The notes beneath the pieces were generated by a model. That model was given only the letters and a program-made list of their open reading frames with translations. It ran no database searches and was not told the DNA's origin. The translations under genes and the position numbers were made by a program. Below are positions 1 to 64,000 of a stretch of 64,000 bases of DNA, in pieces (within the stretch, counting starts at the first letter, position 1; the number at the start of each line of letters is the position of its first letter). The stretch is from Candidatus Micrarchaeota archaeon (GTDB lineage: Archaea > Micrarchaeota > Micrarchaeia > Anstonellales > Bilamarchaeaceae), in NCBI GenBank assembly GCA_038046765.1, contig JBBSVN010000005.1:82490-146489 (forward strand), in the 5' to 3' direction.

Positions 1-358
1 TATACTGTGTATTGTTTTGTTCTGTCATAATCTTTACCTGTGTGCATTTTGTAGCTTATAATTCATTCTAATTAGCATATAATTTATCGTCGTAATCTAA
101 TATGCCCAAAAGGGTTTAAATTGGTTTGTTTTTGGGTAATCTTGCAGAACCGATTATCTTAAAATAACTTGCTTGAATTTATTAGTCTACTAGTTCTTTC
201 TAGAAGAGAAATCCTTTTCTCTTAAATAAGCTAGTCGATAATTGATAATAATCGACTGGCACTGCCATATGGATGTATTTGTGCAGTGCCCTACAGGTCT
301 GTAATTAGAAAATACACTGTTTTCTAAGCATGCCTGTTGATAATAAGCTAATACAAAT

Positions 359-451
359 GCGCCTGTAGTCTAGTGGTAATCGCAAGTTGTGATCACTAAA
401 GGATCGTAGCCTTCCAAGCTACTGACCCGGGTTCGAATCCCGGCGGGCGCA
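359..451 (+). tRNA. tRNA-Gly(TCC) with ~20-nt D-loop intron (379..398)
   Basis: Acceptor GCGCCTG/CGGGCGC, anticodon arm GTAGC-CTTCCAA-GCTAC, T-arm CCGGG-TTCGAAT-CCCGG. BHB helix GTGG/TCAC with TAA bulges. Confidence 0.93.
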
Positions 452-573
452 AATTTTGATCACAAAATTTGTCGAACTTTAGAAGGCTTTACTGCCATTC
501 TAATGGGCGCAAATTTATTCTAATTTTTCTAATCAAAAATCATTTTAAAAACTGTTGCTTAAAATATATTTTT

Positions 574-1608
574 ATGAAAAATTCGATACTTGAGGATCGA
601 ACTGCTTATCGCAAAAATGCCTCGAATTTACCTACAAATGGTTTTAAGTCACCCGCCCCTTTATTTAGTGCAATTCTTCCGGATGATAATAATCTAGCTG
701 AAGCCAAAGCATTTTTTCGAGGAAAATATTTAAGTGTTTCATCTGATGTAGTTAAATTCGATAAACCTTATGATGGTCGCTGCGTTCTCTGCCAGGATAG
801 TTCTATGGTACTTGTTGAACCAAATTTTACCGTAACTGGTGTTTTTGATGGGTTTGGGGACTCCGGAGAAGTACTTTCGAGATTTTTTATAGATGAATTA
901 TTTCGTGAATTTCATGCTAAGCGTTCTATTTCTTTTAAGGAAGAAGACTTTAAATCATCTATAAATTTAGCGATCGAATTTTCCTCTCTTAATGCACAGG
1001 GTTTTATTAAAAAAATTGAAGGAGGCACTACTGCAATAGTTGCTCTTATTCTAAATGATGGCACTTACTTTTTAGCTTGCATTGGTGATTCTGCAATTTA
1101 TAAATTTAGTAAAACTGGATTGCAAAGATTATCGGATAATTCTATGGTCGGATGCATGAAAAACGAGTCTGGTGTACTTGGTTATTCTGTTTTACCTTAT
1201 ACTCAAATCGATCTTAAGCAATACCTAGATAATCGGCATCTTGTTTTAGAATTTTTATCTTCAATTGGTTTAAGTGGCAGCAATCCTAAAATAAATTTTT
1301 TATCCGGACACCTTGAAAAATCAGAAAAATTAATCCTTGTAACTGATGGTATAACAAAAAATTTATCCATTATTATTGGTCTTTTAGATTTGGTGAAAGA
1401 TGCGAGCGGGGTATCGGATTTACAAGAGATTATAAAAACAAAAGCATCCGATCGTTTCATTGGTCGCGCGGTATTAAAAGCAGTAAGAGAAAGGATAGCA
1501 TCTTCAAGAGAAACATCTCTTAATGATATCTTAAAATCAAGAACAGATGGCACGGTTCTAGTTCCACAAGATGATGATCGCACGGTCGTAGTTGTTAAAA
1601 AATTCTAA
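574..1608 (+). CDS. PP2C-family protein phosphatase-like protein
   Basis: CQDS, GVFDGFG, GGTT, IGDS, LVTDG and DDRT motifs. ATG 574 preferred over TTG 469. Confidence 0.8.
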   Translation: MKNSILEDRTAYRKNASNLPTNGFKSPAPLFSAILPDDNNLAEAKAFFRGKYLSVSSDVVKFDKPYDGRCVLCQDSSMVLVEPNFTVTGVFDGFGDSGEVLSRFFIDELFREFHAKRSISFKEEDFKSSINLAIEFSSLNAQGFIKKIEGGTTAIVALILNDGTYFLACIGDSAIYKFSKTGLQRLSDNSMVGCMKNESGVLGYSVLPYTQIDLKQYLDNRHLVLEFLSSIGLSGSNPKINFLSGHLEKSEKLILVTDGITKNLSIIIGLLDLVKDASGVSDLQEIIKTKASDRFIGRAVLKAVRERIASSRETSLNDILKSRTDGTVLVPQDDDRTVVVVKKF

Positions 1609-1610
1609 TT

Positions 1611-2276
1611 TTAAAATACGCTAGCTAATCCTCTTAAAAATTCTTTAGGATCCTTCGCATTTACATACGCGCTAGCTAACAAGACTCCTCTGCTGCCCAG
1701 TGCTAATGCTTTTGCAACATCCTGCTTAGTACTTACTCCTGCGCCACAAAGTGGGATAATTTTATCATTAACTAGTTCTATCGTTCGTACGCTTTCCTTT
1801 ACTACTTCTGGTTTAGCCGTACTTACGCTTATTCCGCTTCCTATTAATTCTGGTGGTTCGATCGCGATATAAGTTGGCAGAAATTCCGCAACCTTTTTCG
1901 TTTCTTTTAAATCTGCTGTGCAAGCGATGCTTTCTAATGAATTAATGTGCAATCTTTCAATTGTATTCTTTACTGCTTCTAAAGGAAGTTTTTTCTCGGA
2001 ATGATTAACTAATGAACCTCTTACTTTTATTCGTTTTAATGCCTCTGGAGGTAGTGAACCTGTATGCGCTCCTGGTTGCATATAATCAGTATGCTGCGCA
2101 AATATGTCGCTAAAGCGCTCTGCTGATTCTTTTAAATGTATTATTGGAGGACAAACGATGATTCTAACTCCTGTTTCTTCTACTACTTCGCTTGCTACAT
2201 CTACATAGTATAGTGCTTTCTCTAAGCTTTTCTCGTATGTTTTAAGGTTAAGAACTATCATACTTTCACTCTTCAC
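1611..2276 (-). CDS. tpiA: Triosephosphate isomerase (archaeal type)
   Basis: NLKTY, NHSE, IEPPELIG and GVLLASA motifs. Confidence 0.95.
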   Translation of the reverse strand: MKSESMIVLNLKTYEKSLEKALYYVDVASEVVEETGVRIIVCPPIIHLKESAERFSDIFAQHTDYMQPGAHTGSLPPEALKRIKVRGSLVNHSEKKLPLEAVKNTIERLHINSLESIACTADLKETKKVAEFLPTYIAIEPPELIGSGISVSTAKPEVVKESVRTIELVNDKIIPLCGAGVSTKQDVAKALALGSRGVLLASAYVNAKDPKEFLRGLASVF

Positions 2277-2333
2277 AAGAAAGGAATAAATATGTGCTGA
2301 TAATTATTACAAAAAAAGAAAAAAATATTTTAT

Positions 2334-2651
2334 CTACTTTGCAAATTTATTCAATTCAATTTGAGTTAAGTATTGCGCGGCTGGGAACAAGACTAACCAC
2401 AATACGAATAATAATACTTTACTCTGCGAACCTTTTGATACTTTTTCAACATCTTGGGCATATCTCCAGAGAACATAGAATCCTACTATTGGGAGAAGTC
2501 CAAGAATTAACCAAACTATTGCGCTTGTTTTTCCTCCAGTTAATTCATTTAGTTCGGTTCTTGTTTGATAAAACCAATATAAGTAATATATTCCTAAAGT
2601 AAGTATACTAAATATAATTACCTTTATCGGATCTCTTTTTTTAATTGCCAT
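2334..2651 (-). CDS. DUF4234-like small membrane protein
   Basis: SILTLGIYYLYWFY motif, hydrophobic segments. Confidence 0.7.
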   Translation of the reverse strand: MAIKKRDPIKVIIFSILTLGIYYLYWFYQTRTELNELTGGKTSAIVWLILGLLPIVGFYVLWRYAQDVEKVSKGSQSKVLLFVLWLVLFPAAQYLTQIELNKFAK

Positions 2652-2763
2652 TATCTTTCACCTTATTATAATTAATAAATTGAATGTCAAAGTAAGGTTT
2701 AAATTTGTTAGTTTAGCTCTGTCTGCCTGTTTTTTAACTATTTTTATTTAATTAACCTATACT

Positions 2764-2954
2764 GCCAGGATGACAGAATCCGGTTATCGTGCTTGTCTCG
2801 AAACCAAACCTTTTACATTGGTTTTTCTAAGAAATTTATTCTTAGAATGCGAGTTAACAAGTTCCCTTGCGGGATTGTAGGTTCAAAAGTTTTCGGATTG
2901 TTTTTCAAAACGCTAGACGCGTAACTGAAAACTGAACATATCCTGCTCCTGGCG
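2764..2954 (+). tRNA. tRNA-Ser(CGA) with two introns: 37/38 (2803..2855) and T-loop 58/59 (2887..2939)
   Basis: GCCAGGA/TCCTGGC acceptor, CTTGT-CTCGAA|A-ACAAG, long variable arm. BHB helices CTCG/CGAG and GTTC/GAAC. Confidence 0.9.
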
Positions 2955-3009
2955 TATAATAATAAAAATTGAACATAGAATATAATATATAAAATATCAA
3001 ATATAAAAT

Positions 3010-3163
3010 GGGCCTGTAGCTCAGTCTGGATCAGAGCGGCACCGTCCTAAGAGTTCTGTGTCATGTGTTTTACGTTTTGTTCGTTATTCGTTCAAGACGC
3101 TAAACTGAAAACACAAAACTCGCATGTAGGTGTAGGCCATGAGTTCAAATCTCATCTGGCTCG
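3010..3163 (+). tRNA. tRNA-Arg(CCT) with 78-nt 37/38 intron (3050..3127)
   Basis: GGGCCTG/CTGGCTC acceptor, D-loop A20, GCACC-GTCCTA|A-GGTGT, ATGAG-TTCAAAT-CTCAT. Relaxed BHB. Confidence 0.85.
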
Positions 3164-3233
3164 TATATTTTTCTTTTTTCTTTTTTTAGTTCTAGCCACA
3201 GCTTTATAATCCTTATTTTCTTTCTTATTAAGC

Positions 3234-3794
3234 ATGACAAAGAAATTCGTTCTTGATACTTCGCTTTTTGTAAACCCTCACGCACGCGGACACTTTGGAA
3301 AAACTCCTGACTTGGCTGTTAAAGGATTCTTGAAAGCTGCAAAGAAGAAGAATGCAGAATTTTACATGCCACCAAGTGTATTTAAGGAATTAAAAAATTT
3401 TCTTAAATCTAAAACTGCCGATGAATTAGAATTGTTTTTGAAGAATAAAGCACCTAATATTTATGCTACTTACTTGCCAGCTGCAGTACTTTATGATTTT
3501 ATCGAAGATATGCGAAATCGACTGAACAAAGGATTAAGATTAGCCGAAGACTATGCTCAAGATAATCACCCAGATAATGCTGCAAAACTTGGGAAATTAA
3601 GGGAAAAATACAGAGAAGCAGTTCGTGCTGGCTTAGTTGATAGCAAGGAAGACTTTGAACTTATTCTCTTATCAAAAGAAATAGATGCTCTTTTAGTTTC
3701 TAGTGATGAAGGCGTAATAAAATTTGCAACTAATATTGGGTGCGAATGTTTGAATGCAAGCAAATTAAGCGCGATGTTAAAGAAGTTAAGATAA
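3234..3794 (+). CDS. RNA-free RNase P (HARP, PIN-domain; MJ0950 RNA ligase partner family)
   Basis: FVLDTSLF, YMPPSV, RNRLNKGLRLAE, LREKYREA-R-G-VDSKED and SSDEG motifs. Confidence 0.9.
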   Translation: MTKKFVLDTSLFVNPHARGHFGKTPDLAVKGFLKAAKKKNAEFYMPPSVFKELKNFLKSKTADELELFLKNKAPNIYATYLPAAVLYDFIEDMRNRLNKGLRLAEDYAQDNHPDNAAKLGKLREKYREAVRAGLVDSKEDFELILLSKEIDALLVSSDEGVIKFATNIGCECLNASKLSAMLKKLR

Positions 3795-3815
3795 AATAAA
3801 CTGTGATTCAAACAT

Positions 3816-4574
3816 ATGTCTAGAAAAACCAAAATCGCACAAAGTTTTGACAAAATCAGCCGAACTTACGAAGATGTTCGGCCTACTTATCCTGATGTTG
3901 TTATCAAAAAGATTCTCTCTTTTTCAAAGATCCCAAAAAATGGTAAAATTGTTGAAGTTGGCTGCGGACCAGGTATAGCTACAATTCCATTTGCAAAAAA
4001 AGGATACAATATCTCTGCCATAGATCCTGGTAAAAATCTCCTTTCTATTGCTAAAGAAAAAACCCGTAAATTTTCAAATGTTTCTTATATTTTAAGTTCA
4101 TTTGAAGATGCTAAACTTCCAATTAATACTTTCGATCTTTTAATTTCTGGTACTGCCTTTCATTGGGTTAATCAGAAAACAGGATATAAAAAAGCTGGCG
4201 AATTGCTAAAGAAAGGCGGAACAATCGCGCTTTTCTGGCTTGCTAATAACTATAAACGAACTGACTTTATTCCTGGTTTATCCGCAGTTTTTAAGAAATA
4301 CTCTAAAAATAAAAAAATCAAGCAAAAACCCTATGAAAAAGAATTTAAACGCATAGCGCGGTCAGGTCTTTTCGGAAAAGTTCACCGGTTCATTTATAAT
4401 CAAAGAATCAAATACTCTAAGGAAGATTACATTAAACTTGTAAGTACTTTTGGCTGGATAAATGTACATCCTAAAAAACCAGAATTTCTTAAAGACCTTA
4501 GTAATTTACTTGGAAAGAGAAAGTATATTTTAGTTCCGTATTCTACTATTCTTTTTATTGCGAGAAGAAAATAA
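3816..4574 (+). CDS. Class I SAM-dependent methyltransferase
   Basis: EVGCGPG motif I, AFHW. Confidence 0.88.
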   Translation: MSRKTKIAQSFDKISRTYEDVRPTYPDVVIKKILSFSKIPKNGKIVEVGCGPGIATIPFAKKGYNISAIDPGKNLLSIAKEKTRKFSNVSYILSSFEDAKLPINTFDLLISGTAFHWVNQKTGYKKAGELLKKGGTIALFWLANNYKRTDFIPGLSAVFKKYSKNKKIKQKPYEKEFKRIARSGLFGKVHRFIYNQRIKYSKEDYIKLVSTFGWINVHPKKPEFLKDLSNLLGKRKYILVPYSTILFIARRK

Positions 4575-4575
4575 A

Positions 4576-5658
4576 TTAATCCTCAATCCCCTTCCCGCTT
4601 AAAGCCTCCTTTATTTTATGGGTGCTTTTCTTGTAGATTTTTCTAAACTTAATTTTTGTTTTTCCATTTTCTGCTTTGGTTCGGCTCACTTCATCAATTT
4701 TTATTTCCTTGCTCATGTGCCTATGGATCCAGTCCCATATTTTTAAGTCTTTAATGATGATTTCATAATCGTCGTAAATTTGTTTGTCGTTTTCGACTTC
4801 CGTTATTGCCTTTGTCAATTTCTCATAAAAAGCTATCCCAAGTTCTTTTGCAAATTTTTCTTTATTTAGTTCAAACTCCCGAATAAATATCGCACTTCTA
4901 AGAACTCTTTGAACATAAAACCCAAGCGGCATATCAAATAAGCTATGCGATGACCCTGCAATATCTTCTATATCTGCAAAAGGATTGACATATTTTACGG
5001 CTTCCTTACGATCTTCGCTCTTAAATATTATCCCCTCCTTTCTCTGTTTCATTATTGATAGTGCGATTTCTCTTATTTTCTTTAAATCAGAAATAGCAAA
5101 CTTGCCAAAACTAGGTGCCTCTTCTATTTTATATTTTTTTAGTAACGATTGCCTTTCTTCCGGAGAAATATAATTGCCGTTTCCAGTATCAACATCAAAA
5201 ACAAATATCTTAACATCAAATCCCTTAGTCGGTCTAGTATATGGGGTGTTTCCAACCATTTCCGCGCATAATACATAATCTGGAAAATCAGAAAAGAATT
5301 TAGGAGTTATTAATTCGCGCGCTTTCTCACTTGCAAAGTAATCAAGGAATCCGCCACGAGAAAATGCGTAAACATTACCATTAATCTTTGCGATTCGAAG
5401 ATTATATCCGTCTATCTTCTCTTCAATGTAAAAATAAGACGCAGTTATGTTCCTTTCTAATCCCTTCTTTAGTGTAAATATCCTTTTAATGTGGGGAAAA
5501 CCAAAAATAATTCGCTCGTTAATAACAATTGTCCCACGTGGAATTCCTCTAAAACCTTCCCGAAAACCAGAATAAATTAGTTCTTCTTTTCGATCAATTA
5601 GTTTGCCTCTTTTACGGGCTTCGGATAGTAATTGATCTGTCATTTCTAGTTTTGGCAT
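4576..5658 (-). CDS. ATP-dependent RNA ligase, Pab1020/Rnl3 family
   Basis: GFPHIKR, EEKIDGYN (motif I), SRGGF, AEMVG, EGIIFK and VKY motifs. Confidence 0.9.
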   Translation of the reverse strand: MPKLEMTDQLLSEARKRGKLIDRKEELIYSGFREGFRGIPRGTIVINERIIFGFPHIKRIFTLKKGLERNITASYFYIEEKIDGYNLRIAKINGNVYAFSRGGFLDYFASEKARELITPKFFSDFPDYVLCAEMVGNTPYTRPTKGFDVKIFVFDVDTGNGNYISPEERQSLLKKYKIEEAPSFGKFAISDLKKIREIALSIMKQRKEGIIFKSEDRKEAVKYVNPFADIEDIAGSSHSLFDMPLGFYVQRVLRSAIFIREFELNKEKFAKELGIAFYEKLTKAITEVENDKQIYDDYEIIIKDLKIWDWIHRHMSKEIKIDEVSRTKAENGKTKIKFRKIYKKSTHKIKEALSGKGIED

Positions 5659-5702
5659 AAAATAAACAAGTAAATGAATATTATAAATATACTCTAAGTA
5701 CG

Positions 5703-7484
5703 CTAAGCCACCTTAGCTTCCTTATTCTCATTAAGCATTTCCTTTACAATTATTGCATAAGCTGGTCTTGATAATAAGAATCCTAAAACAGCTCCTAGAA
5801 TTGTCGACGTAGCAAAACCGATTAATTCAGTTATTCCAGAGAATAATAATGGCATCATCGCAACAATCGCAACAACTATATTTGTTTTAATTATCTCAAA
5901 AGCTGAAGCTATTTTAGATTCAATCGATCCTCCATCTTTTTTCCTTATTTCATCAGTAATTACAATCTGCGCGTCAACACCAACACCAATAGCAGCTATA
6001 ATTCCAGCTACTCCTGCTAAATCGATGTTAAATGGCGAACCTCCTAAAATAGATAATAAAATTATAAGTTCGCTAATACTTACTCCAACTATTGGTAAAA
6101 TCATTTTAAGGCTTCTATACCTAAGCGAAATAAAAATTCCGATTGCGATTAATGAAGCTGCGATACCAAGTATACTTATTTGTAAGAATTCTGCACCTAG
6201 TGTTGCAGGTATTGTTGTTTTACTTCCAAGAGATATTTGAACTGGTAATGAACCTCCTTTTAATATACTTTCAATAAAACGTGCCTGCTCAAGAGCCAGA
6301 TTTGCCTTATTTGTATTTGCACTTAACTGTGTTGTTGGGACGCTTCCGCTGATACCTACTGAATTTCCTGATGGTGGTAATCCCTTTGTTAGTTCTTCTC
6401 CTAAAACTGGCGATGTTAACAACCCTACGGCGGACCATTTTTCTATAGATATGCTTTTATCAATTGGATTATAATTAAACGTCGGTGTTATGTTTTCCTC
6501 TGCAATTTCTTTAACAATAAATCCTTTTTGTTTTAGGTAATCCTTTACTTGTAAGGACGCTTCTGAAGAAATGTATGCTTTTGTTGCGTTGGTTTTTTGA
6601 GTTATATTTGTTTTATTTTGTAAAATTGTTTCTTCAAAATAAAGTTCTATGTTGTCACTATCTGTTTTAAGTGTATTCTTAGCTGCATTTATTGATTCGT
6701 AATCATTTAACTGGCTATTTGTACCCGTTGAAGAAATTGCATTTGCTGCCGCCTCTGCTGCGCTTGTAAGTTTGTCTCTGTTTATAACAATTATTGCATC
6801 TGTTGGTCTATCTAAAAACATGTATACTGGGAATTTTGGTTTATTTTTAGCAGTACTGGCAAATTTCTTTGCGCCTTCGTTGGTCATTGTAAAACCAACT
6901 TCCCAATCTCTGCCGGGGGAACTTCCTGGTACTTTTATCCTGATTGTCTGTGTGTATATATCTTCTGAAGTTAAAGCTGTTTTACCATCTATTACTGCAA
7001 GAAAAACTCCTTGTTGTGAAATCGCTTTTTCTATTGCACTTATTTGTTCATCGTTTGTATTTGCCAGTTCTACGTTTATTTCTGTATCTCCTATTGATTT
7101 GACTTTTACTTCGCTTAATCCAAGAACCGATGCTCTGCTTTTTATCGTGTCTATCATTTTATTCATTGTTTCTGCATCAACTTTCTTTTCCAGTATAATT
7201 GGTATTTTGGTACCACCGCTAAAATCAATTCCAAAATGAAGTCCGTTAAATGCGAGGTTAAACATTGCCAGTAAAACAATCGCAGCCATTCCGAACATTC
7301 GTAGTTTAGTGTCCTTGTAAATTATTGCCATTCCTCCAAAAAGTATGAGTGCCGCAGCAAGTGTCATTCCTGCGAATTTTGAATAACCTGCGATTAAGAA
7401 TATAAATATTAAAAATAATGCCCCTAAGAAAGCCATGCTTCGGTCTAGTTTTAACTGGAATTTTGGTCCTTGTTGTTCGTTCAT
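5703..7484 (-). CDS. secD: Protein translocase subunit SecD
   Basis: GLHFGIDFSGG, LKGGSLPV and GVGVDAQIVITDE motifs. Overlaps secF. Confidence 0.88.
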   Translation of the reverse strand: MNEQQGPKFQLKLDRSMAFLGALFLIFIFLIAGYSKFAGMTLAAALILFGGMAIIYKDTKLRMFGMAAIVLLAMFNLAFNGLHFGIDFSGGTKIPIILEKKVDAETMNKMIDTIKSRASVLGLSEVKVKSIGDTEINVELANTNDEQISAIEKAISQQGVFLAVIDGKTALTSEDIYTQTIRIKVPGSSPGRDWEVGFTMTNEGAKKFASTAKNKPKFPVYMFLDRPTDAIIVINRDKLTSAAEAAANAISSTGTNSQLNDYESINAAKNTLKTDSDNIELYFEETILQNKTNITQKTNATKAYISSEASLQVKDYLKQKGFIVKEIAEENITPTFNYNPIDKSISIEKWSAVGLLTSPVLGEELTKGLPPSGNSVGISGSVPTTQLSANTNKANLALEQARFIESILKGGSLPVQISLGSKTTIPATLGAEFLQISILGIAASLIAIGIFISLRYRSLKMILPIVGVSISELIILLSILGGSPFNIDLAGVAGIIAAIGVGVDAQIVITDEIRKKDGGSIESKIASAFEIIKTNIVVAIVAMMPLLFSGITELIGFATSTILGAVLGFLLSRPAYAIIVKEMLNENKEAKVA

Positions 7485-8572
7485 TTTTCCACCGGAGTTT
7501 TCTTTGGTTCTTTTGATTCCACATACATTAAAAGGATTACCGCGTTAATACCCCACGTAGCAAACAAATCTCCAACTAACCCTACTAATGCAACTGCAGA
7601 TATTTCGTAATATGTTGATATTCTGGTATAAAGCGAAATTATGAAAAGTACTGCAAATGCAATTATTGCAGCGATACTCATTGTTGCTCCTGTCTTAAAC
7701 GCATCAAACGCCTTTTCTCTTGGGTCTCCTTGTCTTTTTAACATACGCATTGTAAGTAAAATGTCTGTGTCTAAAGAGAATCCTGCTAGCATTAATAATG
7801 CAGCTAAGGTTGGAAGAGTAAATGGTATTCCTAATAATCCCATTCCGCCTAGCGCAAAAGTTACATCTGCTGCTGCTCCGATTATTACTGCGAGACTCGG
7901 GACAAATGTCCTAAAGAATATGAATACGAAAATTATGCTTACTATTGCTGAATACAATACTGTCTGTTCTGCTTTTTCTACAAATTTTCCCCGTAATAAT
8001 GGAGAAACTGTATGTACGCTGATTGAAGTGTATTTTACGTATTTTTGTATTGGACCAGATATTGACTGCTGGTAGTTATCATAAACTTTAGTATATGCTG
8101 CACTTACCTGTTTATCGATGCTGTTTAATCCTTCATCTTCTGTTATCGTTTTTTGGATTCTCGCAAGCGTTAACATCTGATTGGCTAGTTTTATCATTTC
8201 TGGTTTATCTGTTGTTGCGTTACTTAAATTACCAAAACTTTCTTTTTGAACCTGTGCATCAAGAAGTTTTGTAAAATTTGTTTTTATGCTTTCAGCATTA
8301 ACTAAGTCCATACTCTGGCCTAATTCTATTTCAACGGCATATCCGGTTGGTAAAGCGTATGTAATAACTGTTCCTTGCAAACCTTCTTTTTCTAAATTTG
8401 CTTGTAACTGCTTAGAGTCAAGGTTTTGGTCTACAGTTAATTTAATTAACGTACCTCCCCGAAAATCAACTCCCGGTTTAATACTTTGCGCAAAGTATAA
8501 ACTTAAGATTAGTAAAATTATTGGTATTATTACCAATAATTTATAGTTGCCCTTGTATATATTAGGAATCAT
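7481..8572 (-). CDS. secF: Protein translocase subunit SecF
   Basis: GVDFRGGT and GFSLDTDILLT motifs. Confidence 0.9.
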   Translation of the reverse strand: MIPNIYKGNYKLLVIIPIILLILSLYFAQSIKPGVDFRGGTLIKLTVDQNLDSKQLQANLEKEGLQGTVITYALPTGYAVEIELGQSMDLVNAESIKTNFTKLLDAQVQKESFGNLSNATTDKPEMIKLANQMLTLARIQKTITEDEGLNSIDKQVSAAYTKVYDNYQQSISGPIQKYVKYTSISVHTVSPLLRGKFVEKAEQTVLYSAIVSIIFVFIFFRTFVPSLAVIIGAAADVTFALGGMGLLGIPFTLPTLAALLMLAGFSLDTDILLTMRMLKRQGDPREKAFDAFKTGATMSIAAIIAFAVLFIISLYTRISTYYEISAVALVGLVGDLFATWGINAVILLMYVESKEPKKTPVEK

Positions 8573-8853
8573 AAAATCAAATACTTCTCTAAGTAGATAT
8601 TTTTGTTGTCAAATAATATAATAGCTATTATTTTTAATTGTTAGGTCTAAATATATTATACTGGCAGGTAGCTAGTGGCTCTTAGCTAGTAGCTTTATAA
8701 TTAAATTGATTTGTTAACCTTATAATAATGGGTTTATAAAAAAATAACGACTGACGCGACCGTTATTTTATACTAAGTGTCGCGTCCTACAAGTCTGTAA
8801 TAAGAAGAGCCTCTTTTTTCTTAGTAAAGAGTATGTAGTAAGTTTATACTAAC

Positions 8854-9055
8854 GCCGGGTTGGCAGATCGGCTATGCCGCCGCCTGCAAACTCCTTTAAT
8901 TGCTTAGGGTCAAACCTAGCTTCTAAAGTTGATGTTTTAAAGGCACTTATGTGATACTTTGTATTACCGTAAGATTCCGCTTTTATGAGGTAAGCGCAAG
9001 TTTACCAATGATATTTAGAAAGCGGCTTAGACAGGTTCAACTCCTGTACCCGGCT
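8854..9055 (+). tRNA. tRNA-Cys(GCA) with ~131-nt 37/38 intron (8890..9020)
   Basis: GCCGGGT/ACCCGGC plus U73, GCCGC-CTGCAA|A-GCGGC, ACAGG-TTCAACT-CCTGT. Confidence 0.9.
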
Positions 9056-9201
9056 TAATTTATTTTTATAATTGATCGTTTAGCGTTTTCAAGTTTCGAG
9101 TTTTGTGTTTAGTATTTTGTTGATTAATCTAGATACCGGGTAGAATTAAAAGCTTTTGCACACTAATTTTAATTATTAACAACTACTTAAGAGCTGATTT
9201 T

Positions 9202-9977
9202 ATGTCAAGAAAATTACGCGTAGCGATATTAGGATGCGAACCAAAAGAGCAACTCTACTTCCTCATAGGGGAAAACAATGTTTTTCAATGGCGATTCTAG
9301 CAGATAACCTTAGCGAAATGTCTTCTAAAGTTGGTTTTAAAATTCAGCCAACAATTTACTGGGTCGCAAACGGAGCACAATTTCCTAGAATAATTTCAAA
9401 TACATTTGATGCAGTTGTAACTACGGGTTCACAGTTAAACTTAGATAAAGAAAGCATACCTCTAAATCCATGGTATCAAAACCTCTTTGAGTTTATTCGT
9501 TCAGTAAGGCATCAAAGAATTCCAATGCTCGGAATATGTTTTGGACATCAGGCAATTGCAGCCGCATTTGGAGTTGAAGTAATTACCAATCCGATTAAAC
9601 CACAAACAGAAATCGGCTTTGCACCAGTTACTTTGACTATAGAAGGAAGAGGAAGCGGATTACTCTCTGGTCTGCCAAGAGATCATTTTGATGCGCTTTT
9701 CTCACATTCTTATTGTATTACAACTGTTCCACACGGAGCACAAACTTTAGCCATAGGACATGGCAAAATGATTCATGCTTTTAGTTTAGATCTTTTGTAT
9801 GGAGTTCAGTTCCATCCGGAAATTTCACCTGATGTCATAAAACATATTGCAGAATTGCGGGCAGAAAAACTTGCGAAACAGGGAATAAAACGAGTAAAAA
9901 CTGAAATCGAAAGAAGAGTAGATCATACTGTTCTAGAAAACTTTGTTAAGATGGCTGCGAGAATGCGGGAATTATAA
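9202..9977 (+). CDS. Type 1 glutamine amidotransferase (apparent -1 frameshift near the N-terminus)
   Basis: GICFGHQ and QFHPE triad in ORF 9234..9977. GATase-like first strand MSRKLRVAILGCEP lies in another frame from ATG 9202. Confidence 0.8.
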
Positions 9978-9981
9978 TTTT

Positions 9982-10608
9982 TCATTTCTTCCAAACCCAA
10001 AAGTGTCCTTTGTGATGCAAACGTTTTCCTAAGGTAGTTTCGCTATAATGTAGTAACTTTAAGTTCGCGTAGTTCGTTTCTATTTCTTCTTTATTTCGAT
10101 AATACATAATATTTCCAAACTTTCCAGTTGCACTAGATTTGCTCTGTGAATGTTCGTCCTTATCAGAATAGCAAACGAGTGCAAGAATTCCGTCCTTATC
10201 TAAAAGAGAAATTTCTTTTTTTGTGTAATGTAAAATATCATCTGGAGTAATATGGTGCATAATTGAATAATCAAAAATAAAATCAAACTTCTTTTCTTCA
10301 AACGAATATTCTAAGAAATCTCCAGTAATAAAATTTATTTTTACTTCCGCAACCTTCGCTTTCTCTTTTGCAATTTTAATTGCTTTTTCTGAAATATCTA
10401 TCGCAGTAACATCAAAACCAAGCTTTGCTAAATAAATAGAATAATTACCTGAACCGCATGCAATATCCAAAATTCGCGAACCGGTTACAAACTTATTTTT
10501 TAAAATAAAATCTAATTCTACGGGGTGTTTTTCTATTTCCCAAGGAATATCTTCAAGTTTTTTAGAATACATTTTTTGCCAATAATCTGCTTTATCTGCA
10601 TTAACCAT
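9982..10608 (-). CDS. Class I SAM-dependent methyltransferase
   Basis: LDIACGSG, AIDIS and FDFIFD motifs. Confidence 0.88.
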   Translation of the reverse strand: MVNADKADYWQKMYSKKLEDIPWEIEKHPVELDFILKNKFVTGSRILDIACGSGNYSIYLAKLGFDVTAIDISEKAIKIAKEKAKVAEVKINFITGDFLEYSFEEKKFDFIFDYSIMHHITPDDILHYTKKEISLLDKDGILALVCYSDKDEHSQSKSSATGKFGNIMYYRNKEEIETNYANLKLLHYSETTLGKRLHHKGHFWVWKK

Positions 10609-10661
10609 AAATAATAATTAAATACTAACGTTTATTAAGAAGTTCCGTTATATACTATATT

Positions 10662-10976
10662 ATGTCAAGAAGAAGTCTAAACAAGGAATTAGCAAGCGAA
10701 AAAGTGGAAATACATTTTTATCTGGTTAGTATAAAAGATGGACAAAAAATCTTAAAACCCCTTAAATTTACAACAAAAATTTCACTAGGTTTAGTTCGAG
10801 CGATATCAGCAGATACTGTAATTCCTACTTTTTATGATACACTATCAGATAATCTAAGAGAGCGTGGCGTAAAGGATGGTTCAACCGTTCAATTACGTGC
10901 AAAGTTTAGTCCAGGGCACGAAATGTTTGACCCATCTTTAAAAGGAACAAAAGTAATCTGCGAAGCTAAAGTTTAA
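10662..10976 (+). CDS. Hypothetical protein
   Basis: 104-aa ORF filling the gap between genes. Confidence 0.55.
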   Translation: MSRRSLNKELASEKVEIHFYLVSIKDGQKILKPLKFTTKISLGLVRAISADTVIPTFYDTLSDNLRERGVKDGSTVQLRAKFSPGHEMFDPSLKGTKVICEAKV

Positions 10977-10977
10977 T

Positions 10978-11631
10978 TTATTCTTTTTCTATAATTTGAA
11001 TTAATTGAGCTATTCCTAAATTTGTTGGAGCGTGCAGTCTTATTGTCTCTCTTAACATGCTGGTAATATCCGAAGTCGGAGATCCGAATTGACTAGGTTC
11101 ATCTATTGCTAACATTCCTAAAACATGTAAAACTGATCCTTCTAAATCTGCAATTATTCTTCCTTCAACTACTGCTTCAGTACATAAATAATTTAACATT
11201 CTTCTTACATACATTTCAGAAAGCACAGTCATCCCATTTGCGCTAATATGCGGTTGTTCGATCTGTAGTTTGGCAGAATAAATTCCATTTCCTGCATCTT
11301 CTGCATATTCGTGTGTATGCTCGTATTGGGCAAATGCCCGGACGTAGTTGTATACTAAGTGCCATTTTGCAAAAGAAAAAGGCACGGTTAGTGAAAGTTC
11401 TGCAGTTATTTCTGTTATGTCTTCTTGTGCAGATTTTCCTTCAATGTAGACATCTAGAATTATTTTGGCACTTCCAAAACCATTTAGTTTGTTACTATTA
11501 ATTAAAATTATGCCTTCACTTGTTTCTTCTTTTCTAAACCCTTTTTGTAATAATCCTTTCTCGAAAGTTGCGAGTGCTTCTTTTGGCAATCTCATTTTTT
11601 TCCTATCTGTCGTTGATTGATTTATAATCAT
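10978..11631 (-). CDS. Hypothetical protein
   Basis: 217-aa ORF with GGTGA SD. Confidence 0.65.
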   Translation of the reverse strand: MIINQSTTDRKKMRLPKEALATFEKGLLQKGFRKEETSEGIILINSNKLNGFGSAKIILDVYIEGKSAQEDITEITAELSLTVPFSFAKWHLVYNYVRAFAQYEHTHEYAEDAGNGIYSAKLQIEQPHISANGMTVLSEMYVRRMLNYLCTEAVVEGRIIADLEGSVLHVLGMLAIDEPSQFGSPTSDITSMLRETIRLHAPTNLGIAQLIQIIEKE

Positions 11632-11648
11632 AATAATTCACCTTCAAT

Positions 11649-12302
11649 TTAATCTTTATGTTCATGCTGGTATAAACTAACTAATCTTGAAATTAATATT
11701 GCAACATACAAAACTCCGGTTACTGATTCTAAAATCGCTGCTGCCCGTCCGATCGAATTAGTTGATACAATATCGCCATATCCAGTAGTTGTAAGGGTTG
11801 TATAACTAAAATAAATTAAATCTGAACGCGCGGTTAAGCTTTCTTTATACGAAAATATAAATGTTCCAGGTATAAATTGTTCAATTGTCAGATAGACCGT
11901 TGACCAGGCTACACCAATAAGTATGTAAACGCAAATTGCAGCGTAAATTACATTGTTATCTACTTTATCTGCGTGAGTTATGTATTTTAGAAGTCTAGTT
12001 ATTGTGAATGCATAAAATAACATTGAAAATATATAATTTAAAAGATGAAACAGTTGATCGCGTTGAAATATTATTACTGCAATCACACTAAGAAAAGCTG
12101 GGACACCTAGTGCAATTGAAATGATTAAATCTCGTTTTGATGTACTAACTGCATATACTCCGCTTATTAAAATGAATGCGAAAACTGCCTGAATTATTAC
12201 TTCTTGTATTCCTCCTCCTTCAAGGAAAGGGTAAAGTATCATGGAGGCGATTAGCGAAATTAATAGAAATAACATTTTATCTTCTAAATGTAGAAATGAC
12301 AT
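11649..12302 (-). CDS. Potassium-channel family protein (Ion_trans_2)
   Basis: YFSYTTLTTTGYGD selectivity filter, multiple TM helices. Confidence 0.88.
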   Translation of the reverse strand: MSFLHLEDKMLFLLISLIASMILYPFLEGGGIQEVIIQAVFAFILISGVYAVSTSKRDLIISIALGVPAFLSVIAVIIFQRDQLFHLLNYIFSMLFYAFTITRLLKYITHADKVDNNVIYAAICVYILIGVAWSTVYLTIEQFIPGTFIFSYKESLTARSDLIYFSYTTLTTTGYGDIVSTNSIGRAAAILESVTGVLYVAILISRLVSLYQHEHKD

Positions 12303-12410
12303 AAACTAATTACAATTTCTAAATTTTAAAAATGTTTCTACAGTTTGAAACACTTTTCTAAACATTTAAAAATCGTATTAGGCATTAAATATTCCTGTTA
12401 TGGTGAACAA

Positions 12411-13157
12411 ATGAAAGTTAAAGAACTAGTCAAAAGATGTTTTCTTACTTGCGATCAAAAATCTTATGCTCAATTTATGCGAAGATTAAAACTCTTAGAA
12501 AAAGAACCCGCACTAACCGCAACAGATGGAGCAATAAAATTTTCTGGTTGGTTAAATTCGCTAATCGGTAAACGCTTAGGCGTTCTAATTGCAAGTAAGC
12601 TTACTGATCGAAGTGATAAAATTGCCCGTCAAATTTCGCCATACATTCCTAGTTGGAGTAATGTTTTAGATTTTGGTTGCGGAGACGGAATTGTAGGCCA
12701 AAAAATCAGCGGATTTGCGCGCGTAAGTTTAGCTGATGTAGTAAACTATAATCGAACTAATTTACCATTTTCTTTATTTGATGGAAAATCCTTGTCACTT
12801 AAAGATGAGTCGTTTGATCGCGTGTTGCTTTTAACTGTTTTACATCATGCAAAAGATCCATTAGCTACCCTTAGGGAAGCGACAAGAGTGTGTAAAATTG
12901 GCGGGAAATTAATTGTGATCGAATCCATTTATTTTAACCAACCTCATAAAATATTCAATCGATTTGCAGATTGGCTTTATAATAATGTTTTTAATGACCC
13001 AAGAATCCCCGTTCCCTGGAATTTTATGACTGCAGGAGGATGGGAAATATTATTTAAAGAATTTGGGTTAAAAACTGTAGAAATGGTTCACTTGGGAATA
13101 GATCAACCTATTGTTCCTGAATGGCATGTTTTATTTGTACTGGAGAAGACGAGCTAA
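12411..13157 (+). CDS. Class I SAM-dependent methyltransferase
   Basis: LDFGCGDG, FDRV and VLHH motifs. ATG 12411 follows a GGTGA SD. Confidence 0.85.
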   Translation: MKVKELVKRCFLTCDQKSYAQFMRRLKLLEKEPALTATDGAIKFSGWLNSLIGKRLGVLIASKLTDRSDKIARQISPYIPSWSNVLDFGCGDGIVGQKISGFARVSLADVVNYNRTNLPFSLFDGKSLSLKDESFDRVLLLTVLHHAKDPLATLREATRVCKIGGKLIVIESIYFNQPHKIFNRFADWLYNNVFNDPRIPVPWNFMTAGGWEILFKEFGLKTVEMVHLGIDQPIVPEWHVLFVLEKTS

Positions 13158-13222
13158 GTTTGCCGGTACATTTTTACCATAAAAAATAACTTTATTAATC
13201 ATTTCCTATATAAAATAATGTT

Positions 13223-14170
13223 ATGAAACTGTCAGTTGCAGATGGGCGTCACACTATTGCGAGGTGGCGGCCTAATGGTTCTTCTATATCTGGTTTTATT
13301 TTACCAATAGAAAATGCAGCAATATGCTCTAGAGGGTATTTGCCATTGCCTTTATTTGAGCGTAGTAGCGCAATAATGGCGGGTTGCTCCTCAAAATCTG
13401 GTCTAATGCCCGTTACTCTATCTGAAAATGCTCAAAATAGAAGGGTAATATTCGAAGCTAAAGAAAGCTCGGATTTTTTTATTGAACTGACTAAGGGTGG
13501 TATAAAAATATTTAGTACTACTGGCATAGTTCCTCCAACTTCTGAAGTTTATTATATGCTTGACATGCGATTTCTTTCATCTAAAAGAATAAAACAAATT
13601 TCTGATTGCGCTACTAAAGACGCTTCGCACTACCGTGCATTTTACATTAGTGCAAATAAAGTTGGTAGTACAATCTCAAAGCTCGTTAATTTTGGAATTC
13701 TTAGCCCATTTGAAAATCCATCTTCAATAGCCAATAGGGGAAAAAATTTATTTGCTGTTTTAACTACTGAAAAATCTTTTGATACTTATCTAAAACTTAT
13801 ACTTGCTGGTGGATCTAATATTGTTATTCATCATCCAAGACAAATCGTATATAAAGATAGATTTTCTATTGAACATGTAAAAGATGAATTGCATTACGAT
13901 CATCCAATTATGCTAAAAAGCTCATTTGAAGTAAATGGGCATACTGTATTTGTTTTATCCTCATATGTTAGTTTCGGTTCAAATGTTTATCCTTATGAAG
14001 CTTCAGTATTCTTAGACGCAAATGGAACTAAAAAAGTCCTTCCTGCATTTTGTGAAAGATTAGCTACAAGAGAACAAGCAGAAGCCAAGCACTGGGAATT
14101 TTATGATAACATAATATCTGGGAAATTTAGGTTTTTAGCTGCAATAAGAAGGGCTATTTCTGAGATTTAA
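13223..14170 (+). CDS. Hypothetical protein
   Basis: 315-aa ORF, no recognised motif. Confidence 0.6.
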   Translation: MKLSVADGRHTIARWRPNGSSISGFILPIENAAICSRGYLPLPLFERSSAIMAGCSSKSGLMPVTLSENAQNRRVIFEAKESSDFFIELTKGGIKIFSTTGIVPPTSEVYYMLDMRFLSSKRIKQISDCATKDASHYRAFYISANKVGSTISKLVNFGILSPFENPSSIANRGKNLFAVLTTEKSFDTYLKLILAGGSNIVIHHPRQIVYKDRFSIEHVKDELHYDHPIMLKSSFEVNGHTVFVLSSYVSFGSNVYPYEASVFLDANGTKKVLPAFCERLATREQAEAKHWEFYDNIISGKFRFLAAIRRAISEI

Positions 14171-14176
14171 CTGAAA

Positions 14177-15016
14177 TTATTTTAAATAAATAACGCTTAT
14201 TTCTGGGTTTGTTAGGAATCTTACCTTTCCGGTCGTTACTCCGCATGTTACGTATATTTCTCCATCCCCATATTTGGCTCTACCGCCACTAATCTTTCCA
14301 AAACCGCTTTGCTCAAGTAAAAAATCAGTTAGAAATGGAATCTGAATCTGCCCGCAGTGCGTGTGCCCCGCTAGAACTAGTGTTTTGCTATCTGTATCAT
14401 TCGTGGAGAAAGAAACCTGGTTGTGCGTAAATACTATCTTTACTGTGCTAGCGTCTAAATTTCGTAAAGCATTGGAATAATTATTTTTACATAACCATGC
14501 ATCATCAATTCCAAATACTGCAAATCGTTTATTATTACTTTCAATTATTTCAAGTTCGTTTCTTAAAACAGAAATCCCTAAATCGTTAAGCCTTTTTTCA
14601 GTTTGTTTATCTATTTTTGGAATAGGATTATTGCAACCCCAAATTCCATAATCGTGATTTCCTAAGGCAGCGAATTTACCCAAAGGTGCGTTAAGTTTTT
14701 TTAAAGGTTCAAGCTCCTGTAGTTCGCTTTCAAAATAATCGATGCTGTCCCCTGCGATTAGGATTAAATCTGGTTCGAGTTCATTTATCTTATTTACTAC
14801 CTCTGTCAAATATCCCTTCTCTTGGCTTGCAATATGAATGTCGCTTATTAGAACGACCTTTATTGGTTCTCCCGTCTGATTAAACAAGTTAAAAGTATTC
14901 TCGGTTATCTTTAGGTTATATGGTTCAATAAAAACAGAATCAACAAAAACTATTAAACATATTATAGAAAGAATAATCAGAAGAACTACAAACATATTTT
15001 TTTGTTTATAAAACAT
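14177..15016 (-). CDS. Membrane-anchored metallophosphoesterase
   Basis: SDIH, AGD, GNHD and GHTH motifs. Confidence 0.9.
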   Translation of the reverse strand: MFYKQKNMFVVLLIILSIICLIVFVDSVFIEPYNLKITENTFNLFNQTGEPIKVVLISDIHIASQEKGYLTEVVNKINELEPDLILIAGDSIDYFESELQELEPLKKLNAPLGKFAALGNHDYGIWGCNNPIPKIDKQTEKRLNDLGISVLRNELEIIESNNKRFAVFGIDDAWLCKNNYSNALRNLDASTVKIVFTHNQVSFSTNDTDSKTLVLAGHTHCGQIQIPFLTDFLLEQSGFGKISGGRAKYGDGEIYVTCGVTTGKVRFLTNPEISVIYLK

Positions 15017-15219
15017 GTTTTTGCCTTTTTCTTAATTGATCGTAAAAATAAAAACCTAACAAAAATAAATAAAAATAATAAAAAATCCAGAGAAGAGCAG
15101 AAAGCCTTCTCTAGCTTTTCAAAAACTTCGTTTTATGAAAATAAAATAAAAAAATTAAAATTATCTCGCACTTCTCGCCATCTTCATAAATTAACAAATT
15201 TTGAAGATAAGAGAAGCCC

Positions 15220-15825
15220 TTACCTGGCGCTTCTCGCCATACGTTCAGTTTCGTCTCTCTTTTTCATGGCATAGCTTGTTTGGATATCTCCTTTAGCGGT
15301 GTTAATTATTTCATTAGCTAAACTTTGTTGAAGTTTTTTGCCTTTATTAAAACTTCCCAAAATAGCTGCCAAAGTAATATTTCTTAAAGCCATGTCTAAC
15401 CTTCTTGTAGCAGATACATCAACTGCGATCTGGTAGCTAACTCCACCATATGATACTCTTGTTGTATCCTCTCTTGGAGCTGAGTTTTCTAAAGCACGAA
15501 TTAAAACCTGTACTGGATTTTCTTTTGTCTGCTTTGCAACTTCATCAAGTGCATGTTCTACAATTCCAAGTGCTTTAAGTTTTTTACCCTGCATCTTACC
15601 ATGAGTTCGGATTACTTTTCCTGATGTTTTTTCACCAGTTCCTCCTCTCATTAATTTGTTAGCAAGCCTTTCAACAATGTTGACATTTTGCTTTCCAAAT
15701 GGTTTAGCTGCATTTCTTCCAAAGCTATGTGGTATGTAAATAGGTTTAAGACTGACTACTTGGGCAAGACTTTTGTCCTTTATTTCAATCTTTTCTACTT
15801 CATACTTTCCAAATAATTTTTCCAT
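15220..15825 (-). CDS. rps7: 30S ribosomal protein uS7
   Basis: NIVERLAN, ENSAPREDTTR and KKRDETERMARSAR. Confidence 0.96.
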   Translation of the reverse strand: MEKLFGKYEVEKIEIKDKSLAQVVSLKPIYIPHSFGRNAAKPFGKQNVNIVERLANKLMRGGTGEKTSGKVIRTHGKMQGKKLKALGIVEHALDEVAKQTKENPVQVLIRALENSAPREDTTRVSYGGVSYQIAVDVSATRRLDMALRNITLAAILGSFNKGKKLQQSLANEIINTAKGDIQTSYAMKKRDETERMARSAR

Positions 15826-15845
15826 AAACGTCCCTCTAGTTAAAT

Positions 15846-16274
15846 TTACCTCTTAGGCTTCTCTTTCTTTCCTCTTCGAAGCATCTGTAAGTCTGCGCCA
15901 TTTACTGAAACTACCTTGTATCTAACCCCAGGAATAGAACCCATTTGTCCACGTTGTGAACCTCCTAATCCTGCGATTATTACTTCGTCGTGTTCATCGA
16001 TTTGATTGATCGATTTTTCTCTTATTGCAAATGCACTGACTATTTTACCGTTCTTAATAAGTTGTACCTTTACACACTTGATTAAACCAGAGTGAGGCTG
16101 CTTTTGTTCTAAGACGATCTTTTCTAGTACGATTGCTTTTGCTTGTGGTGCTCCTTCTAATGGGTCGAACTTATCCTTTAACTTAAGGGTTCTTCTCTTC
16201 CATTTTTTACTTAACCATCTGTGTTTTTGTCTTTTTCGTAAAAGATTTCGTCCTGCATACTCTCCGTTAGCCAA
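15846..16274 (-). CDS. rps12: 30S ribosomal protein uS12 (TTG start)
   Basis: [16 protein letters not shown] and IPGVRYKV motifs. Confidence 0.96.
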
Positions 16275-16526
16275 TTTATCACCTAAAATTATAAAATTAC
16301 TTATCGAATTACTTATTTATTTTAATAATACGTTAAGTAGTACTTAAATACAGTAAACTTTTGTTTTACAGTAAACATATATTTCTCTATTTAGTATTTA
16401 AATAAGTTTCGGTTTTATCCGTTTCTTACACTCTTTATAAACTTAACTACTTTACTTGTTTACTATTATCTACTGTATGCCCATCTATTTTTAATCCAAG
16501 CCTAAGGCAGACTTTAGCAATAATTC

Positions 16527-17159
16527 TCATTTAAGTTGCGGTGCGGCTATCAAAATAAGAACTAAAAACATCAGACCTATGCTAAAACTTCCCATTACTG
16601 ATACAATTTTTAGTGCAAGAAAGAAATTTCCTAAACTCGCTTTCATCTCTATTATCTTGTCCTCTTCGCTACTTAATGTAGATTTGATCGTATTAATATC
16701 CTCTGCGATTGTTTTTACTGATTGTTTATTGTTTTCAACCGAACTCTCAAGTTTTTTTATACTATTTGATGTTTCAGACATTTGCGACCCCGCCGCCTTT
16801 AAATCGCTTGCCGCATTTGCAAATGATCCCAAGGGTAAACTGGAAAGTGTATCTGCTAAACCCGTAAATGCACTTCCCATACTTTTTGTTGCATTTCTCA
16901 TCAGAGAAAGTGTTCCTTGTGCCGAATCAAAAGATTTGGTTGCATTGTTTAGACTATCACTCGTATTAGTTAATAAATTCTGCATATCTTGTGTTAAATC
17001 AATTGCCGTATCTAATTGTTTTTGGGTTAAATTCTCTACTTCGGATATTGCAAAAAGCATAATCAGAAGAGAAACTACTGCCAGTAGCATTCCAATTGCG
17101 CTTATTCCTATTGCAGAATAATAAAAAATTTTCTTATATTTTGAAAGTATCTCTAACAT
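16527..17159 (-). CDS. Two-TM coiled-coil protein
   Basis: Terminal hydrophobic helices flanking a heptad-rich region. Confidence 0.65.
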   Translation of the reverse strand: MLEILSKYKKIFYYSAIGISAIGMLLAVVSLLIMLFAISEVENLTQKQLDTAIDLTQDMQNLLTNTSDSLNNATKSFDSAQGTLSLMRNATKSMGSAFTGLADTLSSLPLGSFANAASDLKAAGSQMSETSNSIKKLESSVENNKQSVKTIAEDINTIKSTLSSEEDKIIEMKASLGNFFLALKIVSVMGSFSIGLMFLVLILIAAPQLK

Positions 17160-17401
17160 AATCCATCCTTGTTACAGTAAATCGCAAAATAAATAAAAAT
17201 CAATCGCTTTCGAAATTCGCTTTTAAGAAAATCAAAAACAAACAAACAAAAATCTGAGGAAGAAAATTAGAAACTTTAACGTTTTATCGTCCCGAGGCGC
17301 CCGGGTTATAAACGAGGTTATGGTTTACGATGTTACTATCAAACTGCTTAGTATTAAAATATTTGCTCGTTGTTATCTATATTATCTTTCTAGTTGATTT
17401 T

Positions 17402-18226
17402 ATGGATTATACCTATTATGTTGTTCTAGTGGCAATAGCCGCAATTTTGTATTCGCTGCTTTTGCGTTTTATCAATGATAAATTTGGTAACAAACAAGAA
17501 ATGCAAAAATTCCAAGAAGAATCTAAGCGGTTAAGTGATGAATATTCTAAGGCTTCCAAGGCAAATGACAAAATAAAAATGGATCAGGTAATGAAAGAGC
17601 AGATGGAAACTTTGCCTAAAATGAATGGTATGATGCTTAATCAGTTTAAGCTCATGATTCCGATTCTTATTGTATTTTTTGTTTTTACGTGGAGCATAAA
17701 TAATTTTGATCCAACTTTGAAAAATCATTTTACAGTTTCATTAAATGATCTTGCAAAAGATTGTGATAAGATTGCAAACGATGGTGTCTTTACTGGTTGT
17801 ACTTACCTAAATAGTTCCAATATCGACACTACCTGGGCCGTAATTGCAAAAGGATACGATTCATCTGGAGGTGAAATATCCGAAAATTTTACTTTATTTT
17901 CTTATGGGCAGGCACCATTTGATCAAAACGCTTACTATAAACAACAAAAAGGTACTCTTTCAATTTCTGTTGATAAGAAAATCTATTCTCCTAAAGACAA
18001 GATAACTATTCAGGCAAGTGGTAATGGTCTATATAAAGCAGACGCTATTTTGAATAATGGGGAAAGTTTTTATGTCGATTTGCCATTTACGATTCCATTT
18101 TTAAATGTTAAAAGAATTCACGAACCCTACTGGTGGTTCCTCTTTTTAACTGTTATAATCGGGCTGTTGCTTTCAATTGTTCAGGGTTTAATGACTAAAA
18201 AACCAGTAGTTAAGCAGTTAAGTTAA
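17402..18226 (+). CDS. DUF106/EMC3/TMCO1 (Oxa1 superfamily) membrane protein
   Basis: TM, coiled coil, Met-rich QFKLM segment, terminal YWWF. Sits in the usual position before rpl34e-cmk-rpl14e-cbf5. Confidence 0.8.
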   Translation: MDYTYYVVLVAIAAILYSLLLRFINDKFGNKQEMQKFQEESKRLSDEYSKASKANDKIKMDQVMKEQMETLPKMNGMMLNQFKLMIPILIVFFVFTWSINNFDPTLKNHFTVSLNDLAKDCDKIANDGVFTGCTYLNSSNIDTTWAVIAKGYDSSGGEISENFTLFSYGQAPFDQNAYYKQQKGTLSISVDKKIYSPKDKITIQASGNGLYKADAILNNGESFYVDLPFTIPFLNVKRIHEPYWWFLFLTVIIGLLLSIVQGLMTKKPVVKQLS

Positions 18227-18346
18227 ACTTAAAAACTGTTCAATTAACATTATTAATAACAATCCTAGTAATAATTATAATGTTTATAACTAAAATAATG
18301 ATTTAATGATTATAACTAAAAGTTATATCTAAAAGGTGTATTATAT

Positions 18347-18586
18347 ATGAAAAACGGTAAATGTGCTATTTGTCAAGCAATGATAAAAGGATTAGAATCA
18401 TCAGGAGCAAAATCAAAGAAAACTATTTCGCGTACATTCGGTGCAAATTTATGTACTGGTTGTAGCAGGTTTGCACATGTTGAAGCGACAAGGGTAAAAA
18501 ATAAATCGAAAAACATGGAATCGGTTGATTTCTCTTATAGAAAATACGTACAAAACATTATAGATTCTAAAAAATTCGCGCAATAG
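18347..18586 (+). CDS. rpl34e: 50S ribosomal protein eL34 (short form)
   Basis: KCAIC...SKKTISRTFGANLCTGC zinc motif; synteny. Confidence 0.82.
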   Translation: MKNGKCAICQAMIKGLESSGAKSKKTISRTFGANLCTGCSRFAHVEATRVKNKSKNMESVDFSYRKYVQNIIDSKKFAQ

Positions 18587-18596
18587 GTGCTAGGTT

Positions 18597-19121
18597 TTGA
18601 TAATTGCCATAGCTGGGTTAACTGGTAGCGGTAAAAATACGGTAGGTGAATTCCTTGCCAAAGAGCTTGGAGTTCGCATGGTCTGCCCCACTATGAAGGA
18701 TCTGGCTAAAAAAGAAGGCGTATCGCTTATTGAATTTCAAAAAATGGCCCAGAAGGATCCGAATATTGATTTGAAATTTGACCTTCTTCTTAAAGAAGAG
18801 TGTGCAAAAGGCGATGCGGTAGTTACAACCTGGCTTGGTGCATGGATAACTAAACCAGATGTTGCGATCTTTCTTAATGCGTCAGATAATACCCGAGCCG
18901 CACGTATCGTGGGAAGAGATAAAATGTCGCTTGCAATCGCGCTTAAGCATGTTCAGGAACGCGATTCACAAAATATAAAGAGATATAAAAAGTTGTATTC
19001 CATTGATATTACAGATACATCTATTTTTGATGTTGTAATCAATAGCGATAAATTCACACAGGCGCAGGTAAATGAACTTGCTCTTGCATGTGTAAAAATA
19101 AAGCTTAATAAAAAATCTTAA
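18597..19121 (+). CDS. cmk: Cytidylate kinase (archaeal)
   Basis: GLTGSGKNT P-loop and RYKKLYSID. Confidence 0.9.
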   Translation: MIIAIAGLTGSGKNTVGEFLAKELGVRMVCPTMKDLAKKEGVSLIEFQKMAQKDPNIDLKFDLLLKEECAKGDAVVTTWLGAWITKPDVAIFLNASDNTRAARIVGRDKMSLAIALKHVQERDSQNIKRYKKLYSIDITDTSIFDVVINSDKFTQAQVNELALACVKIKLNKKS

Positions 19122-19204
19122 TAAATAATCGAAAAATAAATCTTAATAAAAAATTTTAATTAAAAATTAGTATTTGAAAATTTCAAATTAAAGGTGAAAT
19201 TATT

Positions 19205-19375
19205 ATGGCAGCAATAAATGTAGGAAGCGTTTGCGTAATCATCGCAGGAAGAAGATCTGGAGAACAAGTAACTATTAGCAGTATTGCTGATTCAAATTGC
19301 GTTCTAACTAAGGACAAAAAAGGAAAAGAAAGAAAATATTCGGTATTACACCTTGAACCCGTTTCAAGAAACTAG
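19205..19375 (+). CDS. rpl14e: 50S ribosomal protein eL14 (56 aa, not in ORF track)
   Basis: MAAINVGSVCVIIAGRRSG...HLEP; GGTGA SD; synteny. Confidence 0.9.
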   Translation: MAAINVGSVCVIIAGRRSGEQVTISSIADSNCVLTKDKKGKERKYSVLHLEPVSRN

Positions 19376-19378
19376 ATC

Positions 19379-20257
19379 TTGGATATGGCAATTAAGGATT
19401 TGCTAAATAATTCTGTTGTTATTCTAAACAAACCCCCTAAACTTAGCTCGCATGAAGTTAGTGTAATTACTAAACAAATTCTTGGGGTTTCTAAAAGCGG
19501 GCATGCTGGAACTTTGGATCCGCAAGTTAGCGGGGTCTTAATTGTAGCTTTAGGCAGGGCTACAAAACTTTTACAGTTTATAACTAAAGCTGATAAAACT
19601 TATGTTTGCATTATTAAATTCAAGAATATTCTTGCTAAAACGGAAATTCTATCTCTTTTTGAAAAGTTTACTGGAACTATTACCCAGACTCCTCCTAAGG
19701 AATCTGCAGTAAGAAAAGTTGCTCGCAAGCGTCACGTATTTTATATTAAATTTTTAGAACAAAGCAAAGAAAATCCAAGGCTGGTTCTTTTTGAAACAAA
19801 AGTTGAAGCTGGTACATACATTCGAACACTCTGTGATGACATTGGAAAAATTTGCGGTGGTGCAAGGATGGAAGAATTACGCAGAGTAAAATCTGGTTCT
19901 GTTGGTGAGACTAAGGCTATAACTTTGCAACAACTCAAACATATTTATCAAATGTATTTGCAGACTCAGGAAGACAAACAACTTTTAAAAGTTATAAAAC
20001 CACCAGAATTTTACATTGATTTTCCAAAAGTTATGATTAAAAATTCCGCTTTAAAAAGTATTTCAAATGGAGCGCAAATAATGTTTCCCGCAATTAAAGA
20101 CGCGCAAATGGGAGTTAAGAAAAATAATCTTGTTTATTTATGCGATGAGCAAAGCAAGTTTTTTGGTGTTGGTACTTCTCTTTTTGACTATGCCGAACTA
20201 CCAAAAAAACAAGGTATAAAAGGACTTGCAGTAAATTTAGAGAGGGTTCATATATGA
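19379..20257 (+). CDS. cbf5: Pseudouridine synthase Cbf5/TruB
   Basis: SSHEV, GHAGTLDP, GTYIR and PUA domain. Confidence 0.93.
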   Translation: MDMAIKDLLNNSVVILNKPPKLSSHEVSVITKQILGVSKSGHAGTLDPQVSGVLIVALGRATKLLQFITKADKTYVCIIKFKNILAKTEILSLFEKFTGTITQTPPKESAVRKVARKRHVFYIKFLEQSKENPRLVLFETKVEAGTYIRTLCDDIGKICGGARMEELRRVKSGSVGETKAITLQQLKHIYQMYLQTQEDKQLLKVIKPPEFYIDFPKVMIKNSALKSISNGAQIMFPAIKDAQMGVKKNNLVYLCDEQSKFFGVGTSLFDYAELPKKQGIKGLAVNLERVHI

Positions 20258-21864
20258 AATCTAGCGATTTTTTTATAAGATGCCTTGAAAACGAAGATGT
20301 CAAATATATATTTGGTCTTCCAGGAGAAGAAGTTGAAGATGTTTTGTTTTCAATAAAAAGCTCCAACATTGAATTTGTATTAACACGCCATGAGCAAGGA
20401 GCTGCTTTTATGGCTGACTTATATGGTCGTCTTACGGGTAAAGCTGGTGTGTGCTTATCTACACTAGGCCCTGGTGCGACTAATCTAATTACAGGGGTAG
20501 CTGATGCGAATTTAGATCATGCGCCATTAGTTGCGATTACCGGACAAGGTAGTGTAAACCGATTGCATAAAGAATCGCACCAGATTATCGACATTGTTGA
20601 AATGTTCAAGCCAGTTACAAAATGGAACACACGAATAACTAGCGGGCAGGTTGTTGGTGAAATAGTTCGTAAGGCTTTTAAAATTGCGCAAATGGAAAAG
20701 CCAGGAGCTACGCATATCGAAATTTCAGAGGACATTGCAGCCTCGCAAATTCCGGACAAAGAACCTATTTCAAAAACCACGCTTAGAAGACCTTATCCAG
20801 ATCATAAGGCATTATCCGATGCGGTTACACTCATAAATCAGTGCTCTAATCCAGTAATTTTAGCTGGTAATGGCGCAATTCGAAAACTTGCTTCAAAACA
20901 ATTATCTATGCTTGTAGAAAAAACAGGCATTCCTGTAATTTCAACTTTCATGGGAAAAGGCGCAGTATCCGACCTAAGTGCTCATTCGCTTTTTGCATTT
21001 GGGTTAGGTACAAAAAAATACGTTGCTGATATTTTTGCTCAAAGCGATTTAGTTATTTGTGTTGGGTATGATGTTGCAGAACTAGATCCCTCTAAGTGGA
21101 ATCCTAAAAAAGATAAAAAGATAATTCACATTGATTTTACGCCTAGCGAAGTTTATGAAAATTATATTCCTAATGCTGAAATTGTCGCAGATATTTCGAA
21201 CACTCTCTGGGCGCTTAATACTCAGATTATTAGAAATTTTGAGTCTGTTGTTGCAAAGAAAATTCGGGCGAATATTTTATCTGATCAGGCCGTTTCTTCA
21301 AAATCCAACTTATTTCCAATAAGTCCGCAGAAACTTATTAGCGACCTGCGTTCTGTCTTAAAGGAAGATGATATTGTTATTTCCGATGTTGGCGCGCATA
21401 AAATGTGGATTGGAGCTAACTATCCAACATATAAGCCCAATACTGTTATTGTCTCAAATGGTTTTGCTTCAATGGGCATCGCACTTCCAGGTGCAATCGG
21501 AGCAAAACTAGCTAAACCTGATAAAACTGTTGTCGCAGTAACAGGAGATGGTGGATTTATCATGAACTGCCAGGAATTAGAAACAGCTAAACGGCTTAAA
21601 ATTCCTTTTGTTTGCGTTGTTTTAAACGATACTAAATATTCGTTAATTGAAGCTAAACAAGTAAGAAATAAGGGAGAAGGATTTGCGATTGATTTTGAAA
21701 ATGTTGATATAAGTTTACTTGCAAAAAGTTTTGGGGTTAAATCGATAAAAATTGATAAAACGAACGAACTAAAAGACGCGCTTAAGCAGGCAATCGATAT
21801 GAATACTGTTTGCTTAGTCGATGTCCCAACTGATGCGAAGGAGAATTTGAAGTTGTTTGAATGA
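20254..21864 (+). CDS. Acetolactate synthase large subunit-like TPP enzyme
   Basis: FGLPGEE, TRHEQGA, GPGATN and GDGG motifs. Confidence 0.9.
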   Translation: MKSSDFFIRCLENEDVKYIFGLPGEEVEDVLFSIKSSNIEFVLTRHEQGAAFMADLYGRLTGKAGVCLSTLGPGATNLITGVADANLDHAPLVAITGQGSVNRLHKESHQIIDIVEMFKPVTKWNTRITSGQVVGEIVRKAFKIAQMEKPGATHIEISEDIAASQIPDKEPISKTTLRRPYPDHKALSDAVTLINQCSNPVILAGNGAIRKLASKQLSMLVEKTGIPVISTFMGKGAVSDLSAHSLFAFGLGTKKYVADIFAQSDLVICVGYDVAELDPSKWNPKKDKKIIHIDFTPSEVYENYIPNAEIVADISNTLWALNTQIIRNFESVVAKKIRANILSDQAVSSKSNLFPISPQKLISDLRSVLKEDDIVISDVGAHKMWIGANYPTYKPNTVIVSNGFASMGIALPGAIGAKLAKPDKTVVAVTGDGGFIMNCQELETAKRLKIPFVCVVLNDTKYSLIEAKQVRNKGEGFAIDFENVDISLLAKSFGVKSIKIDKTNELKDALKQAIDMNTVCLVDVPTDAKENLKLFE

Positions 21865-21877
21865 TTAAAAAATCGAA

Positions 21878-22969
21878 TTAGCGATTAAATATCCTAGATA
21901 AGAAATTAGGAACTTCTTTTATAAGCTCAAATAAAGAAGCCGTTGCAACACCTGCTAAAACAGCCGTAAACCAGTAAACTAACTGCAATTTCCTATTTTT
22001 ATTATCTATTAGTTCTTGATTTTCTGAATTTAATTTAAATACAAAAGATTTTTCGTGATCGGGGTCTTGAGCGTATACATTGTAAAAGTTTAGTCCATTA
22101 TCTGAATAAGAATCAAAACGTAAAATGTTTAAGGGGCGGTTCGGATCCCCTAGTTCTGGCACAAAACAACTAAATCTAGAATTGCAATTGTATTTGTTTG
22201 TTGCTACGATAAAATTAAAGTTGTATAATTCTTTTACAGCATCTAATCTAATAATAAATTTGCCGTTTGGAGTTATACTTGTTCTAGTCTGAATCAAAAG
22301 AGTTTTTCCTTCTAATGCTCGTTTAGGACACATTGTTTCAAATTCGACAGACTTATTTGTGATACACTCATTTATTTTCGTATAAACATTATTTTTGTTT
22401 ACATCACTTTCAATTAAGAATGCATTTTCTACTATGCTGTTGATATCCTTAGAATTAATTTTAATCGTACCAGTTGAGTTAATTAAATCTGTTATTGTTA
22501 TATTTGTAATATTATCTTCAGGGTATGTAGAAAAAGTTAAATTATTTATATAAAATTCATCACTTCCATTCGTTTTAGGGTATATTGAAATGTCATAAAA
22601 AGTATCCTTATAATCATCAGTTAATTTCATCTTTTCAATAGCAGAAAGTTCCCCAAACTGATTTAATATCACAAATAAAGATATAGTAAAAATAATGCAT
22701 AATATTCCAGTCCATAAAATTCCCTTATGTATGCTACCTTTTCCAGAATTATTTGCTTTGCTGTTATTTTGCTGATTTTCATCTGGTTTAAAATAATAAT
22801 TATGAAATCTACCTGTTTTTTCATAATAAATTTTATTATTTAAAACTAACTCATTCAGGGTCTTTTCTATTTTTTCTGGAGATACCTCCAAACTATTTGC
22901 TATCTGATTACGACTAACTAGTGGTTTTTGATTTTTCAACAAATTTAGTATTTTATCTTCTAATTCCAC
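21878..22969 (-). CDS. Hypothetical HTH-containing membrane protein
   Basis: N-terminal wHTH-like segment, two TM helices. Confidence 0.6.
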   Translation of the reverse strand: MELEDKILNLLKNQKPLVSRNQIANSLEVSPEKIEKTLNELVLNNKIYYEKTGRFHNYYFKPDENQQNNSKANNSGKGSIHKGILWTGILCIIFTISLFVILNQFGELSAIEKMKLTDDYKDTFYDISIYPKTNGSDEFYINNLTFSTYPEDNITNITITDLINSTGTIKINSKDINSIVENAFLIESDVNKNNVYTKINECITNKSVEFETMCPKRALEGKTLLIQTRTSITPNGKFIIRLDAVKELYNFNFIVATNKYNCNSRFSCFVPELGDPNRPLNILRFDSYSDNGLNFYNVYAQDPDHEKSFVFKLNSENQELIDNKNRKLQLVYWFTAVLAGVATASLFELIKEVPNFLSRIFNR

Positions 22970-23081
22970 ATTATCCCTTTCTATTTTTCTTACTTTGATA
23001 ATGTCTTATTGAATATAAAAATCTGTCCTTTGCATTGTTGTCAACCCTAACCTTAATTAATCTAATATTCTAGTTTAATCT

Positions 23082-24053
23082 ATGCAACTAAAAAATCCCC
23101 TTCTGCTTTACCGTGGAGAAGAATTTAATGCTAATTTTTACTATCAAACAGGAGTAGATATTGACCATAGTTTTTTCTTACTTGATGGTAAGACAAAAAT
23201 ACTTCTAACTCCTAAGATGAACTATGAATTTGCTAAGAAAACCTTTAAAGGCAAAGTAATTATTTATTCAAACCCCATAAAAGAAATAATAGAACTAATA
23301 AAATCAAAATCACTCTGCTTAGATTTCTCATCCTTATCTGCTTCACTATTTATTAAACTCCAAGAAAATTTCAAACTTGAAAACGTAAGCGAAGAGCTTC
23401 TAAAAGAGCGGATGGTTAAGCGAGCGGATGAAGTAGCTAAAACAAAAAAAGCAGTACATGCCACCAAAGAAATTCTAAATTCAATCGACTTCTCAAAACA
23501 TAAAATCGAACTAGATATTAAAAAATTCTTACTAAAAGAAACGCTTGAGCAAGGTTTTGAACAAGCATTTAACCCGATTGTTGCGACTGATAAAAACAGT
23601 TCTTTTCCTCATTACACTCCAGCGAATGTCAAACTCGGTTCAATTATTCTAATTGATTACGGGGTTAAATACGAAAAATATTGCGCTGACCTAACCAGGT
23701 GTTTTTTCCTTGGTAATGGTAAAAAAACAAAAGAAGCCAAGGCTAATTATGAAAAACTTCAAGAAATTCTTCATGATCTAGTTGATAATCTTTCGAATTT
23801 CAAAGATGGCACAGGTTTAGCTAAGGCAAGTGAATCTTTATTTGAAAAATACAAATTCCCGAAACTAATTCATAGTATCGGTCATGGTGTTGGTTTAGAT
23901 GTTCATGAGTTTCCAAGGCTAAGCGAAAAGTTTAATGATAATTTAACTAATTCCATTCTCGCAATCGAGCCAGCAGTTTATTTTAAGGGTAAGTACGGTC
24001 TTCGCTTCGAAGAAACTATTTATTTTGATGGTAAAAAAGCTAAGATTTTGTAA
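23082..24053 (+). CDS. Xaa-Pro peptidase (M24)
   Basis: PH, ID-G, ADLTR, HSIGHGVGLDVHE, IEP and RFEE motifs. Confidence 0.9.
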   Translation: MQLKNPLLLYRGEEFNANFYYQTGVDIDHSFFLLDGKTKILLTPKMNYEFAKKTFKGKVIIYSNPIKEIIELIKSKSLCLDFSSLSASLFIKLQENFKLENVSEELLKERMVKRADEVAKTKKAVHATKEILNSIDFSKHKIELDIKKFLLKETLEQGFEQAFNPIVATDKNSSFPHYTPANVKLGSIILIDYGVKYEKYCADLTRCFFLGNGKKTKEAKANYEKLQEILHDLVDNLSNFKDGTGLAKASESLFEKYKFPKLIHSIGHGVGLDVHEFPRLSEKFNDNLTNSILAIEPAVYFKGKYGLRFEETIYFDGKKAKIL

Positions 24054-24109
24054 ATATTTTTAAGTCGGTTTTACTTAGATATTTAAAATGAATTTACTTA
24101 GTCTTAGTT

Positions 24110-25954
24110 ATGCCTAATTCTTTACATTCTAACCATTCCAGTTCTTCCACTAAAATTGCTTCAAGAACTTATTTTCAGTCTATTGGATATGTCGAACAAC
24201 GCATTACTATTAGTGATAAGTATGGTACCGAAAGAACTCTTTATGGGTGGGTTCCAAAAGGCATAAGCCAAACTGAAGCTATAAAACGAGTAATCGAACA
24301 AAACGGTGGAATGTGCGAAATAAAACGAGGAGGTTATGATCCAATTAATCGAATCGATCTATCTAACTTTACATACATTACCAAAATTGCCTTTGATGAT
24401 GGTTTTACTGTTGCTGACTGGTTACAAATTAGAAATCAATATAATGAATTTGCTATTGGTCAAATAGGTAATACTACTTTCTGGGAAAATGGAGATACTT
24501 TAAGAGCTCATGGAAATAATCAAATTCGTATTACTGAAGATTATGGATTTACAAAAGAATTGCCAGACACATCTGATTTAATCGGCCGTAAAAAAAGAGG
24601 TACATGTGGTGGCTGTGGTGGACCAATTACAAACGAAGCACTTAGCGCATTAGATCTAGCGAGTAAATATGCTCAAAAAAGGGATACTTATAATTTTGAC
24701 CCAAATACTGGCGCAATAAGGCTCGTTAGAAATTCTCAAACATCGGAAAATGAAACTGGTTTTCGCCATATTCTTAACGATTTTTTTAATCAAGTAAAAA
24801 CTTATTTTAACGATACACCTAGTAGCGTTAATTTATCTGCTAGTTCTTACATGATCCAGTTATCGACCAATTCTCAGTTTACCTATCTTGGCGCTGGCGA
24901 TTTTGATTCTTCATCTGCTTTTGCAATAACTCCCCATGCGTCAACTGTTCATAAAAAATTAGCTTCTACTTATTATGCAACTATTAATGGAAATGACACT
25001 TCATCTACTACCTATAACGGCGAAAATACGCTCGCTTCTAACATAGCATTAACTCAAAATACTACTTATAATGAAAAATCAGTTATCTCACCCGTTTCTG
25101 ATAACTCGTTTATCTTTTCTTCATTTGTTTCTAAATGTTCTTGTTGTACAATTAATTTAACTTTAGATTATTTATCTACAAAAACAAAAATTTCTCAAGG
25201 GTTAAATACCGTTGCGGTTTTAGCATCTATTCGTAAAGAAGTTGTAAATTCACCTAAAAACGCATTATCTCAAATTTCCTTAGTTCCGTTGCCAAGAATA
25301 GATTCATTTATTCTATCTAAACCAAATGACCGAGTCTGTAGAGTAAAACCAGTCCTTGTTATTTCTTCTCAAAAAAGAACTGCAAATGATAATTCAACTA
25401 CTTCAAAATCCGCTTCTAAAGAAATTCCAAAGATAAAAACTAAACAAATAGAAAAACCAACAACAAAACCAAAACAAGTTACAAAGGAAACTGCCGTTCA
25501 AATCGTTAAACCGAAACTAATTTCTGTTGATAAATTAAATAAATCTAAAGTACTTGCAGGTAGGAACAAACAAATACCTAGAAAAGTTCTACCTTCAATA
25601 GCATACTTAAAACCCAATAGTAAACTAGTAAAATCAAATTTAAATTCAAATAAGGTGAAACTTGAAAACGAAAATATTCAAAATATTAAAACAAAAGCTA
25701 AGCCTCGAGCGAGCGCTGTAAAACAAAAAATTCCTTCGATTAATTTACAAGAATCAATTCGTGCTACTAGAAAATCTACGCAAGCTAAAGTTTCAAAAAT
25801 TAATATTGCACCAAAGAAAGAATTAGACACAGATATGTTTGCCCCAGTTTTAGCTAAACAAATTGCATCAATGAACAAATCTTATCTAATCAAATGGATC
25901 GCAAACGAACGAAGTAAAAGAAATAAAACTAGCTCTAGACGGAAAGCTGCTTAA
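24110..25954 (+). CDS. Hypothetical protein with Ser/Thr-rich middle and Lys-rich tail
   Basis: 614-aa ORF. Confidence 0.6.
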   Translation: MPNSLHSNHSSSSTKIASRTYFQSIGYVEQRITISDKYGTERTLYGWVPKGISQTEAIKRVIEQNGGMCEIKRGGYDPINRIDLSNFTYITKIAFDDGFTVADWLQIRNQYNEFAIGQIGNTTFWENGDTLRAHGNNQIRITEDYGFTKELPDTSDLIGRKKRGTCGGCGGPITNEALSALDLASKYAQKRDTYNFDPNTGAIRLVRNSQTSENETGFRHILNDFFNQVKTYFNDTPSSVNLSASSYMIQLSTNSQFTYLGAGDFDSSSAFAITPHASTVHKKLASTYYATINGNDTSSTTYNGENTLASNIALTQNTTYNEKSVISPVSDNSFIFSSFVSKCSCCTINLTLDYLSTKTKISQGLNTVAVLASIRKEVVNSPKNALSQISLVPLPRIDSFILSKPNDRVCRVKPVLVISSQKRTANDNSTTSKSASKEIPKIKTKQIEKPTTKPKQVTKETAVQIVKPKLISVDKLNKSKVLAGRNKQIPRKVLPSIAYLKPNSKLVKSNLNSNKVKLENENIQNIKTKAKPRASAVKQKIPSINLQESIRATRKSTQAKVSKINIAPKKELDTDMFAPVLAKQIASMNKSYLIKWIANERSKRNKTSSRRKAA

Positions 25955-25976
25955 CTAATATACTAAAATAAAAATA

Positions 25977-26131
25977 TGGCGGGCTCAGAGGGAAATTCCG
26001 AGTTTTGTGTTTTCAGTTTAGCGTCTTGAACGAATAACGAACAAAACGTAAAACACATGACACAGAACTCTTTTGAACCCTCGGCGGACGGATTAAGAGT
26101 CCGTTACTCTACCAAGCTGAGCTATGAGCCC
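25977..26131 (-). tRNA. tRNA-Lys(CTT) with 78-nt T-loop 59/60 intron (25994..26071); CCA encoded
   Basis: GGGCTCA/TGAGCCC, ACGGA-CTCTTAA-TCCGT, GAGGG-TTCAAA|T-CCCTC. Confidence 0.92.
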
Positions 26132-26310
26132 TTTCTAATTCATTGCTAATGTATCGACACTTAGTATATTCATTTACAGGACGCAGTCTTCGACTGCGTC
26201 GGTAGTTTATTCTTTATAAAAACTAAGGCTACAATTAGCATGTTATTAGCATATTCTATCTGTAAACAAGTGTTTTTATTTGCTTGTAAATCAAAAGATA
26301 GTGACCGCAG

Positions 26311-26463
26311 TCGCTAGATTTTTATTTCTGCCGAAATAAAAAGATCGCGAACGTTTCTTGAGCTAGGCTCAAGAGACAGAACAGGCTTATGCACTTCTTT
26401 GGATTGCACCGCAAGCTAGAGGTCGCAACCTCTGGATTTCTGCTGTTCGCTAGATTTTTATTT
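26311..26463. repeat. Multi-hairpin element bounded by 17-bp direct repeats
   Basis: tcgctagatttttattt at 26311 and 26447; internal hairpins; homolog at 39514..39575. Confidence 0.7.
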
Positions 26464-26501
26464 GATTGCAAATTAAGAAAAAAAGTTGGAAAGTAAATAA
26501 T

Positions 26502-27188
26502 CTATAAAACGATTCGTTCTATTGCCGCTTGAACTACTGGATCTTCCCTAAGTTGCTTTTCGGTTTTATTTGCTTGTTCCCTCAATTTACTTAATGTTTC
26601 TTTTAGTAAACGTATTTCCTGAGAATCTACTCCTCGATGTTCTGATATTGCTCTATCCATCTGATAGCAGGAATCTCTAATAGGTCTTCTTGGATTTTCA
26701 AAAAGAATATCTAAACCCTTCATAACTTCGTCAAGACGGGCTAAAATCCTTCGAATACATTCATTTGGATCATTAGCTGCTACATCTCTTAGATCAGAAA
26801 CAAAAAACCTAAAGTTCCCATCTATTACATATTTTCCGTTAAATAGTTCAACATCGCCACGAGGATAGATCGAATTTACTTCAAGTAACCACATTCGATC
26901 CGGCTTTTCACGGAAATAAAACTCGGTCGGTGCATAGGGTTCATAAATCGTTGCTGAAAATATCGCTCCATTGGTTCGAGATTCTTTTAGTTCATATCTC
27001 TTCCAAACAAGAGCCTTATTCGATTCACGAATACCGTATGGACAGATCTCATTTTCTCTTGTGATAGAATCTACTTTTGGCAGAGGCAGTTTTATTGCAC
27101 CGCGTCTTTTGAGTGCTTCGCCAAATTTCATTAATTCATTTTCTTTAATAAATATTGTTCCAAAAGTATTTATATTTTTTCTACACAT
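26502..27188 (-). CDS. Hypothetical protein (true start probably ~27131)
   Basis: ORF only. Confidence 0.55.
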   Translation of the reverse strand: MCRKNINTFGTIFIKENELMKFGEALKRRGAIKLPLPKVDSITRENEICPYGIRESNKALVWKRYELKESRTNGAIFSATIYEPYAPTEFYFREKPDRMWLLEVNSIYPRGDVELFNGKYVIDGNFRFFVSDLRDVAANDPNECIRRILARLDEVMKGLDILFENPRRPIRDSCYQMDRAISEHRGVDSQEIRLLKETLSKLREQANKTEKQLREDPVVQAAIERIVL

Positions 27189-27450
27189 AAATAAACCTAT
27201 GAGTTATAATTTATAACTATATAAGTATGTTGTAATTTATATATCTTTGTTTTTCAAAATCTGTTAGAAAATGCTTGCTTTTAATTTATTTTCTTTTATT
27301 ATATCATTAGCAAAATTCGCAGGTAAGTCATAACAACTGATCTGTGGCTACTTGCTATCTACAAGTGCAAAGCACTTGGAGAGACAGTGAACGGTTAACC
27401 TGTTCACTGGAAAGGATAATAGCTACACGCTAATTTAGAGATGATTTTTC

Positions 27451-30114
27451 ATGGATGTTGATAAAAATGAACTTAGACGACAGTTTGCAAAAGACTGGGA
27501 AAAACACTATAAACTTAATTCTTTAATTGAACGAGGATACATTCGAAGAAAATGCGAAAAATGCGCTAGAAACTTTTGGAGTGTTCCGGATAGAAAAACC
27601 TGCGGCGATGCTAGCTGCGAAGGTTATACATTTATTGGAAATACTCCTGTTAAGAAAAAATTAAGCTATATTGATACCTGGAAAACAATCGAGAAATATT
27701 TCACTAAAAATGGTCATGGTTACATTAAACCATACCCAACAGTTGCAAGATGGAGAGACGATCTATACTTTACAATCGCGAGTATAAATGATTTCCAGCC
27801 ATACGTAGTTAATGGAGAACTAGAGCCTCCAGCAAATCCTTTAATCGTTCCACAATCATGTATTCGATTTGGTGACATATCCAATGTCGGAGTAACTGGA
27901 AGACATTATACTAATTTCGTTATGATTGGTCAACATGCATTTAACACACAAAAAACTGGTTTATTCTATTGGAAAGATCAGGCACTTATGCATGATATTA
28001 ATTATCTAAATGAATTAGGAATTCCTGAATCTGAAATTTCATTAATCGAAGATGTTTGGGCAGGAGGCGGAAACTTTGGACCGAGTATGGAATACTTTGT
28101 TCGAGGTTTAGAGTTAGGAAACTGCGTATTTATGCAATATGAAGTAACTCCAACTGGTCCAAGAGAATTAAAAACAAAAGTTATTGATATGGGTGCTGGC
28201 TTAGCAAGGCTAGCCTGGATGACAACTGGGGACGCTACTAGTTATGATGTTGTTTTTGCAGATGTAATAAAAGAAATGAAAAAAGATACTGGAATTAACG
28301 TTGATAAAGATTTATTTTTAAAATATGCAAAACTCTCTGGTGGGTTAAACGAAGATGAAGTTCCTGATTTAAATGCTGAAAAAGAGCGCATTGCAAAACT
28401 TCTAGGAACAACAAAAGATGATTTATTTAAATCCTTAGAACCTTTACAAGCGTTATACGCAAGTGCAGATCATTTACTTACCTGCTTCTTTACTATTAAC
28501 GACGGTATGCTTCCAAGTAACGTTGGTGGAGGATACAATTTAAGAATGATTTTAAGACGAGTTTATGGTTTTGAAGAACAATACGCTTATACTTTAAACT
28601 TAGAAAAAATTCTAAAAGGTCATGCTGATCATTTGCATTACATGTTTCCAAACCTTAGGGATGGAGTTACTTCAACACTTGCAGTATTAGATGAAGAAAA
28701 GAAAAGATATTTTGCAAGCAAGGAAAAAGCACGCGGACTTGTAAATAATATGGTTAAAAAATCAAAAACAATTTCAACAAAAGAATTAATCACACTTTAT
28801 CAAAGCAATGGTATTCCGCCCGAATATGTTTTGGAAGTTGCTAAAGAAAACGATGTAAAAGTTGATATGCCAGGCAATTTCTATAAATTAGTTAAAGGAA
28901 AGGAAGAAGATGTCGCGGAAGTTGTAAAGGAAAAAACCGATGTTGTAAAATATCCTAAAACCGAAGCATTATATTATAGCCATGCTGGCGAGTTTAAGGC
29001 CAAAATACTTGGTGTCGTTTCCGATAAATTTGTAATTTTAGATAAGACTGCATTCTACCCAGAAGGCGGTGGTCAGGTTGGCGATATTGGTACAATGGAA
29101 AGCGAAAAAGTACTTAACGTAACTAAAGAAACAGGAGTTGCATTACACGAAGTAACTGATGCCAAAAAATTCAAAGTAGGCCAAACTGTAAACTGTACTG
29201 TTGATTTAGCTCGAAGAAAAGTTATTACAAGACATCATAGTGCAACGCACTTAGTTACTGCGGCTTGTCGAGAAGTTTTAGGAAAGCATTGCTGGCAAGC
29301 TGGAAGTCACAAGGATGCAGAAAAGGCGCACATTGATATTACGCATTACAAGCGAATCACTAACGAAGAGTTAAATGCGATCGAAGCAAAAGTTACCGAA
29401 TATATATTAGCTAACATGCCGATCGTTATTGAAATTCTTCCACGAACTGCTGCAGAACAAAAATATGGATTTACTTTATACCAAGGAGGCGCAGTTCCAG
29501 GAAAGGAATTACGGATTGTAAAAATGGGCGAAATCGATAACGAAGCGTGCGGAGGAACTCATCATATGCTCAAATCCACTAGCGACCTTGGAATGTTTAA
29601 GATGGTTGGACGAGAAAGCGTAAAAGACGGGGTTGAAAGACTTACGTATAAATGCGGCGATGTTGCGCTTAAATATGTTCAAGATCGTGAAGCGATACTT
29701 AATAGCGCATCAGCAGTTTTCTCTGTTTCACCTAACGAATTACCAAGAACTGCTGAAAGGTTCTTTAAAGAATGGAAAGAACAGCGAAAGAAAATCGAAG
29801 ACCTTGGGGATTTAGTTGTTAAGGAAGAAGCCCATGAAATAATTAAGCATGGCGAAAACAAGGTTGAATTTAGGATTCTTGATCTGGAAATTGACCAGAT
29901 AAAAAAACTTGCGACAAAAGTAAGCGAAAGCGAATCTAGTACTGCTATTTTAATGAGTACGCATGGCAACGTAATGATTGCTTGCGGAAAGAATTCTAAG
30001 TTTAAGGCAAATGAGCTAATGAAAACGCTTTTAGCAAAGCTTGGCGGTTCTGGTGGCGGAAGCGTAATGGTTGCTAGCGGAAAGGTTGCGAAGGTGGAGA
30101 AGGTGGAACTATAA
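27451..30114 (+). CDS. alaS: Alanine--tRNA ligase (archaeal)
   Basis: VARWRDDLYFTIASI, GLELGN, HHSATH, EACGGTH and GGSGGG motifs. Confidence 0.97.
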   Translation: MDVDKNELRRQFAKDWEKHYKLNSLIERGYIRRKCEKCARNFWSVPDRKTCGDASCEGYTFIGNTPVKKKLSYIDTWKTIEKYFTKNGHGYIKPYPTVARWRDDLYFTIASINDFQPYVVNGELEPPANPLIVPQSCIRFGDISNVGVTGRHYTNFVMIGQHAFNTQKTGLFYWKDQALMHDINYLNELGIPESEISLIEDVWAGGGNFGPSMEYFVRGLELGNCVFMQYEVTPTGPRELKTKVIDMGAGLARLAWMTTGDATSYDVVFADVIKEMKKDTGINVDKDLFLKYAKLSGGLNEDEVPDLNAEKERIAKLLGTTKDDLFKSLEPLQALYASADHLLTCFFTINDGMLPSNVGGGYNLRMILRRVYGFEEQYAYTLNLEKILKGHADHLHYMFPNLRDGVTSTLAVLDEEKKRYFASKEKARGLVNNMVKKSKTISTKELITLYQSNGIPPEYVLEVAKENDVKVDMPGNFYKLVKGKEEDVAEVVKEKTDVVKYPKTEALYYSHAGEFKAKILGVVSDKFVILDKTAFYPEGGGQVGDIGTMESEKVLNVTKETGVALHEVTDAKKFKVGQTVNCTVDLARRKVITRHHSATHLVTAACREVLGKHCWQAGSHKDAEKAHIDITHYKRITNEELNAIEAKVTEYILANMPIVIEILPRTAAEQKYGFTLYQGGAVPGKELRIVKMGEIDNEACGGTHHMLKSTSDLGMFKMVGRESVKDGVERLTYKCGDVALKYVQDREAILNSASAVFSVSPNELPRTAERFFKEWKEQRKKIEDLGDLVVKEEAHEIIKHGENKVEFRILDLEIDQIKKLATKVSESESSTAILMSTHGNVMIACGKNSKFKANELMKTLLAKLGGSGGGSVMVASGKVAKVEKVEL

Positions 30115-30488
30115 ATACCTTAACTAACAAGCAATCAGCAACCGACTTTTTACAGTTCATAGTTTCAGGTAAAATCGATGAAGCTTATTCAAAATATGTA
30201 AATATGTCCGGGAAGCACCACAATTTATATTTCCCCGCAGGTTTTGAGTCTTTAAAAAAAGCAATGAAAGAAAATCACGAAAAATTCCCGAATAAAAAAA
30301 TTCTGATCAAGAATGTTCTAGCAGACGGAGATTTAGTCACAGTACAGTCACACCTTATTCTAAAAAAAGGAGAAAAGGAAATGAGCGTAGTCCATATATT
30401 TCGCTTTGAAAACAACAAGATTATTGAAATGTGGGATTGCGGACAAGCTATTACAGTTGACTCTCCTAATGCAGACGGAGCATTTTAA
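30111..30488 (+). CDS. SnoaL/NTF2-like protein (N-terminus lacks an ATG)
   Basis: ADGDLVTVQSH and VHIFRFENNKIIEMWD. In-frame upstream extension NKQSATDFLQFIVSGKIDEAY. Confidence 0.7.
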   Translation: MNTLTNKQSATDFLQFIVSGKIDEAYSKYVNMSGKHHNLYFPAGFESLKKAMKENHEKFPNKKILIKNVLADGDLVTVQSHLILKKGEKEMSVVHIFRFENNKIIEMWDCGQAITVDSPNADGAF

Positions 30489-30571
30489 CCATGTTCCGCT
30501 ATAAATACATGGAATGCTAAAAACGATAACTTTAAAAGACGGTTCAATACTATTACTAATTGTGATGATTT

Positions 30572-31207
30572 ATGTTACATTCAACCAAAGATTCAAAAGG
30601 TCGGGTAATTATTAGAGAAGCAGATAGAGCAAAATTAATTGACTTGTTAAAAAAATGTGGGTTTAGGAACATTACTGAATCCGGGCCCATATATACTTTC
30701 GAAACAATTGATCCATTTAGAAGTCAAACTGCTGATGGGAAAAATGTTGAAAATGGCACCATACCAGATACGGGATTGGTTTTAACCGGTCGAAAAACTG
30801 AAGGCGGGGAGAAATTATCTTATTTTAGTAGGTTTTCCTTTAGTCGACCGCATGGAGTAATTGATCCAATCGAAGTTTTAATCTCCATTAATAGGTTACC
30901 TTTTAGACTCGCAAGAGAGTATCAATTAAATGACACGCTATATGTAACATATACTCTTCCATTGACTTTTCATACATCTGTAGAAGATTTAAATCTGTCT
31001 AGAGTGCAAGCATTACATCTTATTTATTTGCTTGCGACTCTCTCAGCAGGTGTTTTAGACTTAATTTCTACATCGGACCCATCAGATGTGCAGATAAGAC
31101 GCGCAAACTCACTTATGGACCTCTCTTCTCTTAATTGTAAAATTCGTTTTAAGCATAACATTGATGAAGCTATATTATTATCTAATCAACTTGGCCTTCG
31201 TACTTAA
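30572..31207 (+). CDS. Hypothetical protein
   Basis: 211-aa ORF. Confidence 0.55.
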   Translation: MLHSTKDSKGRVIIREADRAKLIDLLKKCGFRNITESGPIYTFETIDPFRSQTADGKNVENGTIPDTGLVLTGRKTEGGEKLSYFSRFSFSRPHGVIDPIEVLISINRLPFRLAREYQLNDTLYVTYTLPLTFHTSVEDLNLSRVQALHLIYLLATLSAGVLDLISTSDPSDVQIRRANSLMDLSSLNCKIRFKHNIDEAILLSNQLGLRT

Positions 31208-31217
31208 AACTTTAAGC

Positions 31218-31994
31218 CTAACTTTCCTCCTGAAATCTTCTTGCTAAAGTTGTAACTACAGATCTTGGCGTAAGTCTTACAGAAAATGCCAAAAGTTTAT
31301 TTTTAATCCCAGGTATTACAATCGTTTTCCCCGATATTAAACCCGCGTACCCTGCTTCTGCAACCTCTTTAACATCCATTAGTTCCCGGCTTATTTTTGA
31401 TTTCTCCATCTTTGCTGTAGCGGTAAAATTAGACTTAGTCGGACCTGGACAAAGTGCAGTTACAGTAACTCCTGTTCCTTTAAGTTCGTTTGCAATTGCT
31501 TCAGAAAAATGGAGTACGTATGCTTTTGTAGCGTAATACACTGCCATCAAGGGTCCAGGTTGGAATGCTGCGGTTGAGGCGACATTAAGGATCTTCCCAC
31601 TCTTTCGCTCTAGCATCGGTGCTAGAAATAATTTTGTTAAATGCGTGAGAGTTCGTATGTTTAAGTCAATCATTTTTAGTTCGACATCTAGCTTTGCATC
31701 TGCAAATAATCCATAAGTACCAAAGCCAGCATTGTTAATTAGAATATCAATATTAATTGACTCTTTAGATAGTTCGTCAAATATTTCTTGCGGTGAGTTA
31801 TTATCTGATAAATCCTTTGCAATTATCTTGACATTTGTTCCATGCGTTCGTAGTTCTGATGCTACTTTTTCAAGTTGATCAGAACTTCTTGCAACTATTA
31901 CTAAGTCGTAACCTTCTTTAGCAAAAATCTTACTTAATTCGTATCCGATTCCGCTTGATGCGCCAGTAATAAGTACGGTCTTCATCGATTTCAC
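31218..31994 (-). CDS. Short-chain dehydrogenase/reductase
   Basis: TGASSGIG, NNAG and YYATK motifs. Confidence 0.93.
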   Translation of the reverse strand: MKSMKTVLITGASSGIGYELSKIFAKEGYDLVIVARSSDQLEKVASELRTHGTNVKIIAKDLSDNNSPQEIFDELSKESINIDILINNAGFGTYGLFADAKLDVELKMIDLNIRTLTHLTKLFLAPMLERKSGKILNVASTAAFQPGPLMAVYYATKAYVLHFSEAIANELKGTGVTVTALCPGPTKSNFTATAKMEKSKISRELMDVKEVAEAGYAGLISGKTIVIPGIKNKLLAFSVRLTPRSVVTTLARRFQEES

Positions 31995-32725
31995 TTCTTC
32001 TCCAGTAAGCTCGGGTTTTCCAAATATTCAAACTTCTTAGGATCAGAATAAAGTTCAGAAAGTAGGTCCTTTGAATCAATCCCATATCGTTCGTTTAGTT
32101 CTTCGGCAGATAACTCCTCGATCCTATTTATTTTATAATTCGGATTTTTTACAATTCCATTTGTAGTGTAATAAATTGCAGCCCCCTTTTTTTGCTTATA
32201 AGATGCATAATCAGATTGGAATTTGGAAGAAACTAAGTTTGACATAATTAGTTTTTCCTTACCTGTATTCACAGATACATGGCCATAATTAGGTGGCATT
32301 AGTATACAGTCTCCCTTCTTCGCCTTACAAATTATTACATCTACGCTATTTTCTGTGGTTCTTTTCTGTAGTATAAATGCAACTTCGCCTTGCAAAACCT
32401 GATATATTTCCGGATAATCAAATCCTTTTTCAGCTTCCTGGTGGTAGTGCCCATAAGTTTTTACATATTCAATACCGAGCATATTCGGGAGAATTACGGT
32501 AATATCAAATCGTATAGTTTCCTTAGAAGCTGGTGCGCGATACATATAGTATAAAACGGTATCGCTCTTAAGTGTAGTTTCTTTTTTTAAAACAACTTCT
32601 TGCATTGCCTCTACAGTTCTTATACTAGGCTCGATCGTTTTATTATCTGCAAAAAGAATTTTATTCTTTATTTCAAGTTTAACTGGGTTGTCATATAGTT
32701 TTTCCAAGTCCATTTTCAATCGCAT
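31991..32725 (-). CDS. Cupin-type glucose-6-phosphate isomerase family
   Basis: KTYGHYH, PEIY and PPNYGH motifs. Confidence 0.85.
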   Translation of the reverse strand: MRLKMDLEKLYDNPVKLEIKNKILFADNKTIEPSIRTVEAMQEVVLKKETTLKSDTVLYYMYRAPASKETIRFDITVILPNMLGIEYVKTYGHYHQEAEKGFDYPEIYQVLQGEVAFILQKRTTENSVDVIICKAKKGDCILMPPNYGHVSVNTGKEKLIMSNLVSSKFQSDYASYKQKKGAAIYYTTNGIVKNPNYKINRIEELSAEELNERYGIDSKDLLSELYSDPKKFEYLENPSLLEKK

Positions 32726-33107
32726 CTTTCATTTTTTTAAATTCGAATTTTCTTTCAAAAGGTTTTTCTATCTTAAGTCTTTCCTTTTTGAGTTTATGTA
32801 ATACTACCTTGAGGAAATTTAAAAATTCTCTTTTTTCTATTTTGTTTTTATTAAAATCATCTTCAATTGACTTTATTGCCTTAACCATAGCAACAAATAA
32901 TCTTGCCTTATAAAAAGAACTTGCATTTTCATAGTTCTTTAAATTTTCATGAAGTAAATATCGAATATGTGTAAGTTTTTTCTTAAGTCGTCTGGATTCA
33001 AAACCATTTTCATGTATATTTATCTTAAATGAAAGGGTTAAATTTGCAAGAGCTACCCAGTTTTCATTCTCTACTATAAGTAAAAATTCATCATTAAACT
33101 CTTGCAT
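32691..33107 (-). CDS. Hypothetical protein
   Basis: 138-aa ORF in an operon-like run. Confidence 0.5.
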   Translation of the reverse strand: MQEFNDEFLLIVENENWVALANLTLSFKINIHENGFESRRLKKKLTHIRYLLHENLKNYENASSFYKARLFVAMVKAIKSIEDDFNKNKIEKREFLNFLKVVLHKLKKERLKIEKPFERKFEFKKMKDAIENGLGKTI

Positions 33108-33175
33108 GGCATTTCTCCTTGTTTTATCAGTGTATTCTCTTTCCTTTATTCTATTCTTTTTAGCAATTTTTGTTT

Positions 33176-34099
33176 TTATTTCTTAAAATGCCATGTATGG
33201 CAAATTCCGTTTTTGCATAATATATTTTCTACCTGAAACGTCGTATGAGATATGAATAATTCTTTTTTTAACCTTTCGTTAATTGCTTCGACTAATGTCT
33301 TAGTCTTTGAAATTCTTATATCTTCCATTACAATGTGTGCCGTTATGTATCGAATATCGCTACAAATGCTCCATATATGTACATCATGGACATCTTTAAC
33401 CTGTTTAAATCTTTTAATTATTTTTATTACTTTTTCAGGTTGCAGCTCTTTTGGGGCAGATTCCAAAAGAATACTTAATGAATTTCTTATAATATAGTAA
33501 GAACTGCTACCAATAATAAATGCAATTAAAAGGGAAACTACTCCATCGATAATAGTTAAACCTGTAAAATATATTACTACTGCACTAATTAATACACCAA
33601 CTGATGAGAGTGTATCTCCTAATATATGTAGGAATATGCCTTGTATATTGAGATTTTCCTCATTTTTAAGTTGCCATGCCATTATTAGATTTCCAATTAG
33701 TCCTAAGCTGGCTGCCAGAACTATTGGTAATGGACTTATTGGTGCTGGATTTTTTATTCGGTCTATTGCTTCAAAGGCTACAAAAATACCCATTAGTAAC
33801 AAAAGCAGTCCATTAAATAGTGCAGAAAAAACTTCTAGCCTGTGAAAACCGAATGTTCTCCTATCCTCATGTTTTTTTAATGCAAAGTGTAGTGCAATCA
33901 TGCCTACGATTACACTTATTATGTCGCTACTTAAGTGAAATGTATCTCCTAAAAGTGCAAGGCTGTTTGATAAGTAAAATCCAATTGCCTGTATTATTAA
34001 AATTACTATACTAACCGCAAGTGTTATTCTTAGATGTCTTTGTGTTTCTAGTTCTATATGTTTTTCCTCATCCTTAATTCTTATTGCTTTTTTTGGCAT
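33176..34099 (-). CDS. Cation diffusion facilitator (CzcD-like)
   Basis: SLALLGDTFHLSSD, TFGFHRLE, HILGD and VHDVHIW motifs. Confidence 0.92.
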   Translation of the reverse strand: MPKKAIRIKDEEKHIELETQRHLRITLAVSIVILIIQAIGFYLSNSLALLGDTFHLSSDIISVIVGMIALHFALKKHEDRRTFGFHRLEVFSALFNGLLLLLMGIFVAFEAIDRIKNPAPISPLPIVLAASLGLIGNLIMAWQLKNEENLNIQGIFLHILGDTLSSVGVLISAVVIYFTGLTIIDGVVSLLIAFIIGSSSYYIIRNSLSILLESAPKELQPEKVIKIIKRFKQVKDVHDVHIWSICSDIRYITAHIVMEDIRISKTKTLVEAINERLKKELFISHTTFQVENILCKNGICHTWHFKK

Positions 34100-34264
34100 A
34101 TACTTAGCAACTTACTTGATAATTATAAATTTATTCTTACACTATATTATTGGATGATCTGAAACTCCGATGATTGGACCAACTTTGCCAAGCGTCTGAG
34201 GGGTGGATGGGACTGGTAAAATTGCTTAGCTTTTTATTATCTTTTTATCAAATATTTTTATAAT

Positions 34265-34386
34265 AGCCCCATCGTCTAGCGCAATCTTAGAAATAAGCTT
34301 GTGGACAACGGTCAAGGATATCAGGTTCTGGACCTGGGTACACCGGTTCGAAAGATTTTGCAAACTCGAAAATCCGGTTGGGGCTA
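34265..34386 (+). tRNA. tRNA-Gln(CTG) with D-loop 15/16 intron (34280..34308) and T-loop 59/60 intron (34353..34372)
   Basis: AGCCCCA/TGGGGCT, TCAGG-TTCTGGA-CCTGG. BHB helices GTCT/GGAC and TTCG/CGAA. Confidence 0.92.
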
Positions 34387-34540
34387 TTTTCATTTCCAAT
34401 TGAACGAAACGTCGTTCAATGGACTACAAAACGAAAAGTCGTTTTATATGTTCGCAAAAATGAAACGCTAGTAACCCCTTTACTGGTGTTCACTGGATTT
34501 TTTTCAATACTTATAAAAACCCTTATTCTCTAATAATATT

Positions 34541-34729
34541 ATGCAGCTTATCATAAATAACGACAAAAAACAGCTTGAGTTTACTGGTGAAATCCAAAAA
34601 CTTTTAAAGCAGGAAAAAATTCGAAGGGAAGAAGTAGTAATAAAAGTGAATGGAAAACTTGCTCCTGAAACTACGATCGTTGGAGATAAAGATACTGTTG
34701 AAATCATTAAGGTCGTATTCGGTGGCTAA
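34541..34729 (+). CDS. ThiS/MoaD/SAMP ubiquitin-like sulfur carrier
   Basis: VNG and C-terminal VFGG; adjacent to the thiolase. Confidence 0.88.
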   Translation: MQLIINNDKKQLEFTGEIQKLLKQEKIRREEVVIKVNGKLAPETTIVGDKDTVEIIKVVFGG

Positions 34730-34762
34730 TGGCTAAATGCCAAGGGCTAAAAGCTGATTAAT

Positions 34763-35683
34763 ATGCAATGTTCTAAATGCAAATTAGATGCAATAATATA
34801 CTTACCATACTGCAAAACCCATTTTTGTGCAACTCATTTCAATAAAATGTTCGAAAAAAGATTTCGAGCTACGATTCGAACATCTAATCTAATTAAAAAA
34901 GGAGAGCGAATTGCTGTTGCGTTATCTGGAGGTAAGGACAGCGTAGTTTTAATGCACTTGCTTGCTAAATTCCAGAAACTTCTACCTTTTGAATTAGTTG
35001 CGGTTACGATTGATGAAGGGATTGCTAATTATCGGAGTAAAACTTTAGATGTAGCCGAACGAGAAGCAAAAAAATTAGGGATTGAACATAAAGTATTCTC
35101 ATTCAAAAAAGAAACTGACCTCACTCTTGATGAAATAATGGTAAAGAAAAAAGAGTCCATTCCATGCAGTTACTGCGGAGTAATCCGAAGATACATGATT
35201 AATAAAGCGGCTAGGGAAGTTCAAGCAGACAAAGTCGCAGTAGGGCATAACCTGGATGATATTGCTCAAACTGTTTTGATGAACGTAATGAGAAACGAAC
35301 CAATACGCTTAGCCAGATTAGCTGATCCATTAATTGATGATGAAAAATTAATTCCAAGAATTCGTCCGCTTATGCGTTCACCCGAAAAAGAAATTGCTAT
35401 ATATTCGATCGTTAACGGAATTGAAATTCATTTTGATGAGTGTCCCTATGCCAGGCATGCTTTTAGGGCGCACATTCGAGATCAATTAAATGAAACCGAA
35501 GAAAAGTATCCTGGGTCAAAGTTTAAAATTCTAAATAGTTTACTTTCACTACATCCAATTCTACAAAAAGGATTGGAAAATCGAACTTTTGAAATGAAAC
35601 ACTGCAAAATTTGTAAGGAACCTTCTGGACAGGATATTTGCATGTTTTGTAGTATGCTGGAGGATATTAGGAATACGGAATAA
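34763..35683 (+). CDS. tRNA 2-thiolation protein (NcsA/TtuA/Ctu1 family)
   Basis: SGGKDS PP-loop, CSYC, GHNLDD, ECPY and terminal Zn fingers. Confidence 0.9.
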   Translation: MQCSKCKLDAIIYLPYCKTHFCATHFNKMFEKRFRATIRTSNLIKKGERIAVALSGGKDSVVLMHLLAKFQKLLPFELVAVTIDEGIANYRSKTLDVAEREAKKLGIEHKVFSFKKETDLTLDEIMVKKKESIPCSYCGVIRRYMINKAAREVQADKVAVGHNLDDIAQTVLMNVMRNEPIRLARLADPLIDDEKLIPRIRPLMRSPEKEIAIYSIVNGIEIHFDECPYARHAFRAHIRDQLNETEEKYPGSKFKILNSLLSLHPILQKGLENRTFEMKHCKICKEPSGQDICMFCSMLEDIRNTE

Positions 35684-35691
35684 CAGAGTAA

Positions 35692-36102
35692 TTATTTTCT
35701 AAGTAAATTAAGAAGGTCAGTAGTTGTTACAATTTTAACTATATTTTGCTTTTCTTTTAAAGCAGCGTCATAAGTCCATAAACCAGCGCCCAAATACATT
35801 GCGAGTGCTAAAAATGGCCAATCATCAGGATCAGGCGTAAATTTCAAGACTTCTTCTTTGTATTTCATATAATCCTCTTCAGGCACAATTGTGAGTTTAG
35901 AAAAAATAATTGAAAGAATTGTATGAAATTCTTCATCTTTGTACTGCGATTTTTTCATTATTTCATTCTTATGTTTCTCAATTTCATCTCTTACGTACTC
36001 TGGAGCATAGCATACAAATGCACGATTAAAAAGAACTTCTTGAGTTATCGATCGTTTTAGTGCTGCAGAAATGATTACATTTGTGTCTACTACAAGGAGC
36101 AT
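35692..36102 (-). CDS. PIN-domain toxin (VapC-like)
   Basis: VVDTNVIIS, DPDDWPF and WTYD motifs. Confidence 0.85.
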   Translation of the reverse strand: MLLVVDTNVIISAALKRSITQEVLFNRAFVCYAPEYVRDEIEKHKNEIMKKSQYKDEEFHTILSIIFSKLTIVPEEDYMKYKEEVLKFTPDPDDWPFLALAMYLGAGLWTYDAALKEKQNIVKIVTTTDLLNLLRK

Positions 36103-36104
36103 CC

Positions 36105-36335
36105 TTAAGCCTCGTGTCTTTTTCTTACGGCTTCTTTAACTTTTTTTGAAATTTCTTCGATATCTCGATCAGTCGCCTTGCTTTTTGAAGTCAGATCTTT
36201 AAGTAATTCCAATTTATTGATTTGCTCTGCAAATGCTTCTCTAGCTACTTCTGACCAGTTGATTATCTGAAATTCATCCATCTTTGTTTTCATTTCTATT
36301 GGTACCGACACAGTTATGTTAACCATATTCATCAC
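36105..36335 (-). CDS. Putative RHH antitoxin
   Basis: NITVSVP...INWSEVAR; directly upstream of the PIN gene. Confidence 0.8.
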   Translation of the reverse strand: MMNMVNITVSVPIEMKTKMDEFQIINWSEVAREAFAEQINKLELLKDLTSKSKATDRDIEEISKKVKEAVRKRHEA

Positions 36336-36389
36336 ACAGTATTTATGTGTAAAGAATATTTATAATGTTTTGCCTAGAATAAGTAAATT

Positions 36390-36599
36390 TGGACTCGCAG
36401 GGATTTTCAAGCACCGCCCTTTTCAACACCTCGGTTCTACAAGTATCAAAAAGGGCTGTTGTCACCCCAAAACAAGCTATTCCAAGAATCGTTTCTTAGT
36501 AAAACCTGCAATGGTTGACCTTCTAAAAAGAAAAGATGGTCTTTGAACCCTGAGTCTCTGCAATGCGAATGCAGCGCCTTACCGTTTGGCCACGAGCCC
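36390..36599 (-). tRNA. tRNA-Ala(CGC) with ~138-nt T-loop 59/60 intron (36404..36541)
   Basis: GGGCTCG/CGAGTCC with G3.U70, CTGCA-TTCGCAT-TGCAG, CAGGG-TTCAAA|T-CCCTG. BHB helix TTCA/TGAA. Confidence 0.9.
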
Positions 36600-36656
36600 T
36601 ATTGTATAAGTACTTTGTTGCCAAATCTTTTTAATTCACAGTCTCTAAGTCTAATC

Positions 36657-37181
36657 ATGCAATTTCATTACATTCACGGTACTAATTCGCTTGTTTTCAA
36701 AGAAATTTGGCAAATTTATGAAGAATCTTTTCCGCCTGATGAACGAAGAACTTTGGCACAGCAGGAGGAACTTTTTAATCGGAAAAACTATGTTTTACTT
36801 GCAGTCTACAAAGAAAACAAGCTCGTTGGTTTCATTTCAAACTGGGTCTTAGATAGCTTTTGTTTCGTTGAACATGCTGCAATAAAAAAATCGCACCAGG
36901 GCAAAGGATTTGGAACTAAGAGCTTGGCGCTTTACTTAAAGAAAGTAAATAAAACCTTTATTTTGGAAGTAGAGTTGCCCACCAGTCAAATTGCAAGAAA
37001 GCGAATTGATTTCTACAAGAAGCTTGGGTTTAAGTTAAACGATTTCGATTACGTTCAGCCTTCTTATTCTAAATCTAAAAAGAGCGTTCACCTAATGATT
37101 ATGAGTTATCCTAAGGAATTAAAAGGAGATGAATTTGAAGAAATAAAAAAAGAGATTTATAAGAAGATTTATGGGATTTAA
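36657..37181 (+). CDS. GNAT acetyltransferase
   Basis: YEESFPPDERR, QGKGFG and FYKKLGF. The upstream part of the ORF track entry overlaps the tRNA, so start is set at 36657. Confidence 0.88.
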   Translation: MQFHYIHGTNSLVFKEIWQIYEESFPPDERRTLAQQEELFNRKNYVLLAVYKENKLVGFISNWVLDSFCFVEHAAIKKSHQGKGFGTKSLALYLKKVNKTFILEVELPTSQIARKRIDFYKKLGFKLNDFDYVQPSYSKSKKSVHLMIMSYPKELKGDEFEEIKKEIYKKIYGI

Positions 37182-37208
37182 TAATGCAATGTTAAATGAG
37201 GTAAAACT

Positions 37209-37714
37209 ATGGAATATGCCAAAAAGGATATACTGGATTTAACTTTATAAGAATCTTTATTATTGCACTATCCTTATTTCTAATTGGCTTTGGAACCGTA
37301 ATGGCTTATTTTGCTATTCTCACATTAATTGATGTTAATGCACCTCAATTTTTCTCGATTATACTTTTTTCAATTTCTGGATTTTGTATCTGGTGTGGAT
37401 CTCAATTTTTAGGGGGAATAAGTAGAATAATAATAAATGGTAGCGAATTTGAAATAGTCGATCTCATCGGAAGAAAACAGAAAATCTATCTTATATCAAA
37501 AGCTAAGCTTGAGTTATTATCTTCTGGTGGTGATTCTAATTATGTTTATCTCTCTCTACAAATATTTCATTCTAAAGGAGTACTTAAATCAATTTCGATC
37601 AAGAAGTTCGATAACTTTATGAAATTGTTAAAAGATTTAGAACGCATTTCGGGAAAAGAAGTTGAAGGGATTAAATTACTAGATGCAAAAACTGATGAGG
37701 ATTATCTTTTGTGA
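37209..37714 (+). CDS. Hypothetical membrane protein (apparent -1 frameshift after codon 6)
   Basis: ORF 37301..37714 is open upstream with a TM segment but no start. The SD+ATG at 37209 is in another frame. Confidence 0.5.
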
Positions 37715-37783
37715 TTACGGAAATTTTATATATTTCCGCTAATTTCCGCTATTTATCCTCTGTAAAATACAATTGCGGAAAAG

Positions 37784-38413
37784 TTAATCACCATGTCTTC
37801 TCCCTTCAAACCAATCAAACATATCCTGCCTGAGTTTACTTTTTCTTCCATCCGGGTGAGTAAAAACAACACCTTCGACAAAGTGCTTGAATTCTTTGTT
37901 TTCCCTTCCGTTTATCCTATAAGAATAAAGTGGCATAAGTTCCTTGAACCAGTTTGAAATAGTTTCAAAATCTTTTTTGTACTTGCCACTGCTCCAGGAT
38001 TTATACTGTAAATGGTCTTTGCAGTAGGTTTCAAACGGCAACCATAAATGCCCTTTAATGTTGTATGGATTTCCATTTATCTTCTCTCCAATAAGTTCTC
38101 CAAAATGCTGGCCATCTGCAAAGTTTTCCATGTAACCTTTATCATAACTTTCAATTACACCTTTAACTAAATGCATCTGAGTTTTATTAAAAAATGGTAC
38201 AGGGTTTATTCTATTCCATATCGAAGTTACTATTCCGTTTTCCATTACAACACTTACATTTGTTCCATGAATTTTTTCTATTGCCATTACGCTTGGATCA
38301 TTAAATACCCATTCATAACCGGAAGTAACTTCGGGGGTAACTAAATATTCTTCCTTTTCATTCATTTTTCGAACGAACGGGGATTCTAGTTTAGGGAAAT
38401 CGCGTATTTGCAT
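37784..38413 (-). CDS. Putative ATP-dependent RNA ligase (RLIG1/DUF5565-like)
   Basis: EKIHGTN (motif I), GELIGEKINGNPY and EGVVF-HPDGRKSK. Confidence 0.75.
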   Translation of the reverse strand: MQIRDFPKLESPFVRKMNEKEEYLVTPEVTSGYEWVFNDPSVMAIEKIHGTNVSVVMENGIVTSIWNRINPVPFFNKTQMHLVKGVIESYDKGYMENFADGQHFGELIGEKINGNPYNIKGHLWLPFETYCKDHLQYKSWSSGKYKKDFETISNWFKELMPLYSYRINGRENKEFKHFVEGVVFTHPDGRKSKLRQDMFDWFEGRRHGD

Positions 38414-38435
38414 AAAGTCAGCTCGTTACTTTGTA

Positions 38436-39491
38436 TTAATAAATATAAGATTTTCCAAGCATTTTATTAAACCCAAATTTTTTCCTATTCCTCCAGTTCC
38501 CTTTATGGTAAACGTAACTCGCGATTAATGGCAATACGCTTCCTGCTTCAGCATAAACCATCTGCTCGTAAGTAGTATCTACCTTACCCCAGGAACTGGC
38601 TTCTTTTAAAGTAGAACTAGAACACGCTCCATCTCGAACATCAGCTACCGTAATCTGTACTGCATATTTATGCATAGGTACATCTTTTCCTAATATTTCA
38701 GCACAAATAACGGTATCTTGGGCAAAGTTCTTTGGTACCCCTCCACCAATCATGAATAATCCAGAATTTTTAGTTGCCATCTTTACTTTAGTTAACTCGT
38801 GAAAATCTCTAACTGAATCAATTGAAACATACTTTTCTTTTTTCTCCATTCTTCTAACTTGATGAGACACCAGGCCAAATCCAGCGCTTGAATCAGAAAA
38901 TGCAGGACAAAATATCGGGACATTATGTTCGTACGCAGCTTGAACAAGTGAGTTTTTCTTTTTTGCGTGCTTAGTGCACCATTTTCCCATCTCGTAAATA
39001 AATTCACGGGATGAATATGGCCTTGGTTCAAGCGTATCAGCTATTTCACCAATCGTTTTATCACAGTGTTGCAACTCTTCCTCGTCAATATATGTATCAT
39101 AAATTCGATCGATATAATTATCTCTTAAATGGCGATCATCGATAGCAGGTATTCCCTTATAATGGTTAAAACCCAGTGCTTCAAAAAAATCCATATCGAC
39201 TATTGAAGCTCCTGTAGACACAATTGCATCGATCATATTATTTTTTACTAAATCATGGTAAATTTGCATGCAACCTCCAGCACTGGTACTTCCAGCTAAA
39301 GTTAGCATAATCGCGCAGTCATCTTCCTTTACCATCATGTCTAAAATGTCTGCAGCACGGGCAGTATCTCGAGAAGTAAAAGACATATCTCTGTAACTGT
39401 TAATTATCTTTGTAGAATCAAATGAAGTAATATCTACATGTTTTACTTTTTCCTTTAATAAATCCTGTTTTTTACTGGTGTTATTTTCCAT
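38436..39491 (-). CDS. dys: Deoxyhypusine synthase family
   Basis: IDRIYD, PAFSDS, GGGVPKN and EASSWGK motifs. Confidence 0.88.
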   Translation of the reverse strand: MENNTSKKQDLLKEKVKHVDITSFDSTKIINSYRDMSFTSRDTARAADILDMMVKEDDCAIMLTLAGSTSAGGCMQIYHDLVKNNMIDAIVSTGASIVDMDFFEALGFNHYKGIPAIDDRHLRDNYIDRIYDTYIDEEELQHCDKTIGEIADTLEPRPYSSREFIYEMGKWCTKHAKKKNSLVQAAYEHNVPIFCPAFSDSSAGFGLVSHQVRRMEKKEKYVSIDSVRDFHELTKVKMATKNSGLFMIGGGVPKNFAQDTVICAEILGKDVPMHKYAVQITVADVRDGACSSSTLKEASSWGKVDTTYEQMVYAEAGSVLPLIASYVYHKGNWRNRKKFGFNKMLGKSYIY

Positions 39492-39579
39492 AGCTAAGAT
39501 ATTTGTAAGAAAAAAATAAAAATCCAGTAGCTGCGGCTACTAGCTTTTTATTTCAACAAAAATAAAAATCCAGTACAAA

Positions 39580-40404
39580 TTATTGTGCATCCTTAACTCT
39601 AACTTCTAAGTTTTCATTTCCAGTTCGTTCTACTTCGAAAATAGTTCTATTATACCCAGCGAATACAAATGTAGCTCGATGACTGTAAGTATTTAAACCA
39701 TATCTCCAACCTAAATGATCGCTTATAGCTCTAGATAGGGGTCGTACTTCTATTTTGTCGTTTGTAGTAAATGTTTGCATACCCATATCTATTGCACTTA
39801 TTCCATCTTTCTTATCTATTTTTGCACTTTCTTCTGCTGTTAGAATCCTCGGAAGGCAATCTCCATTTGGATCAATTATCTTTCCTACCTGTCTGTCCCT
39901 TGTTTTTAATCCCCAATACCTAGCTACGTTAGTGGCAACTATAACTTTTTTAGGGACTATTATATCTCGTTCGCCTTCCTTTGCAAATTCTTTAAATTCA
40001 CTTATAAGCAGTACGGTATTTTTATGCGCTCTTCCAGTAAATTCGCTTTGTGCAAGATGTTTATCTAAATCCACGATCGTTAATTCTGTTTCAGGGTCGC
40101 TAACGCTGAGCCTTCCGCGCTTGAAATAACTACCTAATCCCGGGCATATTACAATTGTATTTAACCATATTGGATGTCTCCATTTCAATCCTCCGGGTTG
40201 CGTTATCAACCTAAAAAAAGGTGTATTTCGTATAATTAAATCCCTGTGAAAATCTTTATTCTCGGGTAAACCCCCTTTATCCTGCATCATTTGATGCGCT
40301 TGCAACCATGGCATCTGAACTCCAGTTGAAACGATCTCTTTTCTTTTTGTTCCGCTTAATTCTAGTTTTATCAAAGTCATACTATCTCCAATTAACATTT
40401 GCAA
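39580..40404 (-). CDS. Hypothetical protein
   Basis: 274-aa ORF. Confidence 0.55.
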   Translation of the reverse strand: MQMLIGDSMTLIKLELSGTKRKEIVSTGVQMPWLQAHQMMQDKGGLPENKDFHRDLIIRNTPFFRLITQPGGLKWRHPIWLNTIVICPGLGSYFKRGRLSVSDPETELTIVDLDKHLAQSEFTGRAHKNTVLLISEFKEFAKEGERDIIVPKKVIVATNVARYWGLKTRDRQVGKIIDPNGDCLPRILTAEESAKIDKKDGISAIDMGMQTFTTNDKIEVRPLSRAISDHLGWRYGLNTYSHRATFVFAGYNRTIFEVERTGNENLEVRVKDAQ

Positions 40405-40466
40405 AAACTAGAATATTATTTTAGTCCAATCGTACGCTGGTTCATTTATAATTAGAACTTATATCG

Positions 40467-41180
40467 CTAAATTTTCTTAAGTACTTTAAAAAATAGTGGA
40501 ATCAGTTTTGATTCTGCTTTCCTTAAATGCTCTGATAATGTTGGTGGAGAAATGCCTATCTGAATCGCCAACTCCTCAAGGCTAACTTTTTTTGGAATAT
40601 CATAATAACCCTGGTTGCAAGCTAGTTCAAAAACCTCTCTTTGACGTTCACTTAATAAATCTCTCGCAGAGTTTAAATCAAAAAATCCACTCTTACTAAA
40701 AACATCCAAATTGACTTTATTCGCTTCCAATATTTTCTTTCTTTTTAATTTTATGTTCCAATCCTGCTCTTCCCAGTTTTTTACTAAGTTCTTTAATTGA
40801 TTATATGAACTAGCAAGTAATAGTTCCGTGTCTGCACCTTCTTTTGTTACGGGACTTTCAAGTAATGTTACTCCGCTTTCGTGCAATATTTTCAAAGTCA
40901 TTGCCTTGTAGCTCGAAGTTATCTTAAGCAGCGCAGTTTTATTTGTTTTAGTTACTACTTCAAGTTTTTTTACTAATTTATGTCCTCTTAAAAAGTCTAT
41001 ATCTTTGTCTATTCTTAAGGATTCTATTTTTACTAAGCTGGTTATGTTGTCGTTCTGTATTCCGAGCGTCCTTATGGTATTTCCGTGTGCGTCCTTACTT
41101 TTTTCCGTAAGATCAACAAGCCAGCACGGGTGGGAGATATTCACTTCAAAAAATATCAATTCCTTTTTACTTGCTGGCAT
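40467..41180 (-). CDS. Bat-type (HTH_10) transcriptional regulator
   Basis: LSERQREV...GYYDIPKK...EHLRKAESK. Confidence 0.88.
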   Translation of the reverse strand: MPASKKELIFFEVNISHPCWLVDLTEKSKDAHGNTIRTLGIQNDNITSLVKIESLRIDKDIDFLRGHKLVKKLEVVTKTNKTALLKITSSYKAMTLKILHESGVTLLESPVTKEGADTELLLASSYNQLKNLVKNWEEQDWNIKLKRKKILEANKVNLDVFSKSGFFDLNSARDLLSERQREVFELACNQGYYDIPKKVSLEELAIQIGISPPTLSEHLRKAESKLIPLFFKVLKKI

Positions 41181-41258
41181 CTCTTCAACTCGTTTTTATT
41201 ATGTCTGCTTAATTGTTTCGTAAAAATAAATCTGTCAAGAAATAAAAAGAAATGCTTA

Positions 41259-42320
41259 TTACTTTCTAAATCTTTCTCTTAACCAGTCAGGCTGATAATA
41301 TTTCGAAGGATTACTCATACGATCTAATTGTTCATAAGCTGATTTAGATTTTCCTTCTGGGTCTTTTTCTGCTATACTAATCAATGCTAGTTTGAACTTG
41401 TCAATACTAAATTCTTTTATCGCGCGTGTAGCATAATAAAAAGATTCATCTTTTTTAAATCCTAAGGACTTTGCCTGATCTATTATTTGTTGCGCATTCG
41501 GGTATATTAAAAATTCGCAGAAAAATTTAAGTTCTTCTAAATCATATAAAATCGGATATTTTTTCGAATCATTAAATGGATATGCGGGGTGAGTACTTCT
41601 CGAATATTTCATTGCTTTTTTAACTGTTGTTTCATTGTACGTTCTAAGCAGCTCTATCGCTTCCCTGTTTTTTATTGTTTGAAAATCTATTACATTCGGA
41701 ATTAAACCTATTTCTGCTGCTTTTCTGGTTGTGTCTTCACCGTATAATTTGACTGCCCGTGTACAATCAATAATATCTACCTTATATTTATCTGATATGT
41801 CTTTTGCAATTTTGACATTTTCTTCTCCTAAACTAGAAAGTAATTCTGCTTTTTCTAATACTTTTAATACTTCACTTATTACATAACCTGAATGGCCAGG
41901 ATAGTATGCAATTGTCTGATTTGCGCGTTTAAACTGTTTTCGATATCTTTCGCTAGAATCATTACTAATTATCTTCCTTATCTGTGAATCAAAATCTAAA
42001 TGCTTTTTTGCTACATCTATAATAAAATTAGTAATTGGTGCATTGGTTGTTGTACCTACCCTAGCATTTCTCAATTTTTCTAGCTGTGCATTTGCATAAT
42101 CTAAAATCGCCGTTTCACTAGTAAATCTACTTGGTTCTTTTGTATCTCCATCTTTTAGATAAATCACTTCACTTTGTGTTTGTTCCATTGTTTGTGTTTC
42201 TCTAGCTGGAATTGGTCGATATTTATCATAAGCGTATATACTTGCAGTTATCGCTAGTGCTGTAATTATCGATACTGTTGTTAGGTTTACTTTTTCGTTA
42301 AGTTTTCTTAGTAATTTCAT
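41259..42320 (-). CDS. Hypothetical membrane-anchored protein
   Basis: N-terminal TM helix, 353 aa. Confidence 0.6.
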   Translation of the reverse strand: MKLLRKLNEKVNLTTVSIITALAITASIYAYDKYRPIPARETQTMEQTQSEVIYLKDGDTKEPSRFTSETAILDYANAQLEKLRNARVGTTTNAPITNFIIDVAKKHLDFDSQIRKIISNDSSERYRKQFKRANQTIAYYPGHSGYVISEVLKVLEKAELLSSLGEENVKIAKDISDKYKVDIIDCTRAVKLYGEDTTRKAAEIGLIPNVIDFQTIKNREAIELLRTYNETTVKKAMKYSRSTHPAYPFNDSKKYPILYDLEELKFFCEFLIYPNAQQIIDQAKSLGFKKDESFYYATRAIKEFSIDKFKLALISIAEKDPEGKSKSAYEQLDRMSNPSKYYQPDWLRERFRK

Positions 42321-42681
42321 TTTAACTCCTGTTTTTGGGTAATTCGGATAAATGTTATAATAAGTATATACTTGTAAGTATTTTAAATGCTATCGAAAAT
42401 AAGAAATTTACTATGTTTAGCTAATTCTAAAGCATTAAAAACTATTCTAATAACTAATTATTCTACTACTTTTGCCTTAAGTTTATTCTGGGTAAAATGT
42501 CCGTTATTTATAAGTTAACGACTGGCAATGCCGTTAGAATTATTTTAATGCACTTCAAAAACGACGATTCGTTTTTGAGGATTTGAGAAAGACGATTCAT
42601 TCTCAAAGTTGCCCTACAGGTATGTAATTAGAAAAATCACTTTTTTCTAAGTATGCTTGTATGTAATAAGTATATACAAAT

Positions 42682-42838
42682 GCAGGGATGACAGAGCCCG
42701 GTCAAATGTGCGGGACTTAAGTGAACAAAATTGTTCAAAGAAATCCCGTGACTTAGTGTCTGCGCAAGTTCAAAGAGCCCTTTTCGGGTTGCCTAAAAGG
42801 CAACACCTCAAAATGGCCTGAAAATCCTGCTCCCTGCA
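42682..42838 (+). tRNA. tRNA-Leu(TAA) with 37/38 intron (42722..42742) and T-loop 59/60 intron (42775..42824)
   Basis: GCAGGGA/TCCCTGC, CGGGA-CTTAAG|A-TCCCG, long variable arm, BHB motifs. Confidence 0.9.
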
Positions 42839-42903
42839 AATTTCTTTTTATAAAATTAGCTAACTATAATTTATAAAAATAAGAATAAAATAAAAAGTAA
42901 AAA

Positions 42904-43635
42904 CTATCCATACATACTTCCAGGAGTGCTTTCATCTGCTCGTCTTATTTTTGATTTTATTACTGAGTCTTTAATTGCCTTTGAAATTTCTTTTGCTTCT
43001 TTATCTAGCATGTTTGTGCTTATACTGACGTTTAACATTTGACTTAATACTCGTAAAACATTTGACGATGCCTTCGGATCTAAACCATCTTCAGCTGCTT
43101 CTCCAAGTAAAGAAACAACGGGGAAATTTTCTATTGCCCCCTTAGCTAAAAGTATTCCAATAACTCCCGTTGTAGCACCTTCTTTTATTGGTTTAACGAG
43201 TTTTTTAGCTAACAAGTTCTTGCTAATTTTTTTATCACTAGCTACTACATAAACTGCATTTTCGTCGTCTTTAAGTGAAATTCCTCCAAGTGAAACTACG
43301 TAACTAGCGTCAATTGTGTGTGCAAATTCGAATACTTTATCTGCTAAATCTGAAATCGTTGAAGTTGGTATTGACATTTCTGAAAGCAATAAAACAACAT
43401 TATACTTTGGTGAATAATGTATTCTTACTGGAGGTAAGGGGATATAATCATGAATCGCAGCTAGTGGAGCGAAAGTTGGGCTTGTAACATAACCTACAAA
43501 TTCCATGCTTAAGGCATCAACCATTTGAGAACCGGCTACGCTTCCAACTAAACCTACACCTGGAAAACCTAAAACTAATACTGGATTTTTTCCTTTTATT
43601 TCAGAGATTTTATGAATTTCAATGTTAGCTACCAT
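42904..43635 (-). CDS. Proteasome assembly chaperone (PAC2 family)
   Basis: GFPGVGLVG, SLGG, DPKA and C-terminal MYG. Confidence 0.88.
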   Translation of the reverse strand: MVANIEIHKISEIKGKNPVLVLGFPGVGLVGSVAGSQMVDALSMEFVGYVTSPTFAPLAAIHDYIPLPPVRIHYSPKYNVVLLLSEMSIPTSTISDLADKVFEFAHTIDASYVVSLGGISLKDDENAVYVVASDKKISKNLLAKKLVKPIKEGATTGVIGILLAKGAIENFPVVSLLGEAAEDGLDPKASSNVLRVLSQMLNVSISTNMLDKEAKEISKAIKDSVIKSKIRRADESTPGSMYG

Positions 43636-43688
43636 ATAGCTTGTTATTAAGATGAGGTTTATAAATTATTCCTTAGCAATTAATCATT

Positions 43689-43856
43689 ATGGCACAAGAT
43701 CGAGTAAGTATGCCCATGTCATCAGCAGGTATCATGGGTTTTTCATCAGATACTAAACTAGAAGGAATACAATTAGATCCAAAGATGTTCGTGATCGCAG
43801 CATTTGTATTTGTTATCATTGTTAAACTCGCGGATGTTCTTACAAAAACAAGATAA
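43689..43856 (+). CDS. Sec61-beta (55 aa, not in ORF track)
   Basis: MPMSSAGIMGFS...IQLDP followed by one TM helix. Confidence 0.88.
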   Translation: MAQDRVSMPMSSAGIMGFSSDTKLEGIQLDPKMFVIAAFVFVIIVKLADVLTKTR

Positions 43857-43858
43857 AC

Positions 43859-45028
43859 TTACATTAGTTCTTTAGCTGCCTTTGATACTAGTTCGCGGTT
43901 TTCTTCTTTAGCTAATACAAGTATTTTATTTCTCTTTTCTGCATTTTCTTTTAGTGCCTTTACTAATACTGAAAGTTCATCTATTGCAGCTAGTCCGTTA
44001 TCTGTATTTACCTTCATGTCTACTGCTTTTAGTGAATGTGAAAGCGGTCCCGATCTAACCTTGAAGTTTACTGGTTTAAATAATTCGTGAGGGTAGTCTA
44101 GGATTACGTCAACACCGCAATTTTGTTTTAATTTTTCCTCCAACATATCGATATCCTTTTTATTATACTTTTTTGCATCAAGAGAATATACCTCTTTGTA
44201 TAATTTCCGATTCCAAAGCATGTTCGTGTAACTATTCGCCTTTTTTAGTTTTTTCATTTCCAGTAATGCTTCCTCATCTCCCCAGTTCAAGAATTTTTCA
44301 GGCAAACCTGCTTCTTCTTCTATTGCTAAAGTTAATGCCTGTTTTAAAATCGCAGCTGCAATTCTAACTGTCTTATGAAGATAAACCGTAGAAAACATCA
44401 TGAATCTGGCAATAAGTAATGACTCAGCAGCTACTAATCCATTCTCTTCTATGCAAAGTTCTCCATCTACTAGCCTTAATGTGTGTATTATTCTGTCCAC
44501 GTCAATTATTCCGTATGCTACTCCTGTGTTTTGCGCGTCTCTTTGCAAATAATCCATCCTGTCCGCTCCAAGGTCGCTAGTTACTATCTTTCCTAGTTGT
44601 TCGTTTTCTACACCAAGTATTTCCTGTGGTTTGTAATTTTCGTTTATTGCATCTGCGATCTCGCCACTAAGTATCTTCTTTCTTCCAACCTCTTCGTGGT
44701 CGCCTAAATATTTTTTAAGTACGCGCTCGCCTTCATGAGAAAAAGCAACATGCCCAACATCATGCAATAGTGCATATAACCTTATTTTTTCTTTATCTTC
44801 TTTTGATACGCCTAATTTATCGCAAATTGTCGATGCTAAATAAACAGTTCCGATACAATGCTCGAATCTAGAGTGAGTTGCTCCCGGATAAACTAAATAA
44901 GTAAAAGCCATCTGTTTTATTCTTCTTAATCTTTGAAAATCAGCGCAGTCAATTATCGATTTTTCTAAATCTGTGTACTCTACTGTTCGGTATACTTCAT
45001 CTTTGATGATCATAAGTTTCACCAGCAA
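43859..45028 (-). CDS. HD-domain phosphohydrolase (SAMHD1/dNTPase-like)
   Basis: FQRLRRIKQ, HSRFEH, LLHDVGH and ADRMDYL motifs. Confidence 0.9.
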   Translation of the reverse strand: MLVKLMIIKDEVYRTVEYTDLEKSIIDCADFQRLRRIKQMAFTYLVYPGATHSRFEHCIGTVYLASTICDKLGVSKEDKEKIRLYALLHDVGHVAFSHEGERVLKKYLGDHEEVGRKKILSGEIADAINENYKPQEILGVENEQLGKIVTSDLGADRMDYLQRDAQNTGVAYGIIDVDRIIHTLRLVDGELCIEENGLVAAESLLIARFMMFSTVYLHKTVRIAAAILKQALTLAIEEEAGLPEKFLNWGDEEALLEMKKLKKANSYTNMLWNRKLYKEVYSLDAKKYNKKDIDMLEEKLKQNCGVDVILDYPHELFKPVNFKVRSGPLSHSLKAVDMKVNTDNGLAAIDELSVLVKALKENAEKRNKILVLAKEENRELVSKAAKELM

Positions 45029-45103
45029 TGAGCCATGAGCAATGCGTTAGTGAGCTACGAGTTTTGTTTGCTCACTGCTCAAGGCACAATGCTCAAAGCT
45101 AAT

Positions 45104-45970
45104 TTATACATTAACATATACTCCTTTTTTCTTTTCCATCGCCTCTCCTTTTTCACACATTACTATCAGCATTGCCTTTGCTAAATCAAGAGATATATTA
45201 AGTGTTTTTGAAATTGCATCTGTACTTGTTGGTTGTTCTATTATTGATTTAATTAGTGGCATATATCTTATGTAAACAAACTTATTTACTACATAAAATT
45301 TCCCATCAAAACCTTTTATTCCGATTAAGTCTCCTGCCTTAAATTGCTTTCTGTAAATGTCTGAAAATTGTATCGCATCGCGTTCGCCTTCAATTATTTT
45401 GACATCTACTGTATGTGGTGGCGTAGTTTTTTCATTCTGTTCAACTGATTTTGAAGTTGATTTTTGTTCTTCTTGTTTTGTTGTTTGTTTTTGGATAAAT
45501 TTATCCTCTAATATCCTTGGTTCGGGTGTTTGAATTGTATCTGTCTTTCTTTCCTGTGCTTTTTGTAGTAAAGAGTAAACACTGTCCTGTACATTGTAAA
45601 CGCCATCTGGGTATTTTTTACTTTTAAAAACATTTATATAATTTTTTTCAATCAAAATTTTTAACGTATTCCTTTCGTTCTCTCCAATAAATTGTTCTAC
45701 TCCTTTTGGAGTTCTATTTTCAAATTTTATGCTTAATATTTTTCTAAGTAAAGTTTCTTCTGCTTGGCCTATTTCTGTAGTTTTTTGTTGTTCTACTAGT
45801 TTTACATAGCTTGTTTCGTTTGTTATTTCGATGGATTTGTTTCCAAGCACGGGGGATAATAAATAATATCCCTCTTTAAGTTTGAATAATTCTACATCAA
45901 TAAGACTAGCTAATTCATCTGGTAATTCGATGTATCCCTTGTTCTCTTTTCTTGTTACTTGTATTTTCAT
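45104..45970 (-). CDS. Hypothetical protein
   Basis: 288-aa ORF, possible C-terminal wHTH. Confidence 0.6.
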   Translation of the reverse strand: MKIQVTRKENKGYIELPDELASLIDVELFKLKEGYYLLSPVLGNKSIEITNETSYVKLVEQQKTTEIGQAEETLLRKILSIKFENRTPKGVEQFIGENERNTLKILIEKNYINVFKSKKYPDGVYNVQDSVYSLLQKAQERKTDTIQTPEPRILEDKFIQKQTTKQEEQKSTSKSVEQNEKTTPPHTVDVKIIEGERDAIQFSDIYRKQFKAGDLIGIKGFDGKFYVVNKFVYIRYMPLIKSIIEQPTSTDAISKTLNISLDLAKAMLIVMCEKGEAMEKKKGVYVNV

Positions 45971-46032
45971 TTTTAATTTACCCGTTACTAATAGAACGTT
46001 CTTATTTAAATTCCTAGATTTATTTATTACAC

Positions 46033-46782
46033 ATGCAAAATGCGGTTCGTTTCCCAGAAATTGATCTTTTACGTGGAATTGCCATAGTTATGATGGCAAT
46101 TTTTCACTTTATGTTTGATCTAAACTATTTTGGTTTTGTTTCTGTTGAACTTTACCAAGGAGTTTGGTTAATTTTTCAAAGAATTACGATAACGCTTTTC
46201 TTATTGTTAGCAGGAGTTTCTTTACACATTAGTTACGAACGACTTGAGGATAAAAGTTTTGCCACAGTTTTTGCAAAGTTTGGAAAGCGTAGTGCGTTCC
46301 TCTTTGCGGTTTCCGTTTTAATTACAATCGGGACGTATGTTTTTCTAAATGGGCAAGGATTTGTTGTTTTTGGAATAATTCACTTGATTGCACTTTCAAT
46401 GCTTCTTTCGATTTTATTTGTCGGACAGAACAAGTTTGTTAATTTGGTGGCGGGGTTAGCGATAATTTCAATCGGATTTCTAATCTACGGGATAACAACA
46501 AATTCTTTACTCGGTTTAGTTTTAGGGTTGCCCTCTGCTAATTTTTACACAATAGATTATGTTCCGTTATTTCCTTATTTTGGGATTGTTCTAATAGGAA
46601 TATTTATGGGGAAAACATTGTATGCGAATGGACAGCGTGTTTTTACTTTGCCCAAAATTAATTTTGATTTTCCCCCTACTTCATACTTTATTGATTTAGG
46701 TAAAAATTCGCTTTTAATTTATTTGGTGCATCAACCGATCATTATTGGATTGATTCTATTGTTTATTAGACTAAAATCGTAA
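46033..46782 (+). CDS. DUF1624 / heparan-alpha-glucosaminide N-acetyltransferase-like membrane protein
   Basis: IDLLRGIAI, DYVPLFP and SLLIYLVHQP motifs. Confidence 0.85.
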   Translation: MQNAVRFPEIDLLRGIAIVMMAIFHFMFDLNYFGFVSVELYQGVWLIFQRITITLFLLLAGVSLHISYERLEDKSFATVFAKFGKRSAFLFAVSVLITIGTYVFLNGQGFVVFGIIHLIALSMLLSILFVGQNKFVNLVAGLAIISIGFLIYGITTNSLLGLVLGLPSANFYTIDYVPLFPYFGIVLIGIFMGKTLYANGQRVFTLPKINFDFPPTSYFIDLGKNSLLIYLVHQPIIIGLILLFIRLKS

Positions 46783-46821
46783 AACCAAAGATTTTAAAAA
46801 ACAAAGAACGCAGTTTAATCT

Positions 46822-47097
46822 ATGAAGCGCGATAAAGTAATTGAACTACTTAGGAAAACCATAAAACAAAATGGTATAAAAAAAGCATATCTATTTGGCA
46901 GCTTTGCCAGAAAAGAATCCAAATATAATGATATCGACATTATAATCGAACCTCCAAAAGGATTTTCACTATTAGATCTTTCTCGTGTTGCTAATTCTTT
47001 AGAAGATCAGCTTGGAAAAAATATTGATATTGTTACTCTCAAGGGCATGGATGCCAGGATCAAAAAGATGGTAAAGAACGAGATGGTCGCTATATGA
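46822..47097 (+). CDS. Minimal nucleotidyltransferase (MNT antitoxin)
   Basis: LFGSFAR...NDID motif. Confidence 0.88.
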   Translation: MKRDKVIELLRKTIKQNGIKKAYLFGSFARKESKYNDIDIIIEPPKGFSLLDLSRVANSLEDQLGKNIDIVTLKGMDARIKKMVKNEMVAI

Positions 47098-47438
47098 CCA
47101 AAGATCCTTCATTCTATCTAAGCCATATTCTTGAATCAATAAATAAAATTAATAATTATTTAGATGGTGTAGACAAAGAAGAATTTTTAGATACAAACAT
47201 GCTAAAGGACGCAGTAATTCGAAATCTTGAGGTAATAGGTGAGGCCATCAAAAATATTCCCTCTGATTTTAAAGTTGAACATCCAGCTACTCCATGGCGA
47301 GATATTGCAGGTATGCGCGACCGTATCGTTCATTTTTACTTTGGAATAAATTACGATCTTGTTTGGGAAACTATCAAAAATGATTTGCCTGAATTGGAAG
47401 ATCAAATAGAAGTGATCCTTAAAAAAATGAAAAAATAA
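47094..47438 (+). CDS. HEPN/DUF86 toxin
   Basis: IGEA and MRDRIVHFY (Rx4H) motifs. Confidence 0.9.
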   Translation: MTKDPSFYLSHILESINKINNYLDGVDKEEFLDTNMLKDAVIRNLEVIGEAIKNIPSDFKVEHPATPWRDIAGMRDRIVHFYFGINYDLVWETIKNDLPELEDQIEVILKKMKK

Positions 47439-47720
47439 TTATGGCATAATCATTTTATGTTTCGGTTTCTTAGGTAAAAATTCGCTTTTAATTTATTTGG
47501 TGCATCAACCGATCATTATTGGATTGATTTTAGCACTTTCATAGTTAAGATAGTCAAAAACCTTAATCTTTTAAACTTTTTTCTTTAATATCTATTCAAA
47601 TACTGTATCTACTAATATTAGTTACAATCGAAAATACGGATCAATGCTTTTTATCGCATCGGATTAAAACATTAGTTTTACGTTTATAAAAAATTCTATT
47701 ATTTAAGAGGTGTATGAAAT

Positions 47721-49367
47721 ATGGCAAGACAAATGAATAGCGAAGGAACGTACGTTTTACCTGAAGGATCTCAAAGAATCCTCGGAAGAGATGCAATGAG
47801 AATAAATATTGCAATAGCTTACGCAGTAGCAAACATCGTAAAAACAACTTTAGGTCCAAAAGGAATGGATAAGATGTTGGTTAGCGATTTAGGGGATATC
47901 GTAATCACAAACGACGGTGCAACGATCTTACAAGAAATGAATGTTGATCACCCAGCTGCTAAATTAATGGTTGAAATCGCAAAAACACAAGATAAAGAAG
48001 TAGGTGATGGAACAACCACAAGCGTAGTTTTAGCTGGTAACTTACTTAAAAAAGCAGGCGATTTACTCGATCAAAATATTCATCCAACTTCAATAATTAA
48101 GGGATATGAACTTGCTTCAAAAAGAGCTGAACAGACCTTGGAAAAAGTTGCAGAAAAATTAAATCCTGATGATATTGCAACACTAAATAAAATTGGTTTA
48201 GTTGCAATGGGTTCAAAAGGAATCGGAACTGATGATGAAAAGAAGAAAATTGCAGATATCGTAGTTAGTGCTGTTAAACAAGTGTCTGAAAAGAACGGTA
48301 ACAAAGTTGTTGTTGACCAAGAACTAATAAAAATCGAGAAAAAGGCTGGTGGAGAAGTAATGAACACCGAATTGATCAAAGGTGTTTTAATCGATAAAGA
48401 AGTCGTCCACTCTGGAATGCCAAAGAAAGTAAAGGATGCAAAAATCTTACTTTTAGATGCAGCACTTGAAATAGAAAAAACCGAAGTCGATGCTAAAATT
48501 GAAATAACTAGCCCAGATCAGATGGAATCTTTCTTGAAGCAAGAAGAAAAAATGCTTAAAGATATGGTTGATAAAATTGTCGCAACTGGTGCAAACGTAG
48601 TTTTCTGTCAAAAAGGTATCGATGATTTATCTCAACATTACTTAGCCAAAAAAGGCGTAGTAGCAGTTAGGCGAGTTAAAAAGAGCGATATGGAAAAACT
48701 CTCTAGAGCAACTGGCGCTAAAATGGCAACAAGCCTAGATGATCTTAAAAAAGAAGATTTGGGATTTGCCGGTTCAATTGAAGAAAAACGCGTTGGCGGA
48801 GAAGCGATGGTGTTTGTAGAACAATGCAAAGATCCAAAGAGCGTTACAATCTTCGTTCGAGGCGGAACTGATCATGTAGTTAGCGAAGTCGAAAGGGCAA
48901 TTGTTGATGCTAAAGGAGCAGTCTCAAGTGCTTTAGAAGACGGGCTATACGTAATTGGCGGTGGAAGCGTCGAAATGCAATTAAGTAAAGAACTTAACAG
49001 TTATGCAGTTGAAATTGGAGGAAGAGAACAATTAGCCATTCAAGCATATGCTGAAGCATTAGAGTCTATTCCAAGAACCTTAGCTGAAAATGCAGGAATT
49101 GACCCAATCGATACAATCGTTTCATTAAGAAACAAGCACAAAACCGATGTTGGAAAATTCTTTGGTGTTGATGTTATGCTTGGTAAAGTTGCTGACTTAA
49201 AAGAAAAAGGAATATTAGAGCCAGCAAAAGTAAAAAGACAAGCAATGACTAGCGCTACTGAAACTGCTAGATTAATCCTAAGAATTGATGATATAATTAG
49301 TTCAAGAGGAAAATCCGGCGGAATGCCACCAGGAGGAATGCCACCTGGAATGGATGGTATGGAATAA
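47721..49367 (+). CDS. Thermosome (group II chaperonin) subunit
   Basis: [14 protein letters not shown] and GGM tail. Confidence 0.97.
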
Positions 49368-49408
49368 TTTATTTAATTTTTTTTATTTTTCTAATTTTTT
49401 ATTCGCAT

Positions 49409-50110
49409 ATGACTTTGAAGGTGTTTTTATTGGCAATCGTTCAAGCAACAGTTGTTTGTATACAAAATCAAAAAGAAGGAAAAACTTTGATGTTACATAG
49501 AAAATCAAAAGCAAACGATTTTCATAAGGGTCGATGGGCACCACCTGGAGGAAAATGCGAGCCTAATGAGTCGCCATTAAGGTGCGCAGTACGCGAACTT
49601 AAAGAAGAATCAGGAATCTTACTTTTAAATCCGAAACTAGTTGGAATCTTTCATGTAATTGGATTAGTCAAAGATTTTTGGGATGTTTATGCTTATACTG
49701 CAACCTCATTTAGGGACAGTGGTCTAGATATTACAACTGCTGGAAAATTAGCCTGGATCGATGATTCTAAATTAACTTCATTGCCCCAATTAGACGGAAA
49801 TCGTATTGTTATGCAAAACATTTTAGACAGAAAATATTTTGAGATTACACTTTATTATCATGGTGATGATTTAGTACACTGCTCGCCTTTACTTGATACA
49901 AATCTAGCCAAGTTCTTGCAGCAAACTCGCGGAACTGGGATGAAGGATCGTATGGGTGTATACCAAAGGATACGAAGAAAATTACTTTGGGCAGAGCGGG
50001 AAGCAGAAAGAGATTATGCTAAAAAACTAGTTGCTGGGGAAATGGAGCAACTACCTTTTAGATTTAGATATTCTTACGCATTTAGCTTAAACCAATTGCG
50101 TCCTGCTTGA
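49409..50110 (+). CDS. Nudix hydrolase with C-terminal extension
   Basis: GGKCEPNESPLRCAVRELKEESG Nudix box. Confidence 0.85.
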   Translation: MTLKVFLLAIVQATVVCIQNQKEGKTLMLHRKSKANDFHKGRWAPPGGKCEPNESPLRCAVRELKEESGILLLNPKLVGIFHVIGLVKDFWDVYAYTATSFRDSGLDITTAGKLAWIDDSKLTSLPQLDGNRIVMQNILDRKYFEITLYYHGDDLVHCSPLLDTNLAKFLQQTRGTGMKDRMGVYQRIRRKLLWAEREAERDYAKKLVAGEMEQLPFRFRYSYAFSLNQLRPA

Positions 50111-50182
50111 AAATCGATTTTTTATATTTTATTATTTTTAATAATTTTTTATCCTGTTATCTTAAAAATTAGGTATAGGGAA

Positions 50183-50698
50183 TTAATCCATTCTTTTTGC
50201 TATTTCTGCCTTTGCCTCATTAAGTTTAGATGTAATTCCTCCGATCTTATCAAGAAGCAGATGCTCTTTTCTAAAGACGAATCTTAGTTTACCTAGTTGT
50301 TTTTCCATTTCCCCTAATCTCCCCATTGCTTCTTGACATCTTGCAAGAACTATGATTGGATTTATCTCATCAGTAGTTATTGCTGCCTTAAGCTGTTTCA
50401 CTAATCTATCTATAATCTTGGGGTAAGCATCAAGTAAAATCAGGTTTATATCTATGTTTTTTTCTCCCTTTAAAATTTCAAAAACTCCATTTATATCTGT
50501 ACTTGTTGCAATTTTTCTTGCATATTTTTCCCTCTCCAAGGGAGGAATACCATTTCTTTTAATCCCCTCTTTGGCTATTGCAACTAATGGTTCTCCACCT
50601 GGGCGAAATGCACTTAGGAAAGGTAAGACATGTGTCTTCATTCTAACTTTCTCTCTTTGAACAGTTGAAGATGCCATAGTTATAACCCTACTAAACAC
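50183..50698 (-). CDS. Hypothetical protein
   Basis: ORF only. Confidence 0.55.
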   Translation of the reverse strand: MFSRVITMASSTVQREKVRMKTHVLPFLSAFRPGGEPLVAIAKEGIKRNGIPPLEREKYARKIATSTDINGVFEILKGEKNIDINLILLDAYPKIIDRLVKQLKAAITTDEINPIIVLARCQEAMGRLGEMEKQLGKLRFVFRKEHLLLDKIGGITSKLNEAKAEIAKRMD

Positions 50699-50711
50699 CT
50701 TATAAATTTAC

Positions 50712-51383
50712 CTATGTTTCAGTTTGTTCTTCTAAAACTATTTTTTTAGCTAGTTCTGCTATTGGTGCTTTAGAAAATTTATCTCTTACTTCATCTCTTA
50801 GTTGTATTATGCTAGAAAATTTGCCCCTAGCCATATTATGGCCTAATTCTTGTAAAATTCTTAGGTATGCCTTAGCAAATTCCTGGACATCTAGATTGTG
50901 CTTTGCTAAAGTACTTCGCTCCAGAATTTGTGGCAAAGCAAGTCTTGCCTCGTATGTGCTGTTTATATTAGAATCTCCATTAGTTCCAATCAGAGTTCTC
51001 AAACTAGTATCTTCTCTAAATGCTCGTCGAGCTAAACTATCTGGATTTGCTAATATTTCTCCCATTAAATCAAGTCCTCTGTTTCTTCTAGATAAGGTAA
51101 ACTTCAAAAAAGCAGACGCGCTTAGTTGCATTCTTCCTGCTTCTGACAAATATATTTCTTGTATAAATCCCTCATTTACAAGACTTAGCATGAGCTGGCC
51201 TGATCGAATATCCAAAAATAGGTGTTTTGTTTCTGCGTATGCAATCAATTTACTATTAGATGTGTGTTCATCAAGTAAAATAAATCCTACTGCCCTTAGT
51301 GCTTCTGCTATGTGTCGTCTTTGCTGCGTGGGTACCAATAATCCTGTTGGTCCTCTTGTTATTTGTCGTTCCATTTTTTTCAC
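50712..51383 (-). CDS. Hypothetical protein
   Basis: ORF with GGTGA SD. Confidence 0.55.
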   Translation of the reverse strand: MKKMERQITRGPTGLLVPTQQRRHIAEALRAVGFILLDEHTSNSKLIAYAETKHLFLDIRSGQLMLSLVNEGFIQEIYLSEAGRMQLSASAFLKFTLSRRNRGLDLMGEILANPDSLARRAFREDTSLRTLIGTNGDSNINSTYEARLALPQILERSTLAKHNLDVQEFAKAYLRILQELGHNMARGKFSSIIQLRDEVRDKFSKAPIAELAKKIVLEEQTET

Positions 51384-51413
51384 CTTATAAAATCCCGTAA
51401 TCAGCAGTTAAGC

Positions 51414-51474
51414 GATGTCGCGAAGAGGATCACCCTTCACGAGCATGTTCATGAAGACATCTCTTCATGACATC
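51414..51474. repeat. Three-way-junction palindromic element, copy 1
   Basis: gatgtc..gacatc closing stem with two hairpins; homolog at 53941. Confidence 0.75.
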
Positions 51475-51489
51475 ACTAGCCTTTGTTTT

Positions 51490-52209
51490 TTACCTAACAA
51501 AATCCAGCGATATTTTGCATATGCTTACATTATGGTTTACTGCTGCTTCATAAAGGTCAGTTCCTTCTTCTTTTTCATTTAAGTCGCCATGTAACCAATA
51601 ATAAGCAGTTCCATACGGATCTAATTTCTTAATTGTTTTTGTAGCATATCTTTTTCTTTGTACTTTATTAGTAAATACTATCTTGGTACTATCTGTAAAT
51701 TCACTAGGAAGTGTTACTGAATAAAAACAGTCTTTTTCGTGTTTATCTAAGAGTAATTTTATCGCGTTTTTAGTAAATTCTTTTATTTTCTCCTGGTCCC
51801 CCCAAACTCCTTTTCTCCATTCCCTATCTTTTTTACAAATTGAAAATGCAATCGCTGGAATTTCTTCTATTGCAGCTTGCCAACAAGCTCCAAGAGTTCC
51901 AGAAGACATTATTGAACCAAGTGCTGCATTATCTCCATAATTTATTCCTGATAAAACAAGTTTGGGTTTTTCAAAGTCTTCGCAATATATTCCAAAAAGT
52001 GCGCAATCTGCAGGAGTACCATTTAGCCCATACATCTCTTCCTCTATTTTATGTACTCGCAATGGTTTATGTAAAGTTAATGCCTTAGATATCGCACTTT
52101 TTTGTCTATCTGGGATTATTGCGTATGTCTTATCAAAATCCTTTGCAACTTCGTAAAGCATTTTGATGCCTTCACAGTAGCCGTCATCGTTTGTTACTAG
52201 AATCGTCAC
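51490..52209 (-). CDS. surE: 5'/3'-nucleotidase SurE
   Basis: ILVTNDDG, GTPADC and SGINYG. GTG start overlaps the aspS stop (GTGA). Confidence 0.92.
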   Translation of the reverse strand: MTILVTNDDGYCEGIKMLYEVAKDFDKTYAIIPDRQKSAISKALTLHKPLRVHKIEEEMYGLNGTPADCALFGIYCEDFEKPKLVLSGINYGDNAALGSIMSSGTLGACWQAAIEEIPAIAFSICKKDREWRKGVWGDQEKIKEFTKNAIKLLLDKHEKDCFYSVTLPSEFTDSTKIVFTNKVQRKRYATKTIKKLDPYGTAYYWLHGDLNEKEEGTDLYEAAVNHNVSICKISLDFVR

Positions 52210-53501
52210 GGGTACAACCTCACTCTGTCTCTTGGGAACATCATTGCTTCGCGTATGTTTTCCGATCCGCAAATTCGCATTGTTAATCGCTCTAAACCGA
52301 TGCTCCATCCTGCGTGTGGCGGCGCTCCAAGTCTAAATGCGTTTAAGTAAAATTCAAATCTCGTTTCTTCAAGTCCCCTTTTTCTTAACTGATCCTCAAT
52401 CTTACTTGCATTGTGTATCCGTTGCGCTCCGCTTGAAATCTCCAGTTGCCTGTAAATTAAATCGAATGCGTTACAAATCTCTTCATTGTCTTCTCTTGGC
52501 ATGCTATAAAATGCTCTTATTTTAGTTGGCCATCCTTCAATGAAATATAATTCTTCGCCTAATATTTCGCCTAATTTTTTTTCAGCATCTTTGGAGAAAT
52601 CAGCCCCCCATTCCATCGCGTAATCATGTTTGTTTAGTTTTTCAACTAATTCGCTATAATTATATTTTGGGATTTTATCCGGAATCTTCAAATCTCCTTG
52701 GCCAAGCGTAACTAAATCCTCGTGCGCTGTTTTTTTAACGCTCCTTAGAATTGACAAAGTTACATCTTCAAGAATGTTCATCGCATCATTGTGATCTGCA
52801 AAACCCATTTCAATATCCATCTGAGTTATCTCGTTTAAGTGCGTTGTTGTGTTGTGTTTTTCTGCTCTAAAAACAGGCATTGTGATAAATACTTTATCCA
52901 TTCCTCCGATTACTGCCATCTGTTTGTATAACTGCGGAGATTGGACTAAGTAAGCTGGTGTTTCAAAGTATTGTATCTGGAAAACATCTGATCCTCCTTC
53001 AGTAGCTGCGCCAGTAATACAAGAAGGATGTATTTCAAGAAATCCTAATTCAACTAATCTTTGCCTAAATGTTGTAGCGACAATAGATTTTATATGAAAT
53101 ATTGCGGATGTTGTTTTCTTTCTTAAATCAACATATCTATAATCAAGTCTTGTGTCTATTTCGGCCTTTACTACATCGCTAGGGTCAACTGGCAACTTAT
53201 GCTCTACCTTACTTAGTATCTCAACTGAAGATGGGACTAATTCAACTCCGTCTGGCGCGATTTTGTTTGCGACAATTTTCCCTTTAAACGCTACGACATC
53301 TTCTCTGTTTAGTTTCATCTTTTCTAAGATTGAATCATCGACTTTTCCAGCTTTAGCTATTACTTGCAATATTCCTGTGCGGTCTCTTAAAGTCACGAAT
53401 TTAAGTTTACCTAAGTCCCGTACATCGTGTACCCAGCCAGCTACATAAACTTCGTTTTCAGTTTCTTTTTTAGCATCTTTAATATAGTGTGTTCTAAACA
53501 T
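52206..53501 (-). CDS. aspS: Aspartate--tRNA ligase (archaeal, probably non-discriminating)
   Basis: QSPQLYKQ, FRAE, EISSGAQR and PPHAGWSIGLER motifs. Confidence 0.95.
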   Translation of the reverse strand: MFRTHYIKDAKKETENEVYVAGWVHDVRDLGKLKFVTLRDRTGILQVIAKAGKVDDSILEKMKLNREDVVAFKGKIVANKIAPDGVELVPSSVEILSKVEHKLPVDPSDVVKAEIDTRLDYRYVDLRKKTTSAIFHIKSIVATTFRQRLVELGFLEIHPSCITGAATEGGSDVFQIQYFETPAYLVQSPQLYKQMAVIGGMDKVFITMPVFRAEKHNTTTHLNEITQMDIEMGFADHNDAMNILEDVTLSILRSVKKTAHEDLVTLGQGDLKIPDKIPKYNYSELVEKLNKHDYAMEWGADFSKDAEKKLGEILGEELYFIEGWPTKIRAFYSMPREDNEEICNAFDLIYRQLEISSGAQRIHNASKIEDQLRKRGLEETRFEFYLNAFRLGAPPHAGWSIGLERLTMRICGSENIREAMMFPRDRVRLYP

Positions 53502-53520
53502 AATTTTTCCCTCTTAAAAA

Positions 53521-53916
53521 TCATTTTTTTACTGCGGTTGATAAGACGCATGAAAATAAATAGTAATAAATTACATAAACGAAAAATACAAATACGCTGT
53601 TTAGAAAGTTAAATACTCCAATTCCAAATATTACATTAAATATGCTATTTATAAGTTCCGAACATAATAAAAGTGGTAGGGCTATTATCTTCCAGAAAAA
53701 ACTAAATATCATTTCGAGTATGGCTGGTGGCGAGAATTTTAGTTCCTTGCTAAAAGGGAACTTAGATAAACCATCTGCCGAATATGTTCCGACAATGTGT
53801 ATTGCTAGAAATAAAACGAATAAGATAATGCTCATCATGCTCGGGTTAAGTGGCTTAAGTAAGCTTTCGTTTTCTACCAATTGTATCACGTTTTCTAAAG
53901 CTATATACAGAACCAA
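53521..53916 (-). CDS. Hypothetical membrane protein
   Basis: Hydrophobic ORF; start uncertain. Confidence 0.45.
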   Translation of the reverse strand: MVLYIALENVIQLVENESLLKPLNPSMMSIILFVLFLAIHIVGTYSADGLSKFPFSKELKFSPPAILEMIFSFFWKIIALPLLLCSELINSIFNVIFGIGVFNFLNSVFVFFVYVIYYYLFSCVLSTAVKK

Positions 53917-53940
53917 CTAAGTTTTTCCGATTTGGTTCTG

Positions 53941-54032
53941 GATGTCGTGAACGTCGAAACGTTCACGAGCATGATCATAAACCCCTTCTGGTGTTTATGA
54001 CATAGATTGATCCAACATACTTGGTTGGATCA
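53941..54032. repeat. Three-way-junction palindromic element, copy 2, plus an extra hairpin
   Basis: Homologous to 51414..51474 with covarying stems. Confidence 0.75.
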
Positions 54033-54120
54033 GTATATTTATTATATTTATATTAGTATTATTATTAGTAATATCTATACATAATATATTATAATTATTG
54101 GCTAAAAGCAGGTGTCTAGC

Positions 54121-54699
54121 ATGATTCTAATTATTGATAATGGTTCACAGTATACTCATTTGATAAAAAGAAACTGCCGGGATTTGGGATTCGAGAGCGA
54201 AATTCTTAATAACAAAACTAGTTATAGCGAAGTTAAAACAAAAATTGAATCCTGCGATAAAATAATTCTAAGCGGTGGGCCAAGCAGCGTTTATCTAGAT
54301 AAAAATGGCTTAGCTGGAGAAATCTTGGAAAAAATAAAGAAAAAGGAATTAACCAAGCCAATTCTAGGAATTTGTTATGGTCATCAGCTTATTGCTTATA
54401 TCTTTGGTGGTAAAGTAGAAAAAGGAAAAAGCGCAGAATACGGGATAACCAAGATAACTACTGATCAGGAAGTTGAACTGTTTATCGGTTGTGCCAAAGA
54501 GTTTGATGCGTGGGCGAGCCACTTTGACGAAGTAAAAGAACTTCCAAAAGATTTTGTTAGTTTAGCTCATTCAGAGCAGTGTGCTTGTGAATCGATGAAA
54601 CACAAGAAAGAGAAAATTTATAGTGTGCAATTTCATCCTGAAGTTTGGCATACAAAAGAAGGAGAGAAAATACTAAAGAATTTTTTAGATATTAAATGA
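54121..54699 (+). CDS. guaAA: GMP synthase glutamine amidotransferase subunit A
   Basis: IIDNGSQY, SGGP, GICYGHQ, SHFDEV and QFHPEV motifs. Confidence 0.9.
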   Translation: MILIIDNGSQYTHLIKRNCRDLGFESEILNNKTSYSEVKTKIESCDKIILSGGPSSVYLDKNGLAGEILEKIKKKELTKPILGICYGHQLIAYIFGGKVEKGKSAEYGITKITTDQEVELFIGCAKEFDAWASHFDEVKELPKDFVSLAHSEQCACESMKHKKEKIYSVQFHPEVWHTKEGEKILKNFLDIK

Positions 54700-54717
54700 T
54701 TATAATGGCGTGCTTTA

Positions 54718-55341
54718 ATGAAAAATCTCATTTCTCAAATTCATGCTTTAAGGCAAACTCCAGTTAAAGATATTGTTGAACAAAAAATCGCTGAGTTTGA
54801 AGAAGTTTTAAAATCAGAAGATAAAGTATTTTCAGAACTTTGTTTTTGTATTACTACAGCTAATTCTAGCGCAGAAATGGGTTTAAAAGTCCAGAAAAAC
54901 TTAGAGAAAGAGATTGCTTTTTTGACAAAAGACCAGCTAAGCCAGAGGCTCAAAAGTCTTGGCTATAGGTTTTACAATAAGCGGGCGCATTATATATTCC
55001 ATGCAAGGCAATTTCTAGCTATTAAAAAAATGCTTGCTGATTTTAATAACGAACGCGATGCGAGAGATTGGCTAGCTGAAAATGTACTTGGAATTGGATA
55101 CAAGGAAGCAAGTCATTTTCTTAGAAATATTGGGTACAAAAATTGCGCAATACTTGATCGGCATATTATACGGACGATGCACGAAAACAAAATGATTGAT
55201 GAGCAACCAAAGACGATTACTAAAAAGAAGTATTTAGAAATGGAAAAAAAACTTGACAAATTAGCAGAACACACTGGTTTAGATCATGCGAGATTGGACC
55301 TGTACATGTGGTACATGAAAACTGGCAAGATTTTGAAATAA
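54718..55341 (+). CDS. ogg: 8-oxoguanine DNA glycosylase/AP lyase (Ogg2)
   Basis: ELCFCITTAN, GYKEASHFLRN, ILDRH and terminal ILK. Confidence 0.92.
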   Translation: MKNLISQIHALRQTPVKDIVEQKIAEFEEVLKSEDKVFSELCFCITTANSSAEMGLKVQKNLEKEIAFLTKDQLSQRLKSLGYRFYNKRAHYIFHARQFLAIKKMLADFNNERDARDWLAENVLGIGYKEASHFLRNIGYKNCAILDRHIIRTMHENKMIDEQPKTITKKKYLEMEKKLDKLAEHTGLDHARLDLYMWYMKTGKILK

Positions 55342-55360
55342 TCGTGTATGTTCTTTTTAT

Positions 55361-55939
55361 CTACCAACTTCGTTCTTGTAAGCTTCCGACAAATCCTTCT
55401 GGAAGTTTCATTTGGAATCCGAGTCCTAATTCGGTTACGACTCCATGCAGGTTTTCTCTTACTCCGCTTCTATCCTGTTTAGCAGTTGTACGATAAATAA
55501 TGCGAACTAGATATTCTTCTGATTTCTGTACAACTTGGAATAATCTTGTTATTCCTTTTGCAGAGAGACCATTAAACACATGGGTAATAAATCCTGTATT
55601 TGAACAATTCTTAGTAAGCAGTCCAAAGAGTGATGCCGCATGATTTGCACTAAATCCAAGTTTTCTATCATGTAATCTCCTTAATGCAACTAAACGGTGT
55701 CCAAATATATTATATAATTCTTGATTTGTAGCTAGTGCTAGGTCTAATGAAGTTTGAATTCCTATTCTTACAAGACGCTCTTTTTCATAAACACTTGGAA
55801 ACGCTAAACGACCTCGTTTTTCTTGGATTAAATCTGGAACTGGTTCTGCAAGTCGATCAATCATTATTTGCGTGTCAATAGAAAATTGTCTAACTTTTCT
55901 TGAAGAACCTAATTTAACCGTTGGACCAATGTAAATCAT
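55361..55939 (-). CDS. Hypothetical protein, paralog of the adjacent gene (RpoA-CTD-like repeats)
   Basis: Collinear similarity with 55958..56545. Confidence 0.65.
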   Translation of the reverse strand: MIYIGPTVKLGSSRKVRQFSIDTQIMIDRLAEPVPDLIQEKRGRLAFPSVYEKERLVRIGIQTSLDLALATNQELYNIFGHRLVALRRLHDRKLGFSANHAASLFGLLTKNCSNTGFITHVFNGLSAKGITRLFQVVQKSEEYLVRIIYRTTAKQDRSGVRENLHGVVTELGLGFQMKLPEGFVGSLQERSW

Positions 55940-55957
55940 TAATATCACCTTTTATTT

Positions 55958-56545
55958 TTATTTAATTCCTTCTTCTAGCTTTCGTCTAAATTCGCTTGGG
56001 ATTCGCATTTCAAATCTTAGTTCTGCTTCCGTAATTACTTGGCCAAGGTTTCTAGATAGATCTCTCTTATTTAGATCCATATCTTCCCTATAAACTAAAT
56101 CTACCAGTTCCTTACGTGGTTTTCTTACAACATGAACCATGCGAGTTAAACCCTGCGCTGCTAGACCTTCGGATATTTGAGAGATAAATCCAGCTTGCAA
56201 ACAAGGTGTTGTTAGTAATTCAAAAAGTACACCTGCACTATCCGCACTAAAACCTAGATGTCTATTTTGTAATTTTCTTAATGTAACTAATTTCTGTCCA
56301 AAAATCGGATAAAGATCTTGATTTAAAGCTAAGGCTAGATCAAAATGGGTAAAGACTCCTATTCTAGAAAGTAATACAACTTCAGGCATAACTAGACGAA
56401 GTTGCTTACTACTTCTTTTTTCTCTTGCCATTAAGTCTGATACGGGCCAAGACAATCTTTCGATCATTTTCTGTGCATCCAAGCTGAATCTACAAACTCT
56501 TCTTGAAGGGGTTCTTTGAATCGTTGATCTTATAAGTGCAGTCAT
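55958..56545 (-). CDS. Hypothetical protein, paralog of the adjacent gene (RpoA-CTD-like repeats)
   Basis: Collinear similarity with 55361..55939. Confidence 0.65.
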   Translation of the reverse strand: MTALIRSTIQRTPSRRVCRFSLDAQKMIERLSWPVSDLMAREKRSSKQLRLVMPEVVLLSRIGVFTHFDLALALNQDLYPIFGQKLVTLRKLQNRHLGFSADSAGVLFELLTTPCLQAGFISQISEGLAAQGLTRMVHVVRKPRKELVDLVYREDMDLNKRDLSRNLGQVITEAELRFEMRIPSEFRRKLEEGIK

Positions 56546-56556
56546 TAATATCACCG

Positions 56557-57198
56557 TTATTTCTTCATAGGCAAATGCTCCCAATTTCCAGGCAAACCAC
56601 TTTCAAAAGTACGAAGTCTATGGCCTCCTGAAGTTGGACCTTGTTCCATCATTATACCTCTTAATCGTTGAGCACCATCCCTTGGAGTACTGGGTCTTAA
56701 ACCCAATAATATCAGTTGTACTTGTTCTGTTCCAGTAAATACTGAAAAATCACCAAGATCTATTTCCTGGCCTATTTTTTCAGAAACGGTCATAGCATGA
56801 GCTCGAACTTTAGCTCGCGTATAATAAAGCGCAATTGCGCGGACTGCTTTAGCATGGTGTAATAAAAGATACCATGGTTCTACTGAATCATTAGGTTTAT
56901 CCTGACGATAAAGTTCAACTACTGCATTCCTTATTAGTTTTTCTCGTTGTCCTAGTGTAGTAACAATATCATTTAATTCGGTTAATCTTCTTGATTTTGC
57001 AAGTATTTCTAAAAATTCAAGCCCGCCACCTAAAGCGCTAAAACCTTCAACATGTCCGATTGCTTCAACACCTAAAAGAGGTCTAAAAATTTCTTCGTGA
57101 ATTGGTCTAGATGTTTTTGTTCGATCTTGAAATAGATTTGGTCTATCTGGAATTAGCAATTTGTTACCATATACTCGTTCTCCTCGCACTAGTTTCAT
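56557..57198 (-). CDS. Hypothetical protein
   Basis: Shares GGTGATATTAATG start context with the two downstream genes. Confidence 0.6.
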   Translation of the reverse strand: MKLVRGERVYGNKLLIPDRPNLFQDRTKTSRPIHEEIFRPLLGVEAIGHVEGFSALGGGLEFLEILAKSRRLTELNDIVTTLGQREKLIRNAVVELYRQDKPNDSVEPWYLLLHHAKAVRAIALYYTRAKVRAHAMTVSEKIGQEIDLGDFSVFTGTEQVQLILLGLRPSTPRDGAQRLRGIMMEQGPTSGGHRLRTFESGLPGNWEHLPMKK

Positions 57199-57279
57199 TA
57201 ATATCACCAAAATTAGTAGTTTATTACAACAATTTATTGTTCACAAATGTTTAAAAATCTCAATTATGTCTTAACTAGC

Positions 57280-58005
57280 ATGTTAGGCGTCATAACAGGA
57301 ACCGGACTTTATCAACTTGGGAAATTAAAAGATGTCGTAAGAGTAGATACTCCGTATGGTGCGGTTAAGGTAAATAAGGCAAAATTACATGATGAAGAAT
57401 TCTATTACATTGCAAGGCATGGTGAAGGCCATACTATTCCTCCACACAAAATTAATTATCGTGCGAATGTCGCAGCACTTAAGAAATTAGGTGTTGACGG
57501 AGTAATATCTATATTTTCAGCAGGAATAATTTCCGGTGGTTACAAGCCAGGCGATTTCGTACTTTTAGAAGATTTCATAGGATTCAATGCCCCTATAACA
57601 TTTTATGATGATTTTGCACTAGGCATAAGACACACAGATTTTTCAGTTGTCAATACAAAAAATTTCGTTAAAGCAGTAGATGAAAGCGCTTTTGCTAATA
57701 AAATAAAACTCAAAAAAGGAGGGATAATTGCAACGACTGTTGGTCCAAGATACGAAACAAAAGCCGAAGTTGAAGCAATTAAAAAAATGGGTGCCAACCT
57801 AGTGGACATGACTAGTGCATACGAAATGACCTTAGTTAACGAAATTGAAATCGAATACTGCCCGCTAGCTATAGCAGCTAATTATGCTTGCGGTATAACA
57901 AATAAGCCCCTTAGGAATAGCGAAGTTCTAAAACTACTTAAAGATGTAAAACTACCTGTTGAAGGGTTAATCCACGGAGTTTTGGATTATGTTAATGAAG
58001 AATAA
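57280..58005 (+). CDS. MTAP/purine nucleoside phosphorylase family
   Basis: GVITGTG, ARHG, PPHKINYRAN and GPRYETKAE motifs. Confidence 0.9.
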   Translation: MLGVITGTGLYQLGKLKDVVRVDTPYGAVKVNKAKLHDEEFYYIARHGEGHTIPPHKINYRANVAALKKLGVDGVISIFSAGIISGGYKPGDFVLLEDFIGFNAPITFYDDFALGIRHTDFSVVNTKNFVKAVDESAFANKIKLKKGGIIATTVGPRYETKAEVEAIKKMGANLVDMTSAYEMTLVNEIEIEYCPLAIAANYACGITNKPLRNSEVLKLLKDVKLPVEGLIHGVLDYVNEE

Positions 58006-58006
58006 A

Positions 58007-58432
58007 TTATACTAATTTCTTAGCTTCTTTTAAGAAACCTTCTGCCATTTTTATTGCCATTTGTGCTTCTTCACATTGGATTTCCCGAATCTCAACATTC
58101 TCATCTCCGTAAATTACTTTATGTCTGATTGTTCTTAGAATATTGAGCTCATTTATGTACTTTTGTTCGATTTTACCAGAATAAATTTCTCTTAAGTATT
58201 CATAAACCGAATAATGATTCCTCTCCTTATAGCCATCTTTAAATAAAAATGCCCGTGCTGTATGAAACATCGCAGTGTAAGATGAGATTAATGAACTATC
58301 AAAAATCTCTGCATCAAGTTCTTGTTTTGCTTTCTCTATTTTATCCTGGGCGAGTAGAAGCGATTTTTGGGCTTTTTGTAAATCAGGTGTTGTTTTGACC
58401 AGATTTCCTTTTTTGATTAAGTCATCTATCAT
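58007..58432 (-). CDS. HEPN-domain protein
   Basis: YTAMFH-ARA and RHKVIY motifs. Confidence 0.85.
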   Translation of the reverse strand: MIDDLIKKGNLVKTTPDLQKAQKSLLLAQDKIEKAKQELDAEIFDSSLISSYTAMFHTARAFLFKDGYKERNHYSVYEYLREIYSGKIEQKYINELNILRTIRHKVIYGDENVEIREIQCEEAQMAIKMAEGFLKEAKKLV

Positions 58433-58995
58433 TATACCACGGGTTTTTCTCCATAGAGGGATACTGAATCGATTATTACATGCTCATAAAATATTTTATC
58501 TTGTTCTTTTTTCTTTTTCCACTCCATTATTGAGTAAACACTTATGTTTATTTCTCTTGTTGTTCCACGCGCTAAAACTGAAATTTCTCTTTTTCCTTTA
58601 ATATCCAAATCTCCAACTACAATTAAGTCCATGTCGCTATTTTGGTCATCTTTTCCAGTAGCGCAGCTTCCGTATAGTAGAATCGAAAGTATGCTTTTTT
58701 TTGTATCCAAAATGTTTTGAATTATTTTGGCTTTGTCAAGTTCTTCAAGAGAAAATAAGATTTTCCATTGCCTAGTTAAAGGGCTTTCTTTATTTGCTTG
58801 GTATTGAAATGTATTCCCGACTTTATCTAAGGTGATCATACCTTTAGAGTACATATAATCCAGAGCTTGCTTTGCAGCAAAAACACTTATCTTAGTTTTT
58901 CGTGCGGTTTCGTTTACAGAATATCTGTTTGCAGCATTTACAAGAACTTCTTTCATAATACTTACAAGAGCGTATTTTTCAAGCATTTCTTTCAT
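58432..58995 (-). CDS. wHTH + nucleotidyltransferase (MNT)
   Basis: LYGSCATG...SDMD motif; paired with HEPN. Confidence 0.85.
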   Translation of the reverse strand: MKEMLEKYALVSIMKEVLVNAANRYSVNETARKTKISVFAAKQALDYMYSKGMITLDKVGNTFQYQANKESPLTRQWKILFSLEELDKAKIIQNILDTKKSILSILLYGSCATGKDDQNSDMDLIVVGDLDIKGKREISVLARGTTREINISVYSIMEWKKKKEQDKIFYEHVIIDSVSLYGEKPVV

Positions 58996-59150
58996 TATTT
59001 ATATATAATGAATGTTATTTATAAAGTTTTGTTTTAGAATTTATTATTTATAAAAAATGTTTGTTATTTTAAAATAATAAAGTAGCCTATCATCAAGCAT
59101 ATTCTTCCAAAAACAATAACTTTAAAAAAAGATTGACACTAATACTTATT

Positions 59151-60113
59151 ATGCACGTTCAAAATCCCGCTCAAAATTACCCTAGTCGCTCTAAAACATG
59201 TTTTCCTTTAATGTTGGCCGGAGCAGTACTATTTAGTTTTCAGCTTTATCTTGTTGCAAAAATATACGAAAAACCAATTCGAGATACGTCTTCTCGAGAT
59301 ACGCCTTCAGTTGCATTTAGCGAAAAAGATATGAATGAAGGTCTAGCTAAAACAACTTCAAAAAGAAATAGTTTTGAAATTAGACGTGCATTGCTTGAAG
59401 AAAATAAAACTCTAGTTGATCGACTCGAAGGATTGTCAAATCATTTAGAAACTAGATGCAGCAAAATTCCAAGACCAACTAAAATGGATCTTTATAAAGA
59501 CCCAGAAATCAATAAAATAAAAAAAGAGATACAAGAAATCGCATCAATACCAGAAAATGCAAGTTTACTTGTTGAATTGGAAAAATTAGTTGATAAAAAA
59601 TATATCGAATTAGAAAAACAAGAATCTCTAAATCTTCATTGTTATAATCGTTTAACTGGTGAAATGACTTCGATATCCGAACTCCTTGAAGCAAATCCTG
59701 ATTTTAATTGTAGTGCTAAGATGGGTGAGGATCGTATTCGGGTTGTTGGTTGCATTGTAGGCAGTGACTCGATATTTTCTATGCAAGTTGGAGAGTTAAA
59801 ATCAGCAATATATGATCGATTAACCGATTTAATTATTGCAAATCCCGAAAAAGTTCAATATATTTTGACGCAAGCGGGATCTCTCTCAGAAAGAGTTTTG
59901 TGGCCATACATCCGGATGTGCTTTGATTCTGATAAACCTTATCAAATTGATCAATTAATGCAGACTCTCGATAGTAATAATCAGAAAATAATAGTGGATG
60001 TTGTTGTTTCGATTGTAGAGACTACAGTGAATGATCAGAATCCAAAACCCATTCCGAAGTTTCAAAATCCCTTAATTGTTGATGCAATTAAGAAGCTGAA
60101 TCCAGATTACTAA
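59151..60113 (+). CDS. Hypothetical membrane-anchored protein
   Basis: N-terminal TM helix. Confidence 0.55.
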   Translation: MHVQNPAQNYPSRSKTCFPLMLAGAVLFSFQLYLVAKIYEKPIRDTSSRDTPSVAFSEKDMNEGLAKTTSKRNSFEIRRALLEENKTLVDRLEGLSNHLETRCSKIPRPTKMDLYKDPEINKIKKEIQEIASIPENASLLVELEKLVDKKYIELEKQESLNLHCYNRLTGEMTSISELLEANPDFNCSAKMGEDRIRVVGCIVGSDSIFSMQVGELKSAIYDRLTDLIIANPEKVQYILTQAGSLSERVLWPYIRMCFDSDKPYQIDQLMQTLDSNNQKIIVDVVVSIVETTVNDQNPKPIPKFQNPLIVDAIKKLNPDY

Positions 60114-60174
60114 TTATAAAAATAGTTTTTGATATGTTCTACTGTGTAACCTTAACCTAATCATTTGAGGTAAA

Positions 60175-60339
60175 ATGCAACAGGCAAGTTTTCAAAATGA
60201 GAATCTTCACTCACAAAACTTAGCAGTTATGCTTAAAGATAATTTAGATCAAGATAGTTCCTACGTTCTGCCCAAATTCGAAAACGCTCTAATTATATCT
60301 GCTATTAGAAGGGGTATTTCAGATTACCAAAAACATTAA
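60175..60339 (+). CDS. Small hypothetical protein (54 aa)
   Basis: GAGGT SD followed by ATG and an open frame. Confidence 0.35.
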   Translation: MQQASFQNENLHSQNLAVMLKDNLDQDSSYVLPKFENALIISAIRRGISDYQKH

Positions 60340-60385
60340 CCTTTAAAACATATTGTTTCTAATTATATAATAAGGTGTAAGACTT

Positions 60386-60970
60386 ATGCAAACTATAAAA
60401 AGTAGATTAAGATTAAGCGATGTTTATTCGATCCGAGCACGAATGAGTGCTGGTTTTAAGTCATTAATACAAGGAGAAAAATTTGGTTATGGAATTGCTA
60501 TGGAAGGTTTATCAAAAAATGGTTTACCTGCTAGCGTTCAGCTAAGTTATTTTAACAAAGTTTTCCCTCAAGGAAAAGGACTTAATCGTCAGGAGTTAGG
60601 TAAATTAGCCGATTTGCTTAAGCAACCGGGATTGGTATTAATACCACAAATACAAGAAAGAATTGCTAGTGCATTATTGCAAGATGTCCGAAATCAGACT
60701 ATATTATTCATAGAATATGACCGATCGGTTCACCTGGATTTGCATGCTCATGCAATTTTACTTCTAAATAGAGAAGGATTATCTGAAAAAGCAGCTGATT
60801 TAATTTCTCAAGTATATAATTTTGAACAAATATTTTCGCGTTTAGGTGACCCTAACTTCGCCACAAAACCTCATCGTTATCCTGTATCAATTAGTTTGCA
60901 TCGCGATAGAATATTTAGAACTAACCCTGGTTTGGAAAAATTGGGAAAATTGATTAAGGACGCAATTTAA
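60386..60970 (+). CDS. Hypothetical protein
   Basis: ORF only. Confidence 0.55.
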   Translation: MQTIKSRLRLSDVYSIRARMSAGFKSLIQGEKFGYGIAMEGLSKNGLPASVQLSYFNKVFPQGKGLNRQELGKLADLLKQPGLVLIPQIQERIASALLQDVRNQTILFIEYDRSVHLDLHAHAILLLNREGLSEKAADLISQVYNFEQIFSRLGDPNFATKPHRYPVSISLHRDRIFRTNPGLEKLGKLIKDAI

Positions 60971-60973
60971 TTT

Positions 60974-62140
60974 TTATCGTGTAACCTTAATCTCCTTAAC
61001 CTGTTCCAGATATTCCTGGTGCTTTGCAAAGTATTCTCTACTTGGCTTTAAAATTTCAATTAGTTCGCGTGCAACCGTAGCCTTCAAATCGACTGGATGC
61101 AGTTTTCCTTCTAAATATATTTTCTTTAGTTCATCTGCGTTCGTGATATCTAAATCTCCGCCAAATTTCTCTGGGCGTTCTACTTTCATGGGTTTATCGC
61201 GCAATACTAAGTATTCAGCATAATCTATCATTGGGTTTCCTTCGATAATCTTTTCTGGACAGTAGGCTTTTTTGATTTTATTTTTAATTTCTTCTTCGCT
61301 ATCATGGATAAATATTGCGCTATTTGGTACGCTTTTACTCATTTTTGCATCGATCTCAATGAGCTCTCGTGCCTCATTGAGAGCTCGAGAACGATCCGTC
61401 GTTCTCTGGATCTCTACTTGTTCAGTTTGCTCATGGCTCACTGCTCCTTGCCCACTGCTAGCGGGCACATTCATCTTTTGTGTTCCCTGTAAACCTGTTA
61501 GTAAATGATGATGCACTGCAACAAATTGTTTTTTGTAAGTATGGGATAATTCTTTAGCAAGCATGTGAACTTTTCTCTGGTCGGTTCCAGCATGAGCAAT
61601 CTGGACATCGAGTTTGAAAATATCTGCTGCCTGCATTGCCGGGTAAACTATTGATGCTGAACTAGTTGCTTCGGTTTCTTTTCTACCCATGATCGTAACG
61701 CATCTTAACATGCGATTTATCGTTGTGTCTTTGGTAATTTTTAGAACATCTTTCCAATAATCCCCATCATAAATGCTACTAGCTAGCACGTAATCAACTT
61801 GGTTTTCTTCTAAACCTAGAGAAATAAATGCATGCTTGAAATATCCTTTAGCAACTGCCTGGATTTTTTCTAAATCTCCACCAAGTTTCTCATTTATGTA
61901 AGCGTGATAATCAGCTAAGAAAATTGTTGGTTTAATCCCGGCAGCAAGAAAATCTTTTATTTTAAGACCATTGCAAAGTCCGCTTCCGATATGGACTAAA
62001 CCAGATATTTCAAACCCAACATAGTGGCGAGGATGAGCGTAATTTTCGAATATGCTTCTAAGTTCAGCTTCGGTTACAACTTCAGTTGTCGGTTTTCTTT
62101 TAACTAAATCTATTTTTGTTTCTATGTCCATGTGTATCAA
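60974..62140 (-). CDS. tyrS: Tyrosine--tRNA ligase (archaeal) with an insertion before KMSKS
   Basis: GFEISG-VHIG, YPAMQAADI, DQRK, KMSKS and LHPVDLK motifs. Confidence 0.95.
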   Translation of the reverse strand: MIHMDIETKIDLVKRKPTTEVVTEAELRSIFENYAHPRHYVGFEISGLVHIGSGLCNGLKIKDFLAAGIKPTIFLADYHAYINEKLGGDLEKIQAVAKGYFKHAFISLGLEENQVDYVLASSIYDGDYWKDVLKITKDTTINRMLRCVTIMGRKETEATSSASIVYPAMQAADIFKLDVQIAHAGTDQRKVHMLAKELSHTYKKQFVAVHHHLLTGLQGTQKMNVPASSGQGAVSHEQTEQVEIQRTTDRSRALNEARELIEIDAKMSKSVPNSAIFIHDSEEEIKNKIKKAYCPEKIIEGNPMIDYAEYLVLRDKPMKVERPEKFGGDLDITNADELKKIYLEGKLHPVDLKATVARELIEILKPSREYFAKHQEYLEQVKEIKVTR

Positions 62141-62345
62141 CTATGTCTGTGTTCTTTACTTATAACGAAGTGCAGTTTCTTACTATATACTTGTAGGATG
62201 ACGCACAAATATAATTCTTATGGCGTCATCAGCAGTATACCTTATTATATTGGTAAATATGTTATCTTAAATATCTGATTTTGTGTTAAAAGGTGGGTTT
62301 TTAAATGTTTTCTGGCATATTATATCTATATAAGTTAAAAGCTAG

Positions 62346-62786
62346 GTGAAAACTATGCAAGCACAAACAGGTTCCACAAGAAAAAGAGATAATGGATTAA
62401 TTATTCCAAAAAATCTATTCGAACTTGATTTAAGAATTCTCAATCTCTTTCCTAAAGCAGAAATTTTACCATCATCAACACGTACTACATGTCACGTTTC
62501 AAAAGACGGCAAATTTGGAACTATTGAAAAACGGTTTCTGGGAGATTCACCAGAGGAAGATGTAGTTTTATCATGGACAACTGAACCTAAATGGAGAGCT
62601 AGCTGCGTAGAATTCGGATATGGCATAAAATCCAAATCAGGTCGTTCAGATGATTCATGGGACGATGCAGTTTTTCCATCAAAAGAACAAGTTACACGGT
62701 TCAAAAAAGCAATAATTCTAGCTGCAAAATCTGATTCAGAAGTTGCTGCTTTTGTTAAATTATTTGGCGAACAAATGGGGCTTTAG
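62346..62786 (+). CDS. Hypothetical protein
   Basis: ORF only. Confidence 0.5.
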   Translation: MKTMQAQTGSTRKRDNGLIIPKNLFELDLRILNLFPKAEILPSSTRTTCHVSKDGKFGTIEKRFLGDSPEEDVVLSWTTEPKWRASCVEFGYGIKSKSGRSDDSWDDAVFPSKEQVTRFKKAIILAAKSDSEVAAFVKLFGEQMGL

Positions 62787-62798
62787 CAAGGTTTTCTT

Positions 62799-63350
62799 TT
62801 ATTCCAACTTCTTTAATCCTTTCCACCACTCACAGGAGTTCATGTTTTTCATTTCCTTTAGTATTTCTTTCGCGCTTTTTGTAGTTAATCTTTTCTCGCT
62901 TTCGTTTATCCAGTCGGCACATTCCTTGTAGCCAATTTCTACGTATTCTTTAGCCTGAAAAAACATTTCTAATAAATCTGCATCTTTTAGTATTAATTTC
63001 TCCTTTTCAGTTAGGACAAAATCAATTTGTATTGGTAAATTGGCCATCTGATCTTTAGTTATCCTTTCCTTTGCTTCTTTTGTATCTATATATCTTGCCA
63101 TTATCTTGTTAACATCGGTTAATCTTGTCTCAAGACAATCATGAAAAACTGCTGCACTGCAAATCTTTTCTGCATTTTCTTTTTCTAGTTTTGCAAGTAT
63201 ATATGCAATTGCAGCAACCCTAAAGCTATGTTCAGCAACCGATTCCGGATCCTTAACTGCGGCAATCCACCAACCGCTTCGTTTAACTCGCTTTAGCATA
63301 CCTAGTTCAAAAATAAGTTTTGATATTTCTTTCATAATAATTCCCTTCAT
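62799..63350 (-). CDS. HD-domain hydrolase (YfbR/HDDC2-like)
   Basis: LKRVKRSGW, ESVAEHS, FHD and DAD motifs. Confidence 0.88.
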   Translation of the reverse strand: MKGIIMKEISKLIFELGMLKRVKRSGWWIAAVKDPESVAEHSFRVAAIAYILAKLEKENAEKICSAAVFHDCLETRLTDVNKIMARYIDTKEAKERITKDQMANLPIQIDFVLTEKEKLILKDADLLEMFFQAKEYVEIGYKECADWINESEKRLTTKSAKEILKEMKNMNSCEWWKGLKKLE

Positions 63351-63895
63351 TCGCTATAATCTTCGTACGATAAATCACTAAACGAATAATCTATCGCATC
63401 TCTTTCAAATAACTGTTCGATATCTTCGCCTTTTAAGATCGAGCCGCTTTCCTGATTTATCACATACCGATCATTTTTGTATTCAAGTGATATATAATTA
63501 GTTTTTGATTTAGTAACTACTACCACGCAGTTTCCTGATCCTATTGAGCGAATCAGGGAACAAAGCAGTATTGATTTATCCATTTTTGTTCCAACTTTGA
63601 GGTTATCTATATCTTTCTCTGATAGCCAAAAATCAAAATTTAATTCTAAAACTTTTATTGTTTTTATATATTCAAGTATTTTTTCAAGTGCTTGTAAGAA
63701 ATTGTTTTCGTATTCATAATTTTTTATTTCGGTCGTTATCTGCTTTGATAAATTCTCAATAAATTTGTTGTATGGAGAACATTTTTGTCTAATGTCACTA
63801 ATAGATTTGGTTTCTTTTTCAGAAATCAAGTCCTTATATCTGGCAATAACCAAATCGTAAAATTTAATTTTTATGACTGCATCAATTTCGTCCAT
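63347..63895 (-). CDS. Hypothetical protein
   Basis: 182-aa ORF overlapping the HD gene start. Confidence 0.55.
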   Translation of the reverse strand: MDEIDAVIKIKFYDLVIARYKDLISEKETKSISDIRQKCSPYNKFIENLSKQITTEIKNYEYENNFLQALEKILEYIKTIKVLELNFDFWLSEKDIDNLKVGTKMDKSILLCSLIRSIGSGNCVVVVTKSKTNYISLEYKNDRYVINQESGSILKGEDIEQLFERDAIDYSFSDLSYEDYSE

Positions 63896-64000
63896 GCATT
63901 ATAATATAATACGATAATAATTAAGAGAGTTAGCTTAGGTCAAATCCAGTAGTTCCGAACTTCTTTTAACACATTAAAAATAGCCACTGTTTATTCTGAT

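Follow-up and report, generated by a model that had tools for sequence, protein, structure and literature searches.

What are the structured sequences standing immediately before several tRNA genes of this archaeon, and how did they come to be there? The window, i.e. the whole stretch of 64,000 nucleotides analysed, belongs to a Micrarchaeota-like genome (G000; other G numbers denote relatives). A preliminary description had reported a homologous leader upstream of four tRNA genes, viewed as an unannotated ncRNA, a pre-tRNA leader or a tRNA-targeting miniature element. Copies of a module of about 105 nt are present as claimed before tRNA-Gly(TCC), tRNA-Cys(GCA) and tRNA-Leu(TAA), all on the plus strand, and each ends 0-3 nt before the tRNA +1. 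The first (247..358; 88.8 bits, in the covariance model training set) features stem arms at 258-265 and 283-290 separated by a 17-nt loop, followed by a CTACA bulge (291-295), and its conserved 3' half reaches +1 of a tRNA gene with an insert in the D-loop (359..451). The second (8742..8853; 105 bits, in the training set; arms at 8753-8760 and 8779-8786) precedes a tRNA gene with a long intron (8854..9055, corresponding to C5:91343-91544). The third (42513..42681), outside the training set of model R1, scored 70 bits with it and precedes an intron-containing tRNA gene (42682..42838). The minus-strand tRNA-Lys(CTT), which has a T-loop intron (25980..26131), had been credited with a shorter version. 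The hairpin (26180-26200) and a 14-nt stretch in common with the Cys copy are there, but the sequence (26132..26211, minus strand) is a degenerate, rearranged relic of weak score (E 0.006-0.011). A fifth copy, carrying the fourth match to CTACARGTNTGTAAT and lying beyond the coordinates first described, had been missed. It is located on the minus strand (62132..62241), ends at the start codon of the tyrosyl-tRNA synthetase gene (TyrRS; 60974..62131, minus strand; NF006330 above cut-off) and has an SD-like hexamer at -11. Allowing up to 2 mismatches, four matches to CTACARGTNTGTAAT were found in the window versus 1.12 expected, and 0 of 100 shuffles reached four. No left end of the ISH3-type kind described below was found at the five window copies. 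A homologue of HARP, the PIN_5 protein-only RNase P (3234..3794, plus strand), is a candidate trimmer of the long leaders.

The module folds into a 4-bp basal helix, a 5-nt bulge and an 8-bp stem closed by a fixed loop of 17-18 nt. The loop had been called variable; it fits instead the pattern CAT-N11/12-DGT. The extra hairpins noticed in the Leu copy exist, but they form a twin-hairpin insert of 56 nt within the 3' stem arm (42553..42608, plus strand) rather than lying in the loop. Covariation of the 8-bp stem is strong: double changes occur in 6 of the 8 predicted pairs, and 53 double-change cells were counted against 24.4 in shuffles, while slid controls never exceeded 14. The stem-cell count left out 4 of 26 copies, those with nested inserts; in it Watson-Crick pairs fill 172/176 cells, and 17 different arms are represented. 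The conserved sequence on either side now departs by 22% from the consensus, and the preservation of the stem despite this drift is not what plain neutral decay gives. G-U pairs are nearly absent from the main stem, and the basal helix, read on the sense strand, shows the series U-A/U-G/C-G and A-U/G-U/G-C. Other helices covary weakly, and the agaa/ttct hairpin is no more than 74% paired. Many conserved unpaired bases flank the one covarying stem. No covariation was found for a pseudoknot of the 5' GACU with the TACA/TGTA loop, for a pairing of the bulge with AGUA, or for 5'-3' closing stems in G001. The advised comparison with Rfam, made at E<=10 for 5 loci and at E<=1 for 7, returned no match over the module, either to T-box/antiterminator families or to self-cleaving ribozymes of the known kinds (HDV/theta, hammerhead, twister, pistol, hatchet).

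The covariance model scan that had been proposed identified 27 copies in G000. Of these, 12 end at most 5 nt from a tRNA +1 (p about 1e-31 versus intergenic DNA). Four end at the start codons of TyrRS, ThrRS, SRP54 and a PIN gene, and the remaining ones include copies at convergent gene ends. The module is found at 16 of 36 located tRNA genes and is absent from the other 20. Copies lacking transposon ends (hereafter end-less) lie in sense orientation, with 0-5 nt between their 3' end and a start codon or tRNA +1, and the downstream genes are rich in tRNAs, aminoacyl-tRNA synthetases (ThrRS, TyrRS, SerRS), SRP54, initiation factors and RNAP subunits. The copies located beside the SRP RNA gene in G001 and G035 are convergent with its 3' end, and have been rejected as 5' leaders. 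Given the copies at start codons, convergent stops and the SRP RNA 3' end, and the 20/36 tRNA genes lacking the module, the notion of a tRNA-specific pre-tRNA leader is unsupported.

SD-like ends mark protein-linked and not tRNA-linked copies (p=0.003, 5 vs 15; p=0.0015, 18 vs 6; copies beside SRP RNA in G001 and G035 excluded). The SD sites within the module, together with intercistronic copies, point to transcription through the module. The genome TATA peak lies -31 to -27 from ATG, and a TATA-like word at -40 to -27 was found at 1/16 module-linked tRNAs versus 4/20 tRNAs without the module. There is no fixed upstream TATA, and of the ncRNA hypothesis the free-standing gene is unsupported, while a structure under selection has support.

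Two sets of transposon ends surround the module in some copies. The ISH3 family has CRGT ends and 4-5 bp direct repeats, according to the accessible part of PMC2266710. In G000, 3 of the 27 copies, none at gene starts, are bounded by CAGT…ACTG inverted ends and an exact 5-bp target duplication, forming non-coding MITEs of 143-193 bp. Such configurations number 11 genome-wide, 3 of which are at module copies (chance 0.0016 each). In G037 a copy (L271) is similarly enclosed in ISH3-type ends (11/12 matching) and an exact 5-bp duplication, and in G004 a degenerate module (L259) lies in the same configuration, its exact 5-bp duplication containing the start codon. An intact ISH3-like IS of G339 (L279), also flanked by a 5-bp duplication, has an end identical over 19 nt to that of the L271 MITE; its transposase scored 128 bits, below the 225 cut-off. 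The second form, found in G069 and G037, consists of 142-bp MITEs with TA flanks in a palindromic site. Ends and TA flanks are those of an IS630 element of G342 (NF033545 above cut-off). The ends match in the comparison of L253 and the G037 copies with L264; the 2-bp TA duplication is weak on its own. In G031 the copies have inverted ends of yet another type, the third, where a duplication is not clearly seen. In G037, identical copies at different loci have two left and two right flanks.

The tRNA-linked or start-linked copies of G000 have kept neither a left TIR nor a target duplication. A search for ISH3 right-end remnants in these copies gave p=0.037 versus the IS end and p=0.63 versus the MITE end. 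In G000, 89.7% complete, no cognate autonomous IS was found, and profile searches gave no PF01609, PF13358, NF033541, PF01797 or PF07282 match. Autonomous ISs carrying the module were not encountered either (0/19, 0/3 IS630 and 0/23 further IS loci).

Within the family the module is present in 9/38 genomes (E<=0.05), in patchy number: 27 copies in G000, 29 in G001, 12 in G031, 10 in G037, 5 in G047, 1 in G004 and 0 in others. When genes preceded by the module in relatives were compared to their orthologues in G000, the start was empty in 23 of 24. In 30 relatives, a BLAST search with the Gly locus picked up nothing but the tRNA. Some sites are nevertheless common across genera, namely the PIN gene, tRNA-Ser(TGA), tRNA-Ala(TGC) and tRNA-Asn. 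Weak matches in G015, G033, G001 (C59) and G040 (C82, C56) have been rejected by eye. At the order level, 1 of 40 other genomes had 3 weak matches, all inside ORFs and rejected; at the phylum level at least 1 of 150 genomes is positive, under strict filters and with 25 candidates per genome scored. An exact-pattern scan of metagenomes gave 0 matches. A relaxed pattern gave none in viral sequences, and 30 genome and 27 metagenome matches, all in non-homologous DNA of 51-74% GC and judged to be chance. Contigs from two DNA read runs covered the Gly copy without differences, with no empty allele seen; those from a single RNA run covered no module copy. No description of this module was found in the open literature. 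The available part of preprint 10.64898/2026.10.21.760802 reports the clustering of all GTDB intergenic DNA, and its supplements may contain the family.

Miniature transposons of two unrelated kinds carry the module, which most often ends a few bases at most from the start of a housekeeping or tRNA gene; it is therefore not a dedicated tRNA leader. TIRs, 5-bp target duplications, identical copies at different loci and empty orthologous sites, together with the 12/27 copies at tRNA starts, speak for the third of the initial options, the miniature element. On balance we think that the module is probably a structured passenger of non-autonomous mobile elements of one Micrarchaeota family, and that the end-less copies are transcribed 5' leaders. 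It would be a small mobile element, apparently not described so far, of tiny groundwater-type archaea. DDE transposases acting in trans would spread the module, and copies landing on the first bases of a strongly transcribed gene would be favoured and survive, plausibly because the gene stays whole and the module turns into its transcribed 5' leader. Once inserted, the module would serve as an intercistronic spacer in operons, would be removed from pre-tRNA by RNase P/HARP, and would gain a Shine-Dalgarno site on mRNA. The hairpin would be kept by RNA-level selection, its most likely role being to stabilise or insulate and so to render the insertion harmless. End-less copies would also have been copied or gene-converted between loci. 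They may derive from MITEs, or the module may have been captured by MITEs.

A bolder reading is possible, if on the unlikely side. The module could be a new functional class of structured RNA that makes first-base insertion harmless (by self-processing, nuclease blocking or ribosome loading), and hence was captured by unrelated transposon families, whose insertion at tRNA +1 and start codons it steers or licenses. It would then be an archaeal, DDE-based counterpart of tRNA-upstream-targeting retrotransposons, partly domesticated as leader of almost half of the located tRNA genes.

Alternatively, the end-less module may itself be mobile through a hairpin-dependent mechanism of its own (an RNA or ssDNA intermediate, a recombinase or ligase) seeking gene boundaries, and MITEs captured it twice or more. 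This is rather improbable, even if the same module lies between unrelated IS ends, its stem is strictly Watson-Crick, and in G001/G047 a constant 39-44 nt separates an internal motif from the gene start. The same nested inserts are moreover shared by end-less copies at unrelated loci (ThrRS and tRNA-Val; tRNA-Lys and tRNA-Ser), and tandem and B-A-B arrangements occur, among them a perfect direct repeat of 41 bp (C7:117191). Gene conversion and tandem duplication, however, account for the repeats equally well. Candidate enzymes linked to the copies were not found. A copy follows a reverse transcriptase gene at 1 of 6 such loci, but the other five have none, and this link was dropped. The loop, compared to ends and junctions as a guide of the IS110 bridge RNA kind, does not match them: p was 0.11-0.41 in G000 and stayed above 0.48 for the G001 set. 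A single test of the 10, on the reverse complement of the upstream sequence, reached p=0.025, which lost significance once corrected. Derivation from REP/RAYT or IS200/IS605 elements (PATE) is unsupported, as PF01797 is missing in G000, G001, G037, G047, G035 and G069, none of 20 Y1 loci has the module, and G000 has no TnpB.

The nature of the downstream genes, the sites common across genera, the selected stem and the SD adaptation would all suit a domesticated cis-regulatory leader, riboswitch- or T-box-like, of tRNA and translation/transcription genes, homogenised in each genome by gene conversion. The empty orthologous starts, the many copies at convergent ends, where there is no gene to control, and the lack of the module in most family genomes make this unlikely; no Rfam riboswitch or T-box was matched, and the cognate codon expected of a specifier occurs at any one column in at most 3/9 copies. 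A new self-cleaving ribozyme or processing signal freeing the tRNA or mRNA 5' end, a MITE-borne insulator and 5' counterpart of theta ribozymes, would fit the fixed spacing to mature 5' ends and the conserved unpaired bases beside a single covarying stem, and tRNA-adjacent ribozymes have a precedent in the part of PMC10879173 consulted. We find it very doubtful, with two helices only supported, no pseudoknot covariation, no Rfam ribozyme match even at E<=10, a motif resembling the archaeal BHB intron in just one of the three window copies checked for it, and both HARP and an RNase P RNA-like gene already in G000. Least probable of all is a DNA-level promoter module, in which a palindromic regulator site and a TATA box would serve the downstream gene, and the hairpin would remain untranscribed. 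The near absence of G-U pairs, a T-rich stretch about 35 nt before the gene start and TATA-like words in several G001/G047 tRNA copies agree with it, but perfect covariation is unexpected for a protein-binding palindrome, and module-linked tRNAs in G000 rarely show the TATA-like word.

Prokaryotic elements using tRNA genes usually integrate at tRNA 3' ends. The module lies instead, in sense orientation, at the first base of housekeeping genes and of 16/36 located tRNA genes, independently in several genera. If targeting is real, it points to a transposase or an RNA reading transcription or translation starts, a matter relevant to safe-harbour insertion and to the biology of mobile elements. 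A single RNA fold, conserved in both ISH3- and IS630-type MITEs, offers a directly testable case of a passenger benefiting its carrier, and of mobile DNA giving rise to regulatory leaders in a streamlined DPANN genome. Were the stem inert, the module would be a lineage-specific MITE family of modest interest.

Among known systems, the T-box riboswitch precedes aminoacyl-tRNA synthetase genes. The module is also found before such genes, but has no specifier codon or T-box match, and is located before tRNAs and at gene ends as well. Theta ribozymes are HDV-like, phage-borne and process tRNA 3' ends, with self-scission shown, as reported in the portion of PMC10879173 available. They too are small structured RNAs repeated beside tRNA genes, as far as described there; the module, in contrast, lies 5' of the tRNA and lacks the HDV fold. 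The accessible text of a review (PMC10969869) describes Neisseria Correia/NEMIS and enterobacterial ERIC as small structured MITEs co-transcribed with neighbours, whose RNA they affect, folded by long TIR pairing and cut by RNase III or RNase E; it does not mention placement at tRNAs or start codons. Judging from that text, the fold of those elements stems from long TIR pairing, that of the module from a conserved internal hairpin.

IS630/Tc1-mariner-type elements duplicate a TA target. Module copies of G069 and G037 are alike in their TA flanks and in inverted ends matching the G342 IS630; the form is not found in G000, and its passenger is the same as in the ISH3-type form. ISH3 elements and their MITEs share with the latter form CAGT (CRGT) termini, the 5-bp duplication, an archaeal host and the matching G339 element. 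The ISs themselves, however, lack the covarying ~105-nt module, most copies of which are end-less and hug gene starts. Ty3, Ty1 and Dictyostelium TRE5 are retroelements that Pol III factors tether immediately upstream of tRNA genes. The module occupies a similar position, one that is both safe and active, but it has DDE-type ends and is also found at start codons.

The structured leaders that the preliminary description placed before tRNA-Gly, tRNA-Cys and tRNA-Leu are all present, ending 0-3 nt before the tRNA +1. Of the fourth leader claimed there, before tRNA-Lys, only a weak, rearranged relic is found. The core 15-mer of this element, hereafter the module, occurs four times in the window (1.12 expected), and the fourth occurrence belongs to a complete copy (62132-62241, minus strand) that abuts the start codon of TyrRS. 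Modules are absent at four further tRNA genes of the window (Ser 2764, Arg 3010, Glu 34265, Ala 36599). The host genome (1.5 Mb, 34% GC, 89.7% complete), in which the window is C5:82490-146489, alone represents its genus in the set of genomes searched.

In an alignment (A2) of 16 copies free of inserts, the module opens with a 4-bp basal helix, followed by an 8-bp stem, with a bulged C and two further pairs closing it. The loop varies in sequence and is fixed in length (CAT-N11/12-DGT). A 5-nt bulge, usually CTACA, and about 55 conserved nt, mostly AT-rich, follow the stem; over the 42 nt 3' of it, between-copy identity is 67% and divergence from the consensus 22% (14 copies). Covariation of the stem, already proposed, is borne out by double changes in six of eight pairs (53 double-change cells, 24.4 after shuffling and at most 14 after sliding). 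A hand count of the 22 correctly parsed copies out of 26, the four with nested inserts being left out, gave 17 different arms and 172/176 Watson-Crick cells, with one G-U and three mismatches. In a model-fitted 52-row alignment, which includes three antisense duplicates, the basal helix has C-G in 49/49 cells, flanked by U-A/U-G/C-G and A-U/G-U/G-C series, a pattern that speaks for sense-strand pairing at the RNA level.

The extra hairpins of the Leu copy exist, but are located in a 56-nt insert within the 3' arm (42553-42608), not in the loop. Similar twin-hairpin inserts are common to the ThrRS and tRNA-Val copies, and likewise to the tRNA-Lys(TTT) and tRNA-Ser(TGA) copies. These small inserts form a family nested at varying positions within modules (other sites: C3:129392-129555, C6:16470-16640, C5:45129-45292, C9:729-905, C2:9551-9711, C5:35464-35626), probably a second, smaller mobile element.

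Scanning the host genome with covariance model R1 identified 27 copies at E<=0.011, 16 of which are training sequences of the model. In twelve, the end falls 5 nt or less from the +1 of a tRNA on the same strand, and a thirteenth stands in tandem with one of these. Start codons mark the end of four more (TyrRS, ThrRS, SRP54 and a VapC-like PIN gene); the remaining copies precede promoters, occupy convergent stops or sit within MITE ends. The module is carried by 16 of the 36 tRNA genes located, an incomplete set, once four degenerate copies recognized visually or by a weak score are counted. Matches are strongly enriched before tRNAs: p is ~4e-31 for the 12/27 copies against non-ORF DNA, and ~3e-17 for the tRNA share of gene-start copies (12/16) against all gene starts, their number (1600) being estimated. 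Survival bias alone cannot account for this >500-fold excess over other intergenic DNA, and targeting or positive selection, both candidate causes, is therefore needed. Short tandem heptamer-like repeats are often found just upstream of modules and behind tRNAs (window 8660-8695, and many gaps here and in the related genome G001). Two DGR/group II-like reverse-transcriptase loci were also noticed (C4:70753-71978 and C4:12424-12858); the former is split across two frames and has a module directly 3'.

Iterated models (E<=0.3) found 29 copies in G001, 12 in G031 and 5 in G047, all relatives; G037 has 10, G035 two, G004 and G069 one each, and G040 three credible ones. At the family level, 9/38 genomes had a match at E<=0.05, two of which were rejected by eye; at the phylum level, under strict filters, 1/150. 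G001 copies precede tRNA-Pro, -Ser, -Ala and -Arg, and are found also at start codons within conserved operons (rpoN, rpl30, spt4, pyrI and aIF2-gamma, as we read the translations), the internal motif lying 39-44 nt from the start. In two relatives an opposite-strand copy abuts the 3' end of the SRP RNA.

Three host copies (C7:95300-95444, C2:66855-66997, C4:93604-93796) feature CAGT/ACTG ends, exact 5-bp duplications and a 45-nt 5' extension, and two of them are 95% identical. The whole genome has 11 such end-plus-duplication configurations, three being these modules (chance 0.0016 each). CRGT ends and repeats of 4-5 bp define the ISH3 family (PMC2266710), which these MITEs resemble. Ends and duplication recur in G037 (locus L271); in G004 (L259) CAGT-type ends enclose a degenerate module missed by model R3, and the duplication includes the downstream start codon. 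An intact 1418-bp ISH3-like IS of G339 (L279:1200-2617), itself flanked by a 5-bp duplication, has one end identical to that of L271 over 19 nt. The same module is enclosed in a 142-bp element of G069 (L253), and in identical contig-end copies of G037, by different inverted ends with TA flanks in a palindromic site; a 1093-bp, TA-flanked IS630 element of G342 (L264) has matching ends. Intact ISH3-like and IS630 ISs of the Micrarchaeota-family genomes G339, G342 and G040 (L279:1200-2617, L264, L241:698-2329) are candidate transposase sources for these MITEs. No autonomous IS among those examined contains the module, and the 89.7% complete host genome has no match to five transposase families searched. 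Because it sits within both ISH3-type and IS630-type ends and is absent from these autonomous elements, two or more types of MITE carry the module as a passenger. Around the module, five G031 loci (L067, L063, L037, L193, L224) display a third end type, inverted repeats resembling TGTTG…CAACA; a clear duplication is not seen there.

Genome-wide, the SD consensus is AGGTGA at -12/-11, and the TATA peak lies 31 to 27 nt before ATG, which shows that many genes are leaderless. The 16S rRNA 3' end (C3 ~1055-1110, plus strand) has a shortened anti-SD. Modules linked to proteins fit the SD more closely than those at tRNAs (p=0.003, 5 vs 15, one tRNA window being off by a base; second set p=0.0015, 18 vs 6). 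Since, in addition, many copies are intercistronic, we infer that transcription runs through the module.

The archaeal nature of the genome is marked by genes for a thermosome, a Pab1020-type RNA ligase (window 4576-5658) and, near the latter and right behind tRNA-Arg, HARP (PIN_5; window 3234-3794), whose named closest homologues are mostly from Candidatus Micrarchaeota. With an RNase P RNA-like gene scoring below cut-off (C5:35937-36199), both RNase P types seem present. Many host tRNAs have several introns at non-canonical places. An identical 74-nt sequence interrupts the anticodon loop of tRNA-Arg(CCT) (window 3049-3122, plus) and the T-loop of tRNA-Lys(CTT) (~25999-26072, minus), and is read as a recently moved tRNA intron; its 3' part does not recur in the genome. 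Similar GC-rich T-loop inserts are found in tRNA-Leu(TAA) (window 42750-42815) and tRNA-Ser(GGA) (C2 ~9850-9900).

The reading we favour, at somewhat better than even chances, is that the module is MITE-borne, spread in trans and kept at gene starts as a transcribed leader with a preserved stem. Trans-acting transposases would spread the MITEs, insertion at the initial bases of highly transcribed genes would be favoured and retained, and the left end would then erode. The leader would be trimmed off pre-tRNAs by HARP or RNase P and gain an SD on mRNAs, its stem being maintained as a stabilising or insulating fold. No left end or target duplication is found in start-linked copies, all five of the window included; comparing their tRNA-side ends with the ISH3 right end gave p=0.037 against the IS end and p=0.63 against the MITE end. 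In several, the 3' half is repeated upstream, with 41 exact bp at C7:117191. That the end-less module is itself mobile and was captured by MITEs is unlikely, though the strongest competitor.

A domesticated regulatory leader looks rather less probable: two aminoacyl-tRNA synthetase genes of the host carry the module, but no specifier codon was found. Of 26 element-preceded proteins of relatives, 24 have a tblastn match in the host (two partial, possibly paralogues), where the element is found only at the PIN gene. A ribozyme is quite improbable; mutual information revealed no further covarying helices in 43 mixed or 33 genus-g2 copies, and an Rfam scan gave no match over the module. Least probable of all is a DNA promoter module: no fixed TATA lies inside it, a TATA-like word at -40 to -27 occurring at 1/16 element-linked tRNAs, vs 4/20 element-free ones. 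Nor is there a fixed TATA upstream of the module.

No published description of the module family or of its start-hugging placement was found in the literature searched, and the supplements of a 2026 intergenic-clustering preprint may list the family. MITEs as a class, and folding MITE transcripts acting on neighbours, are known already (PMC10969869).

Follow-up and report, generated by a model that had tools for sequence, protein, structure and literature searches.

A heptamer-repeat hairpin as the shared body of near-identical introns in the tRNA-Arg(CCT) and tRNA-Lys(CTT) genes of a Micrarchaeota archaeon

The window, i.e. the whole 64,000-nt stretch of DNA analysed here, derives from the 1.52-Mb genome (G000) of a Candidatus Micrarchaeota archaeon and contains two tRNA genes that are interrupted by almost the same intron. 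On the plus strand, the tRNA-Arg(CCT) gene (3010..3163; exons 3010-3049 and 3128-3163) carries an intron of 78 nt at position 37/38 (3050..3127), and on the minus strand the tRNA-Lys(CTT) gene (25980..26131; exons 26131-26072 and 25993-25980) carries one of the same length at position 59/60 (25994..26071), as the original prediction had placed them. The introns had also been described as identical apart from their 3' ends, and pairwise alignment agreed with this, since 75 of 78 nt (96%) were identical and the first 73 showed no difference in tRNAs of different amino acids. The pair reached a local score of 146, compared with 24-30 for the best scores among shuffled introns. At 3049-3122 and 25999-26072 the exact shared tract comprises 74 nt, one of them being the final base of the exon, so that identity ends one base into the 5' exons; the exons were not duplicated along with the intron, and the flanks differ, with no target-site duplication at the junctions. 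The common part is a 71-base hairpin body of 7-base repeats with four heptamers per arm (Arg, 3051..3121, plus strand; Lys, 26000..26070, minus strand), followed in each gene by a short tail. The Arg tail (3122..3127, plus strand) consists of the 3' strand of the central helix and two bulge bases, and the Lys tail (25994..25999, minus strand) closes an intron whose last 12 nt also end a T-loop intron of tRNA-Lys(TTT) in the relative G064. Directly behind the tRNA-Lys(CTT) gene a 3' CCA is encoded (25977..25979, minus strand), which is rare within the lineage and is followed by the usual T-rich trailer.

Both inserts appear to be ordinary relaxed-BHB tRNA introns and are predicted from their sequence to be spliced. 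Their removal yields a 76-nt tRNA with the anticodon CCT and a 74-nt tRNA with the anticodon CTT, both of which match their orthologues. The BHB geometry is 3-4-3 at both introns, with three of four central pairs formed in each (G.U, U-A, a C.C mismatch and C-G in Arg; U-A, U-A, C-G and an A.G mismatch in Lys), and a central helix with three of four pairs was found in 19 of 59 introns of G000. No nested BHB motifs were seen within the hairpin when its units were inspected by eye, and an Rfam search with the intron gave no match. ARAGORN missed both tRNA genes and, with long introns allowed, made mostly false calls. G000 encodes a full-length epsilon2-type EndA (E 2.4e-129 to PDB 4FZ2), a second, short EndA and an RtcB ligase. 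According to passages of a study on ARMAN-2, its epsilon2 endonuclease cuts relaxed motifs in vitro, with non-canonical introns at 59/60 (PMC3239211), and by analogy the enzymes of G000 are probably able to cut relaxed non-canonical BHB motifs. G000 thus resembles ARMAN-2 in enzyme type and in the 37/38 and 59/60 sites. However, the introns described for ARMAN-2 are 13 and 25 nt long and belong to no common sequence family in those passages, and 56% of its tRNA genes are interrupted, compared with 38 of the 44 found in G000 (PMC3239211).

That the identity of the two introns is an assembly artefact is extremely improbable. The contigs of run X1 do break at the shared tract, because 74 nt exceed the graph word size. 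However, in X1, which is possibly the source of the assembly, the 74-nt contig has a depth of 26.3 compared with 10.2-11.5 for the four flanking contigs, as well as two entries and two exits. Moreover, the Arg locus is covered from 2999 to 3155, with zero differences, by an independent contig that comes from another study (X5), and both joined forms give correct tRNAs, the phasing of the Lys locus resting on the X1 contigs and the tRNA fold. A collapsed repeat is ruled out, and two true copies are present. Intron-less alleles and spliced joints were found in none of four runs, which carries no evidential weight as all consisted of low-depth contigs, and in the single RNA run the contig ends at 3042, short of any splice joint.

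As judged from its repeat pattern, the intron body is a member of a "4+4 heptamer" family of hairpin repeats with four degenerate 7-nt units per arm. The 7-nt period of the whole intron was reached in 0 of 2000 shuffles (45 of 2000 and 13 of 2000 for the two arms), the arms are complementary, and the fold has a z of -3.65. The heptamer hairpin is present in 47 of 98 related genomes, where it occupies D-loop, anticodon and T-loop introns, a 16S gene and sites outside RNA genes. Diverged members in G000 lie in tRNA-Arg(TCT) (71-74% identical) and tRNA-Trp (65-68%); the median identity among members is 54%, with loops free to vary, and the next-closest pairs reach 84%. In the window, the Arg/Lys heptamer type recurs in the second intron (58/59, 2887-2939) of a tRNA-Ser(CGA) gene that had been missing from the initial list (2764..2954, plus strand; first intron at 37/38, 2803-2855), and as a lone 5'-arm array directly behind tRNA-Cys(GCA) (9085..9129, plus strand). 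An intergenic heptamer hairpin of another type (45031..45086, plus strand) has an exact 56-nt copy at C4:18200, ahead of the gene for the splicing endonuclease, and copying therefore needs no splicing. The Ser(CGA) and Leu(TAG) introns are chimeric, with a tail in common that is identical at 33 of 35 nt and differing front halves. Overall, 4 of the 64 introns in G000 share at least 80% identity, and T-loop introns form the largest class (25 of 64). A supposed in-frame hairpin copy in the leucyl-tRNA synthetase gene (model match E 1e-5) was rejected, as the protein has no insertion there. When a degenerate pattern of the arm was used to scan genome contigs, 67 of the 80 loci read, among the matches listed, were pure microsatellite and one was an archaeal T-loop family member (L190), and these numbers do not represent a distribution; scans of metagenomes (two) and of viruses (one) gave zero matches among the records available. 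Neither the family membership nor the encoded CCA had been part of the original prediction.

The two arms covary, as 14 of 21 pairs showed double changes among 66 aligned matches and 0 of 500 shuffles scored as high, in an alignment that was fitted to the model and whose rows include both strands of some hairpins. Such covariation would fit selection on a functional excised RNA as the cause of the sequence identity, but the family keeps its structure and not its sequence, and we regard this explanation as very improbable. MITEs and REP/REPIN sequences are short, non-coding, palindromic, dispersed and copied elements. The heptamer hairpin shares all of these properties, but it differs in the lack of a target duplication and of any Y1/RAYT partner found, in its low copy identity and in its strong preference for tRNA loops.

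The three differences between the Arg and Lys introns all lie within the final five of the 78 nt, which random placement would give with a P of 1.3e-4. The exon-pairing bases had been predicted to be adapted to each target, which holds for base 76, the sole compensatory difference, but not for base 77, a bulge base, or for base 74, where the C in Arg mismatches C34 and the Lys base G would pair. Since two of three differences bring no gain in pairing, the tails probably did not arise by copying and subsequent tuning. The Lys tail also pairs at three of four positions with the Arg exon, and both target sites read N-U-C-N-N-A ahead of the cut. Base 73, a G that pairs in Arg and not in Lys, was considered as an indicator of direction and rejected, because the same ending occurs in T-loop members of G064 and G019.

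Among relatives, 39 of 46 parsed Arg(CCT) orthologues contain an anticodon-loop intron, with a heptamer family member at 37/38 in G065 and half a hairpin in G004. The Lys(CTT) T-loop lacks an intron in 35 of 47 parsed orthologues, harbours other, unrelated introns in all four of the nearest, best-scoring relatives, and holds no heptamer family member in any of the relatives' parsed loci. The earlier view of a very recent copying event that involved two unrelated tRNAs, each at its own position, is supported, but a jump into an empty site was not borne out by this occupancy. These two are the only full copies in G000. No sister genome with an earlier state was found among 98 family genomes, the closest of which shows 55-58% identity in a marker protein.

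The identity, the two copies, the BHB geometry, the family with its spread and the splicing enzymes are all observed. Heptamer hairpins are copied from locus to locus in this lineage, and we propose that the body of one intron overwrote that of the other by very recent ectopic gene conversion, from DNA or cDNA, while the resident 6-nt tail, paired to its own exon, would have stayed in each gene. Given that the differences are confined to the last 5 nt and that relatives frequently carry other introns at both sites, an exchange of the body within a splice frame already in place is the likeliest course, and we give this conversion an even chance of being correct. Diverged family members in G000 offer possible partners, and chimeric introns exist; against it, no earlier family member is seen at Lys(CTT) 59/60, the landing site that ordinary conversion needs. 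The direction Arg to Lys appears likelier, since Arg(CCT) 37/38 holds a family member in G065 and half a hairpin in G004 and none was seen in Lys(CTT) T-loops, and since the Lys gene has a new CCA. However, the Lys tail is typical of T-loop members and also fits the Arg exon, so that transfer from Lys to Arg or from a lost third donor is possible.

As the family occurs at many different positions, true insertions must also occur. De novo insertion of the hairpin at an empty site, with 7 flanking bases (1 at 5', 6 at 3') formed or selected as the hairpin went in or immediately afterwards so as to give a BHB, is a possible but rather unlikely origin for this pair. The range of sites occupied in relatives, the many Lys(CTT) orthologues with an uninterrupted T-loop, the common target motif with a Lys tail that suits either exon, and the Thermoproteales precedent in passages of PMC4090602 argue for it. 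However, copying of the whole intron requires three changes in 5 nt and zero in 73, one of which removes a pair, and the junctions lack a target-site duplication. In addition, no Y1_Tnp transposase or LAGLIDADG_1 gene was found in G000 (90% complete). The 78-nt intron contains no ORF, consistent with the predicted absence of an encoded homing nuclease, and a search for GxxExxY-type nucleases gave one match, below the cut-off.

The cDNA branch of conversion, which we weighed separately and consider unlikely, would start with reverse transcription from the CCA end of an intron-bearing pre-tRNA-Lys, copying the 3' exon and tail; the enzyme would then take the body from the excised Arg intron by switching templates, and recombination would bring the cDNA into the Lys gene. 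The encoded CCA provides a post-hoc hint that the Lys gene was rewritten from RNA: CCA is encoded in 2 of 44 tRNA genes of G000 (Lys(CTT) and Asp(GTC)), in no orthologue of Lys(CTT) (0 of 47) or Arg(CCT) (0 of 46), and in 1 of 175 tRNA-like genes in the relatives' loci. T-loop introns are also the largest class, and G000 has two reverse transcriptase genes. However, this CCA is a single case, CTA, one change away, follows 2 of 47 Lys(CTT) orthologues, and CCA is found in 0 of 47 genes with T-loop introns among relatives. Both reverse transcriptase genes are split into two frames and look like those of DGRs. DGR enzymes mutate adenines, yet all 20 adenines of the shared tract are unchanged, and the exact intergenic hairpin copy involves no tRNA. 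A new CCA is, in passages of a recent preprint, a signature tested for (bioRxiv 10.64898/2026.10.13.758758).

PF05635 four-helix-bundle genes, the ORF-bearing intervening sequences, provide a further comparison. In G000 both such genes lie between heptamer arrays, which are of another type than the intron. In G005, where the tRNA-Arg(CCT) gene has such a gene at its 3' end, the flanking arms are inverted and of the intron type, and a 38-nt duplication is present. Flanking by two intron-type arms was found at 1 of 28 family loci and at 1 of the 80 genome-scan loci (L229) among the matches listed. For the co-occurrence of heptamers and PF05635 the counts are 18 of 28 as against 29 of 70 (p 0.047, among related and hence non-independent genomes), and 9 of 16 genomes with at least 12 heptamer matches have no PF05635 match. 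A gene-less heptamer hairpin, possibly shed by such cassettes landing at tRNA 3' ends, might be a real source of archaeal tRNA introns and move via a reverse-transcribed, CCA-ended tRNA precursor, with the Lys(CTT) gene as a fresh product with a CCA scar and an unmutated body; we regard this wider scheme as speculative and improbable. In the Nostoc tRNA-Leu(UAA) group I intron, the class II heptamer stem-loop of P6b is built from a similar unit (NNTGAGT), and whole-hairpin replacement is proposed for it in passages of PMC4476775. However, that stem is a dispensable part of a ribozyme, whereas the hairpin here is nearly the whole of a protein-spliced intron, and with a unit of such low complexity the likeness need not mean common descent.

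Introns common to different tRNAs are already known from Thermoproteales (Fujishima et al. 2010), as had been pointed out with the original prediction, and are described as "large-scale tRNA intron transposition" (via passages of PMC4090602, PMC4033280, PMC4390854 and bioRxiv 10.64898/2026.10.13.758758). The present case differs in its lineage, in its longer intron and in a unit that can be recognised as a repeat and is found outside tRNAs as well; we did not find this heptamer unit in print. In passages of the preprint, introns shared at 80% identity or more amount to 28.3% in Thermoproteales and 1.5% in Asgard archaea, a measure obtained by a procedure different from that behind our 4 of 64 (bioRxiv 10.64898/2026.10.13.758758). 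The same Asgard preprint (October 2026), in the passages cited, tested copying, mobile elements as well as reverse transcription, identified no route that applies generally and speaks of a "central open problem". For the route of intron DNA into archaeal tRNA genes, the moving unit can here be named and searched for, and its youngest pair has sharp boundaries, with the body copied and the tails not, and one partner with an encoded CCA, a rare trait. The routes differ in the sister alleles that they predict; if only conversion acts, identical introns alone do not prove transposition. The heptamer hairpin is thus a testable handle on the arrival of archaeal tRNA introns.

The introns of tRNA-Arg(CCT) (3050-3127, + strand, cut at 37/38) and tRNA-Lys(CTT) (25994-26071, - strand, cut at 59/60) are both 78 nt long, with bases 74, 76 and 77 as the sole differences, and their removal restores tRNA-Arg(CCT) and tRNA-Lys(CTT), in agreement with the original prediction of near-identical introns at these two sites. 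The exact repeat shared by the two loci spans 74 nt, the last exon base included. In contigs of X1, a sequencing run that is possibly the source of the assembly, this 74-nt unit is found at double depth and can be entered by two paths and left by two, and the Arg locus is spanned without change by a contig from another study, which argues against a collapsed-repeat mis-assembly. A genome-wide search for the intron core revealed no third full copy in the source genome (G000). With no differences in 73 nt, the divergence of the pair is below about 4%; the sharing of this intron is real and, as had been proposed, very recent.

The three differences all fall within the last 5 of the 78 nt (P = 1.3e-4 under random change), and the earlier claim that these bases were adapted to pair with each host exon does not hold for them as a set: the change at base 76 is compensatory, that at base 77 falls in the bulge, and in Arg the pair with C34 is lost at base 74, a position at which a pairing G occurs in 28 of 39 orthologous Arg introns if the register is assumed. 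The tail of the Lys intron, i.e. its last 6 nt, would form three of four pairs unchanged on the Arg exon, while the Arg tail would form one of four on the Lys exon. Since the differences are confined to the last 5 nt and selection accounts for only one of them, the simplest reading of the sequences would be that the body, a 71-nt hairpin, was copied and that the tails were resident beforehand. A clean jump of the intron, the form in which the event was first proposed, appears rather unlikely. As the better reading, to which we give an even chance, the body of one intron would have been swapped into the other by a heptamer-hairpin element.

In both folded precursors the base of the long hairpin is a 7x7 internal loop, which forms a BHB whose central helix has three of its four pairs (G.U, U-A, C.C and C-G in Arg; U-A, U-A, C-G and A.G in Lys). 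Among 59 central helices of the source genome, counted after exclusion of five introns with doubtful boundaries, 37 are full, 19 have three pairs and three have two. The underlying census, made by our own script and probably incomplete, found 44 tRNA genes, of which 38 are interrupted by a total of 64 introns (25 in the T-loop, 20 at the anticodon and 19 in the D-loop), including a 22-nt D-loop intron in tRNA-Gly(TCC) (359-451) and a 131-nt intron at 37/38 in tRNA-Cys(GCA) (8854-9055). The genome also carries a full-length epsilon2-type endonuclease gene and an RtcB gene, and splicing of both introns is predicted from the BHB and these enzymes. The sections of PMC3239211 consulted describe cleavage of 59/60 and relaxed motifs by epsilon2-type endonuclease in vitro, and the presence of this enzyme type suggests that the host is probably a Micrarchaeota-type archaeon. 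A second EndA-family gene (175 aa) lies at G000:C10:76880-77122. Directly behind tRNA-Ser and tRNA-Arg follow a PIN_5 'RNA ligase partner' gene (3234-3794, +) and a Pab1020-type RNA ligase gene (4576-5658, -), which we take to be a protein-only RNase P and an RNA-circularising ligase, respectively.

The intron body has a period of 7 nt (none of 2000 shuffles was as periodic), with a loop flanked by arms of four units each. An unbiased period-7 scan of the source genome yielded 59 non-coding arrays of several types. With patterns composed after inspection of these arrays, the type of the Arg/Lys hairpin gave 13 non-coding matches (nine in tRNA genes, two within 200 nt of one and two elsewhere) and a heptamer class of different sequence gave 48, none of them in a tRNA. 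Lone 5'-arm arrays stand directly behind tRNA-Cys (9085-9129) and behind the tRNA-Val and tRNA-Phe genes (G000:C5:24755 and C5:35648). A covariance model built from six introns matched 47 of 98 other family genomes, with up to 39 rows each when both strands are counted. Classified by eye, and with a model biased towards introns by its training, 46 high-scoring non-training matches examined out of about 470 rows comprised 38 tRNA introns (11 in the D-loop, 13 in the anticodon arm, one of these at a contig edge, and 14 in the T-loop), one in 16S rRNA and seven elsewhere, at least three of which adjoin stop codons. A value of 9 on a loose BHB score was attained by 21 of 37 tRNA cases, by five among 37 antisense controls and by none among the seven outside cases. 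The arms covary across the family in an alignment fitted to the model, and identity within the family has a median of 54%, the Arg/Lys pair being closest at 96%, followed by 84%. A heptamer arm also lies inside or adjoining an SRP-like RNA below the Rfam cut-off (L077:177-401, contig C2), and another in a GC-rich, unassigned non-coding stretch (L076).

Copying is likewise seen elsewhere in this genome. Partners in tRNAs for another amino acid were found for 17 of the 64 introns at 70% identity, four at 80% and two at 90%, and for none among shuffled introns at these identities. tRNA-Leu(TAA) (G000:C5:125171) and tRNA-Ser(GGA) (C2:9714) have an 88% identical 59/60 intron in common; no translocatable intron was known from class II tRNAs according to the accessible portion of PMC4390854. 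Because the introns of Ser(CGA) and Leu(TAG) are chimeric and an intergenic hairpin of the other type recurs as an exact 56-nt copy (45031-45086 and G000:C4:18200-18255), the sequences point to recombination among repeats that would be independent of splicing. One of the 56-nt copies terminates some 20 nt upstream of the epsilon2 EndA gene. Further modular intron families (e.g. Arg TCG, Arg GCG, Leu TAG, Leu CAA and Ile TAT) occupy T- and D-loops of the genome and recur, reshuffled, across relatives.

As a lead only, a cassette with a four-helix-bundle (PF05635) gene may be a parent of the hairpin. In the related genome G005 (L368:1375-1917) inverted intron-type arms enclose such a gene where tRNA-Arg(CCT) has its 3' end, and a stretch of 38 nt from the tRNA end and the arm is present as a direct repeat; this arrangement occurs at one of 28 loci, and co-occurrence with the hairpin family is weak. 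The PF05635 genes of the source genome are flanked on both sides by other-type arrays. Most PF05635 genes of the family (L353-L377) lie behind a short ORF and a leader of a different kind that is structured and conserved, an arrangement from which the heptamer-bracketed genes differ.

The tRNA-Lys(CTT) gene ends with an encoded CCA, and behind it stands the usual T-rich trailer. An encoded CCA occurs in 2 of 44 genes of the source genome, in none of 93 orthologues of the Arg and Lys genes and in 1 of 175 tRNA-like genes at 269 loci of relatives, a set that overlaps with the orthologue sets; the second gene is tRNA-Asp(GTC) (G000:C6:101995), and 1 of 14 Asp orthologues is alike. A tRNA that was reverse-transcribed is expected to be marked by a new CCA, as stated in the part of a preprint on Asgard archaea that we consulted (bioRxiv 10.64898/2026.10.13.758758). 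In each of the genome's two DGR-like RT genes the coding sequence is divided between two frames, with the break at one and the same place immediately behind an (AG)n run and with an identical offset (L298:1866-1911 and L299:1821-1926, contig C4), possibly a programmed frameshift or phase switch. The rare CCA and the RT genes would suit an RNA-templated form of the body swap; however, the CCA is a single post-hoc case reachable from CTA by one substitution, none of 47 T-loop-intron genes of relatives carries it, and the adenines of the shared tract are all unaltered; this form appears unlikely.

Introns common to different tRNAs are known in Thermoproteales (PMC4090602, PMC4033280 and PMC4390854, in the parts consulted), and the Arg/Lys pair works likewise; unshared intron ends may already have been described there. 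Among the texts consulted in part, PMC3293823 puts forward mobile elements as a route, the arrival of introns is left open in the Asgard preprint, and PMC4476775 describes a class II heptamer and whole-hairpin replacement in Nostoc. A search of the literature, largely outside subscription journals, found no description of a heptamer hairpin serving as an archaeal tRNA intron.

The nearest genomes are distant from the source genome (55-58% in one marker). From part of the matches, 46 Arg(CCT) and 47 Lys(CTT) genes of relatives were parsed (six and five more were unparsed), of which 39 Arg genes have an anticodon intron and 12 Lys genes a T-loop insert, one being a 5-nt mis-parse. The four best-scoring relatives all have a Lys(CTT) T-loop insert, its sequence different in each, and G001, among the four nearest, has an Arg gene lacking the 37/38 intron. 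The family hairpin is present at Arg(CCT) 37/38 in G065 and partially in G004; none was seen in the Lys(CTT) T-loop among the relatives' genes examined. Intron positions thus recur in these genomes, whereas the sequences that fill them turn over.
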